Assembly (NCBI GenBank): GCA_965261395.1
Contig: OZ253462.1
Coordinates: 5,472,001 to 5,536,000, forward strand
DNA length: 64,000 bases
Direction of reading: 5' to 3'
Source of the DNA: Candidatus Latescibacterota bacterium
Lineage (GTDB): Bacteria; Latescibacterota; UBA2968; UBA8231
Shown: positions 1 to 64,000 of the stretch, piece by piece
Layout: each line of letters opens with the position of its first letter
Numbering within the stretch: position 1 is the stretch's first letter
Made by a program: the position numbers and the translations under genes
The notes under the pieces: model-generated
The model's database searches: none
The model's input: only the letters and a program-made list of their open reading frames with translations
Told to the model about the DNA's origin: nothing

Positions 1-2
1 TG

Positions 3-1205
3 GCGGAAGGCCCGCCGCTCTTCGACTTGCACCCACTGCAAGCTTCCGTCCGGCGCGAGCGAACCGTCGGATAGTTTCATCCGATAATTGCCCAGTGTGC
101 CTCCGGCACTGCGGGCCGCAGGCGGCAGAAAGTGAAATAGATCCAGCCAGTACAAAGCGCCTAGGTCGAAGAAGACTTGCCGTTCGGGCTCGGCCGCCTC
201 GCGGGTGTAACTCTGCTGCAAGCCGTACCAAGTGGTGTAGTCCCCATCGAGGCTGCGGGTCGGATTAAAGCCGTGCCCTTCCACTGTGCCACCCCGCTGG
301 ATCGCCCCCAGCGATATATTCTCGCCCAAGGTCCAGACCTCGACCTCGGCGAGGCGCGGTTGTTCGCGGCGGTAATAGCGGATCGAACCCCGCTCGGACG
401 GATCGAGCAGCGCATAGGCTTCCTCGTCGAGGAGCCACTCGCTCCCGGAGCGGCTGCGGCCAAAGTACTCCACTGCGCCCTGCAAAGCCGCTGGCAAATT
501 CTGGTAGGCCAAGCTGTCCACTTCCTCGGCCTTGCCCAAGCGGGTGTCCGTCATCACCACCTGCACAAAGCGAAAGGCATCGCCGGTAAAATGGGGATCG
601 GCACTTTGAAAGGGCTCTAGAGCAAAAGAAAATTCGCGTTGGTCAACATTCGGCCGCTCGGTCTTGCCGACCAAGTGATAATCGAGATTATCGCCTACCT
701 TGCCCTCGCCGTCGGCCACCATCAGGCGGAATTGGTAAAACGGATCGCCCGCGCCTGCTTGGGCGAAGCGCAAAACGATGCGCTTGGCCGATACGATCCG
801 CCCCAAGTCAATCGCCACCCACCACAGATTCTGTGGATCGTCTAGGTCGGGCTCCCAGTAGGTATCTACATTGCCGTCGAGGAGGCGCGCCGCCCCGGCC
901 AGACCGGATCCAGCGGCCAGAATCCCCCCCTCCTTTTCGTCCTCGTCGGCCCCTAGAGGAAAGCGGTTCGCATTGAGGCTAGCATTGATTTCCGGTGCCA
1001 CAAAGTGGGGCCTAGCGCCCTCGGAGTCGATATCGACCGTGCCAAAGGGGAACAGCCATTGCCGCCACTGGTCCGCGCCTTGGGTGACAATGAGGTCGCC
1101 TTGGATCGCGTACCCCTCTTGGGCCCCTGCGGCCCGACAACCAAGCGCGACGACCAAAATCCAGATCGCCCAATGCCCGCTCGTCATAGAAATTCTCTTT
1201 TGCAT
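3..1205 (-). CDS. Secreted 'subfamily II' protein, paralog of 58472..61807 (discoidin/F5-8-like N-terminal region); 3'-truncated by the window edge and absent from the ORF track
   Basis: Translated by hand: ATG at 1205, 4 nt after the stop of 1210..3942, and the frame stays open to the edge. MQKRISMTSGHWAIWILVVALGCRAAGA-QEGYAIQG is a signal peptide. LLDGNVDTYWEPD, WVAIDLGRIV, PRLAEVEVW and FDLGALYWLD match LDGDLSTFWEPD, IEVDLGRLV, PRIAEVQVW and YDLGAVFWVD in 58472..61807. Confidence 0.85.
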   Translation of the reverse strand, partial: MQKRISMTSGHWAIWILVVALGCRAAGAQEGYAIQGDLIVTQGADQWRQWLFPFGTVDIDSEGARPHFVAPEINASLNANRFPLGADEDEKEGGILAAGSGLAGAARLLDGNVDTYWEPDLDDPQNLWWVAIDLGRIVSAKRIVLRFAQAGAGDPFYQFRLMVADGEGKVGDNLDYHLVGKTERPNVDQREFSFALEPFQSADPHFTGDAFRFVQVVMTDTRLGKAEEVDSLAYQNLPAALQGAVEYFGRSRSGSEWLLDEEAYALLDPSERGSIRYYRREQPRLAEVEVWTLGENISLGAIQRGGTVEGHGFNPTRSLDGDYTTWYGLQQSYTREAAEPERQVFFDLGALYWLDLFHFLPPAARSAGGTLGNYRMKLSDGSLAPDGSLQWVQVEERRAFR

Positions 1206-1209
1206 TTTG

Positions 1210-3942
1210 CTACTCCAGACCGGCGTAGAACGAAACAAAGACGAGGCTGCCAGTTTTGATCTCGGACTTTCGGCCAACGCGCTCGAACTGGTCCCGATCA
1301 AAGCGCAGGCCGCACTGCATGATCGAGCGGTAGCCCATGTACGTGCCGTAATTGGCCAACTGGATCGCCAAGATCGTCTGCTGGCCATCGCCGGTCCGCT
1401 CGCCCGCAGCCATTTGCTTTATGTCCGTCGCTAGATCGGTGGTGAAGACCTGTTCAACACCTGTCTCAAGCCACGACTCCTTGAGAATGGGGAATCGCAC
1501 GCTGAACGACAGCATCTGTTTCCACCACTGGCGCTCGCTTTCCCGCGCGAGATAGGGGACGTCCCAGAAGAACTCGTTTTTAAGACGCGGACGGATGTGC
1601 ACTCGGCCAATATCGCGGCCGTAATCAGCTTTGTTGACCACGCCCAAAAAGCGCCCGACGCGGCGGGCACCGCGCTCGGTGAGCACCTGCTGCTCGTCGC
1701 GCTGATGCAAGATCTCGTACTTGAATTTGTTGATTACATGCAGGGATTCTATGCCGGTGTAGTCGAACCCTAGCCACGCGCTGTTGATCCAAGTGTTCTG
1801 GGCTGCCAGCGGATCCCCCACCACCGCCTGCTGAGTGCCAATGGCTTGCGGGGCTGCCAAGCGGTCATCCGCTACATTGTCGCGCACCTTCTTCAGGTGC
1901 TCGAAAACGCGCAGGCGACCCATGCCGGGCCAGTCCTGCTCTAGGGTAAAAAGGCCGTACGCCGCCTCGCTGCGTCGCTTGGTTGACAACTGCCACTGCC
2001 GAGTCTGGCCCACGGTCAGGCGCACCTCGGGCACTACATCGACCCCGCCGTACACATTGTATCCCCGCAGATTCCGGTCGTAGGGATAATCGGGATCAAC
2101 GTCGTCTTCAAAGCGGTCGATCCAGCCGTTGTTGTTCATGTCCATGCCAAACAGGAACTCGGGGCGATCGACGTTAAAGCGCAAAAAGGGCTCCTCGTAA
2201 TCAGCCAGTGCATTGCGGCGCGTCGGCGTATCGTTCTGATTGAAATCGGAGATAAAATCGCCGTTTTCGTCCCAACCGGGGAACACCGCCGGATCGGCCG
2301 CCCCCTCGCCGGTGGAAAGGGTTTGCCCCAACCCCGATGACTGCCAGCGGCGCTTTTGGTCCGGGAAGCGGTCCAAGTCGTCGTTGTCGTCGACATAGTC
2401 GTATAAAAAGGACTCTTGATCGACGTAATCGACCCGCCCGTTGGTCTCGGTCATAAAGACGCTGGTGGCGTAATCCGGGCCCATGCTGAAGACTTCGCCG
2501 TACAGAAAATAGGGCGCGCGTGTTTGCGCTAGGTTGACCATCCACGCCTGGGCCTGTCTGGAGGATGTTCGGTGGGTCGCCAGCAAGGGGCTGGGGTACT
2601 GCGCAAAGCGGTGGTTGACGTTTAACTCGGCGTACAGGTCAAAACCCCACAGTTGGCGCACTTCCAAGGTGAGGCCAGCGATCTGATTGGCCGTGGGCAG
2701 ACCGTAGTCAAAACGCAGGGTGCGCCGATTGGAAGTATCGCCGACATTGCCCGGCGCGCTCTCGACTAAGAGAAAGACCGGCTGCGCCTCTATATTGGTC
2801 TGGCGATTCGAAGCCACCTCGACCCGATAATCATTGGCCAAGACCAATTCAAAGCGCACCTCGGCGAGGGAGTCAGCCGTAGTCGGCAGCCACGCAGGCT
2901 CGCCTTCTACCTCCACGACCCGCGCCGCGGCCAAGGCTTCGAGATTGTAGCGCAACACAATGCGGTCGCCGCCGTCGGCCACGGCAAAACCATCGCGCAG
3001 TTCGCCGCCCGTGCGCGACGGCACGTAACCGACCTGAGCGCCGTTCCACTGATGGCCGTTTACATCCTTGAGGAGGATGTTCTCGGCAAAGAGTACGGCC
3101 CCATTCTCGCCATCTTCGGGCGAATCGTCGCCGAGGCGCACCTCGACAAAAGTGACGGCGTTGCTGGCTTGGTCGGTGGTGAGAAACCCCTTGAACATAT
3201 TGCCGGCAAAGCGCTCCAAGGTCGCGCGGCTGTTGTGGCTGTTGACGTACGTACCGCCAACCGTGATGTGATCGCCCAACTGGGTAGTGAGACGCCCGGC
3301 GGTCAATTCCGTGGCATTGGTCAGCCCCACGTCGAACGACGAGGCGGTGACCAGCGGCGCGCTGATGCGCGACAACAGCACCGTGCCGGCGTAGCGGTCC
3401 CGCAGATAGTGGAACTGGACGCCGTTGAAGACGGCCTTGCGAAACGTCATCGGCGTGAGGGTGGTGGCGATTTTATCGCCTAGCGTCAGGGAGAAATGAT
3501 GCTGTCCCTTGGAGTCGGAGGCGATGACTAGATTCTGGAAACTGCCGCCGTAGGGCAGGCCCTTGAGCAGACTGTTGCCCTCCGAGGCCCTCGGCTGTTC
3601 TTTTCTCGCCTCGTAGACCAACCACCCGTGCATCACGCGGCGGCCAAACAGATCGTAGAAGTAATCTCCTTCGAGCGTCGCCGATAGATAGCTGCGATAG
3701 AAATTCCTCGCATAATTGGTGTATTCCCACTGCTTCAGGCGGTGTTCGCTGTACAATTCCTCGGGCATGTACCACTTCTGTACCCGCGGGTCGATGGCGT
3801 TGATGAGCGTGCTGCGGCTGCGCGTGAGAAATTGCAGCTCGACGCCGTGCCCCTGCCCCAAGCGATTGCCGTATTCCTCGGAGCGGAGATCGCCAGGGCC
3901 GAGCGCCAACAGGGCGAGTATGGTAATGACCGCACGTGCCAC
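1210..3942 (-). CDS. ~910-aa exported protein, predicted outer-membrane beta-barrel with acidic Ca-binding-like loops (paralog A)
   Basis: Signal peptide. KWYMPEELY, TTLTPMTFRK, YGLPTANQI, DDNDDLDRFPD and RPEFLFGMDMNNNGWIDRFE are shared with 3945..6674 and 55675..58425. Amphipathic strands in the C-terminal third, ending FVSFYAGLE. Confidence 0.75.
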   Translation of the reverse strand: MARAVITILALLALGPGDLRSEEYGNRLGQGHGVELQFLTRSRSTLINAIDPRVQKWYMPEELYSEHRLKQWEYTNYARNFYRSYLSATLEGDYFYDLFGRRVMHGWLVYEARKEQPRASEGNSLLKGLPYGGSFQNLVIASDSKGQHHFSLTLGDKIATTLTPMTFRKAVFNGVQFHYLRDRYAGTVLLSRISAPLVTASSFDVGLTNATELTAGRLTTQLGDHITVGGTYVNSHNSRATLERFAGNMFKGFLTTDQASNAVTFVEVRLGDDSPEDGENGAVLFAENILLKDVNGHQWNGAQVGYVPSRTGGELRDGFAVADGGDRIVLRYNLEALAAARVVEVEGEPAWLPTTADSLAEVRFELVLANDYRVEVASNRQTNIEAQPVFLLVESAPGNVGDTSNRRTLRFDYGLPTANQIAGLTLEVRQLWGFDLYAELNVNHRFAQYPSPLLATHRTSSRQAQAWMVNLAQTRAPYFLYGEVFSMGPDYATSVFMTETNGRVDYVDQESFLYDYVDDNDDLDRFPDQKRRWQSSGLGQTLSTGEGAADPAVFPGWDENGDFISDFNQNDTPTRRNALADYEEPFLRFNVDRPEFLFGMDMNNNGWIDRFEDDVDPDYPYDRNLRGYNVYGGVDVVPEVRLTVGQTRQWQLSTKRRSEAAYGLFTLEQDWPGMGRLRVFEHLKKVRDNVADDRLAAPQAIGTQQAVVGDPLAAQNTWINSAWLGFDYTGIESLHVINKFKYEILHQRDEQQVLTERGARRVGRFLGVVNKADYGRDIGRVHIRPRLKNEFFWDVPYLARESERQWWKQMLSFSVRFPILKESWLETGVEQVFTTDLATDIKQMAAGERTGDGQQTILAIQLANYGTYMGYRSIMQCGLRFDRDQFERVGRKSEIKTGSLVFVSFYAGLE

Positions 3943-3944
3943 GA

Positions 3945-6674
3945 CTAGAGGCCCAGACCGGCGTACACCGTGATGAAGGTTGTGAAACCGGTCGAGGTCC
4001 TATTCCCCAGGCCAAAATCGGTGGTTTTCTTTTCGACGACTTCCGCCGCCCGGCGCTCGTATTGGAACCCGAGTTGCGTGATCAGTTTATAGCCCAAGTA
4101 ATCGCTGATATTGGTCGCCTGGATCGCCAGGATCGTCTCTCGCTGATCCCCGGTATCCACCCCTTCGGCCCCAGCCGCAACTAAGGCCCCTTCGTCGCTT
4201 AGCAACTCCCAGCGGTAATTTTGTTCCAAGCCCGCTTCTATTTGGGTGCGCGGCATCAGCGGCAGACGAGTGATGAAGAACAGACTCGGAGTCCACTGCT
4301 TGCGCTCGTCTTCGGCCCGCAGAAAGGGCGAATCAATCAGGTACTCGCTTTTGACCCGAGGCATCAATTCCACCCCTGCTATGCCGAGGGAATATTCGGC
4401 TTTATTGATCAGCCCGAAAAAGCGCGAGTCCTGCCGAGCGCCTAGTTCCGCCAATACTTCATCGTCGAGCAATTGATGGAAAAACTCGTACTTGAGCTTG
4501 TTTTCCACCGTCAGGTTGGCCGTGCCCGTGTAGTTGAAGCCCAACCACACGGTGTTGATCCAAGTGTCTCGGGCCGGTAGTACATCCTGCACAGGGAGCT
4601 GCGGCCCGCGGAAAAAGGGCAGGGGCGCGATGCGGTCGTCGGCTATAGTGTCGCGCGCCCGTTTCAGATGTTCAAAAACCCGGATGCGCCCCAGGCCGGC
4701 GATATCCTTGTCAAAGGCGAAGAGGGCGTAACTGGTCTCGCTGCGGCGAGCGGCCGAGATCAACCACTGCCGGGTTCGCCCCGCGGTCAGCCGGGTCTCC
4801 GGCGTCAGGTGGATGCCGCCGTAGGCGTTGTATCCCCGATGGTCGCGCTTGTAGGGGAAGTCGGGCTCGGTGTCGTTCTCAAAGCGGTCGATCCAGCCAT
4901 TGTTGTTGAGGTCAATGCCAAAGAGGAACTCGGGCCGGTCGCTGTGGTAGCGCAGGAAGGGTTCTTCGTAATCGGGCAACTGATTCTCGCGCGTGCGGTT
5001 GTCATTTTGGTTGAAGTCATTGATGAAATCGTTGTTCTCGTCCCAGCCCGGAAAGACCTCGATATCGGGACCGGCCTGGTAGGTGCGCCCCCAGTCGGGG
5101 GTGCGGTCTTGGTCGTCGTTGTCCTCGACGAACTCGAAGAATCGGTTCTGGGTCGAATAGTCGATGACGCCCCGCTGGTCGCTGAGAAAAATGCTGGTCG
5201 CGTAGTCTTTGCCCATGCTGAAGGCCTCGCCATAGACAAACCACGGATAGGCGTTTTTCGCCGCGTTCAGCATCCAGGCGTCGGCCCGCCGCGCAGCCGA
5301 TTCGTGGTCGCCTTCTACATTGGGGTTGGGGTACTTCCTGAATCGGTGGTTGACCGCGTACTCGGCATAGGTGTCAAAGCCCAAGAAGCTCGTCGTCGCG
5401 AGGTGGAAGCCGAAAATTTGGTTGGCGGTGGGCAAACCGTAGTCAAAGCGCACCAGCCGCTGGTTCGAAGTATCGCGCACATTGCCGTCGGCCCGGACGA
5501 TTAGCAGGGGGTGGAATTCTCCGGCGCGACTCAGTTGGCGGTTGGAGGCCATCGACACCTTGTAGTCGTTGGCCAGTACCAACTCGAACGCGACCTCGAC
5601 GATGGTCGAGGGGTCGGGGCCCAGATAGGCGCGGTCGGAAAAATCGTAGATCAGGCGAATGGTCTCGTCCCCGTCCGCAGCCAAAAAGCCCCCCTGCCGC
5701 TGGAAACCGCCCTGGACGAGGGGCGTGAAGTTGATCTCCTTGCCCGTGATGGTTTCGCGCTCGCCAGTATTGAAGTCGCGGATGGCAGTGATGATGATAT
5801 TTTGCGAAAACAGCGCCGCCCCACCCCGGCCGTCGGCGGGCGAATCGTCTTCGAGTAGGATTTCGATGCGGGTGACAGCGCTGCTGTTCTGATCGACGGT
5901 CAAATCGCCTTGGGCGCGGCCACCGAGAAAGCTCTCCAACAGCGTATTGGACTGGTGGGCGTTGATGTACGTGGTCCCCAAGGTGACGAAATCGCCCACC
6001 TGAGCGGTAAAGTGGCCGCCGAGAAAATCGGTGGTATTCGACACGCCCGTGGGTACGGCACCGACGGCGACGCCCACTTGGTTGGGGGCGCTGATGCGCG
6101 ACATCAGCACCGTAGCCTGGTACTTGTCCGAGGCGAAATCGGCTTGGATGCCATTGAAGGCCGGCTTGGAAAAAGTCAGCGGCGTCAGCGTCGTGCGAAT
6201 GCTGTTGCCAATGGTCACCGCGTAGTGGTTCTGGCCCTTGCTGTCGGAGGCGATCAAGACGTTGTTGAACCAAGAGCCGTAGCGGCTGTCCTTGAAGACC
6301 GTGCTGCCAAACTCGGCCGGTTGCTGCCGGCGCATGTCGTAGATCAGCCAACCTTGGGTGACAAAATTGCCGTAGAGGTCGTAGAAGTAATTGCCCTCTA
6401 TGGCCGTATTGACGTAGCGCTGATAATTCTCGCGGGCGTAGTTGTTGTACTGCCAAGGCCGCCAGCGGTACTCGTTGTAGAGTTCCTGGGGCACGTACCA
6501 GCGTTTGAGGGTCGGATCGAGGGCGTCAAAGAGCACGCCCGGCCCCCGAGGTTCATACGACACCCGACCGCCGCGCTGCACCCCGAGGCGAGAGCCGTAA
6601 TCCTGCGCTTGGAGCCCATCTGGACTCAGCAAGCCGCTGAGGAGCAGGAAAACCAACCCGTATTTGCCATACAT
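3945..6674 (-). CDS. ~910-aa exported predicted beta-barrel protein (paralog B)
   Basis: Signal peptide ending LQA-Q, SD GGAGG upstream, the same conserved blocks as paralogs A and C, and the end FITVYAGLGL. Confidence 0.75.
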   Translation of the reverse strand: MYGKYGLVFLLLSGLLSPDGLQAQDYGSRLGVQRGGRVSYEPRGPGVLFDALDPTLKRWYVPQELYNEYRWRPWQYNNYARENYQRYVNTAIEGNYFYDLYGNFVTQGWLIYDMRRQQPAEFGSTVFKDSRYGSWFNNVLIASDSKGQNHYAVTIGNSIRTTLTPLTFSKPAFNGIQADFASDKYQATVLMSRISAPNQVGVAVGAVPTGVSNTTDFLGGHFTAQVGDFVTLGTTYINAHQSNTLLESFLGGRAQGDLTVDQNSSAVTRIEILLEDDSPADGRGGAALFSQNIIITAIRDFNTGERETITGKEINFTPLVQGGFQRQGGFLAADGDETIRLIYDFSDRAYLGPDPSTIVEVAFELVLANDYKVSMASNRQLSRAGEFHPLLIVRADGNVRDTSNQRLVRFDYGLPTANQIFGFHLATTSFLGFDTYAEYAVNHRFRKYPNPNVEGDHESAARRADAWMLNAAKNAYPWFVYGEAFSMGKDYATSIFLSDQRGVIDYSTQNRFFEFVEDNDDQDRTPDWGRTYQAGPDIEVFPGWDENNDFINDFNQNDNRTRENQLPDYEEPFLRYHSDRPEFLFGIDLNNNGWIDRFENDTEPDFPYKRDHRGYNAYGGIHLTPETRLTAGRTRQWLISAARRSETSYALFAFDKDIAGLGRIRVFEHLKRARDTIADDRIAPLPFFRGPQLPVQDVLPARDTWINTVWLGFNYTGTANLTVENKLKYEFFHQLLDDEVLAELGARQDSRFFGLINKAEYSLGIAGVELMPRVKSEYLIDSPFLRAEDERKQWTPSLFFITRLPLMPRTQIEAGLEQNYRWELLSDEGALVAAGAEGVDTGDQRETILAIQATNISDYLGYKLITQLGFQYERRAAEVVEKKTTDFGLGNRTSTGFTTFITVYAGLGL

Positions 6675-6704
6675 AAGAAACGCCCTCCCACAGGTATCGC
6701 TTGT

Positions 6705-8825
6705 TCAGTACGCCACACTGACGAGGCTGGTTTTTGCCTCGGAGCCCACATTGGTATCGAGCAAGACGCGGACCAAATAGATGCCGGGGGCCACCACAGC
6801 GCCGTTGTCATCCCGCCCATCCCAGGCGGCTGCAAAGCGGCCGCTGGCCCGGTCGCCGGCAAAGGCCGCGGCGATAAAACGCCCGCTTAGATCGCGAATC
6901 TCCACCCTCAGCGGAGCACCTACGCCCAGCCGCAGCACCTCAAAGTGAACCGCAGCCGCATCGTTGATTCCGTCGCCGTTGGGGGTAAAAACCTCGGGGG
7001 TCACTTGGAGCTGGCCCAGCAGCGATCCCCTGATGGCAATGCGCACCGCCAGATTGTTATCCACCGCGGTCAGATCCTCGCTGCCCACCGGCCGCGGATC
7101 CACATCTTCGGCCCCCAGTTGGGCCGCATTGCCCGGCACGACCAACTGCGGCAATTGCCCTTCGTCGGCCGCAGCGGGATCGACCAGCCAAGCTCTACCG
7201 GCAAATCCCTGACCAAAACGCAGGACCGAAGTCGTGAACGCGATCTTGAGCAAATCGCCATCGCCGACTAGTGGAAAGCCGACGACAAAGCGGCCGTCGG
7301 CAGCGCTCTCAATGCTGAATTCGCCCTTGTGCAGAGGCAATTGCGCTTCGGCGAGGACCACGTCAAAATCCTCTCCAGCGATGAGTTCGTCTCGGGCATT
7401 GAGCACCTCTAGGCGGCCGATTTTTTCAAAGATACTCGGCGAGGATATTTCAAAGCGATTGAAACCCGTATCCTGCGGCCGGACGCCCACCCGCGCCCCA
7501 TAGGTGAACTCCACCGCTTCCCCAGCGGCGACCTCGCGGGGGAAAATTTCGCCGACGATTTTTTCGGCCGGCACAGGTCTGGCGACATCAAAGGACAAGG
7601 TGCCAACCCCGGCTGCGGCGAGAAAATCGCGGCTGACAAAATCGATCCTGAACTGGAAGTACTGCCGCGGACCGGGCGAGACAATCGGCGTGCCAGCCGG
7701 GGTCGTGCCCTCTAACGGATAGGGGGGCGACCAATTGCTCCAGTTGATTAGGTCGTCCCGGATGGGCGCTTTTTGCTGGAGGGGCAGACTGGCGTGATCG
7801 GCCTGCGAGAGGGCGAGGTCCTGCCGGACGGATTCGGGTTGGGAATTGTAATGATCGAACGCCTCGTCAATGGGCAGGTCGTCGAGCAAGACGCCGTTGA
7901 TTTCGGCTGACTCGTTCCAAGGGACTTCCTGCAAATCGGCGCTGAAGCGATTGAAGACAAAGGGCGTCGTGTCGCGGCCAGAACGGGTGAAAACGCGAAT
8001 ATCCGACAAGCCGGCGATGCCCTCGCGCCGCTCGCTCCAGCGCAAATTGCCCCAGTTGGCCAGATCGCCTAAGTCGAAGATATCCGACAGGTACTGAGCT
8101 TCGGGCACAAAGCCGGCGCCAAATACCTCCAACTCGTCCACTTCAAAGCCGATATTGGACAGCGACACCAGCCGCACATAGCGCACAAATTGCAGGGGCA
8201 GGGACAAATCGACGACGGCGTCTGTATTGTCCTCGACCCGGACGAAGGTAGTGTACTGCGGGCGGCCTTCCACGGCCGTCTCTTCGCTGCCGTCGTTTAG
8301 TTCTAAGGAATAGCCCCGCATGAAGTCGTTTTCGAACTTGAACTCCGCATTGGCGCGGATGGTGTTGCGCGGGAAAAACCGGATCCGGTCGACGCCAAAG
8401 CGCGCACCTAAATCCAAGTCCATAATGATGCCACGGGCGATGACCACTTCCCCGGCGGCGCTGGCCTTGCGGCGAAAGGCCGTTTCCGCATCCTCGTCGA
8501 TCATGGCCGCCAGCGAAGCCTGGCTGATCGAGGGCAGGGGCGAACTCATGCCGCCGCCCCGGTCGGCCGAACCCAGGGCCAGATTGCGCCCCGTGTCGAT
8601 CTGTTGCGGGAAAATCCACCCCCCGGCAAACGCGAAGTCGATGACGCCGCCCGGCGTATTGCCAATGGCCAACTCGGTATTAGACAAGCGGAATTGCGGG
8701 TCGATTTCTTCCCCGCCACCCGACCACGCACGCTCCCCTTCCCCCAAGGCGATCGTCTGCGCTGGGGAGTCGGCTGCCAACGACAGCAACACCAAGGCGA
8801 GAAGGCCGTACCTTTTCCTGCTCAT
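6705..8825 (-). CDS. Secreted 'subfamily I' protein with C-terminal T9SS-CTD/FlgD-Ig-like domain
   Basis: Signal peptide; DLGARFGVDRIRFFP; WSNWSPPY..SPGPRQYFQ; VFTPNGDGIND...WDGRDDNG..VAPGIY...VSVAY*. Confidence 0.8.
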   Translation of the reverse strand: MSRKRYGLLALVLLSLAADSPAQTIALGEGERAWSGGGEEIDPQFRLSNTELAIGNTPGGVIDFAFAGGWIFPQQIDTGRNLALGSADRGGGMSSPLPSISQASLAAMIDEDAETAFRRKASAAGEVVIARGIIMDLDLGARFGVDRIRFFPRNTIRANAEFKFENDFMRGYSLELNDGSEETAVEGRPQYTTFVRVEDNTDAVVDLSLPLQFVRYVRLVSLSNIGFEVDELEVFGAGFVPEAQYLSDIFDLGDLANWGNLRWSERREGIAGLSDIRVFTRSGRDTTPFVFNRFSADLQEVPWNESAEINGVLLDDLPIDEAFDHYNSQPESVRQDLALSQADHASLPLQQKAPIRDDLINWSNWSPPYPLEGTTPAGTPIVSPGPRQYFQFRIDFVSRDFLAAAGVGTLSFDVARPVPAEKIVGEIFPREVAAGEAVEFTYGARVGVRPQDTGFNRFEISSPSIFEKIGRLEVLNARDELIAGEDFDVVLAEAQLPLHKGEFSIESAADGRFVVGFPLVGDGDLLKIAFTTSVLRFGQGFAGRAWLVDPAAADEGQLPQLVVPGNAAQLGAEDVDPRPVGSEDLTAVDNNLAVRIAIRGSLLGQLQVTPEVFTPNGDGINDAAAVHFEVLRLGVGAPLRVEIRDLSGRFIAAAFAGDRASGRFAAAWDGRDDNGAVVAPGIYLVRVLLDTNVGSEAKTSLVSVAY

Positions 8826-8871
8826 GCGTTTCTTTCTATAGCAGTCCTATTATGACTTAAACGATTCAGGT

Positions 8872-8939
8872 TGCGGATCATCTTGTTTCTACTATTCTGC
8901 GTCCATCTGCGTCCATCTGCGGATCGTCTAGTTTCTACT
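8872..8939. repeat. Imperfect 22-nt direct repeat (46-nt period) enclosing a short CTGCGTCCAT tandem repeat
   Basis: tgcggatcatcttgtttctact (8872-8893) vs tgcggatcgtctagtttctact (8918-8939); ctgcgtccat x2 plus ctgcgg at 8897-8922. Confidence 0.7.
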
Positions 8940-9804
8940 CTTCTCTCCAGGCCGGAATATCCCAAGAATTGTACCACTCCCACTCCCACTTGACCTTTTT
9001 GGCCGGCATCTCCACTTCGTATAGAACGGGTGCGGTAAAAGGCAGCAATTGGGCCTTGCCTCCTATCTGCTCCCGCAAATCTTCGAGGAAGGAGTTGACG
9101 TCGGTCAGATTGGGTGGCCAGTGACCGGCCGGAATCGGCTCGGACTGGCGATCGGTGCGGTAGTGGGTGGGAATGACGAATTTGGGCTGTACCGCATTGA
9201 TGAGCGGTCCCATCGGCGTCTTCATGTGCACCAAGTAGTCGACGCGACCGCGCAGATTCTCCAGCGGCGGATAGGCTCCGTGCAAATCCCCCGTGTGGAA
9301 AATAGCTACATCCCTTGCGGCATGGGTGACGAGGTACGCGCAAGTGGGCAGGTCGGGCCGGGCGCTTTCGCCGCTTTCGTACACTTCGACCTGAATCGGC
9401 CCTAGGTCGAACTCAAAGGGGCCGGGAAATTCGCGGCGGCCATAGCGCTCGACATCCTGGTATTTGGGATAAACTACTTGGACCTTGTCGGCGGGGATGT
9501 GCTTGGTGATGGGCAGGTCGCGCGCAAAAGCGGCGTCGCCGTATTTTTCGTCAACGGGTTCGTTGGGCGTCAGACAGCCAATGGGGACGAAGAGTTTTTT
9601 AAAGCGGTCGCCCGCGCAGAGCTTGCGCAGGCTCTTGGGATGACAATGGTCGAAGTGCTCGTGGCTGATAAAAATATAGTCGAATATCGGTTCGGCCCGT
9701 TCGAGATCCTCGCCGAAGAGATAGGGGTCGAAACACACGTTGATAGCGCCCAATAACGCCTCGAAGTGTCCACATCCGGCCCATCGCAGATAAATGCTCT
9801 CCAT
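8935..9804 (-). CDS. MBL-fold metallo-hydrolase (UlaG/beta-lactamase B-like)
   Basis: HxHxDH motif (SHEHFDH), FDPY, HTGD, IPTHY. Start moved to ATG 9804 (MESIYL), which has SD GGAGG. Confidence 0.85.
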   Translation of the reverse strand: MESIYLRWAGCGHFEALLGAINVCFDPYLFGEDLERAEPIFDYIFISHEHFDHCHPKSLRKLCAGDRFKKLFVPIGCLTPNEPVDEKYGDAAFARDLPITKHIPADKVQVVYPKYQDVERYGRREFPGPFEFDLGPIQVEVYESGESARPDLPTCAYLVTHAARDVAIFHTGDLHGAYPPLENLRGRVDYLVHMKTPMGPLINAVQPKFVIPTHYRTDRQSEPIPAGHWPPNLTDVNSFLEDLREQIGGKAQLLPFTAPVLYEVEMPAKKVKWEWEWYNSWDIPAWREE

Positions 9805-9829
9805 AGTATTCCCTCCTGTGGGATTCCGC

Positions 9830-11692
9830 TCAATACACAACTGCCACTAGTCCGCTGCTTTCCTCCCGTCCCTCGTCCGTATCCACCTGCACTCGGTAGA
9901 GATAGATGCCCGGTGCCACCACGCTCCCGCCATCCCCCTTGCCATCCCAGGTCCGAGCGTATTGGCCGCTGGTATCCGCTCCTCGATAGAGCTGGCGCAC
10001 CCGGCGACCCGCCAGATCGAATATGCCCACTTCCACCGCCCCGGTGCCGGCCAGTTCGAGCAGGATGTACTCGATATGGACCTGGTCGTTGACCCGGTCG
10101 TCATTGGGCGTGAATACCCGCGAACTGAGCACCAACTCACTGACGATCTCGCGGCCCAATTCAATCCCCACCGAGCGCTGGTTGCCGTCTAGGCGGAAGG
10201 TCGCATCTCCGTCCTCCACCAACTGCCCCACTTCCAGCGGGCGCTGACTGTCGAAGACCTGTGCGGCGAAGACCGTGCCAAAGCGGAATACCCGCCCCTT
10301 GAAGAAAACCTCCACCACGCGACCCGTCTTGCTCCGGTCCATGCGCGCCACTGCCAATACCAGCCGCTGGTCCGCCAATGGCTCGACGAGTCGCCAATCC
10401 TGCAATTCCTCGTTGACGCGCACCGAATCGACGCCGGTGAACTGTCCCGATGTCTCCAGCACCAAGCGATCAAAGCCGCTTTCGCCCCCGGAAAAATCTG
10501 GCCGCATGGCATAGACAAAGGCCGTCTCTTCCCCCGGCTTCACCTCAATCGGCCAGATCTCGCCGAGCACTCGCCCAGCCACTGGCGGCTGGGTGACGCG
10601 GAATTCGAGAAAATCAATGGCCGCACCATCCAGCCCACTAGGCGCGAAGTCCAATTGCATTTGGATGAATTGTCGGGGACCCGGCGAGGTGATCGGCGTG
10701 CCGAGGTTGTCGGCCCAATCGTAGGGCCCCGACCACGAACTCCAATTGTCCAGGTCCGTGGTGATTTCGGCTTTGTTGCCCTTCAGGTTGTTGTAGTCGG
10801 CCGCGGTCAAGGGCACGCCGCGGGCATTGCGGAAGGTCTTTTCCTCGCCGCGGCCGGTAAAGCGCCAGTAGCGGTTGGGATCTACCGTGTGGCCGCTGCG
10901 CGTGCGGAGGATCAATCTGGCACCGGTATCTTGGAAGCCCGACCAGCGGATCTCACCCAAGCTGGACGGCTGACCGAGGTCGAAGGCCCCGGAAGTGTAC
11001 AGGGCGCTGGATACGTAGCCCTCGCCATAGACTTCCAACTCGGCGATTTCCCAACCCTCTGTTTGGTGGACATTGAGTTGTATCTGGTCGAGAAGGCGGG
11101 GGACAAAGTTGATTTCGAGCCGCGGATTTCGGTTGTCGGTACCCCGCGCGATTACATTTTTGCCCTGTGGCCTTATCGTCCCCTTGGGCAATGAGTACAG
11201 GGTATAGCCCTCGATCAGGCGGTCGGGATGGTTCGGACGGGGATAGACGACGACCTGATTCACCAGGAAGCGACCACCCAGATCGAGGTACACCAGCGAC
11301 GACTCCGAGCGCGCGACTAGGACCGCCGGGTCGAGAAACGTGGTTGCGTCGCCGTCGGCGATCAAATCGATTTCTTCGCCTTTGGTGAGAAAATTGTACT
11401 TCCAACTGCCGGGACCGCCGCCCCGAGCAAAGGAAGATGCCGCCATATTCTCGTCCGCAGGGATGAATACAGGGGCGAGCCGTCCCTCATTGCCGACCTC
11501 CAAGCCGACCATCACGCCCTCGGCTCCCGCGGCGAAGTCCTCCCAACTCAACTGGACGAACTCCACACCCGGATTGCCCGCCAATTCAGGTTGCGGCATC
11601 CCATAGCCACCAACCCGATAAATGGTCAGCCCCCAAGACAAGGTCGGAGCCAGCAAAGACAGCAGAGTTAGGCGCAGCATCGCGGCTTTCAT
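9830..11692 (-). CDS. Secreted 'subfamily I' protein with C-terminal CTD/FlgD-Ig-like domain
   Basis: Signal peptide (SWG-LTIYRVGG); DLGGRFLVN; EIAELEVYGEGY; FTPNDDRVND; WDGKGDGG..APGIY; ends VAVVY. Close paralog of 17514..19352. Confidence 0.8.
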   Translation of the reverse strand: MKAAMLRLTLLSLLAPTLSWGLTIYRVGGYGMPQPELAGNPGVEFVQLSWEDFAAGAEGVMVGLEVGNEGRLAPVFIPADENMAASSFARGGGPGSWKYNFLTKGEEIDLIADGDATTFLDPAVLVARSESSLVYLDLGGRFLVNQVVVYPRPNHPDRLIEGYTLYSLPKGTIRPQGKNVIARGTDNRNPRLEINFVPRLLDQIQLNVHQTEGWEIAELEVYGEGYVSSALYTSGAFDLGQPSSLGEIRWSGFQDTGARLILRTRSGHTVDPNRYWRFTGRGEEKTFRNARGVPLTAADYNNLKGNKAEITTDLDNWSSWSGPYDWADNLGTPITSPGPRQFIQMQLDFAPSGLDGAAIDFLEFRVTQPPVAGRVLGEIWPIEVKPGEETAFVYAMRPDFSGGESGFDRLVLETSGQFTGVDSVRVNEELQDWRLVEPLADQRLVLAVARMDRSKTGRVVEVFFKGRVFRFGTVFAAQVFDSQRPLEVGQLVEDGDATFRLDGNQRSVGIELGREIVSELVLSSRVFTPNDDRVNDQVHIEYILLELAGTGAVEVGIFDLAGRRVRQLYRGADTSGQYARTWDGKGDGGSVVAPGIYLYRVQVDTDEGREESSGLVAVVY

Positions 11693-11710
11693 ACCATACT
11701 TATTGGGCTA

Positions 11711-11752
11711 AAATGCGCTGTCTGGCGTACCGAGATGGTGCGCCAGACAGCG
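11711..11752 (-). terminator. Probable intrinsic terminator downstream of 11780..12670
   Basis: 16-bp stem cgctgtctggcgtacc / ggtgcgccagacagcg (one mismatch) with a 5-nt loop, followed by CATTTT on the minus strand. Confidence 0.65.
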
Positions 11753-11779
11753 AAAACAACACCAGAGATGAAGGATAGC

Positions 11780-12670
11780 TTAATTGACGAAACCGGTCTT
11801 GATCCGGCCCCAGGTCGTAGCTTCAACCGCAGAGGGTACCGCGCCGAAGCCAACGCTCTCATCAATGGGCGACAAGAAGAAGTCGCTGCAGCCATCGGCG
11901 TTCCTAAAGCCAATGTCGCTCTGGCTCAGGTTGTAGAAAGCGTCCCAACCGCTGCACTCTTCGCCTTCGCGGGCATGGCGGCAGCCGACATCGTAATCCA
12001 TCCAGTTGTAGTGGATGCCGATTATATTGCTCTCTTGCATCTCGTGGAGGATCGACTCGCCGGGGCCAGCGGGATTGATGTCGTCGGTGGGTGCCAAGCG
12101 GATTTCCAACCAGGTCGTCCCCGGTCCGTAGAGTTCGCCCTCAAAGGTGGCCACCGCATTGTACCAGCCCTCCTCGGGCAGCCAAGTCGCCGCGCCCCAG
12201 AAGAAGTGGACAATTTCCGAGCCTAACAACGTGTCGCCGATATTGTTGTAGGTCTCGGTCTGATAGCACTGAGAGCCGTCCAAACGCTCATCACCCGGAT
12301 AGCACTCACCCCCGCTGTGGTCGCCATCGAGGAGGATCTGCCAGGTATCGCCCGGCCGGTTGATGTCGTCGAATACTTGGCTGTAAAAATAGAGCCGGTT
12401 GGTCCCCAAGCTGTAGGTCACCGTGGCTTTGGCGTCGAAATTTGACGCGTCTATTTCCCGGCCACCTTGGGTGTCGGGAAACTGCTCGGTGGTCTGCCAG
12501 TACGCTTCGGGGACGATATCGTACTCACTGCCGACGCCGTCCAGTACGGGCTCGAGGCCCGGTGGCCACTGGAAGGCCGGAAAAATGGCGCCTTCGGGCG
12601 AATGCGCCGAAATATTGACCGCGAGGCCCAAAGTAAGAGCCAAAGCAGCCGTCGTAATGCGACGTGTCAT
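11780..12670 (-). CDS. Secreted CBM9/DOMON-like protein with C-terminal 'AVExxTWGxIK' motif
   Basis: Start at ATG 12670 (MTRRITT) with SD AGGA; signal peptide ending ISA-H; PVLDG, RLYFYSQVFDD, LDGDHSGG; ends SAVEATTWGRIKTGFVN. Paralog of 38778..39758. Confidence 0.7.
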   Translation of the reverse strand: MTRRITTAALALTLGLAVNISAHSPEGAIFPAFQWPPGLEPVLDGVGSEYDIVPEAYWQTTEQFPDTQGGREIDASNFDAKATVTYSLGTNRLYFYSQVFDDINRPGDTWQILLDGDHSGGECYPGDERLDGSQCYQTETYNNIGDTLLGSEIVHFFWGAATWLPEEGWYNAVATFEGELYGPGTTWLEIRLAPTDDINPAGPGESILHEMQESNIIGIHYNWMDYDVGCRHAREGEECSGWDAFYNLSQSDIGFRNADGCSDFFLSPIDESVGFGAVPSAVEATTWGRIKTGFVN

Positions 12671-12815
12671 GTTTGTTCCTTTCTCGTGAAACGATAAAAT
12701 TTGCGTTCTAACTGGAATACTTCCCTGATCCTGATGCGTTCCCCTCCTTTCTGCGATCAAGTTGGACAAAAGCCGACTTTGTTGGGATTTCCCAACCTTT
12801 TATTACTCCAACAGC

Positions 12816-12845
12816 AAGGTACTAAATTTGAAAATTGAAAATCAA
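12816..12845 (-). promoter_or_regulatory. Possible sigma70 promoter for 11780..12670
   Basis: Minus strand TTGATT-N18-TACCTT in an AT-rich intergenic region. Confidence 0.4.
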
Positions 12846-13037
12846 GCAAAATAAAAGACCTGCGCTTGGGCAGCAGCCGAGGGAAGGCAAGCCCATCGCG
12901 CACCAACCAGCGCTTCACCGCGCCTTTAGGTGTGACTAAAACGCCCGTTTGCTGCCGCCTTTGATTGGTTATAGTTTGCTCACCCGCGGCCCAGCTCACT
13001 CGACTGCCACCCACTTGAGTCTGCAAAGGAACCACCT

Positions 13038-14735
13038 ATGTACCGCACCCTTGTTTCAATGCTGTGTTTGGCGCTTAGTTGGGCTCTGTCTGCCTGTACC
13101 CCACAAGACCAACCCCCCGCGCCGGAGCAAGCCGCCCCGCAAATCGCCGTCGCCCAAGTCGGCGGCGATTCTATCTTTACAGTTGAAGTAGAGCGTCTTA
13201 TTGCCTTGTTAGGCCCCGGCTTAAAATCCAAAGAGAGCGGCGATGCTGCACGCCGCGACTATCTGCAATCGCTTATAGACCAGAAACTGCTGGCCCGCGC
13301 GGCCCGCGCCCACGGCTTAGACACGGTGCTGACCTTCAAGAACAAACTCGCCTGGAAGTTTCGCGAAAAGGTCATCAACACCTACCAAGGCGTCAAAATC
13401 AGCGCCCGGATCGAAATCTCCGATGAGGAACTTGAGGAGCTTTTTGTTGCGGGCGACTTCCAGCGCGAAAAGCGCTTGCTCCGCCTCTTGGTCAAAACCC
13501 GCGACGAAGCAATGGAATTGCGCCGACAGATAGCCACCGCCGACGACTTCGCCTCCCTAGCCCGGGCCCATTCACTCGACCTGCAATCCGCCGAGCATGG
13601 CGGCGATTTGGGCTATGTCAACCGCGTCGGTGCCGCCAATCACGGCATCCCCGTCCAGGTCTTTGCCAACTTAGAGCCAGGCTCCCTAACCGAAATCCTA
13701 CCCCTGAGCAAAAATTACCAGTTGATTTTCTGCACCGCCGAACGCCGTGCCGATTTCGCTCAATACCGCCGGGACTTATACAAAGATGTGTGGAAAGAGC
13801 GCTTTGTCGCCGAGCACCAGGCTTTGATCGAGGAATTGGCGACTTCCTTGAATTTGCGCCTGCACTCCGCTGGTGTGGCCGTCCTTATGGCCCAAGACCC
13901 CGCGGTCGAGCCCTATCCCACACTCGCCCCCAAGGAAGGTTCGGCACCGCTGTTTATTTTTGACGGCGGCCGCATAACCGCGACTCACTACATTGAATCT
14001 TTCCGCCGCAGTGGGCAGGTGCCGGCCCTGGACGACAGCCTGCAAATAATCCGCGCGGCCTGGAAATTGCCCATTCCCAAGACGCTGGTCTGGCACGCGG
14101 CCAAAGAGGCTGGCCACACCGAAAGCCCTGCCATGCGCTACTGGAAGCAGCGCAAAACCGAGGAAATGCTCATCCTCGCCCTGCGCCAGAGCGAGATCGG
14201 CGACAAAATAACCATAACCGATGCGGCAGTGGCCCAGTACTACCAAGACTATCGGGAACAATTTCGCACCCCGGTGGAAATGTGGTTAGACGAACTCCTA
14301 GTGGACGACCACGACCAAGCTAAGGCCCTGCGCCAGCGTCTAGACCGCGGCGAAACCATAGCCGATTTGGCCTCCCTGAGCCAGCGCCACGGGGGGCCCG
14401 ACGGCCGGGGGAAAATTCACCTCCACTCGTATCAAAAAGGAATCTACGGCGCGCTAGTGGATCGTGCTTTGACAGCCGAAATCGGTGCTTTGGTCGACCC
14501 GATAGCGGTGCCCGGCGGATATTCCATCTTCCGCCTCAAAGAGCGCAGCGGCGGGGAAATTGCCCCTTTAAAAGCGGTGCATAAGCGCATAGCGGCGATC
14601 TTGCGCGTCATAGAGCAGGAACGGCGTTTCAACGAATTGGTCGCCCGCTACAGAGAGGAATACGCCGACCAAGTGCGCATCTTTGAAGAAGCAATTCCGC
14701 AAATCCAGCTCGACCCGCCCGCGCCTTCTAGCTGA
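13038..14735 (+). CDS. Lipoprotein peptidyl-prolyl cis-trans isomerase (SurA/PrsA-like, two PpiC domains)
   Basis: Lipobox LSAC; FASLARAHSLD..SAEHGGDLG; second rotamase-like domain ending GYSIFRL; SD AGGA. Confidence 0.85.
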   Translation: MYRTLVSMLCLALSWALSACTPQDQPPAPEQAAPQIAVAQVGGDSIFTVEVERLIALLGPGLKSKESGDAARRDYLQSLIDQKLLARAARAHGLDTVLTFKNKLAWKFREKVINTYQGVKISARIEISDEELEELFVAGDFQREKRLLRLLVKTRDEAMELRRQIATADDFASLARAHSLDLQSAEHGGDLGYVNRVGAANHGIPVQVFANLEPGSLTEILPLSKNYQLIFCTAERRADFAQYRRDLYKDVWKERFVAEHQALIEELATSLNLRLHSAGVAVLMAQDPAVEPYPTLAPKEGSAPLFIFDGGRITATHYIESFRRSGQVPALDDSLQIIRAAWKLPIPKTLVWHAAKEAGHTESPAMRYWKQRKTEEMLILALRQSEIGDKITITDAAVAQYYQDYREQFRTPVEMWLDELLVDDHDQAKALRQRLDRGETIADLASLSQRHGGPDGRGKIHLHSYQKGIYGALVDRALTAEIGALVDPIAVPGGYSIFRLKERSGGEIAPLKAVHKRIAAILRVIEQERRFNELVARYREEYADQVRIFEEAIPQIQLDPPAPSS

Positions 14736-14737
14736 AG

Positions 14738-16414
14738 CTAAGGGTCGCGGTCCACCACCTCCACATAGCGTCCGGTCGGCAGCCCCTGCAACACCTGCCG
14801 CCGCCCCGAAGGCCAGCGGATTTCCACCTGCTCCACCTCTGCCACCGGTCCTAGGCCAAACAACAAGCGCGGGTCGTTTTGGGCTTGGAAACTGTACCCT
14901 CGATGGACCTCCCGCACTTGTTCGCTGCCGCCGGCCCGTACTCGCACCTCGGCACCAATGGCTATCCGCCCCTCGGCACCCACCAGCCGCAGACCCAACC
15001 AGCGGTTGTCCGTCTCGCTGTCATTGCGCAGTAGGATCGGCGTATCGTTCAAGTTCATAATGAAAATATCGACATCGCCGTCGTTGTCGTAATCGCCCAC
15101 GGCTGCGGCGCGGCTCACTTGCTGCAACTCCCACCCGGCCCCGCTCTGCTCTCCCACCTCCCTGAACCGCCCACCTTCGTTGCGGTAGAGCAAATTGCGC
15201 TGCGCGTAGCGCAAATCGGCGTAGCTCTGGTCCAGTTGCGGATAGACGTGCCCGTTGGCGACGAACAAGTCGAGCCAACCGTCCCGATCGAAATCGACAA
15301 AGGCCGTTCCCCAGCCCAAATAGGGCCCCTCAATCTGGCCCAAGCCAACCTCGCGGGTGCAATCCCGAAAGCGCCAAGGCCCCTCGTTGCAGTACAGGGT
15401 ATTGAGCTCTTCTGAAAAGTGCGTCGCAAAGAGATCGAGATCGCCGTCGTTGTCAAAATCGCCGGCGTGCAACCCCATGCTGGCTTGCGGCAAACCGTCG
15501 CCGCTGTACGCGGCTCCGGCCTGGACGGCCACTTGGGCCAAGCGCCAGTCGCCGTCGTTGCGCCAGAGCAGGTTGGGTTCGGTGTCATTGGCCACGTACA
15601 GGTCGAGATCGCCGTCGCGGTCCAAGTCGTTGAAGACGACCCCCAGCGCCGGGTAGCGCCGGGTGCCGACTCCGGTGGAATCGCTCATGTCCCGAAACGT
15701 TCCATCGCCCCGGTTGCGGTAGATCCGGTCCGCCTGTCGGCTGGCGTATTCTGGCCCGCAGTACACGTACAGCCCTTTGTAGTGGCATTTAGAGCCACCC
15801 GCGGGCGGATTGTCCAAGTCGAATTCGAGGTAATTGGTCACGTATAGATCGAGCCACCCATCCCCGTCAACATCCCCGAAGGCAGCGCTGGAGCCCCAGC
15901 GCCCGTCATCCACACCGGCAGCAGCGGCCACTTCGGCAAAGCGACCCGCGCCGTCGTTGCGCCAGAGTTGGTTGGGGCCCCAATACGTGACGTATAGATC
16001 GACATCGCCGTCGTTGTCGTAGTCCCCCGCAGCGCATCCCATACCCCAGCCCCCCATGCCTAAATCGGCTTCCGCTTGGCGGAAAACCCGCGCCCCGCCA
16101 GCGCCCGGCTCATTGTGGAAAAGCCGATTGCGCGCGTCCTCGGGCTGGTATTCCAACCGCGTTCCGTTGACGACGAAAAGATCTAGGAAACCGTCGTTGT
16201 CGTAGTCGAGAAAAGCCGCCCCGGTGGACATGGACTCGAGGACGTAATTCTGTTCTGGGCTGCCGGAGACGTTCCTGAAGTCCAGCCCTGCTTCTCGGCT
16301 GACATCGACGAAGTGGAAAGGAGGAGGCGGCTCGCTCTGTTCCCGCCCGGATTGCGCTTGGCAGCCCAGTAGAATGGCCGACAGTACCAAGGCAACCCCT
16401 TTGTGCGTGAGCAT
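14738..16414 (-). CDS. CRTAC1-family protein (FG-GAP/VCBS repeats plus ASPIC-UnbV), probable lipoprotein
   Basis: Repeated GDYDNDGDxDL motifs; lipobox LLGC; C-terminal AIGAEVRV..LLFGLG..IRWPSG. Start placed at ATG 16414 to avoid overlap with the upstream gene. Confidence 0.9.
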   Translation of the reverse strand: MLTHKGVALVLSAILLGCQAQSGREQSEPPPPFHFVDVSREAGLDFRNVSGSPEQNYVLESMSTGAAFLDYDNDGFLDLFVVNGTRLEYQPEDARNRLFHNEPGAGGARVFRQAEADLGMGGWGMGCAAGDYDNDGDVDLYVTYWGPNQLWRNDGAGRFAEVAAAAGVDDGRWGSSAAFGDVDGDGWLDLYVTNYLEFDLDNPPAGGSKCHYKGLYVYCGPEYASRQADRIYRNRGDGTFRDMSDSTGVGTRRYPALGVVFNDLDRDGDLDLYVANDTEPNLLWRNDGDWRLAQVAVQAGAAYSGDGLPQASMGLHAGDFDNDGDLDLFATHFSEELNTLYCNEGPWRFRDCTREVGLGQIEGPYLGWGTAFVDFDRDGWLDLFVANGHVYPQLDQSYADLRYAQRNLLYRNEGGRFREVGEQSGAGWELQQVSRAAAVGDYDNDGDVDIFIMNLNDTPILLRNDSETDNRWLGLRLVGAEGRIAIGAEVRVRAGGSEQVREVHRGYSFQAQNDPRLLFGLGPVAEVEQVEIRWPSGRRQVLQGLPTGRYVEVVDRDP

Positions 16415-16439
16415 CGGCCCGGGCCTCGAAAGCGCCGGC

Positions 16440-17366
16440 CTAGGGCACGTACTCGTGTAGATCCGCGATCCAGTTGTACCCTGCTCGGTCTTCCCACTTG
16501 TGGGCCCCACCCATGACGAAAATTCGCGCGCCAACATTCGCGGTGGCCATCCAGGCTTTTTTTACCGGCATGGGGGTCTCGCTGGACCAAGTGCCGGCGT
16601 CAATATCATACACTTCGACCTCGGTGTGATAGGGCGCTGATCCGCCCCAGCCGCCAAAAACATAGATCTTGCGCCCCACGGCCAAACAGCCCGGATCGCA
16701 GCGCGGCGTAGGGATGGGCGGCAGCGGTGACCAACCGCCGGTATCTGGGTCAAATACATTGCAGTCGGGCCGAGGTCCGTCGCCGCCAATCCCGGTCGCA
16801 ACGTAGATCTTGTCGTCCACCACGGCGACTCCAGGCCCTTGGACTGCTTTGGGCAGGGGCACCCCCAAGGTCCAGCGGGCCGTGGCCGGATCGAAGACCT
16901 CGACGCGGTCTAGGTGCCGCTGGCCGATTGCTGGCTCGGCGTTCATACTGTTGCCGCCGACCGCGTAGATCTTCCCCTTACAGACAACGGCCACCAGACC
17001 GGCTCGGGGTTTGCTCAGGGGCGCGGCTGCGGACCAAGTCTGCGTCTTTAGATTCAAAATCTCGACGCTGTCGCGGATTTCAAAGTGGTAGTCGTCGCCG
17101 GTTTGCTGCTTTTCCTCCTCCGAGCGCACCCGCTTGCCACCGCAGGCGTAAATCTCGTCGCCAATCCGCGCCGCGCCGAACCACCCCCGCTGCGTGGGAA
17201 TGGGCGGTCCCGGCCGCCAAGTGTCGCTGGCCACGTCGTAGATCTCAACCGCGTGGACCGTCTGGTCGCCGGCCCCGGAAATGGCATAGATCTCGCCGTC
17301 CACAGCAATGGCCTGCAGGTCGTGCCGATTGGTCGGCATCGGTGCTTTTTCGATCCACACTCCCAT
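16440..17366 (-). CDS. Kelch-repeat beta-propeller protein (cytoplasmic)
   Basis: Six repeats of (G/D)xIY(A/V)xGG...VEVYD....W; SD AGGAGG; no signal peptide. Confidence 0.9.
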   Translation of the reverse strand: MGVWIEKAPMPTNRHDLQAIAVDGEIYAISGAGDQTVHAVEIYDVASDTWRPGPPIPTQRGWFGAARIGDEIYACGGKRVRSEEEKQQTGDDYHFEIRDSVEILNLKTQTWSAAAPLSKPRAGLVAVVCKGKIYAVGGNSMNAEPAIGQRHLDRVEVFDPATARWTLGVPLPKAVQGPGVAVVDDKIYVATGIGGDGPRPDCNVFDPDTGGWSPLPPIPTPRCDPGCLAVGRKIYVFGGWGGSAPYHTEVEVYDIDAGTWSSETPMPVKKAWMATANVGARIFVMGGAHKWEDRAGYNWIADLHEYVP

Positions 17367-17456
17367 GTGATCCTCCTAATGTGCTCGTTGCAGTTAGACT
17401 TATCTGGGAAAGATAGGCCAAGCAACGACTAGCTCCAACAGCCGCGCACCCCGCAG

Positions 17457-17485
17457 TTGTCCCACCGTCCGAACCGTTTTATAAT
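17457..17485 (+). promoter_or_regulatory. Sigma70-type promoter for 17514..19352
   Basis: TTGTCC-N17-TATAAT, 28 nt upstream of the ATG. Confidence 0.6.
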
Positions 17486-17513
17486 GGGGCCATCCCCAAT
17501 GGAGTGCAGCGAC

Positions 17514-19352
17514 ATGAGAGCGTCCATTTTAGCGGTATGGGCCGCTATTGCCCTGTGGCCATGCGACAACTGGGGCTTGACCCTATACCGGATTGGCGGC
17601 CCCCCGCCCGCACAGACGGAAGGGGTGGACATCGTCCATCTGGCCTGGGAGGAAGCCTTTGCGGGTTTTGAGGGGCGGACCGAAGGCCTGCTGTTTGCGG
17701 GCGGCCAAGCGACACCCATTCTGGTCACGGCGGACGATAATTTGGCACTCACCGCCAAGGACCGAGGCGGCGGTCCCAAGAGCGCCCGCTTTGGCGTGGG
17801 CGGCTTTCTGGAAACAGAAAACGAAGTGAGTGCTGGAATCGCCGACGGCGATTCGACGACGGTGTTCAAAAACACCGATTCGGAGCACGTCGGCGCGCGC
17901 GTCGTACTCATTCTCGACTTGGGTGGGCGCTTCCCGGTCAACCGCGTGCGGTTCTATCCCTCGCCTCAATTCCCCTTGCGCTTTATCGAACAATTCATCC
18001 TCACGGCCTACGACGACGACCGCGACGAGGTCATCGTCTCAGAGACGGACAACCGCTCCAGCATCGTCGATCTCCTCTTTCCACCCCAAGCCGCCGACCG
18101 GCTGGTGCTGAGCATGGCTTTTCGCCAACGCGATTGGGAAGTCGCCGAATTCGAAGCGTACAGCGAAGGCTACGTCTTGGAGGGTTTCTACCAAACCCAG
18201 GTCTTCGACTTGGGTAGCCCCGCCACTGTAGGCGATCTGCGCTGGTCCGGCTTTAGGGAACGGGACGCCCGCGTCAAGATCCGCACGCGCAACGGCACCG
18301 CAGCCGACCCCAATCGCTACTGGCGCTTTACCGGCCGCGGCGGCGAGCAGACCTTTCGCGACGCGGCCGGCCAACCCCTCACGCGCGCGACCTACGACAA
18401 GCTGAAGGGCAATAAAGCCGACATTACCACGGACTTGGACCATTGGAACCCCTGGTCCGGGACCTACGATTTTGCCGACAGCACTGGCGCGCCCATTATC
18501 GCGCCGAGCGCCCGACAGTACCTGCAACTCCAGGTCCTGCTCTTGCCGAAGGGCTTCCAAGGCGCCGGACTCCACTTCGTCGAGTTCACCGCCTCGCAGC
18601 CGCCCATAGCCGACCAAGTGGTCGGCGAGATCTGGCCGGTAGAAGCCGAATCGGGTCAAGTGACGTCGTTTACCTATGCCTTCAAACCGGTCCTATCTCC
18701 GGCCAACAGCGGTTTCGACCAGTTAGTGCTGCAAACCTCGGGACGATTTGTCGGCATCGATTCCGTGCACGTCAACGGGGATGGGGTGGATTGGGCCGCC
18801 GACCTAGCACACCAGCGCTTGGTGCTGTCGCTGCCGCGCATGGACGCCACCGATAGTCAGAAGTTGGTCGAGGTATTCTTTCGCGCCGAGGTCTTTCACT
18901 TTGGCACGGCCTTTGAGGGCTGGGTGTTCGACTCGGAACGCCCCCTCGAAGTGGGTCAGCAGGTGCAGGGCGGGGACGCCACCTTTGCGCTAGACAGCAA
19001 CCAAGTCTGGGCCGGCATCCGGCTGCGCGGCCGCCTCGTGAGCGAGGTGCGAGCGCAGCCGCCCGTGGTCACGCCCAACGGGGATGGGGTCAACGACGCG
19101 GCCGGTATCGAGTACTCGCTGTTGGAATTGGTCGGGACCGGTCAAGTGGCGGTGGATATCTTCGACCTCGCGGGCCGTCTAGTCCGGCCGCTCTACAGAG
19201 GCCAGCAGCGCAGCGGCCGCCATGTGCACTTGTGGGACGGCCGCCGCGCCGACGGCCGCGCCGTAGCACCGGGGACGTATCTGTATCAGGTGCGGGTGGA
19301 TACGGACGAGGCGCGGGAAGAACACACCGGCGCAGTCAGTGTGGCGTATTGA
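17514..19352 (+). CDS. Secreted 'subfamily I' protein with C-terminal CTD/FlgD-Ig-like domain
   Basis: Start ATG 17514 with SD GGAG; NWG-LTLYRIGG; DPNRYWRFTGRG identical to 9830..11692; VTPNGDGVND, WDGRRADG..APGTY; ends VSVAY. Confidence 0.8.
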   Translation: MRASILAVWAAIALWPCDNWGLTLYRIGGPPPAQTEGVDIVHLAWEEAFAGFEGRTEGLLFAGGQATPILVTADDNLALTAKDRGGGPKSARFGVGGFLETENEVSAGIADGDSTTVFKNTDSEHVGARVVLILDLGGRFPVNRVRFYPSPQFPLRFIEQFILTAYDDDRDEVIVSETDNRSSIVDLLFPPQAADRLVLSMAFRQRDWEVAEFEAYSEGYVLEGFYQTQVFDLGSPATVGDLRWSGFRERDARVKIRTRNGTAADPNRYWRFTGRGGEQTFRDAAGQPLTRATYDKLKGNKADITTDLDHWNPWSGTYDFADSTGAPIIAPSARQYLQLQVLLLPKGFQGAGLHFVEFTASQPPIADQVVGEIWPVEAESGQVTSFTYAFKPVLSPANSGFDQLVLQTSGRFVGIDSVHVNGDGVDWAADLAHQRLVLSLPRMDATDSQKLVEVFFRAEVFHFGTAFEGWVFDSERPLEVGQQVQGGDATFALDSNQVWAGIRLRGRLVSEVRAQPPVVTPNGDGVNDAAGIEYSLLELVGTGQVAVDIFDLAGRLVRPLYRGQQRSGRHVHLWDGRRADGRAVAPGTYLYQVRVDTDEAREEHTGAVSVAY

Positions 19353-19373
19353 ATGAGCGGGGCCGCTTGGCGC

Positions 19374-21350
19374 TCACCATATCAACACGAAATTGCCCTG
19401 CTTCCCGGTGATAAAATCAATCACCAGCCAGGTGCCGGCCACGACAAAGGCACCCAAGATCATGCCGACAAAAAAGTACCGGGTCTGACGGTACAAAACG
19501 CCGCCGCCGTACTTGAGCACCAAGCCCTTTATCGCCCAAGCCAAAAAGACGTTGAACCACATCACTCCCGAGGTGAAGACCGTCCCGGTCATGGCCAAGC
19601 CCAGCGGATGAATGGGCCACCACATGACCCGCTGGTGTACCCCGATCAGCAGCCACATCAGCCCAGCGCCCACGCCCGTAAACAGCCAGCCGCCTAGATC
19701 CGTAGTCGAGGGACTGCTCATCATCATCGAGATATAGGAGAGGGGAACGGAGGAAGAGGTGAACCAGAACCAGCCATTGAGATTGATCCCGCCGTGCCGA
19801 TAGGACAGGTACAGCACAATCCAGAACGCGCCCGCCAAAGTAACCACCAAGGCCAGCACCATGCCCCAGAAAAAGGCCCGCTTTCTCCCCCGCACCACCT
19901 CGTGGATCATCTTCAGGCTATTGGTGCAGGCAGCCATGGGGAAGGTGACGATATCCGCAGTCCACGGATAGGTGTAAGCCAGTCCGGTCAAGCCCTTCGG
20001 CCCGAGGAAGGAGGAGCCCATGCTAGCCATGACAAAATCGGGCGCGATCAGCGGCGCCCGCACCAGCGCCACCCCAGCCTCGGCGACAATCCGCGACAAG
20101 GCGATGAAAATCAGCATCGCCACCGCGACTAAGAGCAATACCGCCACCAAGGGAATGCCCAAGGCCTCGAGCCACACTACCATGACGGCCAACCCCACCA
20201 GCACCGTCCACAAGGCCGCCCGGTACGACATAATCTCGTCGCCATCGTCGCCACCGCCGCGGCTGAAAGCCCGGCGCGCCACCGCCAGCAAGTGGAAGCG
20301 CGCCTTCCACAAAGTATATAGCGCGAATACCAGCATGGCCCCCAGAGCCTGATGGGTCAGATAGGGGGAACTAGGATTGCTAAACCAGCCCAGTTTTTCC
20401 GTACTGTGGACGCCGAGAATATTGAAACAGCCTTGCTCGACCAAGGCCAGCAAATAGAAAAACCAGATTCCCAAGGCTAGGTTGCGGTTGATGAAATAGG
20501 AAAACCCCACCAGCGAAAAAGAAAACTCAAAGGGCAGATTGATGGTATCGCGAAACAAGTACATGCTGGACCTAAAGTACAGCGACGGCCATTGCGGATA
20601 GTAATTGTGCAGGGCATTGCAGCAGCCCACTAGGACGGGCAAGGCAAACCCGATCCACATCTGCGGCTGGCGGAAGACCGCGCTCACCAAGGCCGTCCCT
20701 TCGCGTCCGTTGATCATCTCAATGGGAACCTGCATCATCGGATAGAGCAGGCGTTCCCCTTCCATCCACGGCCGGCGCAAAAGCACCATCAGGCCAATCG
20801 ACACTAGATAGAGGGCGATGAGGAAAACAGACCAATAGCCCAACGCCTCCAGCCAGCCTTCCCAAGGCACCGGCATCCCCTTGGGCAGGCCCTCGTAGAA
20901 ATCTTGGATCAGTTGCTCATTGCTGGGGGCAATCCAAGGGGGGACATAGGGCTGGATCAGTTCACCCCAATTGTTTTCGGGGGTGGCGTAATAGAAGACC
21001 CCCGTGATCATGGGCAGCAAGTGTTCGACCAAGCCAAAGGTGGGAATCGAGGCCGACACCATCATCATGGCGTAGATCAGCACCAACTCTTCCCGCCTCA
21101 GCGCCAAATTGCGGGCCAAGGTTCCCACCAGGATATTGCCCAACACTAGATAGAAGAACAGGAAGAGAGCGACGGGATTGCTGAAGCACCAGGCCATGAA
21201 GGTGCCCTGGATGATGGCGTTGGCGTAGATGGTGCCGACGCCAATGAGCAGGCACAACAGGGACCCCAACAAAAAGGCCCGGATTGAAAGGGGCTGGCTC
21301 TCCTCGACAGGAGTAGCCCCCAAGTTCTGGCTAATAAAGGTCAAAGCCAT
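19374..21350 (-). CDS. Large polytopic membrane protein, DUF6785/DUF6784-like (putative transporter)
   Basis: Many hydrophobic segments; PENNW, ERLLYP, WWPIHPLG, KGLVLKYGG and FFVGMILG are typical of this family. Start probably ATG 21350 (SD GGGAG); alternative 21407. Confidence 0.7.
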   Translation of the reverse strand: MALTFISQNLGATPVEESQPLSIRAFLLGSLLCLLIGVGTIYANAIIQGTFMAWCFSNPVALFLFFYLVLGNILVGTLARNLALRREELVLIYAMMMVSASIPTFGLVEHLLPMITGVFYYATPENNWGELIQPYVPPWIAPSNEQLIQDFYEGLPKGMPVPWEGWLEALGYWSVFLIALYLVSIGLMVLLRRPWMEGERLLYPMMQVPIEMINGREGTALVSAVFRQPQMWIGFALPVLVGCCNALHNYYPQWPSLYFRSSMYLFRDTINLPFEFSFSLVGFSYFINRNLALGIWFFYLLALVEQGCFNILGVHSTEKLGWFSNPSSPYLTHQALGAMLVFALYTLWKARFHLLAVARRAFSRGGGDDGDEIMSYRAALWTVLVGLAVMVVWLEALGIPLVAVLLLVAVAMLIFIALSRIVAEAGVALVRAPLIAPDFVMASMGSSFLGPKGLTGLAYTYPWTADIVTFPMAACTNSLKMIHEVVRGRKRAFFWGMVLALVVTLAGAFWIVLYLSYRHGGINLNGWFWFTSSSVPLSYISMMMSSPSTTDLGGWLFTGVGAGLMWLLIGVHQRVMWWPIHPLGLAMTGTVFTSGVMWFNVFLAWAIKGLVLKYGGGVLYRQTRYFFVGMILGAFVVAGTWLVIDFITGKQGNFVLIW

Positions 21351-21409
21351 TCGCTCCCACCTCGCCCGTCGGGCACCCGACTCGCTATGGGGGCCTCTAG
21401 GAGCCATTG

Positions 21410-22240
21410 CTAGCAGAAAGCCCGATACGCTTCCACCAGCTTGGTCGCCCCCTCCAAAATCAGGTTGCGCTCGTCCTCGGCCTCAAAGAACAGGGGCCCC
21501 TGTTCCACCCAGCGCCGGGCCGCCTCTGGCCCCGAAGCTGTGGTGCCGAACGGGATCCCGTGCTTTTTGCACAATTGTAGGATCTCTTCCATTGGGCCAC
21601 GCACATCCGGGTGGTCCGGCTGCCCCGGCTGCCCCATTTCCACGGAAAAATCGCCCGGTCCGACATAGACCATGTCCACCCCCGGCGTCGAGACGATCTC
21701 CTCGGCTCGCTCGTAGGCCCGTCGCGTCTCTAGGTGCACCACGAGGGATATCTCCTCGTCCTGTGCTGCCATCCACGCTCGGTGGTCCGCGACTTTGCAA
21801 TAGTCGCTGTTGCCGTACCCCGGCGCGGCGGCCCGGGTGCCCAAGGGCGGGAACTTGAGATAGCTGCGCAAGGTCTCGATGTCTGCCCGCGATTCCGTGC
21901 GCGGAAGCTGTAGCCCCACCACGCCGCACTCCAACAGCTTGGCCACCGCGGCCCGTTCTAATTGCGGGGTTTTGGCGATGACCGGCAGGCCGTTGTCTCG
22001 TGCAGCTTGCACGGTATCGGCTAGCGCGGTCAGATCGAAATAGCCGTGCTCAAATTCGATGTAGATAAAATCGCAGCCGGCCTGCTGGAAACACTTGACC
22101 AGCGACGGCCGCACGTACTCGGCAATCATGCCACCCACCAATACCTCCCCGGCTCGTAAACGGGCCTTGAGCTGGCGTCCGGGGCCTCCTTCGGGATAGA
22201 GGTAGCTATTGAGCGGTTTGTCGGCGACAGGTTTGGGCAT
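21410..22240 (-). CDS. HpcH/HpaI aldolase/citrate lyase family protein
   Basis: FIYIEFEHG, LKFPPLGTR, HLET, VYVGPGDFS. Confidence 0.9.
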   Translation of the reverse strand: MPKPVADKPLNSYLYPEGGPGRQLKARLRAGEVLVGGMIAEYVRPSLVKCFQQAGCDFIYIEFEHGYFDLTALADTVQAARDNGLPVIAKTPQLERAAVAKLLECGVVGLQLPRTESRADIETLRSYLKFPPLGTRAAAPGYGNSDYCKVADHRAWMAAQDEEISLVVHLETRRAYERAEEIVSTPGVDMVYVGPGDFSVEMGQPGQPDHPDVRGPMEEILQLCKKHGIPFGTTASGPEAARRWVEQGPLFFEAEDERNLILEGATKLVEAYRAFC

Positions 22241-22286
22241 AGTCTATTTTCTCTTTCTCCAATAGATCATCGCGGTTACGGTGTCT

Positions 22287-23099
22287 TCAAACCGAGCGGT
22301 TGTCCAGCGCATAGGCGCGGTTGTCGCCGCCTATTTGCCAAGTGCCACGGAACAATGAGCGGCGCTTAGGTGGCATGGCCTCGATGATCTCGTGGCTGAG
22401 GTTGAGCCGGTGCCATTGGGCCCACAGGGAATTATAGCAATTGAAGACGGCGCAGCGCGGATTGTCCGAGTTGAGCCAATCGTTGGCCGCGTGTAGCAGG
22501 CTTTCGGTGAAGACAATGGCCGAGCCAGGCGGGCAGCTATATTGGGCCATGGCCGCCCGCATGGGTTCCTCCCAAGGCGATTCGCCTATATTGGGCCGGT
22601 TGAGGTCGGGGCCACCGTAGTTGAAATGGGCCTTGTGCGAACCGGAGAGAAACGTGGTGCCCCCCTGGCCGGCTTTCACTTCTTCAAGCTCCCACACCAC
22701 CCGCGTCAGCCCGGAAAATATCTTGTTGCCTGCCACTTGGTAGCGCATGGCATTGGCCTGTTGCGGCGGCCGCACCACATGCGGCAGGCCGGTGCCCTTG
22801 TCGCTTTTCCAGCCAGCGTGTCGCACCGTAATAAAGGAATTTTCGCAGCGGAAGCTGTAGTAATCCTCTCCGAGGTACGGCTCTTCGGCGAGGATCTCGG
22901 TGAGGATGCCGGCCACCGCCGGATGGTCCAACAGCTCCTGCAAGGCACCTTGGTAGCCTTGTTTGGCACCGTCGTACACTTCGGCCTTCATCGCTTCGAT
23001 TTCCGCCTCAGACAGCACCGAGGGCAACAAGATCCAGCCTTGCAGGTCGAAAAAAAACTTCTGCTCTTCGGTCATGGGCACGGCACTATGCTCGCTCAT
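22287..23099 (-). CDS. Phytanoyl-CoA dioxygenase (PhyH)-family Fe(II)/2-oxoglutarate enzyme
   Basis: FFDLQGW, GGTTFLSGSHK, PGSAIVFTESLLH, NPRCAVFNCY; SD AGGAG. Confidence 0.85.
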   Translation of the reverse strand: MSEHSAVPMTEEQKFFFDLQGWILLPSVLSEAEIEAMKAEVYDGAKQGYQGALQELLDHPAVAGILTEILAEEPYLGEDYYSFRCENSFITVRHAGWKSDKGTGLPHVVRPPQQANAMRYQVAGNKIFSGLTRVVWELEEVKAGQGGTTFLSGSHKAHFNYGGPDLNRPNIGESPWEEPMRAAMAQYSCPPGSAIVFTESLLHAANDWLNSDNPRCAVFNCYNSLWAQWHRLNLSHEIIEAMPPKRRSLFRGTWQIGGDNRAYALDNRSV

Positions 23100-23133
23100 G
23101 GCGTTCTCCTTGTCGATTCTGCAAACGAACGGT

Positions 23134-23595
23134 TTAGATCAACTCGGCGTCGCAGCGGGGACACCGCTCCCACGCGGGCGATTCCACCGGCTTGTCGCAA
23201 TCTGGGCACAAGCCGAGGGGATGCTCGTCCTCGCGGCAGCGACGGCCGTCTTTGTAGGTAATGCGACGCCAGACCGTCTCGCCATCGGTGGCGTAAAAAG
23301 TCCAAGTCCCCGTTTTGCGCCCATCCGTGCTTTTGCCTCGGTATTCGTTGAATTGCCCGGTCTGTTTCCGTTTGCCGTTTTCATAGTACGCCACGTGGTC
23401 GCCGGTGAGCTGATTTTCTCGGTAGTGATTAATACTAGCGGGCTTACCGTTTCTGTGGTACTCCACCCATTTGCCCGTCTTTTTGCCCCTGTCGAAAGCG
23501 CCTTCGCGCCGCTTGCCGCCGTCGGCATAGTACAGCACCCAAGGGCCGTGTTTTTTGCCGTCTTTGTACTCGACGTCTTCGAGATGGCTGGCCAT
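23134..23595 (-). CDS. MORN-variant repeat (YwqK-like) protein with C-terminal zinc ribbon
   Basis: Repeats GKKHGPWVLYY / GKKTGKWVEYH / GRKTGTWTFY; C-terminal CPDC...CPRC. Confidence 0.75.
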   Translation of the reverse strand: MASHLEDVEYKDGKKHGPWVLYYADGGKRREGAFDRGKKTGKWVEYHRNGKPASINHYRENQLTGDHVAYYENGKRKQTGQFNEYRGKSTDGRKTGTWTFYATDGETVWRRITYKDGRRCREDEHPLGLCPDCDKPVESPAWERCPRCDAELI

Positions 23596-23783
23596 GATTT
23601 TCTCAGCATTAATTCGCCAGTGCGTTTACCGGGTGGCCTTCAGCGTCCAACTGGTGTGCAACACAGCATAGGGTAGCTGTACGCAGCATAACAGGTTTCA
23701 TTTCTATATGGGGAACGGTATAGGTACAATCTACATCCCCCACCTTCAGGATCAAAGAATTTCCATCGCCGGCGTCGGATTTC

Positions 23784-25343
23784 TCAAATAACGGCGCATT
23801 CATAAGGCCCCAAGTCTGGATCGGTGTTGTGCATGCCGCGATAAGTGCTCTTGCCGCGCAGGTAGCGCACCTCCAGTTCCACATCCCGCACATAGATGAG
23901 CGGCGTAGCCTCTGGATCGCGCTCGTGCAAGGTGACCTCCACGACGTTGGTTCCCTGCACCGGCCAGTGGGCCTCGTCCAGCCGGAAGACAAACCAGTAA
24001 CTCGAATGCGAGCGGTAGCGCGGCGCAGTCATCTGATAGATGTGGTCGATCTTGCGCGTAATATGCGCTGGCAACTCGTCGCCGTTCAGCTTGAAGCTGA
24101 GGCGGTCGCGGTCGGTAGCGCGCATCAGCCGTATCCGCAAAATCACCTCGTGAACCCGGCCCGCCGCTCCCCAACGCGGCAAATCGTCGCTGATCGGCAG
24201 CTCTAGTGCTACAGGGTGCTCTAGCGACAGCGAGGCCGGTAGCTGCATGACGAGTCCCGGGTCGGTCGTCGGCTGTGCGGCTGAACGCCCCGTGGGCGTG
24301 GGGATCGCGTAGATTTTGTCTTTGACCGCCATCACGTCCGGGTGCGGCAATTCGCGGAGCTGTTCGTAGAAGGACGGGCCGTACGGCCAACTGCCGGCCC
24401 AGTGGATCAAGTTCAGCCCATCGACGCCCTGTGCCCAGTAGTTGGTCGCCGCGGCGCGCACCATGGCGATGGGAGCCGCACCCAGCCGGTCCGAATCCAC
24501 GTTGTTGTGGATGACTCCGTGTACCCGACACTCCGCGTCTTGGGTCGCTGCAATCAAAGGCCGGAAATCCGCGGTCGCGTCAATCAGGGACATGGACGCG
24601 AAGTTCTCCGCCACCAAAACATCGGCAATCCCCTCGCGAATCCACGTTTCGGGGTCCAGACCAATGGACCGACAACCGGCGATGCTAGTGGGGATGCGCA
24701 GAGCCAGCTCGCGGTCCGGGCTGCTTTGCTTGACGGCCTCGTGGACGCGTTGGAGCCAATCGGTGAAGATCCCCCGGCCGCGCTCCACATCGTCCGGGTG
24801 AAAGAAGGCCCCGCCGGCGTAGTGATTGAGGTTGAGTTCAAAGCCATCCACCGGATAGTTTTGCAGGGTTTCCTCAATCAGGGCAAAGCGCATTTCGCGG
24901 ACCTCAGGTCGCGCAAAATCGGCTAAAAGGGTATCGCCGATCCGCAAGCTCTCGCCTAAGTCGGCCTGCACCTGGAGCGAAGGGTAGATCAGCAGCCCCT
25001 TGGCCCGTGCGCGGTCACAGACGATGCGCAGCAAATCGCGGCCCTCGGCGATGAGCTGTTGGGCATTGCGATAGGCGCGCTGGAAGACGAGGTGCTCCCA
25101 GTGGTGGTCGCCCTCTGGCCGAAATTGAGCAGTGGCCGCCGCCTCTGGGCCCCAGTGATCGGCCACTTGGGTGTCGTGCAAAAAGGCATTGCCAAAGCCG
25201 AGGTTGAAGACCAATGCCTCAATCGGCGTCCCCAACAGTTCATCGACCGCAGCTTCGCACCCCTCTTGCGCGACGGGTGGCTCGCACATGTAGAGCAAGG
25301 TGTGGCGCGAGTCGTTTTCAAACATCAGACGGGGTTTGGGCAT
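23784..25343 (-). CDS. GH10-like/GHL10 TIM-barrel putative glycoside hydrolase
   Basis: FENDSR, DFARPEVR, YPVDGFELN, GVDGL; SD GGAGG; no signal peptide. Confidence 0.65.
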   Translation of the reverse strand: MPKPRLMFENDSRHTLLYMCEPPVAQEGCEAAVDELLGTPIEALVFNLGFGNAFLHDTQVADHWGPEAAATAQFRPEGDHHWEHLVFQRAYRNAQQLIAEGRDLLRIVCDRARAKGLLIYPSLQVQADLGESLRIGDTLLADFARPEVREMRFALIEETLQNYPVDGFELNLNHYAGGAFFHPDDVERGRGIFTDWLQRVHEAVKQSSPDRELALRIPTSIAGCRSIGLDPETWIREGIADVLVAENFASMSLIDATADFRPLIAATQDAECRVHGVIHNNVDSDRLGAAPIAMVRAAATNYWAQGVDGLNLIHWAGSWPYGPSFYEQLRELPHPDVMAVKDKIYAIPTPTGRSAAQPTTDPGLVMQLPASLSLEHPVALELPISDDLPRWGAAGRVHEVILRIRLMRATDRDRLSFKLNGDELPAHITRKIDHIYQMTAPRYRSHSSYWFVFRLDEAHWPVQGTNVVEVTLHERDPEATPLIYVRDVELEVRYLRGKSTYRGMHNTDPDLGPYECAVI

Positions 25344-25431
25344 GAGTGCGTCCTCCGCGTATTAAAAATTTGGTCCGAAAAACCTAAACCCGTATTATTC
25401 CCCCGGTCAATCACCCCACCTAGGAATCCCC

Positions 25432-26520
25432 ATGATCGAACTCCTCGCCACCGGCCTCATCTACCGCGATTCCACGCTCCACGCCTGGCACCCCACCCTA
25501 GCGCTGTTGCCCAACGGCGACCTCTTGGCCGCCTACGATTTGGGCGAGACCATCGGTGCGCTTGATTATTGCACCTATCTTGCGCGCTCGACCGATGGCA
25601 GCCGATCGTGGAGCGAGCCGGTGGCCTTTTTCGCCGATCCTGTTGCCGCAACCGCCCGCCGCACTGTCCGCATCAGCACCCTAACCGACGGAACCTTGAT
25701 CGGCGCGGGACGGCGCAGCTATTGCCATCACCCTGAGACCAGCGGCTGGAATCCCCAGACGTACGGCGTAGAGCAAGGCGACTGGTTCGTGCTCCGCAGC
25801 CGCGACGGGACCCACTGGCGCGGGCCGCAGGAGATCGAGCCGCCGCTAGTTGGCCCCTACGAGGTCTGCCACGCTTTTGTCGAGACCGGCGACGGCCGGC
25901 TGCTCCTGCCCACGGGCCTGTTGCGAACTTGGGAAGGGGATGCGCCCGACGGACTCAAGGCCCTAGCGTTGGTCTCTGGCGACCAAGGCCAGACTTGGCC
26001 CGAATATATCGAGCTATTCGCCGATCCCCAAGGCGAGGTGATTTACCACGAGGTCAGTCTGGTGGAATTGGAGGGCGGGCGGCTCCTCGCGGTGGCGTGG
26101 CCCTTTAACTCGGTGGTAGGTCAGACCCTGATGAAGGTGCCCTACGCGATAGCGCCAGACGGCAGGACGTTCAGCGTCCGCGGCTCGACCGGGATCGCCG
26201 GTGAGACGACCAAGTTGCTGCACTTGGGCAGCGACCGGGTCTTGTGCCTGATGCGCCGCACCGACGCGGCTGGCCTGTGGGCGGTGCTCGCCCAGATACA
26301 AGGCGACGAGTGGGTTCACCTCGCAGAAGTCCCCCTGTGGCAGGGCGCGGCGTCGCGGATGCAGGGTGAGCGAGACGCAGCTACCGAGCTGGCCGAACTG
26401 CACTTTGGCTTTCCGAACCTCTTGCGTCTGCCCGATGGCGACGTGCTGGCGGCCTTCTGGTGCCGCGAGGACCACATTCACAACATCCGCTGGCTGCGGA
26501 TTAGCGTAGCGGACCACTAG
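25432..26520 (+). CDS. BNR/Asp-box sialidase-like beta-propeller
   Basis: Asp-boxes STDGSRSW, SRDGTHW, SGDQGQTW, APDGRTF; C-terminal FGFPNLLRLPDG. Confidence 0.8.
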   Translation: MIELLATGLIYRDSTLHAWHPTLALLPNGDLLAAYDLGETIGALDYCTYLARSTDGSRSWSEPVAFFADPVAATARRTVRISTLTDGTLIGAGRRSYCHHPETSGWNPQTYGVEQGDWFVLRSRDGTHWRGPQEIEPPLVGPYEVCHAFVETGDGRLLLPTGLLRTWEGDAPDGLKALALVSGDQGQTWPEYIELFADPQGEVIYHEVSLVELEGGRLLAVAWPFNSVVGQTLMKVPYAIAPDGRTFSVRGSTGIAGETTKLLHLGSDRVLCLMRRTDAAGLWAVLAQIQGDEWVHLAEVPLWQGAASRMQGERDAATELAELHFGFPNLLRLPDGDVLAAFWCREDHIHNIRWLRISVADH

Positions 26521-26529
26521 GAGACCACC

Positions 26530-28701
26530 ATGCACATCGGCGACCAATGGATGCAGTTGCGCAGCCGCGACAAAGCCCTCGCGCAGGCGTTCGCCCGGCC
26601 CTTCCCGGTCGGCGTCGAATACTACCGCCCGCCTGTACCGCCGCCGCAGTACTGGGACGAGGACTTTCGCCGGATTAGCGCCGCTGGTATGAGCATCGTC
26701 CGCGTCTGGTACTCCTGGGACTGGGTCGAGACTCTGCCCAATCACTACGAGTTCGACGATCTGGACCGGCTCTTTGACCTAGCCGCTCAACACGGTCTAA
26801 AAGTCTGGGTCGATACCCCGCTGGGCACCCACATGGCCTGCCCGGCCTGGATGCTGCGCTCCCACCCGGACATGCGGATCGTCCGCCGCGATGGCAGTGT
26901 GCAGCAGAATACGACCGGCGCGTTTGCCGCACACGGAGCGATGACCCACAACTTCGACCACCCGATGTGGCGGGTTTACGTCGAGCGCTATCTGCGCCAA
27001 TTTGTGCCGCGCTACAAAGATCACCAAGCCTTGGGCGTCTGGGGCACTTGGGATGGCATTGGCTACGCTGGCGCATGGACGGCCCCTGAGCCGTATCCCC
27101 CCTACAACGACTACACCATCGCCAAGTACAAGGACTGGCTCTACCACAACTACACGCTCGACGCGCTCAACGAGCGACTGCTGCGCCGCTACCGCTCGTG
27201 GGAGGACGTCGATGCGCCGCGCAGTAAAGCCGCGCCAGTGGAGATGAGGCTGTACTTGCAGTTTCACCGCGAAAACATGGCCGACCATTTAGGCTGGATG
27301 GCCGACTTGATCGACCGGCTCGATGGGACGCACGAGCAGCGCTCGCACGGCGGCTCGTACCCAGCGCCCCACCACGAGACGGTTAGTCCGCAGATCGACA
27401 GTTGGGGCCTCTCGCACCACTCGTCCAACCGGCTGACTACTGACGAGCCGTACAGCATCGCCTGCGAGGCCTACGGCTTCCAGTGGTGCCGCGCAATGGG
27501 TCGCAACAATCGGTGGTGGAACGAAGAGATCTACGGCAACTTCGTCGGTGGACTGCATCCGACTGAGAAGAAGACTCTCGGCGAGGAGTCGGCGCTCTAT
27601 ATCTGGCTGACCCTGATCGAGGGCGGTGCCGGGGCTATGTTCTGGCAATATCGGCCGGAGTACATGACGTACGAAGCACCCGGACTCAACATAGCCGCAC
27701 TCGACGGCGAGCCGACCGAGCGGCTCCACGCGGCAACGGCGACCATCGCCCGGATTGACCGCATCGCCGCCCATTTGCCGCTGGCCATTCCGCGCGCCGA
27801 TGTGGCCATTGCCTACAGCGGCCCGAGCGACGACGCATTTGATTTTAACGACCACAGCGTCCAGTTCATCCAGCACCACCGTGCGCTCTACCGCACCCTG
27901 TGGGCACAGAGCGTGGCGATGGACCTAGTGACTCCGGCGATGGACTGGTCTGAGTACGCGCTGGTTTACCTGCCGCACTTCGCAGTCCTCGACGAGGTAG
28001 CCATCGCTCGCCTGCGCGGCCTGCTACAAGCGACCGATGGCCCCCACCTCGTAGCCGACGGCTACTTTGGTACCTTTGCCGGCAAGGGCCACTGGAGCTT
28101 CAAGCCGCCCGAGGGCCTCAGCGACCTCATCGACTGCCGGATCGCCGATTTCGATGTCGTCGCTGATTTCGATGTCCGAGCTGGCAAAAACGTCGTGCAG
28201 ATGGAGTGCGGCACCTTTGCCCTCCCTGCGGGGACGACCTATTCAATCTTAGAACCTCAAGGCGACACTGCGCCCATCGCTACCATCGGCGACGAAGTGG
28301 TTGGGGTGCGCTCGGCCGACGGACGCTTCACCTGGTACGGATTTGCGCTCTCGGCCACAGCCTCGTCCGAAGTGCCCGGCCAACCGGGAGCACCAGCACC
28401 GGCGGGGCTGGTCCACGACGAGGTGGCAACCACGCTACTGGCAACCGCAGGCGTCGAGCCGTGGTTCGCGCTTACCGGCGACCGCGTCGTCGCCTTCCGC
28501 CGCCGCTCTCAGCAGGGCGGATCGCTGATCTTCGCGCTCAACGTAGAAAGGCGCACAGCGCAGGTGCGGATGCAGCCGCGCTGGCAAATAAGCGCGGCCC
28601 GCGACCTGCTAAGGGAGCGAGACATCCCGCTCGGCGACGGGGCCATCGAGCTGATTCTAGGGTTTGGCGAGGTGGCGGTGATACACTGTGCGGATATCTG
28701 A
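26530..28701 (+). CDS. GH42-like beta-galactosidase-family protein (atypical catalytic motif)
   Basis: GVEYY..WDEDFRRI..AGMSIVR..SWDWVE..YEFDDLD, CPAWM, FWQYR, trimerisation-domain region; SD GGAG. Confidence 0.75.
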   Translation: MHIGDQWMQLRSRDKALAQAFARPFPVGVEYYRPPVPPPQYWDEDFRRISAAGMSIVRVWYSWDWVETLPNHYEFDDLDRLFDLAAQHGLKVWVDTPLGTHMACPAWMLRSHPDMRIVRRDGSVQQNTTGAFAAHGAMTHNFDHPMWRVYVERYLRQFVPRYKDHQALGVWGTWDGIGYAGAWTAPEPYPPYNDYTIAKYKDWLYHNYTLDALNERLLRRYRSWEDVDAPRSKAAPVEMRLYLQFHRENMADHLGWMADLIDRLDGTHEQRSHGGSYPAPHHETVSPQIDSWGLSHHSSNRLTTDEPYSIACEAYGFQWCRAMGRNNRWWNEEIYGNFVGGLHPTEKKTLGEESALYIWLTLIEGGAGAMFWQYRPEYMTYEAPGLNIAALDGEPTERLHAATATIARIDRIAAHLPLAIPRADVAIAYSGPSDDAFDFNDHSVQFIQHHRALYRTLWAQSVAMDLVTPAMDWSEYALVYLPHFAVLDEVAIARLRGLLQATDGPHLVADGYFGTFAGKGHWSFKPPEGLSDLIDCRIADFDVVADFDVRAGKNVVQMECGTFALPAGTTYSILEPQGDTAPIATIGDEVVGVRSADGRFTWYGFALSATASSEVPGQPGAPAPAGLVHDEVATTLLATAGVEPWFALTGDRVVAFRRRSQQGGSLIFALNVERRTAQVRMQPRWQISAARDLLRERDIPLGDGAIELILGFGEVAVIHCADI

Positions 28702-28774
28702 GCCGTCTCACAGCAGAAGAGACGAGCTTTGGCAATTGAACCGCGAGCAATTCTTAGAGGACGGATTTCTCGTC

Positions 28775-29671
28775 TCAGAGAGGATTTATCAGCCCGATGG
28801 CATCCAAGACAGCACCGATCTTCTCCACTTCCTCGTCTGTGGCCGTGACCATAGGCGGGCGCAACCAACGCGAGGCAATGCCGTTGAGTTCAAGCGCGGT
28901 GCGCCACACAGCCTGACCACCGCCTAGCACATCTGTGGCCACCCCCCAGAAGGGTTCTTCGATTTGGGTGATGATGGTCTGGGCCGTTTTGGCGTCGCCG
29001 TCTTGGAAGGCCCGCCAGTAGCTTTGTGCTACATGGGGAGCAAAAGAAGATGGATAGCAAAAAAAGGCGCGGATGCCACAGGGCCATTGTGCGAAATTGC
29101 GCCATAGTCCCCCGCCGGTCATGAACTTCCACCGATCGCCATAGCGGTGCATAGTCGCCTTCGCGTATTCGAGTGTGCCGTCTTCTTTGAAGGTGCAGAT
29201 GTTGGGCGCGTCGAGTAGCTCGTCGAGGATTTCATAGGGAGGACACCCCACCAACATCAGGGGCATGACTCGGGCTACTTTGCGGTATTGGACGACCTTA
29301 CCCTGCGGTTGGGCTTGTTCCGGTGGCAGCACCATCAGCACGTCGGCTCCCCAACTGCGGCAATACTCGGCAAATTGGACCGCCCGATCGTCTGGCCAGC
29401 GCCGAGTAGCCGCCACAGCCAACGCCCGTCCAGCGACCCGGTCAACCAAAAAGCGGGTAAGCTGAGCAACCTCTTCATCGCTGAGAAACTCGAACTGGCT
29501 GTCTCCGTAGGTCAGCAAGCTGACCTGACTGCCGCCGGCAATGCCGATGTCGATTATGTGGCCGATACCCTCCCAGTCTAGCTGGCCGTTGGGCAAAAAG
29601 GTGGTGGGGATGGAGTTGACCGGACCCTCGAGTAAGTTTTTGATCTCGTCCGGTGTCTTGGCTGATGGCAT
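28775..29671 (-). CDS. Dihydrodipicolinate synthase/N-acetylneuraminate lyase family aldolase
   Basis: IPTTF..G.LD, LSDEE, GADVLMVLPP, PNICTFKED (Schiff-base Lys), LRPP. Start ATG 29671 with SD AAGGAG. Confidence 0.85.
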   Translation of the reverse strand: MPSAKTPDEIKNLLEGPVNSIPTTFLPNGQLDWEGIGHIIDIGIAGGSQVSLLTYGDSQFEFLSDEEVAQLTRFLVDRVAGRALAVAATRRWPDDRAVQFAEYCRSWGADVLMVLPPEQAQPQGKVVQYRKVARVMPLMLVGCPPYEILDELLDAPNICTFKEDGTLEYAKATMHRYGDRWKFMTGGGLWRNFAQWPCGIRAFFCYPSSFAPHVAQSYWRAFQDGDAKTAQTIITQIEEPFWGVATDVLGGGQAVWRTALELNGIASRWLRPPMVTATDEEVEKIGAVLDAIGLINPL

Positions 29672-29829
29672 GGTGCGCTCCTTTCGCGAATAAAGGTAGA
29701 GGAAAAGCCCAGTACCCTCCAGCTTAAGACCTTCCAAGCAGGCATTGCTCAGAGTACTGCGAAATATCAGATTATACGGTGGCCTTGTGCCACTCGCCCT
29801 ATACCACTCAACCACGCTGTCAGCTAAAC

Positions 29830-31119
29830 ATGAACGCCGATTCGCTCGAGATACAACCCTTACAAAAGCCACTCGACACCATAGTCGCCGTACCAGGCTC
29901 CAAAAGTTACACCAACCGGGCACTGCTGGTCGCGGCACTAGCCGACGGAGAATCACATCTTGCGGGCGCGCTCTTTAGCGATGATACCGACTACATGGTC
30001 CAAGCATTGCGCAAACTCGGCGTCTCTATAGAGGCCGATCCAAAGGCAGCCAGCTTTGCGGTCGCAGGCAACGGCGGACAGATTCCCGTCGATGGTGCCG
30101 AGCTGTACATCGGTAATTCGGGCACTACTTCGCGGTCGATCACGAGCTATGTTGCGCTCGGCAATGGGACCTTCATCATCGACGGCGACGCGCCCATGCG
30201 CCAGAGCCGGCCGATTGCCGACCTTCTCGACGCGCTCAGCCAACTCGGGATCGACGCTCGCTCGCGCTTTGCCAACGGATGCCTGCCAGTAGAGGTGCGA
30301 GCCAAGGGATTCAGAGGCGGAAAAACCCAACTCGACGCCAGCAAAAGTAGCCAGTTCCTGACTTCGCTACTGCTAGTCGCCCCTTACGCCAACAACGGCT
30401 TGGAAATCGAAATGGTCAGCGAGTTCAAGACCGAATATATCGACATTACTATGGCGGTAATGCAGGCATTTGGGATCGAGGTAGAACACGACGATTACCG
30501 GCGTTTTCGCGTAGCCGGCGGTCAATGCTATAAGCCCCGCGCCTACGCTATTGAGCCGGATGCTTCCAATGCCTCGTACTTCTTTGCTGCCGCCGCGCTC
30601 AACGGCGGCCGGGTGCGCGTAGCCGACATTGCCGCCGACTCAGCCCAAGGCGATATCCACTTCGTCGATGTGCTCGAGAAAATGGGATGCACGGTCAACC
30701 GCTATGCTCACGGAGTCGAAGTGATCGGGCCGGATCAACTCAGGGGGATAGACGTCGATATGAAGGCCATATCGGATACCTCGCTGACGCTGGCCGCGGT
30801 CGCACCTTTTGCCAAGGATCCCGTGCGCATCCGCAATATCGAACACACGCGCTGGCAGGAGACCGACCGGATTGCCGCTATGGTCGCCCAACTACGTCGG
30901 CTTGGCGTGAAAGTAGAAGAACACAGAGATGGCGTTACTATCGCGCCGTCTAAGCCCAAAAGCAGCAGCATTGATACCTATAAAGATCACCGAGTGGCTA
31001 TGAGTTTTGCCTTAGTCGGATTGCGAGTCCCCGGAATCCGCATCAACGACCCAAGCTGCGTCGGCAAAACCTTTCCGACATACTTCGACGTCTGGGATCA
31101 GATAAGAAGATCGACGTGA
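29830..31119 (+). CDS. aroA: 3-phosphoshikimate 1-carboxyvinyltransferase (EPSP synthase)
   Basis: PGSKSYTNR, GNSGT, SSQF, QETDRI, DHRVAM, KTFP. Confidence 0.97.
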   Translation: MNADSLEIQPLQKPLDTIVAVPGSKSYTNRALLVAALADGESHLAGALFSDDTDYMVQALRKLGVSIEADPKAASFAVAGNGGQIPVDGAELYIGNSGTTSRSITSYVALGNGTFIIDGDAPMRQSRPIADLLDALSQLGIDARSRFANGCLPVEVRAKGFRGGKTQLDASKSSQFLTSLLLVAPYANNGLEIEMVSEFKTEYIDITMAVMQAFGIEVEHDDYRRFRVAGGQCYKPRAYAIEPDASNASYFFAAAALNGGRVRVADIAADSAQGDIHFVDVLEKMGCTVNRYAHGVEVIGPDQLRGIDVDMKAISDTSLTLAAVAPFAKDPVRIRNIEHTRWQETDRIAAMVAQLRRLGVKVEEHRDGVTIAPSKPKSSSIDTYKDHRVAMSFALVGLRVPGIRINDPSCVGKTFPTYFDVWDQIRRST

Positions 31120-31149
31120 GAAGAAGGCCGAAGCTGATGGGAGAACGGT

Positions 31150-31203
31150 AAGAAACACAGATGCCCTACCGGTCGGTTCACCGGTAGGGCATCTGTGTTT
31201 CTT
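31150..31203. terminator. Bidirectional intrinsic terminator between convergent aroA and the DUF4159 gene
   Basis: Perfect 24-bp inverted repeat aagaaacacagatgccctaccggt / accggtagggcatctgtgtttctt with a 6-nt loop; T-rich ends on both strands. Confidence 0.85.
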
Positions 31204-31219
31204 GTTGTTTGAAGGGTGC

Positions 31220-32581
31220 TTATTGGGTAAACTGGGTCACATTGGCGATGCCGCCCGGCTGAGTCAACGCATAGACGATTAGGTTGACCCCAAATTGCAA
31301 CCCGCGCTCTCTTGCATCGGCCAACGGATCTCCCCAGTACCAGCTAACATTCAGGTCGCTGAAGACCACCGCAACCCGGCCGCGCAGTTCTAGCATCTCC
31401 AAGTCGAAAACATTGCCAGCGGGTGCGCCACCCATCGGCGGACCATCGGGAAAATCCCAGAAGCTGTAGTAGAGATCGTGGCTCTTGGGCACTTTCTGCC
31501 ACTTAGAGCCGTCGCTACCCAGCACCAGCGGATCTTTCATCAGCGCCTTGAACTGGCGGTCAAACGGCGTACCCGAAACTCCGGCTTCCTTGCCTTCAAG
31601 TCCGCCATCAGAGTCGCTTTGGCGGATCTCCTCGGCATAGAGAAAACCACCGTTCTTGAGGTATTCGCCTAGATTGGTCTTCTCTGTATCGCTGATTTGC
31701 AAGACGGCATCGTTGCCCGTCACGTAAAGCATGGGGGCATCCAGGATGCGCGGGTCCGAAAATTCCAAGGTCGTGCCCTCAATGCGGGCATTGATTTCGG
31801 TATGGTCGCGCATATAGCGCATCAACTCCTCTATCGCAGTTGGGAACCGATCGCGGTTCTTGTCTGCGATATCGTAGTCGATGACCGTCATGTTAAAGAA
31901 GCCACGTATAGCACGTTTGTCCTCTGGATCCTGAATCAAGATCGCTTGGTAGCGGCCGATATCCAAATCGCCGACATTGAGCAGTTCGTGCTTCAGGCTC
32001 AGCGCCTCTTGCACCGGTGCCGACGTTTCGCCCAGTTCGACCATCTCGACATCGTCGAAGGCAAAATCTTGGGCCTTGGCACCTGAAAAGGCACCCAAGA
32101 CCTGCGTACCAGGCAAGACCGAACTCAAGAGGTCGCTACCTACCGCGCTAACATCAGCTATCGCCGATATATCCTGCGGCAAATCCGGCGGTGCCATCGA
32201 CTGTAGCATCTCCATCTGCACTTCGGATATCTCGGGACGCTTGGCTAGATCGAAGTTCTTTTCGAGAATTGGTGGAGGAGCGCGGAAGATAATGAGCGAC
32301 TCCTTTTTCTCTTCTACGCCAATGCCAAAGAGATAATCATAAACGAAGACGCCAGCGTGGATGGATACCGAGAGGACAAAGGCCACGCTCATACTCAGTC
32401 GGCGGCCGGTGGTAGCCGTATATAGGGCGTATATCAGCACCCCGGCACCCGCCAAACCGGCGGCGATCACCACCCACTTGGACAGGATGAAAAGCACGTG
32501 AATGAGCAAGGCCGCGCCGACCGCCATATAGGCCGTTTTTTTGCGCTGGGCCTGTACTGCTTTTTTATACTCGTCTACCAC
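31220..32581 (-). CDS. Membrane-anchored TonB-like/DUF4159-domain protein
   Basis: N-terminal TM helices with SVSIH (SxxxH), then a linker with RAPPP. The C-terminal domain has PMLYVTG, LGEYLKNGGFLYAE, GRVAVVFS and GVNLIVYALT, typical of DUF4159. Confidence 0.7.
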   Translation of the reverse strand: MVDEYKKAVQAQRKKTAYMAVGAALLIHVLFILSKWVVIAAGLAGAGVLIYALYTATTGRRLSMSVAFVLSVSIHAGVFVYDYLFGIGVEEKKESLIIFRAPPPILEKNFDLAKRPEISEVQMEMLQSMAPPDLPQDISAIADVSAVGSDLLSSVLPGTQVLGAFSGAKAQDFAFDDVEMVELGETSAPVQEALSLKHELLNVGDLDIGRYQAILIQDPEDKRAIRGFFNMTVIDYDIADKNRDRFPTAIEELMRYMRDHTEINARIEGTTLEFSDPRILDAPMLYVTGNDAVLQISDTEKTNLGEYLKNGGFLYAEEIRQSDSDGGLEGKEAGVSGTPFDRQFKALMKDPLVLGSDGSKWQKVPKSHDLYYSFWDFPDGPPMGGAPAGNVFDLEMLELRGRVAVVFSDLNVSWYWGDPLADARERGLQFGVNLIVYALTQPGGIANVTQFTQ

Positions 32582-32619
32582 AGTTCTTCCCCCTCTTGGA
32601 AGGGCCTAGAGACCTTCAC

Positions 32620-33027
32620 TTAGTTGCGCTGCGGTTCCGTGGCGATGACCTGATCGATGACACCCACCTGGCGAGCAATGTCCATGATCTGGACGATTTG
32701 CCCGTGCGCGGAGCGCTCGTCTCCCTGGATGATAAGCATCGTGGTGTTATCCAGCAGTTGTCTCTTCGCCTGCAATTCCTCTTTGAGGGTTGCAAAGGTC
32801 ACCGACTTGTGGTTCAGTTTCATGTTGCCGTCCTGATCCACGACGATAAAGAGGTTCTCCTTCTCCGGAGCCTGAGCCTCTTCGGACTCGGGCAATTTGA
32901 TATCCAAACCCGGAGTGATGGCAAACACTGCGGTCACCATGAAGAAGATGAGTAGCTGAAAGACCACGTCAATCATCGGCGTCAGATCGGGCATGGCCAG
33001 TTCTTTTTTTTCTACTCTCTCAGCCAT
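32620..33027 (-). CDS. exbD: Biopolymer transport protein ExbD/TolR
   Basis: LTPMIDVVFQLLIFFMVT with the conserved TM Asp; IQGD..HG..V.IMD. Confidence 0.95.
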   Translation of the reverse strand: MAERVEKKELAMPDLTPMIDVVFQLLIFFMVTAVFAITPGLDIKLPESEEAQAPEKENLFIVVDQDGNMKLNHKSVTFATLKEELQAKRQLLDNTTMLIIQGDERSAHGQIVQIMDIARQVGVIDQVIATEPQRN

Positions 33028-33058
33028 TTTATCTCATGCCTCCTAAGAAGAGCCGCCC

Positions 33059-33712
33059 TTAGGCAGCCCGAGTGCCTTGCCAGCGGCGCAGTAGGGCGTC
33101 CACAAAACCGTGGCCGTATGCTTCAAACTCAACGGCCTTGCCTGTGGCGCGGTTGCTAAAGTACGTGAAGATGGCGATTGAAGGCACGGCGATCACCAGA
33201 CCGGTAACTGTGGTGATCAGCGCTTCGGAAATACCTGCGGCGACGATCGTCGGCTCACCGAGACCCTTTTCCGCAATACCTTCAAAAGCGTTGATCATAC
33301 CGTTGACCGTACCCAACAGGCCGAGCAACACCACGGATTTAGCCACGAAGTCGATAACGGCCAGATATCGTTCGAGATACCCCAAGGCGGCGCGTTCAAC
33401 CGTGCCGTTCATTTCCACGCGCATCTCCTCCATCGTGCGTTGCTCGCGCGACAAGTGCTCAAAGCGCTCGAGCCCCTCGCCGTACACCTCGCCTTCGAGC
33501 TTGCCGACTTCGGTGCAGTATTCCTTGAGCTGGTCGATGGAAGCACCCGAGTCTATACGCGCGTTGACGTCGTTGGTGATTTCGGCCAATTCGTCCTCGG
33601 AGCGCAGCCGTGCATACGTCCAAATGCGCTCGAGAAAGAACGCAATGGAAAGCATAGACCAGAGCCCCAAAGGCCACATGAAAGGTCCGCCTTCTTGAAA
33701 AAGATCAATCAT
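33059..33712 (-). CDS. exbB: MotA/TolQ/ExbB proton channel protein
   Basis: GGPFMWPL, LLGLLGTVNGMI.AF, GISEALITT..GL.IAVP. Confidence 0.92.
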   Translation of the reverse strand: MIDLFQEGGPFMWPLGLWSMLSIAFFLERIWTYARLRSEDELAEITNDVNARIDSGASIDQLKEYCTEVGKLEGEVYGEGLERFEHLSREQRTMEEMRVEMNGTVERAALGYLERYLAVIDFVAKSVVLLGLLGTVNGMINAFEGIAEKGLGEPTIVAAGISEALITTVTGLVIAVPSIAIFTYFSNRATGKAVEFEAYGHGFVDALLRRWQGTRAA

Positions 33713-33754
33713 TTTCTTTCTCCCTCCTTAAGTTAGGACGCAAAGAAATCAAGG

Positions 33755-36700
33755 TTAAAGGACGCGAGCTTCCTGCATTACCTCTAGCTGCTCTCTGGCA
33801 TAGTCCACCTGCGTCCCGTACTTGGGGTTGTCGCCATAGTTGTCGACAACCTCCTGAAAGATGGCACCGGCTTGGCGGAATTCCTCTTGTTTCATATGGG
33901 CGGCACCGATGTTGACCAGTGAGTTGACAGCTTGGTCGCTCTTGGGGTACTTCTGCCGCACCTCCTCGAAGATCGCCGTTGCCTCATCGAAATTGTCCTC
34001 AGATAAGAGCTTTTCGCCCGTTGCATAAAGATTATAGGCGTCGATCTCAGCCAAATGCCCGAGCAAGGTCTTTGCCTTTTTCGGCAGCGCTCGATCTTGG
34101 GCAATCAGCTTGTCAGCGGGAAAGCGCTCCAAGAAAGTCTGGTAGCTCTCGGTGGCCTTCTCGTACTCCTTGAGGCCGTAATAGTAATCTCCGAGCGTAA
34201 ATTGGCTGCGTGGCCCATATGTACCATTGGGATATTCAGCAACGATTCGCTCAAAGATCGGCACCGCGTCTTCATTGCGCTCGAGATTGATCAAGCACCA
34301 AGCCTTGTTGTAAAGCGCATCGTCCACGTAGCTCGACTTGGGATAGCTCTTAATGATTCGGTCATAATAGACCTTGGCATCCAAGAAGTTCTGGTTTTTG
34401 TCCTCTATGCCGCTCCGGTTAGTCATGTTAAACAGAGCATCGCCAGCGCGGAAAAGCGCCTCAGATGCATAGCGGGACTGCGGATACGTATCGGCTAGGC
34501 TAGCAAAAATATCGCTGGCAGCACGCCATTTACCCATCCGATAATGCGCCCAGGCATCGTAGTAATAGGCATGCACTGCGCGCTCGTCTTCGGGATATTG
34601 GGTGTAATAGGTATTGAACGCCTTTGACATCGCTGGTAGCACTTCGATATTGCCGTTAGCCGATAGCCTGTTATAGGCTACGCCGATCTGGAATTGGGCA
34701 TTTCTGGCCCAAGCAATCTGCGGGTAGTTTTCGATGATGGTGTTATACGTGGCAATTGCTTGGACGAACTGCTCCGACCGGTAGAAGCAGTTGCCTTGGA
34801 CAAAGAGCGCGTTGGCAATGCTCTCGACATTCATGGCTAAGTCGATTAGCTGCTGAGCCGCTTCAATACTCTGCTGGAACTTATCCAATTTGAAATAGGC
34901 ATTGGCCAAGCGAATGAGTAAGCGCTCCCGGTCTTCGCTAGAGGCAGCAGTAGCCAACATCTCCTCGTAGATGCGCACCGCTTCCTCTGGATTGCCCGTC
35001 TTTTCGGCCATTGAGATTAGCTGCAGCCGCGCCGAACGCACCAAGCTTTCGTCTCCTGAAGCAATGACCTCATTCAGTAGCTTCTCCGCCTCGGTGTCGC
35101 TGCCTTCCGCAGAGTACGAGAGCGCCATCGAGAACGTGACCTTTAACTGCATCGCCTTGGGGATCTTGGTGTCCAATAGCCACTTGTAATCGACCAGCGC
35201 GCGGTCGTAACGGCCCGAATAGTGGTAGGCCAATCCACGGCCATAGCGAGTGTCGCGAATGACAATGACATCGCTTTCTGGGTACTCTTCAAGCACCCTG
35301 GTGTAGCCCTCGACTGCGTCGACGTAGTTTTTATTGTTGAGGTCGAGTTGGGCCATCTGGAAATGCGCCCTAGCCTCCAAATCGCGGTCGCCGGTCACGC
35401 CTTCCAGCAATTGATTGAGCAGTGCACGTCCCTCGGTGATGCGATCTTGAGAAATGTAGATGTTGGCCGCCTCAATCAACGCGGCGATGTACGTCTCGCG
35501 GGCATCGCGATCAACCTTGGAAAAAGCAACGATGGCCTCGTCTTTCTGCCCTTCATCTCGGTAGAGAATACCAAGGCCATAGTACGCATCGGCCGTATGC
35601 CGCGTATCCTGATAGCTCTCCGTTATAGCCTTGTAGGCCTCAATGGCCTCCTCAACTTTCTGCTGCTCGTAGCTGAGCCGGGCGATGCGCAACAGGCACA
35701 ACGGCGCTTGGTCTGAGCGGGGGAAGTTGTCCACCGCCTGCGTGTAGCTCGCAATAGCTTGGTCCGCCACGCCGAGTTTTTCGGTAGACCAGCCTGCGCT
35801 GTAGAGCGCTGCGGAGCGCAACCCCGTCTCGCTATCGGGGTAGTCCGCCAGCAGTTTTAGGTAGTCTTCACGGGCAGCGGCGTAGTCTGCGGCAAAGTAC
35901 TTGGCTTCGCCTTTCTGATACTGAGCGTTGGCCGGATAAGGCGTATCCCCATAGAGTTCAATTACCTGGTTGTAAGCGGTCCACGCCTCGTCGAACTTAT
36001 CCCACTCCATGTAGTTGTCGCCGATTCTCATCTGCACCTTGGCCTTGTAAAAGCGTTCCTCGGCGGTCTCCTGAGCGGCGATCAACTCTTGGTAGGCTTC
36101 CTCGTATTGGTCTGTTTTGCGAAAGATCTCAGCGACGCGCAACGAGGAGGTCTCGAAGAGCTGCCGGTAGTTTTCAAAGTCGACATTCTTACCCTCGCGA
36201 AACGAACCGCGCAAGAGTTCAAACATCCGGTCGTAGAGATTGCGCACATCGCGATAGGATTCAATTGCCTCCGCGTCGCGTCCCATCTGGTCATAGGCGT
36301 TGGCCTTCAGATAGAGAGCTTGGGCAATGACCGGACTATTGGGATACTTGTCGAGGACTATCTGAGTCATATCAACGGCTTCGCCGTACTCGCCCTTCTC
36401 ATAGAGCGCACTGGCGATGCGGAACTGGGAATCTGGCGCATAGCGATCTTCCGGATAAGCCGCTAGCATGCCGTTGAGCGTTTCGATGGATTGGTCGTAT
36501 TCTTTGGTGTTAAACTCGCTCCAGCCCGCGTAAAAATACGCCTTGCCGGCTTCCCTCGTCTCGGAGAACAGCTCGACATAGAGCTTGTATTCCTTTGCTG
36601 CTTCGCCGAACTCTTTGGCGAAGAAGCGGGTCTCGGCGACTTGAAACTGCACCAATGACTTGAAATCCTCGGCCACATTCCCTGTGTCGATAACTTGGCG

Positions 36701-37006
36701 ATAGGCTTCCACCGCTTTTTCGTGTTGCCCACTCTTCTTGTAGGCATTGCCTAGCTGATACCAAGCCGCCGCGACTACGGGCAATTCCAGGTCCCTGCCA
36801 AACGTCACCCGTACACTATCGGTGCGCACGGCCTTGCTGGCGAACTTGACGATCTTTGAATACTCGATGATCGCCCCTTCAAACTCGCCAAGGGCGTAGA
36901 GAGATTGTCCGGCGTCAAAACTGGTCTTCAGATTTTGCGGCACCGGTAGAAAAAGGCTAGCTCCTAGCCCCAATCCCAGCGCGATAAGTCCAGCCCAGAC
37001 CGTCAT
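33755..37006 (-). CDS. Very large tetratricopeptide-repeat protein (BamD/CpoB-like repeats) with N-terminal membrane anchor
   Basis: Many repeats of A...Y..V...YP.S..A..A.Y..G; hydrophobic N-terminus; SD AAGGAG. Confidence 0.9.
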   Translation of the reverse strand: MTVWAGLIALGLGLGASLFLPVPQNLKTSFDAGQSLYALGEFEGAIIEYSKIVKFASKAVRTDSVRVTFGRDLELPVVAAAWYQLGNAYKKSGQHEKAVEAYRQVIDTGNVAEDFKSLVQFQVAETRFFAKEFGEAAKEYKLYVELFSETREAGKAYFYAGWSEFNTKEYDQSIETLNGMLAAYPEDRYAPDSQFRIASALYEKGEYGEAVDMTQIVLDKYPNSPVIAQALYLKANAYDQMGRDAEAIESYRDVRNLYDRMFELLRGSFREGKNVDFENYRQLFETSSLRVAEIFRKTDQYEEAYQELIAAQETAEERFYKAKVQMRIGDNYMEWDKFDEAWTAYNQVIELYGDTPYPANAQYQKGEAKYFAADYAAAREDYLKLLADYPDSETGLRSAALYSAGWSTEKLGVADQAIASYTQAVDNFPRSDQAPLCLLRIARLSYEQQKVEEAIEAYKAITESYQDTRHTADAYYGLGILYRDEGQKDEAIVAFSKVDRDARETYIAALIEAANIYISQDRITEGRALLNQLLEGVTGDRDLEARAHFQMAQLDLNNKNYVDAVEGYTRVLEEYPESDVIVIRDTRYGRGLAYHYSGRYDRALVDYKWLLDTKIPKAMQLKVTFSMALSYSAEGSDTEAEKLLNEVIASGDESLVRSARLQLISMAEKTGNPEEAVRIYEEMLATAASSEDRERLLIRLANAYFKLDKFQQSIEAAQQLIDLAMNVESIANALFVQGNCFYRSEQFVQAIATYNTIIENYPQIAWARNAQFQIGVAYNRLSANGNIEVLPAMSKAFNTYYTQYPEDERAVHAYYYDAWAHYRMGKWRAASDIFASLADTYPQSRYASEALFRAGDALFNMTNRSGIEDKNQNFLDAKVYYDRIIKSYPKSSYVDDALYNKAWCLINLERNEDAVPIFERIVAEYPNGTYGPRSQFTLGDYYYGLKEYEKATESYQTFLERFPADKLIAQDRALPKKAKTLLGHLAEIDAYNLYATGEKLLSEDNFDEATAIFEEVRQKYPKSDQAVNSLVNIGAAHMKQEEFRQAGAIFQEVVDNYGDNPKYGTQVDYAREQLEVMQEARVL

Positions 37007-37063
37007 TTGTGCATCTCCTTGTCTAGGTTCCTAGTTTGGAGTTCATCGGGGTCTTTTTTTGGT

Positions 37064-37999
37064 TTAGAATTCGTATGAAAAGGAAAACCGGTGCGCGCCA
37101 TTGGTCTCGGTCAGATCCAAGCCGATGTCATAGGCATAGTCGAACACCAACTGGTTCCACTGATAGCCCAACCCCGCATTCAATCCCCCACCGGCGTCCT
37201 CAGACAACAAACGACGACCCCCCGCCCGCAACAACAACCCCTCCACCAACTGCGTCTCCCCACCAACAACCAACCCGTGATCCGAGCCCTCCCCCGTCAA
37301 ATCGCGACGCACGTATTGCACCGACACCAACGACTGACTGCTCAGACGATACCCCACCCCCACATGCACGTCCATGGGCAACGTACCCGCATTCGCGTCC
37401 CCTTCCACCTCACCATACGCCACATTCGGCTGATTGATATTCTTCAACAACACCCCCACCTGCGCCCCTTGCATCGGACTCTGCCACATCAAGCCCAAAT
37501 CCAAACCGACATTGCCCGCGCTCTGGTTCGACAGCGGGTCGGGACGACCCTCATCGTCGGGAATCGATCCCACGCTCCAAAACAAATACTTGGCCGACAC
37601 CCCCACCTGCAGCCGACGCTGCACCTGATACGACAGCGACACAAACGCCCCGTTCTCGCTCATCAGCGACGAGCCAATCCGCTCATAGCCCAAGCCCAAG
37701 CCCATCTTGTCGCCCAAAGGCTGCGCATAGGAAACCACATGCTGACCCAAGTCGTCGCCTTCGATGCCCGCATACAAAAGCGACACATTGGTGTAGGCTA
37801 CCTGGCGCTGGGCCACCTGACCCAACCCCGCCGGATTGGCAAACACCGCATCCGAATTGTCGGCCACCGCCACAAAGCTGTTGCCCAACCCCTGGGCCCG
37901 TGCCCCAGAGCCGACATTCTGAATGTTGACAACCCCGTCGCTTGGTTGAGCGACGAACAGCAAGCCGACTAAAACACTAAGCATTTTCAGAGATTTCAT
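37064..37999 (-). CDS. PorV/PorQ-like (FadL-fold, T9SS-associated) outer-membrane beta-barrel
   Basis: GARAQGLGNSFVAVADNSDAVFANPAGL N-terminal signature; GLDLG, KNINQP, FDYAY; ends HRFSFSYEF; SD AAGGAGG. Confidence 0.85.
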   Translation of the reverse strand: MKSLKMLSVLVGLLFVAQPSDGVVNIQNVGSGARAQGLGNSFVAVADNSDAVFANPAGLGQVAQRQVAYTNVSLLYAGIEGDDLGQHVVSYAQPLGDKMGLGLGYERIGSSLMSENGAFVSLSYQVQRRLQVGVSAKYLFWSVGSIPDDEGRPDPLSNQSAGNVGLDLGLMWQSPMQGAQVGVLLKNINQPNVAYGEVEGDANAGTLPMDVHVGVGYRLSSQSLVSVQYVRRDLTGEGSDHGLVVGGETQLVEGLLLRAGGRRLLSEDAGGGLNAGLGYQWNQLVFDYAYDIGLDLTETNGAHRFSFSYEF

Positions 38000-38034
38000 A
38001 ATGCCAACTCCTCCTTGGTGGTCTCGCTTAAAGG

Positions 38035-38781
38035 CTAGTTTGCCTTAGCGACTTTAGGAACGACCGTGCCGTCCTTGTAAATCTTGCCGATATCTCGGAC
38101 GAATTTATAGAAAATATTGGTGGTCTCCACCGGCTCGTTTCGAAAGTCAAATCGCAGGATTACATCAAGCACTTGGACTTCGATATCACTCACGTCTGGG
38201 TGGAGCACGGGAAAAATGACAAAGCCCTCTGCCTCTTGGCCACTGAAGATCTCCTCGTCTTTGAGCATCGTCCGCCGCAGCAAGTCGCGGCGCTCCTGGT
38301 AGCGGGCATATTCGTTGCCCCTGTAGCCTATGGCATAGGCGCGATAATAAGTATCGAGTTGCTCAAAGTTGAGACTCCAATACTCTCGATTATTGCTCGC
38401 TTTGACGACTATTTTGCTTGGATCGATTTTGACTTTGGGGTAGGCGTAATTCTTAATGCTGAGACGGAAGACGGTGAATCGCTGTTTTTCTTCGTCTGTT
38501 CCCCAAAATATCGTATTGCCAAAGGTATAGGGGTTTGTAGACTTAGGACCCGTTTGGGAATTGTTGAAAAACTGGCGATTCAACTCCTCGTCTGTCATCG
38601 GCTTGAGTCGCACTTCAAAGCGATCTTGGGCAAAGGTCAGGGTCCCGTCATCTGCCACACTGATAGACGAGGCCTGTTGTTGGCCAGGCTGCAATGGCCC
38701 CGTGTAATAGCTATATCCACAGCCCAGCAAACCCGAGCCGATGACAACCAAGGTAAATAATACTCGAGTAGAATTCATCAT
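38035..38781 (-). CDS. Hypothetical lipoprotein (paralog of 54906..55664)
   Basis: Lipobox LLGC; VADDGT, PMTDEELNRQF, NPYTFGN, RFTVFR, NYAYPKV, LRRTM, FSGQEAEG shared with the paralog. Confidence 0.8.
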   Translation of the reverse strand: MMNSTRVLFTLVVIGSGLLGCGYSYYTGPLQPGQQQASSISVADDGTLTFAQDRFEVRLKPMTDEELNRQFFNNSQTGPKSTNPYTFGNTIFWGTDEEKQRFTVFRLSIKNYAYPKVKIDPSKIVVKASNNREYWSLNFEQLDTYYRAYAIGYRGNEYARYQERRDLLRRTMLKDEEIFSGQEAEGFVIFPVLHPDVSDIEVQVLDVILRFDFRNEPVETTNIFYKFVRDIGKIYKDGTVVPKVAKAN

Positions 38782-39758
38782 TCAGAAACTCCTCCGTGGT
38801 ACAGCTTTGTGTACAAAGAGGCTTTCAAGCGCCCCCAAGACCTCGGCTCCACAGCCATCCCTTGCAAAGTACCTTCTAGCGACATCGGCATCAAGTCGGT
38901 GAAGCGATCGGAAAAGCGATACGAGTTGTGTTGGCCCGAAAGCGACCACTTAGCATCAAAAAGATCCGAATGCACATCAAGATCGTTGAACTCTACGTTA
39001 AAACCAAGGATTTCACCTTCTCGTAAGAGGTGCTCCTCGCTCTGAAAGACCGCATTGATATCAACGCGATCAAAGGGCACGAGCATGACTTCGTAGTTCG
39101 TCACTCCCTTTCCTCCCAAGACACCTGCAAACTCGACCGCCGCCCTAGTATAAGGTCCGTCGGGTAATGCGTACCAAACGGCGGCGGAATAATTGACGAA
39201 AAAATCCTCGTCGGGCGGCGGGCCAGCCAAAACGAAATGGTTAGCTTCAGTTCCGTTGCGCCGCCTATACTCTTCGTCGCTCAACTCGGTGAAATTAGCA
39301 AATTGTCCACCAGAGTGGTCCGCGTCGATAAATAATTCCATCGCATCGTCTCGAAAAATCACCTCAGCACTACCGGCGGGACGATCGATCTGATGTATAT
39401 CATCGCGAACCTGAGCGGCGATATAGAGCCTGTTCTCCGCTTTATTCCACCCTACCATGAGACGGGCAGCAAAATCGTCCGAATCGCTCGCCTCAACTTC
39501 TGGACTAATCAGGTCGTGAAACTGACCCGTTAGTATGGCGTAGGAGTCGCCTACAACCTCCCAATCTGTCAAATCTCCGTCAATGGCGGGGACCAAGTGA
39601 TCGGGAAATTGAAAGGCTCTGTAGGCCACTCCTTCGGGGTAATGCCCCAGAGCCGGTTTAGCTAAACCTACTGTTATCTGTAGCGCCAGCCCTAAAAAAA
39701 ACAACCACAACCAACACCTCAGCCGCCGCCTTCTTATTTGTTTTTTGCTATCTTTCAA
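38778..39758 (-). CDS. Secreted CBM9/DOMON-like protein with 'AVExxSWGxLK' motif
   Basis: ALG-HYPEG, PAIDGDLTDW, NRLYIAAQVRDD, IDADHSGG, AVEPRSWGRLK. The TTG start is uncertain. Confidence 0.7.
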   Translation of the reverse strand: MKDSKKQIRRRRLRCWLWLFFLGLALQITVGLAKPALGHYPEGVAYRAFQFPDHLVPAIDGDLTDWEVVGDSYAILTGQFHDLISPEVEASDSDDFAARLMVGWNKAENRLYIAAQVRDDIHQIDRPAGSAEVIFRDDAMELFIDADHSGGQFANFTELSDEEYRRRNGTEANHFVLAGPPPDEDFFVNYSAAVWYALPDGPYTRAAVEFAGVLGGKGVTNYEVMLVPFDRVDINAVFQSEEHLLREGEILGFNVEFNDLDVHSDLFDAKWSLSGQHNSYRFSDRFTDLMPMSLEGTLQGMAVEPRSWGRLKASLYTKLYHGGVSE

Positions 39759-39772
39759 TTGTATGGGGCTGT

Positions 39773-39801
39773 ATGATAATCAATGGCCTAAGACGTGTCA
39801 A
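39773..39801 (-). promoter_or_regulatory. Sigma70 promoter for the leftward CBM-lipoprotein-PorV-TPR-exbBD-DUF4159 operon
   Basis: Minus strand TTGACA-N17-TATCAT. Confidence 0.7.
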
Positions 39802-39997
39802 GATATACTTAGAGATAGCCGTGGAAACAATGGATCTATAACGAATAAAATAGATAAATAACAATAGGTTAGGTCTATTTAATCCCCATGTAAATCGCTG
39901 CAAATCCCCTCATCCACGCCTCGACTTGACTGATTATCTGAGCGATTGACGACAAAGGCATGTCTTTTTTCGTAATCGTCGGCCCGATCTGGCTATC

Positions 39998-40026
39998 TTG
40001 AGATGTTCACCAATATACTATATAAT
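39998..40026 (+). promoter_or_regulatory. Sigma70 promoter for the rightward operon starting at 40162
   Basis: TTGAGA-N17-TATAAT. Confidence 0.7.
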
Positions 40027-40161
40027 ATAGCGCAATGTCGACCAAGATACGCGATTAGTCCAGTCGATACGGACTGGGTTGGAGCGCGTAACCGCCGTCG
40101 GTGCCCTTGTTTTGCTCGTCGCAGGCAGCCAAGAGCTTACATTCTTGCGCGGAGGTGTTTG

Positions 40162-42816
40162 ATGATCAGGTTGTTGGTAGCGGTGCTCGGCGTCGCATTC
40201 GTACTCTGCAACGGCTATGCCGAAGTCAAGCGGTGGCGGATCGGCGACGATGTGCATCCCTGGACTCTGCGGCCGGTCACCGGTCGCCTCGACTTAGGCC
40301 GCAGTTGGGCCGTCGAGCTAATCGCCGACGACGATGGCGACGGACTCATCGACGAAGACCCGGTCGAGCTAATCGACAACGACGACGATGCGCTGATTAA
40401 CGAAGACCCCGCCGACGAGCAAGTTGACAACGATGACGACGGCCAACTCAACGAGGACCCAGCCAACGGAAGAGACGACGACCAAGACGGACTCATCGAT
40501 GAAGACCCGCCGGAATTTTTCGACAACGATCTCGACGGGCTCATCGACGAAGACGGTCCGGATCCTCAGTTCGACAATGACGGCGATGGGCTACTCAACG
40601 AGGATGGGTTGTACACTCCCTTTGACGACGATTGGGACGGCCAGCTCAATGAGGATCCGATCAACGGCAGTGACGACGACCAAGACGGACTCATTGATGA
40701 AGACCCGCCGCTACCCGAGCACGGCCAAGGCGTGACCACCTGGCTTCGGCCGGTGCGTCTCGACAGCCTGCGCAACCTTGCCTACCTGCTCAACCAGCGC
40801 TTCAAGGCTGGCGAATTCGGTGGTATCATCCCCGGCAAGGATCCCCAGCGTCCCTTTATGGTGGTGCCGAGCGAATATGGCTTTCGCCGTGAGATCGCCG
40901 ACCCGATTTCGGCCGACTACTGGGCGACCGCGCAGGTAATCGGTCGCGTCGACGCGGAAAAGTCGGTCGACGGCAACCTGCGCACGGAATACGGCTCCGC
41001 TCTCTATGGCCGCGGCGGCGTTGGCATCAACCTAATGGGCTACTACTATCTCAACCGCATTGTCTTCCGCCCCCGGCCGACCTTGCCTGCTAGCACTATT
41101 GCCAACTACTTCATCCGCTACGGCGACCAGACCACCATCGACAGCCGCTCCGAAACCATTCAAGCGCGCAGAACACTAGTCCCCGTCACCAACGGCCAGT
41201 TCAACCCGGTAGTCAAAGATATCCGATTTGATCGGCCTTTTGTCGCTGGCCGCCTCGACGTAGTCTCGACGGATCCCAAAGGCACCTACGTCGAGACTGC
41301 CGAAGCGGGCTATTTTGGCGACGGCTATGCCATTGATGGGCAGTACACTTCGGCCATCATCGACGTGGGCACGCCCACCCCGCGCATTCGTCGCTACGAC
41401 CGAGAGATCGAACAGTTCGCGGGCTCACAGCGCGATGCCTATGAAAGCCAGTTCCCCCTCGATATGGCCGGCGACCAAGTCAACTGGGGTAAGGTGCGCT
41501 GGCGCGGGCGCCGTGACAGCCGCGACGGCGACGTCCGCATCCAGTTCCGCGTTGGCAACACCCTCGACACTCACATCTACGCCCGCCGCTTGGGGCCAGG
41601 CCTTTCGGACACCCAAGATGAGAACGGCAATCCCCTTGATCTGTTTTCTTGGATTAAGATCTCCGAAGGCCGCGTCCCCGAGCGCGAGCTCCAATACAAT
41701 GAGCTTGGTGTTGACCTAGGCGACGACGGCCTCCTAGGCTGGAGCTTCTGGTCGGCACCTTTCAAGCTCGAAGACGCCCTCATCGACGAGAGCCTACCTG
41801 AAGCCGAGTGGCACAACACCGGTGTCCAGCTACCCCTGCCCGGAGGGACTCGCTACATCCAGTTCCGCATCCTCTTCGACTCCGCCCAGCACAGCGCGGC
41901 CCTGTTGGACTTCATCGAGTTCGACTACGACGCACCGCTGGTCTCCGGTGGGATCGTCGCCGAAATCTTTCCCCCACGCGTCACCTTGGGTGAAGAGACG
42001 GCCTTCCGCTATTTTGTTCGCCCATTCTTCAAAACGGGCGAGGCGACCTCCTTCAACCGGATCGAGATCTCCGTGCCCAGCGCGGATACGCGCATCGACA
42101 CCTTGCGCTTCGACGGCCAAGACTGGACCGAAATCGCCGCTGGCACGACCGCCGATCCTCTCCGCGACGTCCATCCCCTCCGCCTCGCCCCAGCAGAAGG
42201 CCGCACCGATAGCTTGGGACAATTTGCCCAGAGCGTAGTCAAGGATCCGCTCACTGGCTCGGCCAAACTACACATCAAGCTACCTTTGATGGGTGCCGAA
42301 CACTTCCAATTCGACCAGAACATTGAGATCGTCTTTCGCTCCAAGCTGTTCCGTGGCTCAGAAGAGTTCACCAGCTCAGTGTGGAATGACCAAGGCGACC
42401 CCGGCGTCGAATCCATCCCGCAACCGGCCGAGGATGGGGATGCCACACCCGACATAGCCACCAATGCCCTCCTCGTGGTCGCCGACGAGATCAACCAAAT
42501 CGTCAAGGCCCCCTACATCGCTCCAAACCCCTTTACCCCCAACGGCGATGGCATCAACGACGAAATCACTTTTTCCTTTGACCTTTTTCTCGTCCTTGAT
42601 CAGGTCGATGTTCAAGTCGAAATCTACGATCTGTCCGGTCGCCGCATCGCCCAGATTCAGACAGACGGCTCGACCGCAGGCAGCCTCCAAGTCAAGTGGG
42701 ATGGCCGCGATAGCCAAGGCCAAATCGCCCCCCCGGGCATCTATCTCTATCGACTGGCCATTGATTTAGACAATACCTCCACGGAGCGCGCAGGCACCCT
42801 ATCGCTCGCCTATTGA
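40162..42816 (+). CDS. Secreted 'subfamily I' protein with Asp-rich repeat insert and C-terminal CTD/FlgD-Ig-like domain
   Basis: ATG 40162 with SD GGAGG; signal peptide; WSFWSAPF, RYIQFR, AEIFP; PNPFTPNGDGIND, WDGRDSQG..PPGIY; ends LSLAY. Confidence 0.8.
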   Translation: MIRLLVAVLGVAFVLCNGYAEVKRWRIGDDVHPWTLRPVTGRLDLGRSWAVELIADDDGDGLIDEDPVELIDNDDDALINEDPADEQVDNDDDGQLNEDPANGRDDDQDGLIDEDPPEFFDNDLDGLIDEDGPDPQFDNDGDGLLNEDGLYTPFDDDWDGQLNEDPINGSDDDQDGLIDEDPPLPEHGQGVTTWLRPVRLDSLRNLAYLLNQRFKAGEFGGIIPGKDPQRPFMVVPSEYGFRREIADPISADYWATAQVIGRVDAEKSVDGNLRTEYGSALYGRGGVGINLMGYYYLNRIVFRPRPTLPASTIANYFIRYGDQTTIDSRSETIQARRTLVPVTNGQFNPVVKDIRFDRPFVAGRLDVVSTDPKGTYVETAEAGYFGDGYAIDGQYTSAIIDVGTPTPRIRRYDREIEQFAGSQRDAYESQFPLDMAGDQVNWGKVRWRGRRDSRDGDVRIQFRVGNTLDTHIYARRLGPGLSDTQDENGNPLDLFSWIKISEGRVPERELQYNELGVDLGDDGLLGWSFWSAPFKLEDALIDESLPEAEWHNTGVQLPLPGGTRYIQFRILFDSAQHSAALLDFIEFDYDAPLVSGGIVAEIFPPRVTLGEETAFRYFVRPFFKTGEATSFNRIEISVPSADTRIDTLRFDGQDWTEIAAGTTADPLRDVHPLRLAPAEGRTDSLGQFAQSVVKDPLTGSAKLHIKLPLMGAEHFQFDQNIEIVFRSKLFRGSEEFTSSVWNDQGDPGVESIPQPAEDGDATPDIATNALLVVADEINQIVKAPYIAPNPFTPNGDGINDEITFSFDLFLVLDQVDVQVEIYDLSGRRIAQIQTDGSTAGSLQVKWDGRDSQGQIAPPGIYLYRLAIDLDNTSTERAGTLSLAY
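40327..40710 (+). repeat. Eight in-frame D(D/N)DxDGxx(D/N)ED(P/G) repeats (thrombospondin type-3-like)
   Basis: Read directly from the translation; 40441-40512 and 40639-40710 are also closely similar at DNA level. Confidence 0.85.
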
Positions 42817-42870
42817 CCAAAATGCGCGACTGCTTACAGGATTTCCCTTCATCGCCACCATTCTAACGCC

Positions 42871-44967
42871 ATGGCGCGCAGCACCCGCTTTTTTTTTGTC
42901 GCGCTCCTGCTAGTCGCCCTCGCACTGCGACTGGGCTATTTGTGGGAACACCGCGCCAGTCCCTTCTTCGACGCGCCCATAGTTGACGCTCAAACATTTC
43001 TCAAACAGGCACAGGCCCTTGCCAGCGGTCCATTCTGGGGAGGGGACGAACCGTATTGGCAACCCCCCCTCTACATCTACCTGCTGGCGTTCGTTTGCTG
43101 GCTCCTCCCTGCCTCGTACTTCGTCGGCATCCGGCTCGTACACGTGGGCCTCGGCGTCCTTTCCTGCCTATTGGTATACGCGTTGGTTCGGCACGCCTTT
43201 GGCGAGCAGGTCGGCCGCATCGCCGGCGTCATGGCGGCCTTGTGTGGCTCCTTGCTCTACTTCGAGGGCGAGCTATTGGCTGTACCGGTCGAAGTTTTCC
43301 TCAATCTCCTGCTCTTGTACGGCCTGTTGCTGGCGTGGGGACGCGATCGCGGGCGCGACTGGGTGCTGGCCGGCCTCATCGCGGGCCTTGCGGCTCTGAC
43401 CCGCCCCAATATCTTGCTCTTTATCGCGGCCTTTTGCGCTTGGGCACTGTGGCATCGGCGCACATTTGCCTATCGTTCCCTGTTCTCTTTTCTCGTTCCC
43501 ATCGCCTTGGTCATCCTGCCCGTTACCTATTGCAACTGGACCATTGAGCCGGACCTCGTCTTCATCTCCTCCAATGCCGGCGTCAACTTCTACATCGGCA
43601 ACAACGCCGACTATGAGCGCACGGTCTCGCTGCGCCCGGGCATGCAGTGGGAGGCCATGATCGCCGAGCCGGCGAACTCGGGGCATGAGACCGCAGCCGC
43701 CCAATCGGCCTTTTTCTTGGGCAAAGCCCTCGACTACATAACCGCGCAGCCCTTCGACTATCTCGGCCTGCTCTGCAAGAAGGGATTCCTCTTTTGGAGT
43801 GGCCCGGAAACCAAGCGCAATCAAGACATATACTACGCCCGCCAACACTCGCGGATTTTGAGTCTCTTGCTCTGGGATTGGCACGTGTCGATTCCCTTCG
43901 GCCTGATCGGCCCGCTGAGCTTGCTCGGCTTGGGGCTGAGCATGAGGGGGGAGTGGACCCCGCCGGTTGCTTTGCTGCGGCTCTACGCTCTCGTGTACAC
44001 GGCCTCGGTCGTACTCTTCTTTCCGGCAGCCCGCTACCGCATGCCGGTCGTGCCGGTGCTGATCGCTTTTGCTGCTTTTGCCGCTTTTCAGTTCTACTTA
44101 GGAGTGCGCCGCAGAGCCTATACCCGCACCACAGTGCTTGCCGTGCCTTTAGGGGGTCTATTAGTCCTGTGCAATCTCGCCGAAGCCGCGCCAACTACAG
44201 AGGACGCTCAGCTCTACTTTGACCTAGGCGAGGTACATCTACGCAAGCAAGACTACGCCCGGTCTGCGCGTCACTCGCGCCGGGCACTGGAATTGGACCC
44301 AGAGTACAACTACGCCCGCCACAATCTGGCCGTGGCGTACTTTCACCAAGAGCGCTATGGGGACGGCGAGCGCGAGGCTCTACAGGCCCTCGCGGAAAAT
44401 CCTCGGCGCACCGACACTCACATCCTCCTAGGCCGGATTTACCTAGCTACCAATAAGCCGCAACAGGCCGAAGCGCATCTGCGCCACGTCCTCGAACGCG
44501 ATCCAGAGTCCGGCATGGCCCACTACTACTACGGCCGCCTGCTCTACCGCCAAGGGCACTACGCCGAGGCCGCAACCCACTTGCAACAGGCGCTTCCTTG
44601 GCAGCCACAGGATTTCTGGCTTCACTACGAACTGGGGAGGGCCTTGCAGCAAGCCGGGCAAACCGAGGCCGCATTGGGCCAATATCAACAAGCACTGTCC
44701 GTCGAAAGACGGCCTGAAGCACTCGTTGCCATCGGTGCCCTGCACCTGATCGCCGGTCACACCGCAAAAGCACGCACCCAGTTCCTCCAAGCCCTAGAAC
44801 TAGCCCCAGACAATCCAGAGGCTCACGTCAACCTCGCGCTCATCGAACTCGAAAATGGGGACCACGCCGCGGCTATTGACCGGCTGCGGCAGGTGCTAGC
44901 GAGAGGTCCCTCCCCCGACGCGAAGCGTCTGCTTGACGAAGCCTATCGCCGGCTCGAATCGCCATAG
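42871..44967 (+). CDS. GT-C fold glycosyltransferase (ArnT/PMT_2-like) fused to C-terminal TPRs
   Basis: PIVDA, WQPPLY, GLAALTRPN, GVNFYIGNN, ARYRMP; about 11 TM segments followed by TPRs. Confidence 0.8.
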   Translation: MARSTRFFFVALLLVALALRLGYLWEHRASPFFDAPIVDAQTFLKQAQALASGPFWGGDEPYWQPPLYIYLLAFVCWLLPASYFVGIRLVHVGLGVLSCLLVYALVRHAFGEQVGRIAGVMAALCGSLLYFEGELLAVPVEVFLNLLLLYGLLLAWGRDRGRDWVLAGLIAGLAALTRPNILLFIAAFCAWALWHRRTFAYRSLFSFLVPIALVILPVTYCNWTIEPDLVFISSNAGVNFYIGNNADYERTVSLRPGMQWEAMIAEPANSGHETAAAQSAFFLGKALDYITAQPFDYLGLLCKKGFLFWSGPETKRNQDIYYARQHSRILSLLLWDWHVSIPFGLIGPLSLLGLGLSMRGEWTPPVALLRLYALVYTASVVLFFPAARYRMPVVPVLIAFAAFAAFQFYLGVRRRAYTRTTVLAVPLGGLLVLCNLAEAAPTTEDAQLYFDLGEVHLRKQDYARSARHSRRALELDPEYNYARHNLAVAYFHQERYGDGEREALQALAENPRRTDTHILLGRIYLATNKPQQAEAHLRHVLERDPESGMAHYYYGRLLYRQGHYAEAATHLQQALPWQPQDFWLHYELGRALQQAGQTEAALGQYQQALSVERRPEALVAIGALHLIAGHTAKARTQFLQALELAPDNPEAHVNLALIELENGDHAAAIDRLRQVLARGPSPDAKRLLDEAYRRLESP

Positions 44968-44974
44968 GAATACC

Positions 44975-46603
<1,629 letters not shown>

Positions 46604-46607
46604 AACT

Positions 46608-47939
46608 ATGCGCTTTGCCCTACTTTTTTTGTTTTTCTGTGCCTGTGCCAGTGAAACACCCGATCCACCGCAAGCCACCGCCTCGCCCGCCGACTCAGCG
46701 GCTCAGACGTTTGCCGCCGGCCGCGCGCTCCAAACTCGTGGCCTCTTCACCCAAGCCGAGCAAGCCTATCGCCAAGCACTGCAACAAGCCCCGGCTAACC
46801 CCCAATACCATTATTATCTCGGCGTTGCATTGCACGCCCAGAGTCGTTTTGCCGAGGCGCAGACCCAATTTGAAAAAGCACTCGAACTAAAACCCGACTA
46901 CGCCGGTCCCCGCATCGCCTTGGGCAAAATGCTCTATGATGTACACGGCAAAGTAGAGGAGGCTCGCCAGTTCCTCTCCGAAGCACTGGAACTGGCTCCC
47001 AGCGCGGTCGAAGCACGCTACATACTAGGTGTGATCCACCAGCGCGAAGGCCAGATACAAGAGGCCCGCGAAATTTTCGCCGCCATCGCCGCTGCCGACT
47101 CCACCCACCTCCAAGCCCGGCTACAGCTAGGCTTAGCAGACCTGAAGCTAGGCAACTACCAAGAGGCCGAGAGACAGCTCCGCCAAGTCGCGCGCCTCAG
47201 CCCGGACGAGCCGGCGGCGTTTCTTGGAATCGGACAGGCCTTGTTGCGCATGGATCGCGCCGCAGAGGGGCAGCGCGCCCTCGAACGCGCGCGGGTTTTG
47301 GACGAACAAAACGGCCAGCTCAAGCCCCACCAAGACGCGGTGCGCCAGCACCCCGACCAACCCCAAGCCCACTCCAATATCGCCGCCCTCTACAGCCGCT
47401 TTGGGCGTCTCAAACTGGCCGTCGAGCACTACCGCCAGTCCATCCTCATCGACTCGACCTATGCCCTAGGGTACCAAGGATTGGGCACTCTGCTCCAGCG
47501 CCGGGGCAAAGACGATTTGGCGGCGCGCTACTATCTCGAAGCACTGAGCCACGACTCGACCCTAGCCGAAAGCCACAACAATCTGGGCTTGATCTTTCAC
47601 AAACAGGGCGAATTAGAAAATGCCATCAGACGATACAAGCAGGCCTTGCAGTTCTCCCCGGCTACGGGCTTTTACCACTCCAACCTCGGTAATGCGTACC
47701 TCGAAATGGATCGGCTGGACCAGGCGCAGGCCGCCGTCGAGCGAGCCATCGAACTGGACGCTAAGCTCTATAGTGCCCGCGTACTGCTCGGCGATATCCA
47801 CGCCCGCCGCGGCGAATTCGCCCGGGCCATTGCGCTCTGGGAGGAAATTCCGTCCGGTGGGGCGGCCAGTGAGGCTTTACAAGCCAAAATCGCCGAGGCC
47901 CGACGGAAGCTATCCGCGCAAGAGCGCGCGCCGCGATGA
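46608..47939 (+). CDS. TPR lipoprotein
   Basis: MRFALLFLFFCAC signal/lipobox; multiple TPRs (HNNLG, HSNLG). Confidence 0.85.
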   Translation: MRFALLFLFFCACASETPDPPQATASPADSAAQTFAAGRALQTRGLFTQAEQAYRQALQQAPANPQYHYYLGVALHAQSRFAEAQTQFEKALELKPDYAGPRIALGKMLYDVHGKVEEARQFLSEALELAPSAVEARYILGVIHQREGQIQEAREIFAAIAAADSTHLQARLQLGLADLKLGNYQEAERQLRQVARLSPDEPAAFLGIGQALLRMDRAAEGQRALERARVLDEQNGQLKPHQDAVRQHPDQPQAHSNIAALYSRFGRLKLAVEHYRQSILIDSTYALGYQGLGTLLQRRGKDDLAARYYLEALSHDSTLAESHNNLGLIFHKQGELENAIRRYKQALQFSPATGFYHSNLGNAYLEMDRLDQAQAAVERAIELDAKLYSARVLLGDIHARRGEFARAIALWEEIPSGGAASEALQAKIAEARRKLSAQERAPR

Positions 47940-49432
47940 GCTTGGCTGTCCCGCTTGCCGCGCTATGGGTGTTCTGGGGTGGTTGCGGCCCCAGCCCGGC
48001 AGAGGAAGGCGACCGCTTGGTGGAAACCGGGCGCTCCTTGGCCGCAGAACACCGCTACGCCGAAGCGCGCCGCGCCTTTGAAAAAGCCCTAGCTATAGAC
48101 TCGCTCGACGCTGCAGCACACTGTGCACTGGGCGATCTCGACGCCCGGCTCGGGCACGTAGAGCGGGCCGTCCGGGCCTACAAAGCCGCGATCGCAGCCG
48201 ACTCCACGTACCATCGCGCCCGGCATAATCTAGCCATAGTCGAGGCCGACCGAGGGCACCTGCCACTGGCCATCGAGTTGCTCGAACACATTCCAACCTA
48301 TGTCCCCGCCCTCCGCACCCTGCCTCTCTTTTATGCCAAACAAGGACGCTACGACCTAGCCGAAAAAGGATTGCACACCGCCCTAGCTGCGGGTGGGGAA
48401 AACATTGATGTGCGGCAACAACTCGGCCGGCTCTATCTGCGCCAAGGCCGCTACGACGAGGCCCAAGCGGCTCTCGACCTAGCCCTTGCCCAAGACTCGA
48501 CCCAAGCCGAAAGCCACCGTCTGTTGGGTTTGCTGCACTTAGCCGAGCGGCGTTACCCAGAGGCGCTGGCGGCCCTTCATCGCGCGCGCGCGTTTGACCC
48601 AAACCTGATCGAGACCCACTACAACCTTTCTTCGGCACTTTTAGGCCTAGGACAGCCAGCCCAAGCACAGGCGGCGCTGGCGCGTTTTGAGACTCTCGCT
48701 GCTCACGCCGCCCAAGTCGCGCATCTGCGTCGCCAGCTCGACGCCGACCCCGACCACCGCGAGACTCGCTTGCAGCTAGCCCATCACTATCGGCAACTGG
48801 GTTGGGACGACGATGCCCTCACCCACTATCGGGCTACACTGCTGGCCGACCCGGACGACTTAGAGGCCCTAATTTCGCTAAGCGGGCTTTTGTTGGCGCG
48901 GGGAGAAGACCAAGAAGTGCTCGAACTATGCCGCCGAGGCATCTCCCAGCACCCGGAGGATGTACGCACCAGCAAGCTCCACTTCACCCGTGGCTATGTC
49001 TATATGCGGCGCAACCAGTACCAAGAGGCCCGCACGGCCTTCGAACACGCACTAGCGCTGGATTCTTCCTCGGCCACAGCTTGGAACAACCTCGGCCATG
49101 TCCAGCTAAGCTTAGGCGAAGAAGTGGCGGCCCAACGGGCGCTGAAAGCGGCCATTGCCGCCGACTCAACTCTAGCCGATGCCCACTACAATCTCGGCAG
49201 TCTCTTCTTGCAAAAGGGGCAGCTAGCTCAGGCGCAACGGGCCTATCGGGCGGCCATTGCCGCTGATTCGACCTTTGCGCGAACCTATTACGCGCTGGCA
49301 ACCGTGTACCAAGCCCAGGGCGCGATTCCAGAGGCACGCCGTTGCTACCAAACCTTTATCGACAAGTGGCAAGGCGACCCGGACTTCCTGCGCCAAGCCC
49401 GCGAGCGGCTCGCCCAATTGCCGAGTCCCTGA
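47936..49432 (+). CDS. TPR protein, probable lipoprotein
   Basis: ATGA overlap with the upstream stop; WGGC; TPRs with repeated AI(A)ADST. Confidence 0.85.
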   Translation: MSLAVPLAALWVFWGGCGPSPAEEGDRLVETGRSLAAEHRYAEARRAFEKALAIDSLDAAAHCALGDLDARLGHVERAVRAYKAAIAADSTYHRARHNLAIVEADRGHLPLAIELLEHIPTYVPALRTLPLFYAKQGRYDLAEKGLHTALAAGGENIDVRQQLGRLYLRQGRYDEAQAALDLALAQDSTQAESHRLLGLLHLAERRYPEALAALHRARAFDPNLIETHYNLSSALLGLGQPAQAQAALARFETLAAHAAQVAHLRRQLDADPDHRETRLQLAHHYRQLGWDDDALTHYRATLLADPDDLEALISLSGLLLARGEDQEVLELCRRGISQHPEDVRTSKLHFTRGYVYMRRNQYQEARTAFEHALALDSSSATAWNNLGHVQLSLGEEVAAQRALKAAIAADSTLADAHYNLGSLFLQKGQLAQAQRAYRAAIAADSTFARTYYALATVYQAQGAIPEARRCYQTFIDKWQGDPDFLRQARERLAQLPSP

Positions 49433-49433
49433 T

Positions 49434-51155
49434 ATGTCCATTCTAGTACTCTTCACTTATTTCCTCTGTCTGGCCTGTAGCCCCGCCGAAGAAATCACAC
49501 CACCTACACCGCCGCTGCACACCGCGCCCGCAGCCTCATCTCTCTACTTTGTCGAAGTAGCTTCTGCCGTCGGCCTGACATGGCAGCACGAAAACGGCCG
49601 CAGCCCTCAGCGCTACTTCCCCGAAACTATGGGCGGCGGGGGTGCCTTCTTCGACTACGACGGCGATGGCGATTTGGATGTTTACGCCGTAAACGGCGCT
49701 TTTATCGCCGCCGATCCGCAGGATGCGGCCCCTGTCAATAGCCTTTTTCGCAACGATGGCCAGCGTTTTGTCTCGGTCGCGGCCGGGGTCGCCCACCCAG
49801 GAGTCGGCATGGGGGTTGCCGCGGCCGACTACGATAGCGACGGCGACCTCGACCTCTATCTGACCAACTTTGGCCCCAACGCACTCTTTCGCAACGACGA
49901 CGGACACTTTGCCGAAATCGGCCGGCAGGCAGGGGTCGCCGATGCGCGCTGGGGCACGAGCTGCGCCTTTGCCGATTACGACCGCGACGGCGACCTCGAC
50001 CTCTATGTCGCCAACTACGTGGCCTACGATCCGGCCGCGGCCCGCGCCGACCAAGTGCCCTATATGGCCGGCTACGAAAGCTATGGCGGCCAAACCCCTG
50101 TCGGCTATCCGCATCCAGACAACTTCCAAGGGCAAGCTGATCTGCTCTACCGCAACGACGGTGCGGGGCACTTTGTCGATGTCTCGTCAAGGGCGGGCAT
50201 CGCCGATGCGAGCGGCAAGGGACTAGGAGTGATTTTTGGCGACTACGACAGCGACGGTTGGCCCGACATCTACGTGGCCAACGATGCCGTGCGCAACTTC
50301 CTCTACCACAATAGCCACGACGGGACCTTCGCCGAACGGGCGGGACTAGCGGGGGTGGCTTATGGTCAGGATGGTCAAATGGAAGCGGGCATGGGGGTAG
50401 ATTGGGGCGACTACAACAGCGACGGCGTACTCGATTTGACGGTGACCAACTTCCAGGCCGAGCCTAATGCGCTCTATCGGGGCGAAGGGGGTTTCTTTTC
50501 GGTGGCGACCTTTGCCGCCGGGATGGGCCTTCCGTCGCTGCCCTTCCTCGGGTTTGGCACCCAGTTTTTCGACCCCGACCTCGATGGCGATCTCGACCTG
50601 TTTGCCGCCAACGGCCACGTCCTCGACAATGTCCTCGACATCGACCAATCTACCAGCTACGGGCAGCGCAATTTGCTCTTCCGCAACGACGGCGGTCGCT
50701 TCGCCGAGATTTCCGCCGCGGCCGGCCCCGGCTTCTCCTTAGAGCGCGTCAGCCGCGGCAGTGCCACCGGCGACTACGACGGCGACGGCGATCCCGATTT
50801 GCTGGTCTTTAACTCAGGGCAAGCCCTCAGCTTGCTGCGCAACGACCAAGGCGACGTCAACCACTGGATCACCATCCAGCTCGCGGGGGCCAACGGCAAC
50901 CCGAACGGCATCGGCGCCCGGCTGACGGCGACCAGCGGCGACTTGGTCCAGACTAGGGAACTGCGCGGCAGCCGCTCGTACCTATCGCAGAGCCAACTCC
51001 GCATCTGTTTGGGACTAGGGAAACGGCCTCAACTCGACGTGCTAACGGTGCGCTGGCCTTCGGGCCGTACAGAGCGATTCGGCCCCTTTGCAGCCAACCA
51101 AGCCATCGCACTCGTCGAGGGCGATGGTGTCAGCGCGGCTTCTGACCCGCCCTAA
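49434..51155 (+). CDS. CRTAC1-family FG-GAP/ASPIC-UnbV protein, probable lipoprotein
   Basis: MSILVLFTYFLCLAC; DYDGDGDLD repeats; GIGAR..GLG..VRWPSG. Confidence 0.9.
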   Translation: MSILVLFTYFLCLACSPAEEITPPTPPLHTAPAASSLYFVEVASAVGLTWQHENGRSPQRYFPETMGGGGAFFDYDGDGDLDVYAVNGAFIAADPQDAAPVNSLFRNDGQRFVSVAAGVAHPGVGMGVAAADYDSDGDLDLYLTNFGPNALFRNDDGHFAEIGRQAGVADARWGTSCAFADYDRDGDLDLYVANYVAYDPAAARADQVPYMAGYESYGGQTPVGYPHPDNFQGQADLLYRNDGAGHFVDVSSRAGIADASGKGLGVIFGDYDSDGWPDIYVANDAVRNFLYHNSHDGTFAERAGLAGVAYGQDGQMEAGMGVDWGDYNSDGVLDLTVTNFQAEPNALYRGEGGFFSVATFAAGMGLPSLPFLGFGTQFFDPDLDGDLDLFAANGHVLDNVLDIDQSTSYGQRNLLFRNDGGRFAEISAAAGPGFSLERVSRGSATGDYDGDGDPDLLVFNSGQALSLLRNDQGDVNHWITIQLAGANGNPNGIGARLTATSGDLVQTRELRGSRSYLSQSQLRICLGLGKRPQLDVLTVRWPSGRTERFGPFAANQAIALVEGDGVSAASDPP

Positions 51156-53148
51156 TCTGCGCGACGAGTGCCCGGCCCAACGCTTCTTGCTGCTGCTCGG
51201 CAGCTACCTGCACGGCGTACTGCTCGGCGTCGGTCAAGCGGCCCGCAGTCATCAGCTCGGCGACGATTAGCTCTAGCAAGTCCGTTGTGAACGTCTTGCG
51301 GATGTTCGCGTCTTGCACTGCGCTCTCTAAATCTGCCAACGCCCTGACATGCCCCCCGAGCAAATGGTAGGCATAGCCGCTGATAAAGTCCTGTAAGCCC
51401 GAGGAAAAGTCCGGGGCCTCGCTCAAGAAGCGCAAGCGGTCTAGCAGGGCGTGGAGCGCGGCGCGCTCAGCCGGCCCAATGGGATATCCCGCGAGTTGTC
51501 CGCAACGGATATAGCGCAACGTGCTCCACAAATCGCCCCATATCGTATAAGGCTCCTCCAAACGGGCCGCGCGATAATAAGCCCGCGCACGTTCGTACTC
51601 CCGAGCGGCGTAACACGCGTCAGCCACGTTCAGCGCCAACAACTCCGGCCCCGCTCCCGTTCGCCAGCGCTCGACTCCACTCTGCTCTCCGGCGCTCAGT
51701 CCGTCCCACAGGACCGCAGCTTGCTGATGCAAGGTCTGCACTCGACGCTCGTTGCCCTCATCCAAAGGGGGCGCGGCCAAGAGCACGGCCATGGCCCGCA
51801 GCACGGCCAGCCGCTCGACGGGCAAGTCGCCGAGCCTACGGCGGTACTCGTCGGCTGCTGCCAACCGATCCGCAGCCCCGGGCGCGACCTTCCAAGGAGC
51901 CGGTGCTCCTTCCAACACAGCGACAATGGCCTGGGCCAAGAGCACTTGGCCGGCCGCCACCGGATGCAAGTGATCGGTCATCAGCTCCCAACCCACGCCA
52001 GCCTCCGGGCTGTGGGCGCGGAAGTACGCCTCGACATCGGCGAGGAGCACTCCTTCTTCAGCCGCGACTCGGCGTACGACCTCGTTTAGGGATGCTGTCG
52101 CCCGCCAAGGCCGGAGATCCAATTCACGCGCCTGCACATAAGCCGCCCGCGCCCTAGCCCCACGGCCCAACTGCTCTAAGTGATAGCCGCGCAAGAAGTG
52201 CAAATAGGCGTCGTCCGCATAGAGCGCCTCGGCCTGTTCCAAAGCCGCTAGCGCGGCCGGCGACGCTTGCCCCCGATGGCCCTGCGCCAAAAAATCCACA
52301 TAGCGCGCGCGCTTCCCATCCGGCAAAGGCGGCTCAACGCGCGCTGGCGCGAAACCGCGCTCGTTGCTGGTCACCGTACAAAGCACCAAGGGAATCCGCC
52401 GCGCTCGGCAAAAGGCCACCACATCGCGGAGATTGGCTTCCAAATTAGCTGCCGCTTGCGCCCGTCGCGGATCGGATGCCGGGATTGTCCCCGCCTTAGA
52501 CATCACCTCGATCAAAGGACCATCCGCCCCCTCTTTCCCCAACGGCCCTATCAGCTTACCGACCAAGGGCCTCAGCCGCCACTGCACCAGTGCGTAGTGG
52601 ACCCGCTTCATCCACACCGCTTGCCCTCCTTGGACCAGCGAGGCCGCCCCATAAACCCCGTATAACTCGTTGTGCCCAGTATAGACTACGACCAAGTCCG
52701 CCCCAAGCGCAGCTACGCCGTCTTCTACGGCGCGGGCCACGGCAAAACTCGAAGCAGCGGTGATCCCGGCGTTAAAGACCTCGATCTGGCGCTCTGGGAA
52801 GAGGTCGCCGAGCATTTCTTGGAGATAAGACGGGGCCGATAAACGCTTGGGATGGGGGTAACCCTGTACGGTCGAACCCCCGGCAAAGAGCACGCGCAAC
52901 GCGCCTTCGGGCGCGGGTTCGATATAGGGCCGCGGGGTCATGCGGATGCCGCGCCGGATAGGCTCGGCCATGCCGGCGAAGAAGCGACGGGCATAGTCCG
53001 GATTGACCGCATGGAGCGCCCGGCCCTCGACGCGAGCTAGTTGGGTGGCAAACGCCGGCGGATCCAACGCTGGGATCAGCCGCAACCCGCCTTCGATGAG
53101 CGCGACCAAAACCAAGCCGAGCAGCAGCGCCGCGAGCCGACTGCGCAT
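51130..53148 (-). CDS. SGNH/GDSL-type hydrolase with TPR-like helices, membrane-anchored
   Basis: GGSTVQG, NAG, YTGHNE and DHLHP (blocks I, II, III, V); N-terminal TM followed by EGGLRL. Confidence 0.8.
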   Translation of the reverse strand: MRSRLAALLLGLVLVALIEGGLRLIPALDPPAFATQLARVEGRALHAVNPDYARRFFAGMAEPIRRGIRMTPRPYIEPAPEGALRVLFAGGSTVQGYPHPKRLSAPSYLQEMLGDLFPERQIEVFNAGITAASSFAVARAVEDGVAALGADLVVVYTGHNELYGVYGAASLVQGGQAVWMKRVHYALVQWRLRPLVGKLIGPLGKEGADGPLIEVMSKAGTIPASDPRRAQAAANLEANLRDVVAFCRARRIPLVLCTVTSNERGFAPARVEPPLPDGKRARYVDFLAQGHRGQASPAALAALEQAEALYADDAYLHFLRGYHLEQLGRGARARAAYVQARELDLRPWRATASLNEVVRRVAAEEGVLLADVEAYFRAHSPEAGVGWELMTDHLHPVAAGQVLLAQAIVAVLEGAPAPWKVAPGAADRLAAADEYRRRLGDLPVERLAVLRAMAVLLAAPPLDEGNERRVQTLHQQAAVLWDGLSAGEQSGVERWRTGAGPELLALNVADACYAAREYERARAYYRAARLEEPYTIWGDLWSTLRYIRCGQLAGYPIGPAERAALHALLDRLRFLSEAPDFSSGLQDFISGYAYHLLGGHVRALADLESAVQDANIRKTFTTDLLELIVAELMTAGRLTDAEQYAVQVAAEQQQEALGRALVAQIRAGQKPR

Positions 53149-53151
53149 TTT

Positions 53152-54813
53152 TTAAAAGGCGGCCGTGTAGCGAACGAGAGCGTCTTGGCTAATGTGCACC
53201 TCGCCTGCGTACGCTTGTCGCAGCGAGTCGAGGAACGCGTCGAAGAGCACACCTTCGCGGATCTTGCGGATCTTGACGCGAATGGGCCGCTGCACCTGCT
53301 GAAAGGGCAGCAACGCCATCTCGTAAGGCTGGTCAAGGCGGAACACGCTGTATTTTTCCTGGACCTCCATTGGGCCTTGCATAACCCCGACGTCTTTGGA
53401 ATTACTGTCGCCAAAGAAGGTGCGGTACGGCGACTGATAGAGCGACTCGATAGTGACCCGGCCACTATCGACGAAAGTGTGGCCGCCCGCCGGCTTCATG
53501 CTGGACCGCACGGAATGACGCTGAGCCAACTCTGCCAGCCGCTCCCCACTGCGTGCCCGCGCGAGGATTTCTTCGGCCTCAGCACGGGTGTCGACCAGCA
53601 CCTCGGTCATCTCGATGACGCCGGGCAGAGAGCGGTAGGTCTCCAGATGTTGCTCGTAGTAATCCCGAACCTCTGCTTCCAGCACTGAAACCTTCCCCGC
53701 CACTACGTCTAAGCGCAATTGCGACACGAGCAGCGACTGCTTCTGGCCCTCGGCCCATGCTACCATAGCGGGCCACTGATGTCGCCCCTGCATACGGGCT
53801 TCAAGTGCCAACAGAGAATCCGGGAGAATCCACCGCTCAATAGCCAAAGCCGCGGCCGCACTGTCGGGTGGCAGCATCCCCTTCTTAAGCGAGCGAAGCC
53901 CCCGCGCGGCATCACCGACACCAATGCCCCCCTCTTCATATTCAATCAACGGTGCGTGGGGTTGATCCAGAGCACGACCGTGCAACGCGGCGAGCACGGC
54001 GTGGATGCGGTCCCGATGATAGCGCAAGTCGCGCTCCTCCTTGATCGAGTCAATCACCGCACGCTGCCGCTGTGCCCACTTGCGTTGCCCAACCTGCTCG
54101 GCGATGTCGGCGCGCACTTTCTCAAACGGAATGCGCCGCTTTTTGAGGACTTTGACGACCTCGTACCCGTCAACCGTGCGGATCGGCTCGCTGATCTGGC
54201 CTTCCTCCAAGTGGAAGGTGCCATCGCGCAGGCTGGGCACAGCACCCGCTTGGCCAAAGAAGGCACCGAGATTGCCACCTTTGTCTGCGTCGTCGGCGCG
54301 GGAATGTTGGCGCGCCAATTCGGAAAAGTTGGCCCCGGCCTCCAATTGGCGGATGATGGATCGGGCGTCTTCTTCGGTAGCCGAGAGAATGTGCGCCGGC
54401 CAAATTTCCCAACCGAGTAACTGTTCCTCGTAAGCGGCGCGCAGTTCCTCATCGGTCACCTTGAGCCGGGCGTCGATCCATTCGCGCGACAGCTCCTCGG
54501 CCAAGCGCTTATTGACCATGTCGGACAGCGTATGGGCGAGTCCGGGCAGTTGGTCTATCCTCCGCTTGTAGGCCTCGCGCAGCATAAGTTGCTTGTCGAC
54601 TAGGGTCTGTAGATTTTCGCTGCGGGCGACTATCCCCTCTTTCTTCGAGCGCAGATAGTCGGGTAGTGCCTGCTCGTAGCGGCGAAGGTCCAAGGCTGTG
54701 ATAGTCTTCCCGGCCACCGTGGCTAAGACCGTCTCAGGAGTGGCTGGTTCGCTTTCCGGCCCGCAACCTGCAACCACTAAGAGGAAGTTGCAGACAAAAA
54801 ATCGCAGAAACAT
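53152..54813 (-). CDS. Lipoprotein peptidyl-prolyl cis-trans isomerase (two PpiC domains), paralog of 13038..14735
   Basis: Lipobox VAGC; AHILS..FSELARQHS..KGGNLG; ISEPIRT.DGY. Confidence 0.85.
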   Translation of the reverse strand: MFLRFFVCNFLLVVAGCGPESEPATPETVLATVAGKTITALDLRRYEQALPDYLRSKKEGIVARSENLQTLVDKQLMLREAYKRRIDQLPGLAHTLSDMVNKRLAEELSREWIDARLKVTDEELRAAYEEQLLGWEIWPAHILSATEEDARSIIRQLEAGANFSELARQHSRADDADKGGNLGAFFGQAGAVPSLRDGTFHLEEGQISEPIRTVDGYEVVKVLKKRRIPFEKVRADIAEQVGQRKWAQRQRAVIDSIKEERDLRYHRDRIHAVLAALHGRALDQPHAPLIEYEEGGIGVGDAARGLRSLKKGMLPPDSAAAALAIERWILPDSLLALEARMQGRHQWPAMVAWAEGQKQSLLVSQLRLDVVAGKVSVLEAEVRDYYEQHLETYRSLPGVIEMTEVLVDTRAEAEEILARARSGERLAELAQRHSVRSSMKPAGGHTFVDSGRVTIESLYQSPYRTFFGDSNSKDVGVMQGPMEVQEKYSVFRLDQPYEMALLPFQQVQRPIRVKIRKIREGVLFDAFLDSLRQAYAGEVHISQDALVRYTAAF

Positions 54814-54831
54814 AACGTTCTCACCTGTGTA

Positions 54832-54871
54832 CAAAACTGCGCGGTACCGCTTGCCCAGCGGCACCGCGCAG
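54832..54871 (-). terminator. Probable intrinsic terminator between the lipoprotein and PPIase genes
   Basis: 15-bp stem ctgcgcggtaccgct / agcggcaccgcgcag (one mismatch), followed by TTTT on the minus strand. Confidence 0.65.
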
Positions 54872-54905
54872 CTAGTTGAATTTGGCTTGTGAACCTTGTG
54901 CTGCA

Positions 54906-55664
54906 CTATTGGCTGGTCGCCACCTTGCGCCCGTCGGGATAGATGCGGCCAATCTCGCGCTCAAAGTGCATTTCGACGTCCGTACCTTCTATGGGATCGC
55001 CCTTGTAATCGAAACGCACCACCACATCGGGAATGTGGACGGTTAGATTCTCCACATCCGGGGCCAGCGGCTTGAAGACAACATACCCTTCGTTCTCTTG
55101 GGCGCTGAACACATCCTCATCGGGAAACATCGTGCGCCGCAAGATGCTGTCGCGCTCTTTCAAGACCTCCAAGGCATTGCCGGACATCCCAGGGTCGTTG
55201 CCGCCGCTGCCGCTACCGACGTAGCGGCTATAATATATTTTGAGCTGTTCACGCCTCAGCGCGTAGTACTTGCGCCCGTTAGAGGTGGTTATATTGACCT
55301 TTTTAGGGTCGAGATAGACCTTGGGGTATTCGTAATTAGAAACGTATATGCGAAAGACGGTGAAGCGCTGCGGGGTGTCCCCAGTGCGAAAGTACGTCGA
55401 GTTGCCAAACGTGTAGGGGTTGCGCGAGTCGGGCCCCTCGTTGGAGTACGCGCTGAATTGGCGATTCAACTCCGCGTCGGTCATCGGCCGCAGGCTGATC
55501 TCAAGGCGCGCCTGTGTATAGGACACGGTGCCATCATCGGCCACTGTCTTGTTAGTCCCTTGCTCGGCCTCGCTCAGCGGCTTGAGATCTTCAGCATAAT
55601 AGCGATAGGAGCATCCCGGAAAAATCAGCCCGACCAGAAGCAGCGGTGTGAAACATTTCAGCAT
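54906..55664 (-). CDS. Hypothetical lipoprotein (paralog of 38035..38781)
   Basis: ATG 55664 with SD GGAGG; FPGC lipobox-like; same conserved blocks as the paralog. Confidence 0.8.
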   Translation of the reverse strand: MLKCFTPLLLVGLIFPGCSYRYYAEDLKPLSEAEQGTNKTVADDGTVSYTQARLEISLRPMTDAELNRQFSAYSNEGPDSRNPYTFGNSTYFRTGDTPQRFTVFRIYVSNYEYPKVYLDPKKVNITTSNGRKYYALRREQLKIYYSRYVGSGSGGNDPGMSGNALEVLKERDSILRRTMFPDEDVFSAQENEGYVVFKPLAPDVENLTVHIPDVVVRFDYKGDPIEGTDVEMHFEREIGRIYPDGRKVATSQ

Positions 55665-55674
55665 GGGAAACCTC

Positions 55675-58425
55675 CTACTCATAACCGGCGAACACAGTGA
55701 CGAATATGGCCGTTTCAGTGCGCGCCTTTTGGGCTGAGGCACGATCAATCCGCGACACGCGAAACCCAGTCTGGGTCCACAGGTTGTAGCCTAGGTATTC
55801 GGCGTTGTTGGTAAACTGCAAGGCATAGACCAACTCGTTGCGATCCGAGCGCAGCAAATGGGTTTCCAACTCCTCGCGGAACTGCTCGACGAGCAGATAC
55901 TCTAGGCCGGTCTGTAATTCGGTGCGCGACAGAATCGGCACGTGCAGGACCAGCGACCACAGCTCGCGCAACTCGGTGGTCGCCACCCGCACCTGTGTAT
56001 CCTGGCGACGCGAGGGCCGCTGACGCTGAAACTCGCTCTTCCAACGCGGCTGTAACTTGAGGACCCCGAGGTTGAGCGTATAATCGATCTTGTTGAGGAC
56101 GCCGAAGAAGGAAGCCGTCTCGCGGATGTCCTGCTCATCAATTGGCCGCTCGTCGAAATTGGACTGTTTGAAAACCTCCCACTTAAGGCGGTTCTTGAAG
56201 TGGATGTAGTCGCTCTGGTACTGATAGCCGAGATACAAAGTATTGGCCCAACCATCGCGCAGGGGCAAGGGATCAGTATAGGGCACGAGGTCGCCGCGTG
56301 ATCCCTCTCGTACAACCCACTCAATCACATGGTCGCGGATATCGTCTCGGACCTGCCGGTAGTTGTTGTACACCTGCACGCTCCCCTTACTGGCGTAGTC
56401 CTTGTCAAAGGTCAGCAAGGCGTAATTGGTGGCGTTCTCGCGGGCCTCGGCTAGCTGGCGCTCGTCGAGGCGACCAACGGTCAGCCGCGCCTCCGGCCCC
56501 AAATGGGAACCCACGTAGATGTTGTACCCGCGCCGATCCCGTTTGTACAGGTAGTCGGGTAGGTTGTCGTTTTCAAAGCGGTCGATGATACCGTTGTTGT
56601 TCATATCAATGCCAAAGAGGAACTCGGGGCGATCGGATGCGTAGCGCAAGAACGGCTCATCGTAATCGGGCGCTGTGTTCTCGCGCAGCTCGGAATCGTT
56701 CTGATTGAAGTCGTTGATGAAGTCGTTGTTCTCGTCGAACCCTGGGAAAACCTCTCTATCCTGCGAGAAATTAGCCCGCTGCCAGTCGGGATTTCGGTCT
56801 TGGTCGTCGTTGTCGTCGACGAATTCGTAAACGAAACGGAGGTCGTCGTCGTAGTTTATATCTGCTGCATCGTTTTGGGTACCGGCTAGAAAGGAGCTGG
56901 TGCTGTAGTCGTGATCAACATTATAGACTTCGCCGAAGCCAAAGTAGGGATAAGCGCGTTTATATACGTTGACGAACCAAGCGTCGGCCGAGGTGTTGTG
57001 CGCCGTGTGCTGGGTCACGTCGGTTTCCGACCGCCGCGGATAGCGGAAGTGCTGGCGGTTGCGGTCGTATTCCCCCGATAAGTAAAACCCACTGATATCC
57101 GTAATATCGAGCGTAAAGCCAAATATCTCATTGGCCACCGGCAACCCGTATTTGACGCGCACAAAGCCCTGATTCGAGCCATCTTGCACGTTGCCGTCGG
57201 CGCGCACCGTGCGTTCGGGAACGCCTTCGGAGAGCAAGACCGGCTGACCATTGGCGTTGAGCTGGCGGTTGGAGGTAACGTCGATCCGGTAGTCGTTGGC
57301 CAAAAGCAACAGAAACTCAATGCTCTTGATCTGCTCGGGCTGGGGGCCGAAGGAGTTGCGGTACTGCGGGCCTTCTAGATCGTACACCAGCACGATGACC
57401 TCGTTGCCATCGGCCGAAAGGAATCCTTCGCGGCGGAAGCCGCCCTGCACCGCCGGGCTAAAGTCGAGGATGTTGTTGTTGCCGATGCGGCGGCGATTGC
57501 TGATGCGCTCGCCGTCAATTGTTGTAATGATCATCTCCTCCTGAAAGAAGGCCGTGCCCGCCTTACTGTCCTCGGGCGAATCGTCGCTCAAGCGCACTTC
57601 GATACGCGAAACGTCGGCGTTGTTCTGGCCCTCGGTGAGTGTGCCCTTGAAGGGGTTGCCCTGAAATGCCTGCCCCTTAGTCGAGGAGTTGAAAGCATTG
57701 ATGTAAGTCGCTCCCAACTTGACAAAGTCGCCGACCTGCATGGTGCCACGGCCGCCGATCAAGTTGGTGTCGTTCGAGCGGAAACGACCGGAGCTAGTCG
57801 TCTGCGCCGTTTCGACCTTACCGGGTGAACTGGGGCGCGAGGTGAGAAAGGTCGCCTCGTATTTGTCCGTAGAAAAGTCGAACTGAATACCGGCAAAGGT
57901 CGGCTTGGAAAAGGTCATCGGCGTCAGCGTCGTGCGGATGCGGTCGCCAATGGTCAGGGCATAGGCGTATTGGCCCTTCTGATCTGAGGCGATGACCAAG
58001 TTCGTAAACCAGCTACCGAATCGGGGGGTTTTAAACAGGCTGCTGCCCGATGTCTGCGGTGCTGCAATGCTCCAGTCGTAAATGAGTTCGCCGCGGGTGA
58101 TGTAATTCCCGTAGAGATCGTAGAAATAGTCGCCTTCTTGGCTGGTGTTCACATAGCGCGAATAATGCCGACGGGCGTAATTGGTATAGTCCTGTTGCCG
58201 CCATTGGTACTCGTTGAAGAGCTCCTGCGGCACGTACCACTTCTTCACCGCTGGATCCAGCGCGTCGAAAAGTATCCCCGGCCCAGTAGGGTCGTAAAAA
58301 ACCTCCCCGCCACGGCGCACGCCCAAGCGCGAGCCGAAATCTTCCTGTGCGGGAAGATTTTCCACCATCGCTCCCAACATCAGGATCGCCACCGCACCGG
58401 TGCGGAAACTCCTAACTATGTCCAC
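55675..58425 (-). CDS. ~910-aa exported predicted beta-barrel protein (paralog C)
   Basis: Signal peptide ending PA-Q; FGSRLGVRRGG, KWYVPQEL, DDNDDQDRNPDW, RPEFLFGIDMNNNG; ends FVTVFAGYE. Confidence 0.75.
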   Translation of the reverse strand: MDIVRSFRTGAVAILMLGAMVENLPAQEDFGSRLGVRRGGEVFYDPTGPGILFDALDPAVKKWYVPQELFNEYQWRQQDYTNYARRHYSRYVNTSQEGDYFYDLYGNYITRGELIYDWSIAAPQTSGSSLFKTPRFGSWFTNLVIASDQKGQYAYALTIGDRIRTTLTPMTFSKPTFAGIQFDFSTDKYEATFLTSRPSSPGKVETAQTTSSGRFRSNDTNLIGGRGTMQVGDFVKLGATYINAFNSSTKGQAFQGNPFKGTLTEGQNNADVSRIEVRLSDDSPEDSKAGTAFFQEEMIITTIDGERISNRRRIGNNNILDFSPAVQGGFRREGFLSADGNEVIVLVYDLEGPQYRNSFGPQPEQIKSIEFLLLLANDYRIDVTSNRQLNANGQPVLLSEGVPERTVRADGNVQDGSNQGFVRVKYGLPVANEIFGFTLDITDISGFYLSGEYDRNRQHFRYPRRSETDVTQHTAHNTSADAWFVNVYKRAYPYFGFGEVYNVDHDYSTSSFLAGTQNDAADINYDDDLRFVYEFVDDNDDQDRNPDWQRANFSQDREVFPGFDENNDFINDFNQNDSELRENTAPDYDEPFLRYASDRPEFLFGIDMNNNGIIDRFENDNLPDYLYKRDRRGYNIYVGSHLGPEARLTVGRLDERQLAEARENATNYALLTFDKDYASKGSVQVYNNYRQVRDDIRDHVIEWVVREGSRGDLVPYTDPLPLRDGWANTLYLGYQYQSDYIHFKNRLKWEVFKQSNFDERPIDEQDIRETASFFGVLNKIDYTLNLGVLKLQPRWKSEFQRQRPSRRQDTQVRVATTELRELWSLVLHVPILSRTELQTGLEYLLVEQFREELETHLLRSDRNELVYALQFTNNAEYLGYNLWTQTGFRVSRIDRASAQKARTETAIFVTVFAGYE

Positions 58426-58471
58426 AAATACCCTCCCTTGATGTCGAATTCCGGTCCGAACTGCTGCTTTA

Positions 58472-61400
58472 TCAATAAGCCACGTGAACGAGGCGCGTCA
58501 ATTTGCTATCTTGATCGTCGGCTTCTACCTTGATCTGACAGAGATAGATCCCCGGCGGCACGATGTGCCCACCCAGATCCCGACCGTCCCACACAAACGC
58601 CTGCGTCCCTACCTTGCCACCAGTCGCCAAGCTCTGCCCTTGGCCTACCAAGCGTCCTCCCAAATCGTACAATGCAACTTCCAACGGACGCTCCTCCTGC
58701 ACCTTCAACAAAACAAAATGCACCAAGAGCTCGTCGTTGATCCCGTCGCCATTGGGCGTAAAGACGGGTGCCAGCTCTACGTCTTGGATCAAAGACCCCC
58801 GCAGAGCCATCAAGCTGACCTGCGCCGTCGAAGAATCCACCAACTCGGTCGCATCCTTATCGGCGGTGTCCACCCGTTGGAATACGCCCTCATCCGAATC
58901 CGAAGACCGCACAAACGAGGCGAATTCAACGCCCTCGCGGAAGCTCTGCGACGCAAACTGCACCTCAATGAGGGCGTGCTGGCCAGCCGGCAGATCAGCA
59001 TTGAGCGAAAAGGGAAAACGCACCCAGATCGAATCCTCACCGGTCGCCATGCGTTCCAACACCTCGCCATCTATCTCGCGCAAAACCCCGTCGTCGCCCG
59101 GGGCAAAGGCACGGTCAAACTGCGTGGTCGTCGCCGAGGTCAGCACTTCCTCCGGGTTGAGGAGCGAGGACGTCTGGGCGATGGCGACCTGTCCCAAGCG
59201 CACGCCGGTCAAGCGCGCAGCACGCGACGCGACGACCAGCACCTCGTTAAAGCCGTCGCGCACCGTCGCATCGGTCGGATCGGGCGCGGCAGCGCGGATG
59301 AAATAAGAAAACTGCTGCGGAGCGAGCGGATCGATATTGCGCGGCGGGATGTAGTCCGAGGTCTGCACATCCAAGTCGGTCGGCACGCGCGCGGCTCCCT
59401 CTTCGGTGAGAAGCGCCAACTCACCGGCCAGTTCTAGCGCCAGCGGTGGGGCCAGCTCAATGCGCAAACTGCGGATGCGTGCCGTCTTGAAGGGATCCTC
59501 GGAGGAAATATTGACCCGCACCTGAATGAACTTGCGCGGGTTGGGCGAAGTGATCGTGGCCTCGTTGACGCCATTGGTGGGCAGATAGCTTTCGCTCCAC
59601 TCGCTCCAACCGACGAAGGCCAGTTCGCCGTCTTTGTCAAAGCTCGACCGCGGCGCCCGGCGCAGTTTCTTGCCGTCCTCGTCCACGAGGCCGTCGCCAT
59701 CGTTGTCAATCAGATCAATCGGATCCTCGTCGGTGACCCCGTCGCCATCGTCGTCCGTGCGCGAGGCGTGTTGCTGGCTGGCGGGCAGGGTCTGCCAGAT
59801 CTCCCAGGCCGTCCACTTCAAGGCGATATCGTCGTAGACCTCTTTCGCCACTTCCTCGCGCTCTTCGCTGCCGGCGATGGTCACGACTTGATAGTACGTG
59901 AAGTTGCTGTCGGTCTGGTCGGAGGTGCGAGTCTGTATCTGCAAGCGGACATCGGGGTGGAGATCCAGGGGCTCGATCCGCTCGACGGCTTGGCCGGTGA
60001 ACGGATCGGTCTCGCGGACGACTACATCGCCTTCCCAAGCAATGCGCGGCAGGGTTTTGCGAATGAAGTTGCCACGTGAATCAGTCAGCGTAATCGGCGG
60101 TGAGTAGGCCCACACGCTGACCGGATAGCCTTCGCCGTAGAGCTGAATCTCGCCCAAGGTCGCCAGCGCGCCGTAGCGACCGGATACCTGCCCGGTGACG
60201 TCGATATCGCGGATTTGCAGAAAGCGGATCTTGCGCCGGGGAAAAGTCTCGCGGAAAATGCGCACTACCGGCGTGTGGTTATCGATGTGCTCCTCACTGA
60301 TGATGTTGTCCCACTTGAGAGATTCTTCGAGCAGGGGGAAGTCTTCGCGGTCGTTCATGCTCACGGGTTTGAGCAGCGTGCCGTCAGAGACTAAGATATC
60401 CGGCCCCAAGAAGGCCCCTTGGTGACTCTGGTTGATGCGCTTGTTGACTACCGAGACATTATCGACCCAAAACACGGCCCCTAAGTCGTACCAGGCCGTG
60501 CCCTTGAGGTAAATCGGCGACCACGTATTGGCCTGCCACTCCGAGTCGTAGAGCCCGTCGGTGGCCAAGTTGGGCGCGCCCAAACCGCCGTTTTCAAACG
60601 AAGCCCCGCCACGCCTTTCTGGCTGCAGCGCGTAGTTGTCGCCCTTAGCCCAGACCTGAACCTCGGCGATACGAGGAACTTCTTTGCTGTAATAAAGAAT
60701 CGGACCGCGCTTCCCCTCGGGTAAGGTTTGGTATTTTTCGCCGGCGGTCTGATTGGCATCGTCCTGGAGTTCGACGAGTAGGCCACCGGCAGTTTGGCGC
60801 TGATAGACGATCGCACCGCGCTGCTCTTGGGGCAATGCTTCATAGGCAAGACGCGCCTCTTCGTCAGCACCTAAGAAGGAATCACGCCAGAGATCCGAAT
60901 CCGTAATTTTGATGCGGACGTAATGGATGAAGGCACCGCTAATATCGGGCAGGCCATCCAAATCCCAGTCGGCCCGATCCAGCGGCAAGAGCGGGAAGGT
61001 CATCTGCGCATAGCGACCTTCGGTTCCGGGCATCGAAACCAGCGTTACTTCACCGGTCTCACCCCCTCCCCCACCTGCACAGCGGGTCTCGCCGGCGTAG
61101 CCCGAGCCTTCATCGCGTACACACTGGGCCAATTTGCCGGCGACGAAGCCAGTAGATACTTGCCCTATGAGGGAAAACTTGAGGTTGTTGCCCAAGGGAA
61201 AGGGAAAACGCTCGCCCATCGAGGCGAAAAGCGCGAAGGACTTGACCGGCTCGCCGAGGAACTCGTCTTCGAACTGACCAGCGGGAAAGATGATCGTCAG
61301 GCTATCGGCAAAGACCAACCGTCCCAAATCAACTTCGATTTCCCAGTTGCGCAGGCCGTCGAGATTGAAGTCCCCAGGGCGGGTCAAACGACTCGCAAAA

Positions 61401-61807
61401 TCGGCCGGCGTGTCCGGCTCCCAGAAGGTACTCAAGTCGCCATCGAGGACATTATTGGCCAAGGCATCGTTGGATTTGGCCGTCGCGCCCCCGGAGATTA
61501 GATCACCACCAGCACGAACCAAATCAGGATAGGTGAAATCGACAGCCGTCGGGGCCGCGTTGATATTGCGGCGAAAAAACGTCGGCCGCAGCCCATCGGC
61601 TTCAACTCGGAAAATATCCGCATCGCCGATTGACACGTTCAATTGGGAGACCAAGTCGTTCTGATAACTCCAGTTCTCCCAGTGCGAAGCCCGATCCACG
61701 CGGATCGAGTTGCCAAAAATCCTATAGGCATCCGTTTGAGCCAGACAGAAACTAGGCAGAGATAGTACGGCGAAGAGAGCCGTCTTCCACTTTAGCAGCC
61801 GTTTCAT
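58472..61807 (-). CDS. Secreted 'subfamily II' protein with C-terminal CTD/FlgD-Ig-like domain
   Basis: Signal peptide LA-Q; discoidin-like motifs; two DxDGDGxxDED repeats; WSEWS, SPNPRKFIQ; VFTPNGDGIND, WDGRDLGG..PPGIY; ends VHVAY. Confidence 0.8.
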   Translation of the reverse strand: MKRLLKWKTALFAVLSLPSFCLAQTDAYRIFGNSIRVDRASHWENWSYQNDLVSQLNVSIGDADIFRVEADGLRPTFFRRNINAAPTAVDFTYPDLVRAGGDLISGGATAKSNDALANNVLDGDLSTFWEPDTPADFASRLTRPGDFNLDGLRNWEIEVDLGRLVFADSLTIIFPAGQFEDEFLGEPVKSFALFASMGERFPFPLGNNLKFSLIGQVSTGFVAGKLAQCVRDEGSGYAGETRCAGGGGGETGEVTLVSMPGTEGRYAQMTFPLLPLDRADWDLDGLPDISGAFIHYVRIKITDSDLWRDSFLGADEEARLAYEALPQEQRGAIVYQRQTAGGLLVELQDDANQTAGEKYQTLPEGKRGPILYYSKEVPRIAEVQVWAKGDNYALQPERRGGASFENGGLGAPNLATDGLYDSEWQANTWSPIYLKGTAWYDLGAVFWVDNVSVVNKRINQSHQGAFLGPDILVSDGTLLKPVSMNDREDFPLLEESLKWDNIISEEHIDNHTPVVRIFRETFPRRKIRFLQIRDIDVTGQVSGRYGALATLGEIQLYGEGYPVSVWAYSPPITLTDSRGNFIRKTLPRIAWEGDVVVRETDPFTGQAVERIEPLDLHPDVRLQIQTRTSDQTDSNFTYYQVVTIAGSEEREEVAKEVYDDIALKWTAWEIWQTLPASQQHASRTDDDGDGVTDEDPIDLIDNDGDGLVDEDGKKLRRAPRSSFDKDGELAFVGWSEWSESYLPTNGVNEATITSPNPRKFIQVRVNISSEDPFKTARIRSLRIELAPPLALELAGELALLTEEGAARVPTDLDVQTSDYIPPRNIDPLAPQQFSYFIRAAAPDPTDATVRDGFNEVLVVASRAARLTGVRLGQVAIAQTSSLLNPEEVLTSATTTQFDRAFAPGDDGVLREIDGEVLERMATGEDSIWVRFPFSLNADLPAGQHALIEVQFASQSFREGVEFASFVRSSDSDEGVFQRVDTADKDATELVDSSTAQVSLMALRGSLIQDVELAPVFTPNGDGINDELLVHFVLLKVQEERPLEVALYDLGGRLVGQGQSLATGGKVGTQAFVWDGRDLGGHIVPPGIYLCQIKVEADDQDSKLTRLVHVAY

Positions 61808-61841
61808 AGCATTTCCTTTCTTTTCGCGTTTCTAGCTAAGG

Positions 61842-63998
61842 CTAATACGCTACGGAAACGATGCGCGTCTGGGCCTTGCCCGCATGATCGGCTTCGGTCG
61901 AAATGCGCAACATGTATAGGCCCGGAGGCACTATCTGTCCAGCATCGTCGCGACCGTCCCACTGTTGCGAATACCCTCCCGACGACAAACGGAGCTCAAT
62001 GAAGTGCAGGCACCGACCGTTTAAATCGAATATCTCCAGATACACCGGCTTCGGCGTTAGCAGCCGCTGGACGTCAAAAGTCACGACTACTTCGTCGTTG
62101 ACGTCGTCGCCATTAGGCGTAAAAGGATTGGGCGCGACCTTGAAATTGGTCACGAGGTTCTCGCTCTGCGCTGAAATATCGGCGATCACCGCTAGGGAAT
62201 TACGATCTGAGAGCTGGTCCGTCGCGACGAAATCAACCACGTCATTGTCCTCTACTCGCTGTGGCAAGAAAATGGCCAGCGTATCGAGCGCACTCTCGCT
62301 ACCCCCGAGCGCCAAAATGCCGCTCCTGGTAAAGTGTCGCTCTGTTTCTGCACCTAAGGTGTCTAAGAAGACATTGGCAGCGAAGTTGGTGCGGAAGTCG
62401 ATGACCCGACCCTGAAAGCGGACTTTTACCAATGCGTTGCGAACTTGGCCATCCTCGGCTGGGCTGATGGTCGGAAAACCAACGACGAACTGATCGTCGG
62501 CAACGTACAATTCTCGAAACTGACCTTCGCCGATTTTGCCCTCGCCGTCCATTCTTTCCAAGTTCAGGAACTTCCCGTCGCCTAGATCCACTTCCACCCC
62601 CTTAATGGCCTCTGTGCGCGCCGGAGTAAAAACCTGCAAGCGATTAAAGCCGTTGTTCTCGGCCCCTAACCCAGCGTTGAGGACCAGTACAAAGGAGGTG
62701 TCGCGGCCAGCGATCACATCCACGGCCGGAGCAATCTCGCCGAAGACCTGATCCGTGATCTGTGGGGCGGAGTATTCAAAGCGCAAGTTGCTAATAATTG
62801 TGGCCGCCTCAGGCTCCTTGCTCAGAAACTCAACCTCTATCTGAATGAAGGGCCGACCACTTGGCGCGTTGATTAGCTCGCCGTTATTGACCAACTGGAC
62901 ACCACTCCAGAACTCAAGCTCGGGTTCGACGTGACGCCGCTCATTGCCCGGCAGGGCCTTGTACTCGTCGCGGGTAAGCCGCACGCGTTGGCGATCCTCT
63001 GGTAGGGCGGCGCTGAAGAGTTCGCGTGCATCTAGGTTGAGTTCGGGATCGTTCAGGTCCACCCCTTGGCCGAAGGTCCTAGAGCCGAGCCGTTGATCAA
63101 TGATGATCGCTCCTTCCTCTTTCCACTCCACCTCGCGCTCAAAATCGTTGACGCGAAAAAGCACATCCGGCTCGGGATTGACGCCTGTCTGTACGCGCAC
63201 GATAGCGCGCGACCTGTTGGGATCGCCAATTTTTCGCTCGTCCCAGAAGATCCGCCCCAAGGTCGCCGGGGGCAGCGGTAGTGCATTGGAAGTATAAACC
63301 GCTTCAGGAAAAAAACCGTCGGCAAAAAACTCCATTTCAGCCAAGTCGTAATCCAGCGGAGTCTGAAAATCAAAGCGCGCATAGCGCATGTAGGCCTGCG
63401 GATTAAAGGCCACGGCAATGGTGTCTTCCACATTGACCGGTACGCTTGCCTCGGAAACGAAGGTTGGAAAAGTCGAGGCTATCTTAGCGAACGTAGGGAA
63501 CGCCAACTGCCCAATTTTTGGATCGTCGAGACTAAGACCGGCGATTACCTTCTCAGTCCCAGGCAGACCCCTATAAAAGGTATAAGCGGAAACACGCGCG
63601 GGCTCTTCAAGACTGGGATAGAGGCGGAACAAGCTAATTGGAAAGTAGCGTCCCAAGTCAATATAGAGGGACCATATCTGCTTGACGTCCTGCCCGACTC
63701 GGTCGATGCGCTCGAAATGGGTCAGTGGATCGCCATCGAAAACGCGCCCTAGCCCCTCTTGGAGTCGCTGGCCGGTCAAAGTCCTTTCAAAAATGCCGAG
63801 AGTCGTGAGGTTGAGCCCCTTGTTGTACTTGTCGCCGCCGGGAGGGCGGGGAAAAGATTCGGCCACGTTGATCATGGCCTCAATCTCGGCAATGCCAGCC
63901 CGGCGCAATAGCTGGACGGCCTCTAGGCTACGCGGAAAGGAACTCCAGCGAGGGACCAAGACCGTGCCCGCCTTTACAATCGCACCATCGTCGAGTTC
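61842..63998 (-). CDS. Secreted 'subfamily I' protein with C-terminal CTD/FlgD-Ig-like domain; 5'-truncated by the window edge
   Basis: The frame stays open upstream of 63959 (ELDDGAIVKAGTV...). IDLGRYFPI, LAEMEFFADGF, PNPFTPNGDDVND, WDGRDDAG..PPGLY; ends VSVAY. Confidence 0.8.
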   Translation of the reverse strand, partial: ELDDGAIVKAGTVLVPRWSSFPRSLEAVQLLRRAGIAEIEAMINVAESFPRPPGGDKYNKGLNLTTLGIFERTLTGQRLQEGLGRVFDGDPLTHFERIDRVGQDVKQIWSLYIDLGRYFPISLFRLYPSLEEPARVSAYTFYRGLPGTEKVIAGLSLDDPKIGQLAFPTFAKIASTFPTFVSEASVPVNVEDTIAVAFNPQAYMRYARFDFQTPLDYDLAEMEFFADGFFPEAVYTSNALPLPPATLGRIFWDERKIGDPNRSRAIVRVQTGVNPEPDVLFRVNDFEREVEWKEEGAIIIDQRLGSRTFGQGVDLNDPELNLDARELFSAALPEDRQRVRLTRDEYKALPGNERRHVEPELEFWSGVQLVNNGELINAPSGRPFIQIEVEFLSKEPEAATIISNLRFEYSAPQITDQVFGEIAPAVDVIAGRDTSFVLVLNAGLGAENNGFNRLQVFTPARTEAIKGVEVDLGDGKFLNLERMDGEGKIGEGQFRELYVADDQFVVGFPTISPAEDGQVRNALVKVRFQGRVIDFRTNFAANVFLDTLGAETERHFTRSGILALGGSESALDTLAIFLPQRVEDNDVVDFVATDQLSDRNSLAVIADISAQSENLVTNFKVAPNPFTPNGDDVNDEVVVTFDVQRLLTPKPVYLEIFDLNGRCLHFIELRLSSGGYSQQWDGRDDAGQIVPPGLYMLRISTEADHAGKAQTRIVSVAY

Positions 63999-64000
63999 GA

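Follow-up and report, generated by a model that had tools for sequence, protein, structure and literature searches.

Very large predicted outer-membrane barrels, lectin-like surface proteins and an ExbB/ExbD motor encoded together in a Latescibacterota genome

Do neighbouring genes for secreted proteins, giant barrels and a proton-driven motor amount to one secretion machine? The question is raised by 64,000 nucleotides of a Candidatus Latescibacterota bacterium (contig OZ253462.1, positions 5,472,001 to 5,536,000; hereafter the window), in which an initial annotation saw a non-canonical T9SS-related envelope machine. The observation is confirmed: every family it listed is present by open reading frames, Pfam, NCBIfam and blastp, and blastp makes the paralogy within families decisive. 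The interpretation is partly supported. That all the genes lie in tightly coupled operons was too strong a statement, as there are several separate co-directional groups: two satellite cassettes (3-8825 and 51130-63959) and one motor module (31220-39758), with metabolic genes in between (19374-31119: aldolase, PhyH, GH42, BNR, DHDPS-like and EPSP synthase).

Protein families in the window

Seven proteins form a single superfamily (pairwise blastp E values 1e-20 to 0). Six had been credited with a visible CTD, but all seven bear one, including the gene at the window edge. This L-type surface protein (5' part, 3..1388, minus strand; F5/8 type C domain, 31.8 bits) continues past the left edge to a full ORF of 904 aa in the genome, scores 109 bits at its C-terminus against a profile made from the genome's own CTDs, and is 26.7% identical to the N-terminal half of the 1111-aa protein (blastp, E 1.5e-28). 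The six whole cargo genes are C706 (6705..8825, minus; FlgD_ig 34.7 bits), C620 (9830..11692, minus; CHU_C 39.5, FlgD_ig 35.2 bits), C631 (17457..19352, plus; CHU_C 36.7, FlgD_ig 35.3 bits; 49% identical to C620 by blastp), C937 (40003..42816, plus; FlgD_ig 39.3, CHU_C 35.1 bits), which is divergent from the motor module, L1111 (58472..61807, minus) and C705 (61842..63959, minus; CHU_C 27.8, FlgD_ig 27.0 bits), the first gene of the right-hand cassette. FlgD_ig or CHU_C reaches the Pfam cut-off in five of these six; L1111 stays below both (CHU_C 25.2, FlgD_ig 20.2 bits, cut-off 27), and its CTD region aligns with the other cargo (blastp, E 1e-20). The cargo CTDs are intermediate between types A and B: neither TIGR04131 nor TIGR04183 reaches its cut-off, and only the two Pfam models pass. 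What kind of protein is the cargo? An AF2 model of C706 (pLDDT 90.2) is all-beta, with CBM32-like jelly rolls, Ig-like domains and the CTD; it resembles CBM32 and the galactose-oxidase N-domain (TM 0.76 to 4a41), and no catalytic domain is seen in it. C706 is thus a lectin-like surface protein.

The three proteins of about 910 aa, here called X, are all on the minus strand: a tandem pair 30 bp downstream of the C706 gene (3945..6674, 909 aa, followed by 1210..3942, 910 aa; 47% identical to each other) and X916 (55675..58425, 916 aa; 48% identical to 3945..6674), with the L1111 gene 46 bp upstream of it. Their identity by blastp is 38-48% across about 910 aa. They are of the satellite type defined below; 1210..3942 and X916 score 1271 and 1303 bits with the X profile, and 1210..3942 has zero Pfam or NCBIfam matches. 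That the ~910-aa proteins are barrels is supported by AF2, Foldseek and VIA: the model of 3945..6674 is not a soluble non-barrel fold but a large predicted outer-membrane beta-barrel, in which long antiparallel strands form two series of beta-hairpins, at residues 138-487 and 612-906 (strands counted by eye), at middling confidence (pLDDT 69.7) and with the highly conserved residues 16-143 and an acidic block around 514-567 unmodelled. It matches outer-membrane barrels only, in Foldseek LptD (E 5e-7), MtrB, SlpA and ushers (E 5e-7 to 1e-4, generic matches with TM about 0.2) and in VIA FhaC, BamA and porins (Z 12-14). In sequence it is unlike the barrels PorP, PorV and PorQ (hhalign probability 0.04%), which are a third of its size, and a conserved cysteine of the SprF kind is absent. 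X is a new family of very large barrels, predicted to lie in the outer membrane.

Two lipoproteins (Li), one in the motor module (38035..38781, minus, 248 aa, lipobox LLGC) and one in the right-hand cassette (54906..55748, minus), are paralogous as had been noted: they are 46% identical (E 1e-76), have a lipobox Cys in both and match no known family. The true start of the second probably lies further in than its 280-aa ORF. The two lipoprotein PPIases also stand, as parvulin-type proteins with lipoboxes. One, SurA-like, has 565 aa (13038..14735, plus; Rotamase_2 58.7, Rotamase 43.6 bits; LSAC) and the other 584 aa (53152..54906, minus; Rotamase 65.9 bits; VAGC). A GT-C glycosyltransferase (42871..44967, plus; PMT_2 53.5 bits), likewise foreseen, has a TPR tail. 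The last gene of the right-hand cassette encodes a GDSL-type esterase-like protein (51130..53148, minus; Lipase_GDSL_2 47.9 bits). A secreted CBM9-like protein, B329 (11780..12769, minus), is 30% identical (E 5e-29) to the first gene of the motor module. In two studies, metatranscriptome libraries yielded contigs 95-99% identical to this region; they extend over the GDSL gene, the 584-aa PPIase, Li and X916 and into L1111, and bridge the Li/X916 and X916/L1111 junctions, although contaminating DNA is possible in these libraries.

The motor module reads B-Li-V-T-ExbB-ExbD-U, all on the minus strand, and contains neither X nor a CTD gene. B326 (38778..39758) is secreted and CBM9-like (CBM9_1 26.3 bits, cut-off 23.4). 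V (37064..37999, ending in SFSYEF) is a small barrel of the outer membrane akin to PorV (as had been proposed), PorQ and PorP, with scores below the cut-offs (PorV_fam 77.1 bits, cut-off 90; PorP/SprF 49.7 bits, cut-off 90.55). T (33755..37006) is the giant TPR protein of 1083 aa, with YbgF-type repeats in 10 stretches (286.6 bits) and 111 bits against the PorW/SprE model, below its cut-off of 250. The ExbB/TolQ-type (33059..33712; PF01618 80.7 bits) and ExbD/TolR-type subunits (32620..33027; PF02472 98.9 bits; membrane-helix Asp present, in MIDVVF) are present as described. U (31220..32581) had been called TonB-like; it has N-terminal membrane helices and is TonB-shaped, but Pfam finds no TonB domain, and a DUF4159 (90.5 bits) is there at the C-terminus instead.

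Cassettes and trains within and beyond the genome

Is this one machine? The families are massively multi-copy. The genome holds 46 X, about 150 related cargo genes (129 C and 21 L), 28 PPIases and five motor modules, of which the one in the window is without X; the notion of a single envelope machine in the window is therefore rejected, and what is present are fragments of a multi-copy system. A satellite cassette consists of a lectin-like CTD gene, directly followed by X, then Li, a lipoprotein PPIase and/or a GT-C gene; GT-C is immediately 3' of X in five cassettes. When the nearest upstream gene of the mapped families (same strand, <=400 bp) is counted for the 46 X genes, it is C in 18, L in four and another X in nine. 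The zone within 10 kb of an X makes up 12% of the genome, and in it are found 24/28 PPIases, 11/14 Li, 18/24 B, 10/13 GT-C and all three GDSL copies, together with cargo (16/21 L, 77/129 C). Motor parts are not strongly enriched there (U 3/11, T 2/4, V 1/4, ExbB 1/4, ExbD 2/6). The X sequences separate into two clades, 40 satellite X and six divergent X; the six are exactly those within the TPR/DUF4159/motor clusters, and they cluster with train-embedded X from distant genomes.

In other genomes the parts are found as a compact train: CTD cargo, V, X (one to three copies of ~900-1000 aa), T (~1100 aa), ExbB, ExbD, U and Li. Among 63 loci in 47 assemblies, chosen by X alone, X or V comes directly after a CTD gene in 49, X directly follows V in 26, T directly follows X in 48, and ExbB directly follows T in 30; U is present in 30, after ExbD in trains, and Li in 46. 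One protein query did not find Li in five of five X-less genomes. Records under the titles KSB1, Zixibacteria and Zhuqueibacterota (L078, L100, L072) contain this train too, and the set of genes recurs in several little-known phyla. Synteny across FCB genomes, the check proposed with the initial annotation, holds for X, V, T, ExbB/ExbD, U and Li, and conservation of the train in many genomes indicates that these are functionally linked rather than chance neighbours. There is an even chance, in our estimate, that the train was split and multiplied in the present genome.

Secretion, holding or uptake?

The system had been termed non-canonical because SprA was missing from the window. SprA (594 bits) and PorU (618 bits) are found elsewhere in the genome, with an adjacent PorV-family gene (233 bits). 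Among 151 genomes sampled from the phylum, SprA occurs in 146 and X in 93, which indicates that X is not needed for the T9SS as such. With SprA near-universal and X absent from two whole families (0/30 and 0/19 genomes), X as a core T9SS part is rejected. Train and SprA are both present in 6/6 train-holding genomes outside Latescibacterota-titled records.

What, then, might the genes do? The reading we favour, about evenly poised between right and wrong, is of an undescribed accessory system, coupled to a motor, that anchors or handles lectin-like proteins exported by the T9SS. With a similar, half-way confidence we take the window to contain pieces of an undescribed envelope system that is conserved in Latescibacterota and in neighbouring candidate phyla of the FCB group. 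We infer the protein contacts, the export route and the motor role as follows. Cargo would be exported via the canonical SprA translocon encoded elsewhere, with the PPIases as its periplasmic chaperones; a PPIase is part of the SprA complex in a published account (PMC7463736). The cognate barrels X and V might then take over the cargo and hold it in the outer membrane, much as PorP/SprF shuttles do with type B CTD adhesins, which according to the cited accounts require and bind adjacent PorP/SprF-like barrels (PMC9143113, PMC12618676). ExbB/ExbD, with U and T, could transmit proton-motive force across the periplasm to X and V. Sugar-binding surface proteins, giant barrels and a proton-driven motor, whose genes stand together in several little-known phyla, would then make up one apparatus.

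Could the motor drive import instead? Surface CBM32/CBM9-like proteins would capture glycans and X would be the import channel, a functional analogue of SusC/SusD. The non-catalytic, lectin-like cargo and CBM9-like B are consistent with this, as are an ExbB/ExbD motor with a membrane-anchored periplasmic protein (the Ton layout), cassettes amid sugar-catabolic genes (GH42 and BNR, with a sulfatase in locus L025) and an abundance of paralogous cassettes that recalls polysaccharide-utilisation loci. The mature N-terminus of X, very conserved and unstructured in the monomer model, might be where ExbB/ExbD and the TonB-shaped DUF4159 protein gate the channel, a detail as doubtful as the uptake role itself. 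Both are unlikely: Pfam and NCBIfam give X no Plug or TonB-dependent-receptor match, whereas the genome already holds 22 Plug-domain matches (21 over cut-off) in ORFs of about 530-1085 aa with a classical-receptor signature; U has no TonB C-terminal domain, the motor modules mostly do not adjoin satellite X, and the PorV/PorP-like barrel, the per-cassette PPIases and the GT-C enzyme are left unexplained.

Alternatively, each X might be an usher- or TpsB-like exit port for the cargo encoded upstream, independent of SprA and served by PPIase chaperones. The X gene directly behind a cargo gene, the ushers and FhaC/TpsB barrels among the fold matches, the 24 of 28 PPIase paralogues beside X and a barrel size that could let a polypeptide through all point this way. 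It is nevertheless distinctly improbable, as the cargo has T9SS-type CTDs in a genome that retains SprA, PorU and PorV, CTD-lectin genes outnumber X about threefold (150 to 46), Pfam and NCBIfam find no POTRA or usher domain in X, and the fold matches to X are generic. That the window is, as the initial annotation taken literally would have it, one T9SS lacking SprA and PorKLMN, with X barrels energized by ExbBD and a TonB-like protein, is very improbable: synteny does tie the parts together across phyla, and GldL, GldM, GldN and full GldK have no match in the genome (nor GldM in 11 other genomes, or GldL in five of those), but the GldL/M/N models have no positive control and are silent in 14 control genomes too, SprA, PorU and PorV are present, the X-less families of the phylum retain SprA, and the window contains fragments of a multi-copy system with a motor module that has no X.

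Relation to known systems

The system of accessory anchoring or handling proposed here has likenesses to three known ones. SusC/SusD loci also encode surface glycan-binding proteins beside an outer-membrane barrel of ~1000 aa, draw on ExbB/ExbD energy and have numerous paralogues. They differ in that their binding proteins have lipoprotein anchors and those here T9SS CTDs, in the lack of a Plug or TonB-dependent-receptor domain in X, and in that the classical Plug-domain proteins are separate in this genome.

The Agl-Glt core complex of Myxococcus xanthus (AglR/Q/S, GltD, GltE, GltG and GltC), as far as the cited source describes it (PMC3169522), likewise has the genes of a TolQR/ExbBD-type motor, of large TPR proteins and of a TonB-shaped membrane protein in one cluster, couples the motor to barrels in the outer membrane and to an adhesin at the surface (a coupling that here we infer), and exists in several copies per genome, with function in most carriers unknown. 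There is no membership by HMM, as the GltE model matches only the GT-C/TPR protein (57 bits, cut-off 225). The transducer head is DUF4159 here and a TonB-like motif protein there; the adhesins are T9SS-CTD lectins here and a VWA lipoprotein there, and the barrel families differ.

The type B pairs of the Bacteroidota T9SS, e.g. SprB-SprF and PG1035-PorP-PorE (PMC9143113, PMC12618676, PMC12635249), are described in these accounts with features that recur here: cargo with a C-terminal CHU_C-type CTD, a barrel gene directly downstream, numerous cargo-specific pairs in one genome, and a TPR-containing periplasmic partner (PorE, PorW there) together with a proton-driven motor; the V of the window also has weak membership of the PorV/PorQ/PorP group. 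X, in contrast, has about 900 aa, roughly twice the strands, no profile likeness to PorP/PorV and no C-tail cysteines as in SprF. The motor is ExbB/ExbD here and GldL/GldM there, and the DUF4159 membrane protein, Li and the per-cassette PPIases are found only here. The scale differs too: the 46 X copies in this genome far outnumber the type B substrates of F. johnsoniae, of which 12 have been reported.

Gene content and layout of the window

The window (G+C ~60%) occupies positions 5,472,001-5,536,000 of a single 6.55-Mb contig, and marker genes put the source genome at 95% completeness and 8% contamination. Gene families were established by ORF listing, domain scans and all-against-all blastp, which recovered every item listed in the initial annotation. 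Seven proteins form one superfamily of lectin-like cargo, with C members of ~620-940 aa and L members of 904 and 1111 aa. Six of the seven end in a FlgD_ig/CHU_C-type C-terminal sorting domain (CTD); the seventh is truncated at the window edge, and its CTD is found in the full 904-aa genomic ORF. There are also three paralogues of a family termed X (909-916 aa, mutual identity 38-48%), none of which matches a Pfam or NCBIfam model, two lipoproteins (Li) that are 46% identical, two CBM9-like secreted proteins (B), two parvulin/SurA-like lipoprotein PPIases, ExbB, ExbD, a 1083-aa TPR protein (T) and a PMT_2-type GT-C enzyme with TPRs.

These genes are arranged as several separate co-directional groups. 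The left cassette (3-8825) holds C706, X909, X910 and an L gene (numbers after letters are lengths in aa), and the right cassette (51130-63959) C705, L1111, X916, Li, a PPIase and a GDSL gene. Between them lies a motor module (31220-39758) of B, Li, the small PorV/PorP-like barrel V, T, ExbB, ExbD and the DUF4159 membrane protein U. A further co-directional group (8935-12769) consists of B329, C620 and a metallo-beta-lactamase-fold gene, and a PPIase (13038-14735), C631 (17457-19352) and C937 (40003-42816) stand outside the groups. In metatranscriptome libraries of two studies, contigs with 95-99% identity to the window cover the GDSL, PPIase, Li and X916 genes and part of L1111 and span the Li/X916 and X916/L1111 junctions; their coverage excludes 61343-64000 (C705), DNA carry-over is possible and no expression level is given.

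The region between groups at 19374-31119 contains ordinary catabolic and biosynthetic genes. Its catabolic block (21410-29956) comprises an HpcH-type aldolase, a PhyH dioxygenase, MORN-repeat and BNR sialidase-like genes, a GH42 beta-galactosidase and a DHDPS-family (lyase-like) gene. The aldolase and PhyH genes adjoin a DUF6785/DUF6784 membrane protein gene (19374-21407), relatives of which are found beside another motor cluster of this genome (L020:9530-10405) and beside a U-X-X-X cluster of a distant genome (L025:19252-19911). FG-GAP/ASPIC-UnbV (CRTAC1-like) genes at 14738-16537, 44933-46603 and 49257-51155 are interleaved with TPR genes (46500-49432); the genome has ~50 genes of this family, and an X gene lies within 10 kb of 18 of them. 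Two ORFs without a family match, 8822-9343 (173 aa) and 23609-23992 (127 aa), are probably not genes; they overlap, in other frames, the metallo-beta-lactamase-fold gene at 8935-9840 and a 519-aa gene at 23784-25343, respectively.

Predicted properties of the cargo, motor and barrel proteins

The model of C706 (pLDDT 90.2) consists of CBM32-like jelly rolls and Ig-like domains with the CTD sandwich at the end, and has no catalytic domain. The window cargo CTDs reach the Pfam cut-off for CHU_C in four of six cases and for FlgD_ig in five of six; with NCBIfam they score 16-22 against type A TIGR04183 (cut-off 23) and 19-28 against type B TIGR04131 (cut-off 35). By sequence comparison V (37064-37999) is a relative of the PorV/PorQ/PorP kind that falls under every curated cut-off (PorV_fam 77.1 against 90, PorP/SprF 49.7 against 90.55, PorQ 46.9 against 220). 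A solitary copy of V at 4258935-4259822 of the genome contig, 97% identical over 889 nt and with unduplicated neighbours, looks like a recent single-gene duplication.

The motor subunits ExbB (33059-33712) and ExbD (32620-33027) are recognized by their MotA_ExbB (PF01618, 80.7 bits) and ExbD/TolR (PF02472, 98.9 bits) domains, respectively. The ExbD helix MIDVVFQLL contains an Asp, which we take, by E. coli ExbD, to be the proton-binding residue. U (31220-32581) had been described as TonB-like; its membrane-anchored shape agrees with that description, but no TonB C-terminal domain was found, DUF4159 (90.5 bits) being the sole domain hit. The closest PDB hit of U (E 0.003) is uncharacterised. 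Comparison of U, Li, L1111 and V with sequences of solved structures gave nothing informative, and the clusters that C706 and Li matched in a protein atlas were all unnamed and came from the same phyla.

What kind of protein is X? More than 1,100 relatives were found at E<=0.001 among 8,000 candidates scored; those with names are all 'hypothetical', and none carries a Pfam domain. Conservation is unusually high (mean column identity 55% in an alignment of 30 sequences), with the mature N-terminus and an Asp/Asn-rich stretch as the most conserved blocks, and the C-termini read ...YAGLE or similar. The AlphaFold2 model (pLDDT 69.7, pTM 0.64) has long antiparallel strands at 138-487 and 612-906, and residues 16-143 and 514-567 are unmodelled. 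Foldseek returned large outer-membrane barrels only, namely LptD, MtrB, Deinococcus SlpA and ushers (E 5e-7 to 1e-4, TM ~0.2), and an independent structure search returned FhaC, BamA, TamA and porins (Z 12-14). The X profile found nothing at E<=1 among sequences of solved structures. Because the model shows long antiparallel strands and both searches match outer-membrane barrels, X is, as modelled, a barrel without a close solved relative, and the original guess of a barrel for the ~910-aa proteins is borne out. Complex prediction with X residues 136-909 and the CTD (585-706) of the upstream cargo, run without controls, scored 0.00 and gave no verdict, so it counts neither for nor against the pairing.

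Two other roles for X are live alternatives. As a SusC-like protein it would serve in uptake, against which stands its lack of a Plug domain: X matches no Plug or TonB-dependent-receptor model, and 22 Plug-domain matches occur elsewhere in the genome. As an usher-like protein it would be a dedicated pore for its cargo, and ushers are indeed among the fold matches, but the likeness to PapC and FimD is generic (TM ~0.2) with no Pfam usher domain, the cargo bears T9SS-type CTDs, and cargo genes are in three-fold excess over X genes. Membership in the PorP/SprF family is ruled out by sequence (no NCBIfam or Pfam family match; an hhalign probability of 0.04% between the X profile and the V/PorV alignment), by size (909-916 aa against a barrel of ~300 aa) and by the missing cysteine tail, as the 30 aligned sequences hold no invariant or nearly invariant cysteine.

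Copies across the genome and a gene train across phyla

A profile search of all ORFs finds 46 X genes in the genome, and tblastn finds 129 copies of C, 21 of L, 28 of PPIase, 24 of B, 14 of Li, 13 of GT-C, 11 of DUF4159, six of ExbD and four each of T, V and ExbB. Of the 46 X genes, 22 have a same-strand C or L gene no more than 400 bp upstream and nine more have another X gene there (31/46 in total); several of the remaining 15 sit behind an L gene that is only partly mapped. The zone within 10 kb of an X gene makes up 12% of the genome and contains 24 of the 28 PPIases, 11 of the 14 Li, 18 of the 24 B and 10 of the 13 GT-C genes. Five paralogous clusters, the window module among them, combine T, Li, a ~310-aa V-like protein and ExbB/ExbD and/or U. 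In one of the five an AAA_22 ATPase gene (L022:10247-11824; contig positions 4616247-4617824) is located between CTD cargo and X.

Six X genes diverge most (270-425 bits; the others score >770), and they are exactly those in motor clusters. In the X tree these six group with X of distant genomes, and the other 40 form a separate clade of satellites, i.e. cargo-X cassettes outside motor modules; all three X genes of the window fall in the satellite clade. The initial annotation had read the window as a single T9SS-like machine. The linkage of the families and the barrel nature of X survive from that reading; the single machine is contradicted by the 46 X, 129 C and 28 PPIase copies and the five clusters genome-wide.

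In distant Latescibacterota the genes occur as one train: CTD cargo, V, X, X, X, T in G015; C, V, X, X, T, DUF5683 in G012; and C, X, X, PPIase, B in G009. A scan of species-representative genomes with a train-type X profile returned 72 loci, and annotation of 10-kb flanks with profiles of this genome's paralogues left 63 loci in 47 assemblies with train-type X. T directly follows X at 48 of the 63 loci (40 assemblies) and ExbB directly follows T at 30 (29 assemblies); a CTD gene is directly upstream of X or V at 49 and V directly upstream of X at 26; 30 loci carry U and 46 carry Li. Records titled KSB1, Zixibacteria, Zhuqueibacterota and, in two cases, 'uncultured Cytophagia' have the complete order CTD, V, X, T, ExbB, ExbD, U, Li. 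The families that had been proposed to belong together are therefore linked in one gene train across phyla, and these synteny counts exclude chance clustering. Li was found in none of five X-less genomes, which is no more than a hint since it rests on one single-sequence protein query.

The window module B-Li-V-T-ExbB-ExbD-U is the train order minus X and the CTD gene, and with only 35-57 bp between its genes there is no space for remnants of either. A ~200-aa DUF5683 protein, a candidate for a further part of the system and missing from the window, is encoded behind the giant TPR gene in genomes of distant relatives and beside DUF4159 genes in this one (L027:16282-16878, L030:12387-13028, L020:8631-9272 and L021:17589-18179).

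T9SS components, possible mechanism and known systems

The initial annotation recognized no SprA or PorK/L/M/N homologue in the window. Outside it, SprA is encoded by a 2156-aa ORF at contig positions 2064938-2071408 (TIGR04189, 593.8 bits; cut-off 200) and PorU lies ~72 kb to the right of the window (NF033707, 618 bits; cut-off 420), adjoining a PorV-family gene (PorV_fam 233, cut-off 90; PorV equivalog model 157, cut-off 250). A PorU-like CTD is present on at least 50 further ORFs (51 scored of 220 candidates). Downstream of porU-porV there are also a relative of M6-like inactivated T9SS-dependent metalloproteases (288 bits, cut-off 600) and a 1036-aa TolB-like propeller protein (L024:5634-8375 and 2406-5516).

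Searches of the genome for GldL/GldM (TIGR03513 and TIGR03517 at E<=0.001, PF12081 at E<=0.1) and GldN (E<=0.1) gave no match, and GldK gave only partial FGE-domain pieces of at most 70 bits against a cut-off of 350. GldM and GldL had no match in five X-less relatives, nor had GldM in the six outlying genomes titled KSB1, Zixibacteria, Zhuqueibacterota or Cytophagia, all six of which have SprA. The absence of PorL/M/K/N is not established by any of these searches, because they lack a positive control; the sensitivity of the Gld models is unvalidated, as 14 control genomes gave no match either.

A sample of 151 genomes from the phylum contains 146 with SprA and 93 with X. All 63 sampled genomes of the family to which the window belongs have X; in two sister families the counts are 0/30 and 0/19. 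X is thus an accessory of T9SS-bearing cells and not a core T9SS part.

Taken as a whole, this is an envelope system coupled to a proton motor and tied to cargo of the T9SS type. How might it work? Cargo would exit via SprA and then be taken over and held by cognate barrels, PPIases may chaperone it, and the motor would act on the barrels or their cargo through U and T. A PPIase accompanies SprA in F. johnsoniae (PMC7463736). A bolder reading, to which we give only a slim chance, is that Latescibacterota, KSB1, Zixibacteria and related FCB phyla have a second T9SS architecture. SprA, PorU and PorV would be retained, with PorL/M/K/N not detected; a train of ExbB/ExbD, DUF4159 and giant TPR proteins would replace the PorLM motor and PorKN ring in energy transduction; and X proteins would be ports for exit or anchoring, each specific to its cargo, that dedicated PPIase chaperones supply.

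In the literature searched, which did not extend to subscription journals, there was no paper linking Latescibacterota with T9SS and no description of the whole system, and DUF4159 appeared in the Pfam database paper only. A Latescibacterota genome paper (PMC12993501) is silent on secretion, T9SS, outer membrane, gliding, TonB and adhesion. The window contributes a hub-and-satellite picture in one closed genome, a motor module lacking X, and cross-phylum synteny counts. If the main proposal is right, a Ton/Tol-type proton motor is linked to surface proteins of the T9SS type in several uncultured FCB phyla, and the coupling of motor to cargo runs through a barrel family described in no database. 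It touches on the way T9SS cargo is supplied with energy, sorted and anchored in bacteria other than Bacteroidota, in which PorLMKN were undetected here. Some genomes spend dozens of loci on the system; the present one has 46 X and ~150 cargo genes. The system offers a large collection of natural cargo-barrel pairs on which specificity can be studied, and the lectin-like nature of the cargo suggests that it attaches to glycans of a host or the environment, or captures them.

With respect to known systems, the layout resembles the Agl-Glt core complex (PMC3169522), without membership in its models here. The nearest precedent is the pairing of type B CTDs with PorP/SprF in Bacteroidota (PMC9143113, PMC12618676). 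There SprF is tied to a moving track and the twin cysteines of the PorP/SprF C-tail are disulfide-bonded to GldK (PMC12635249), whereas X has no conserved cysteine. Like the genes of PorP/SprF shuttles, the X gene is situated directly downstream of a CTD cargo gene.
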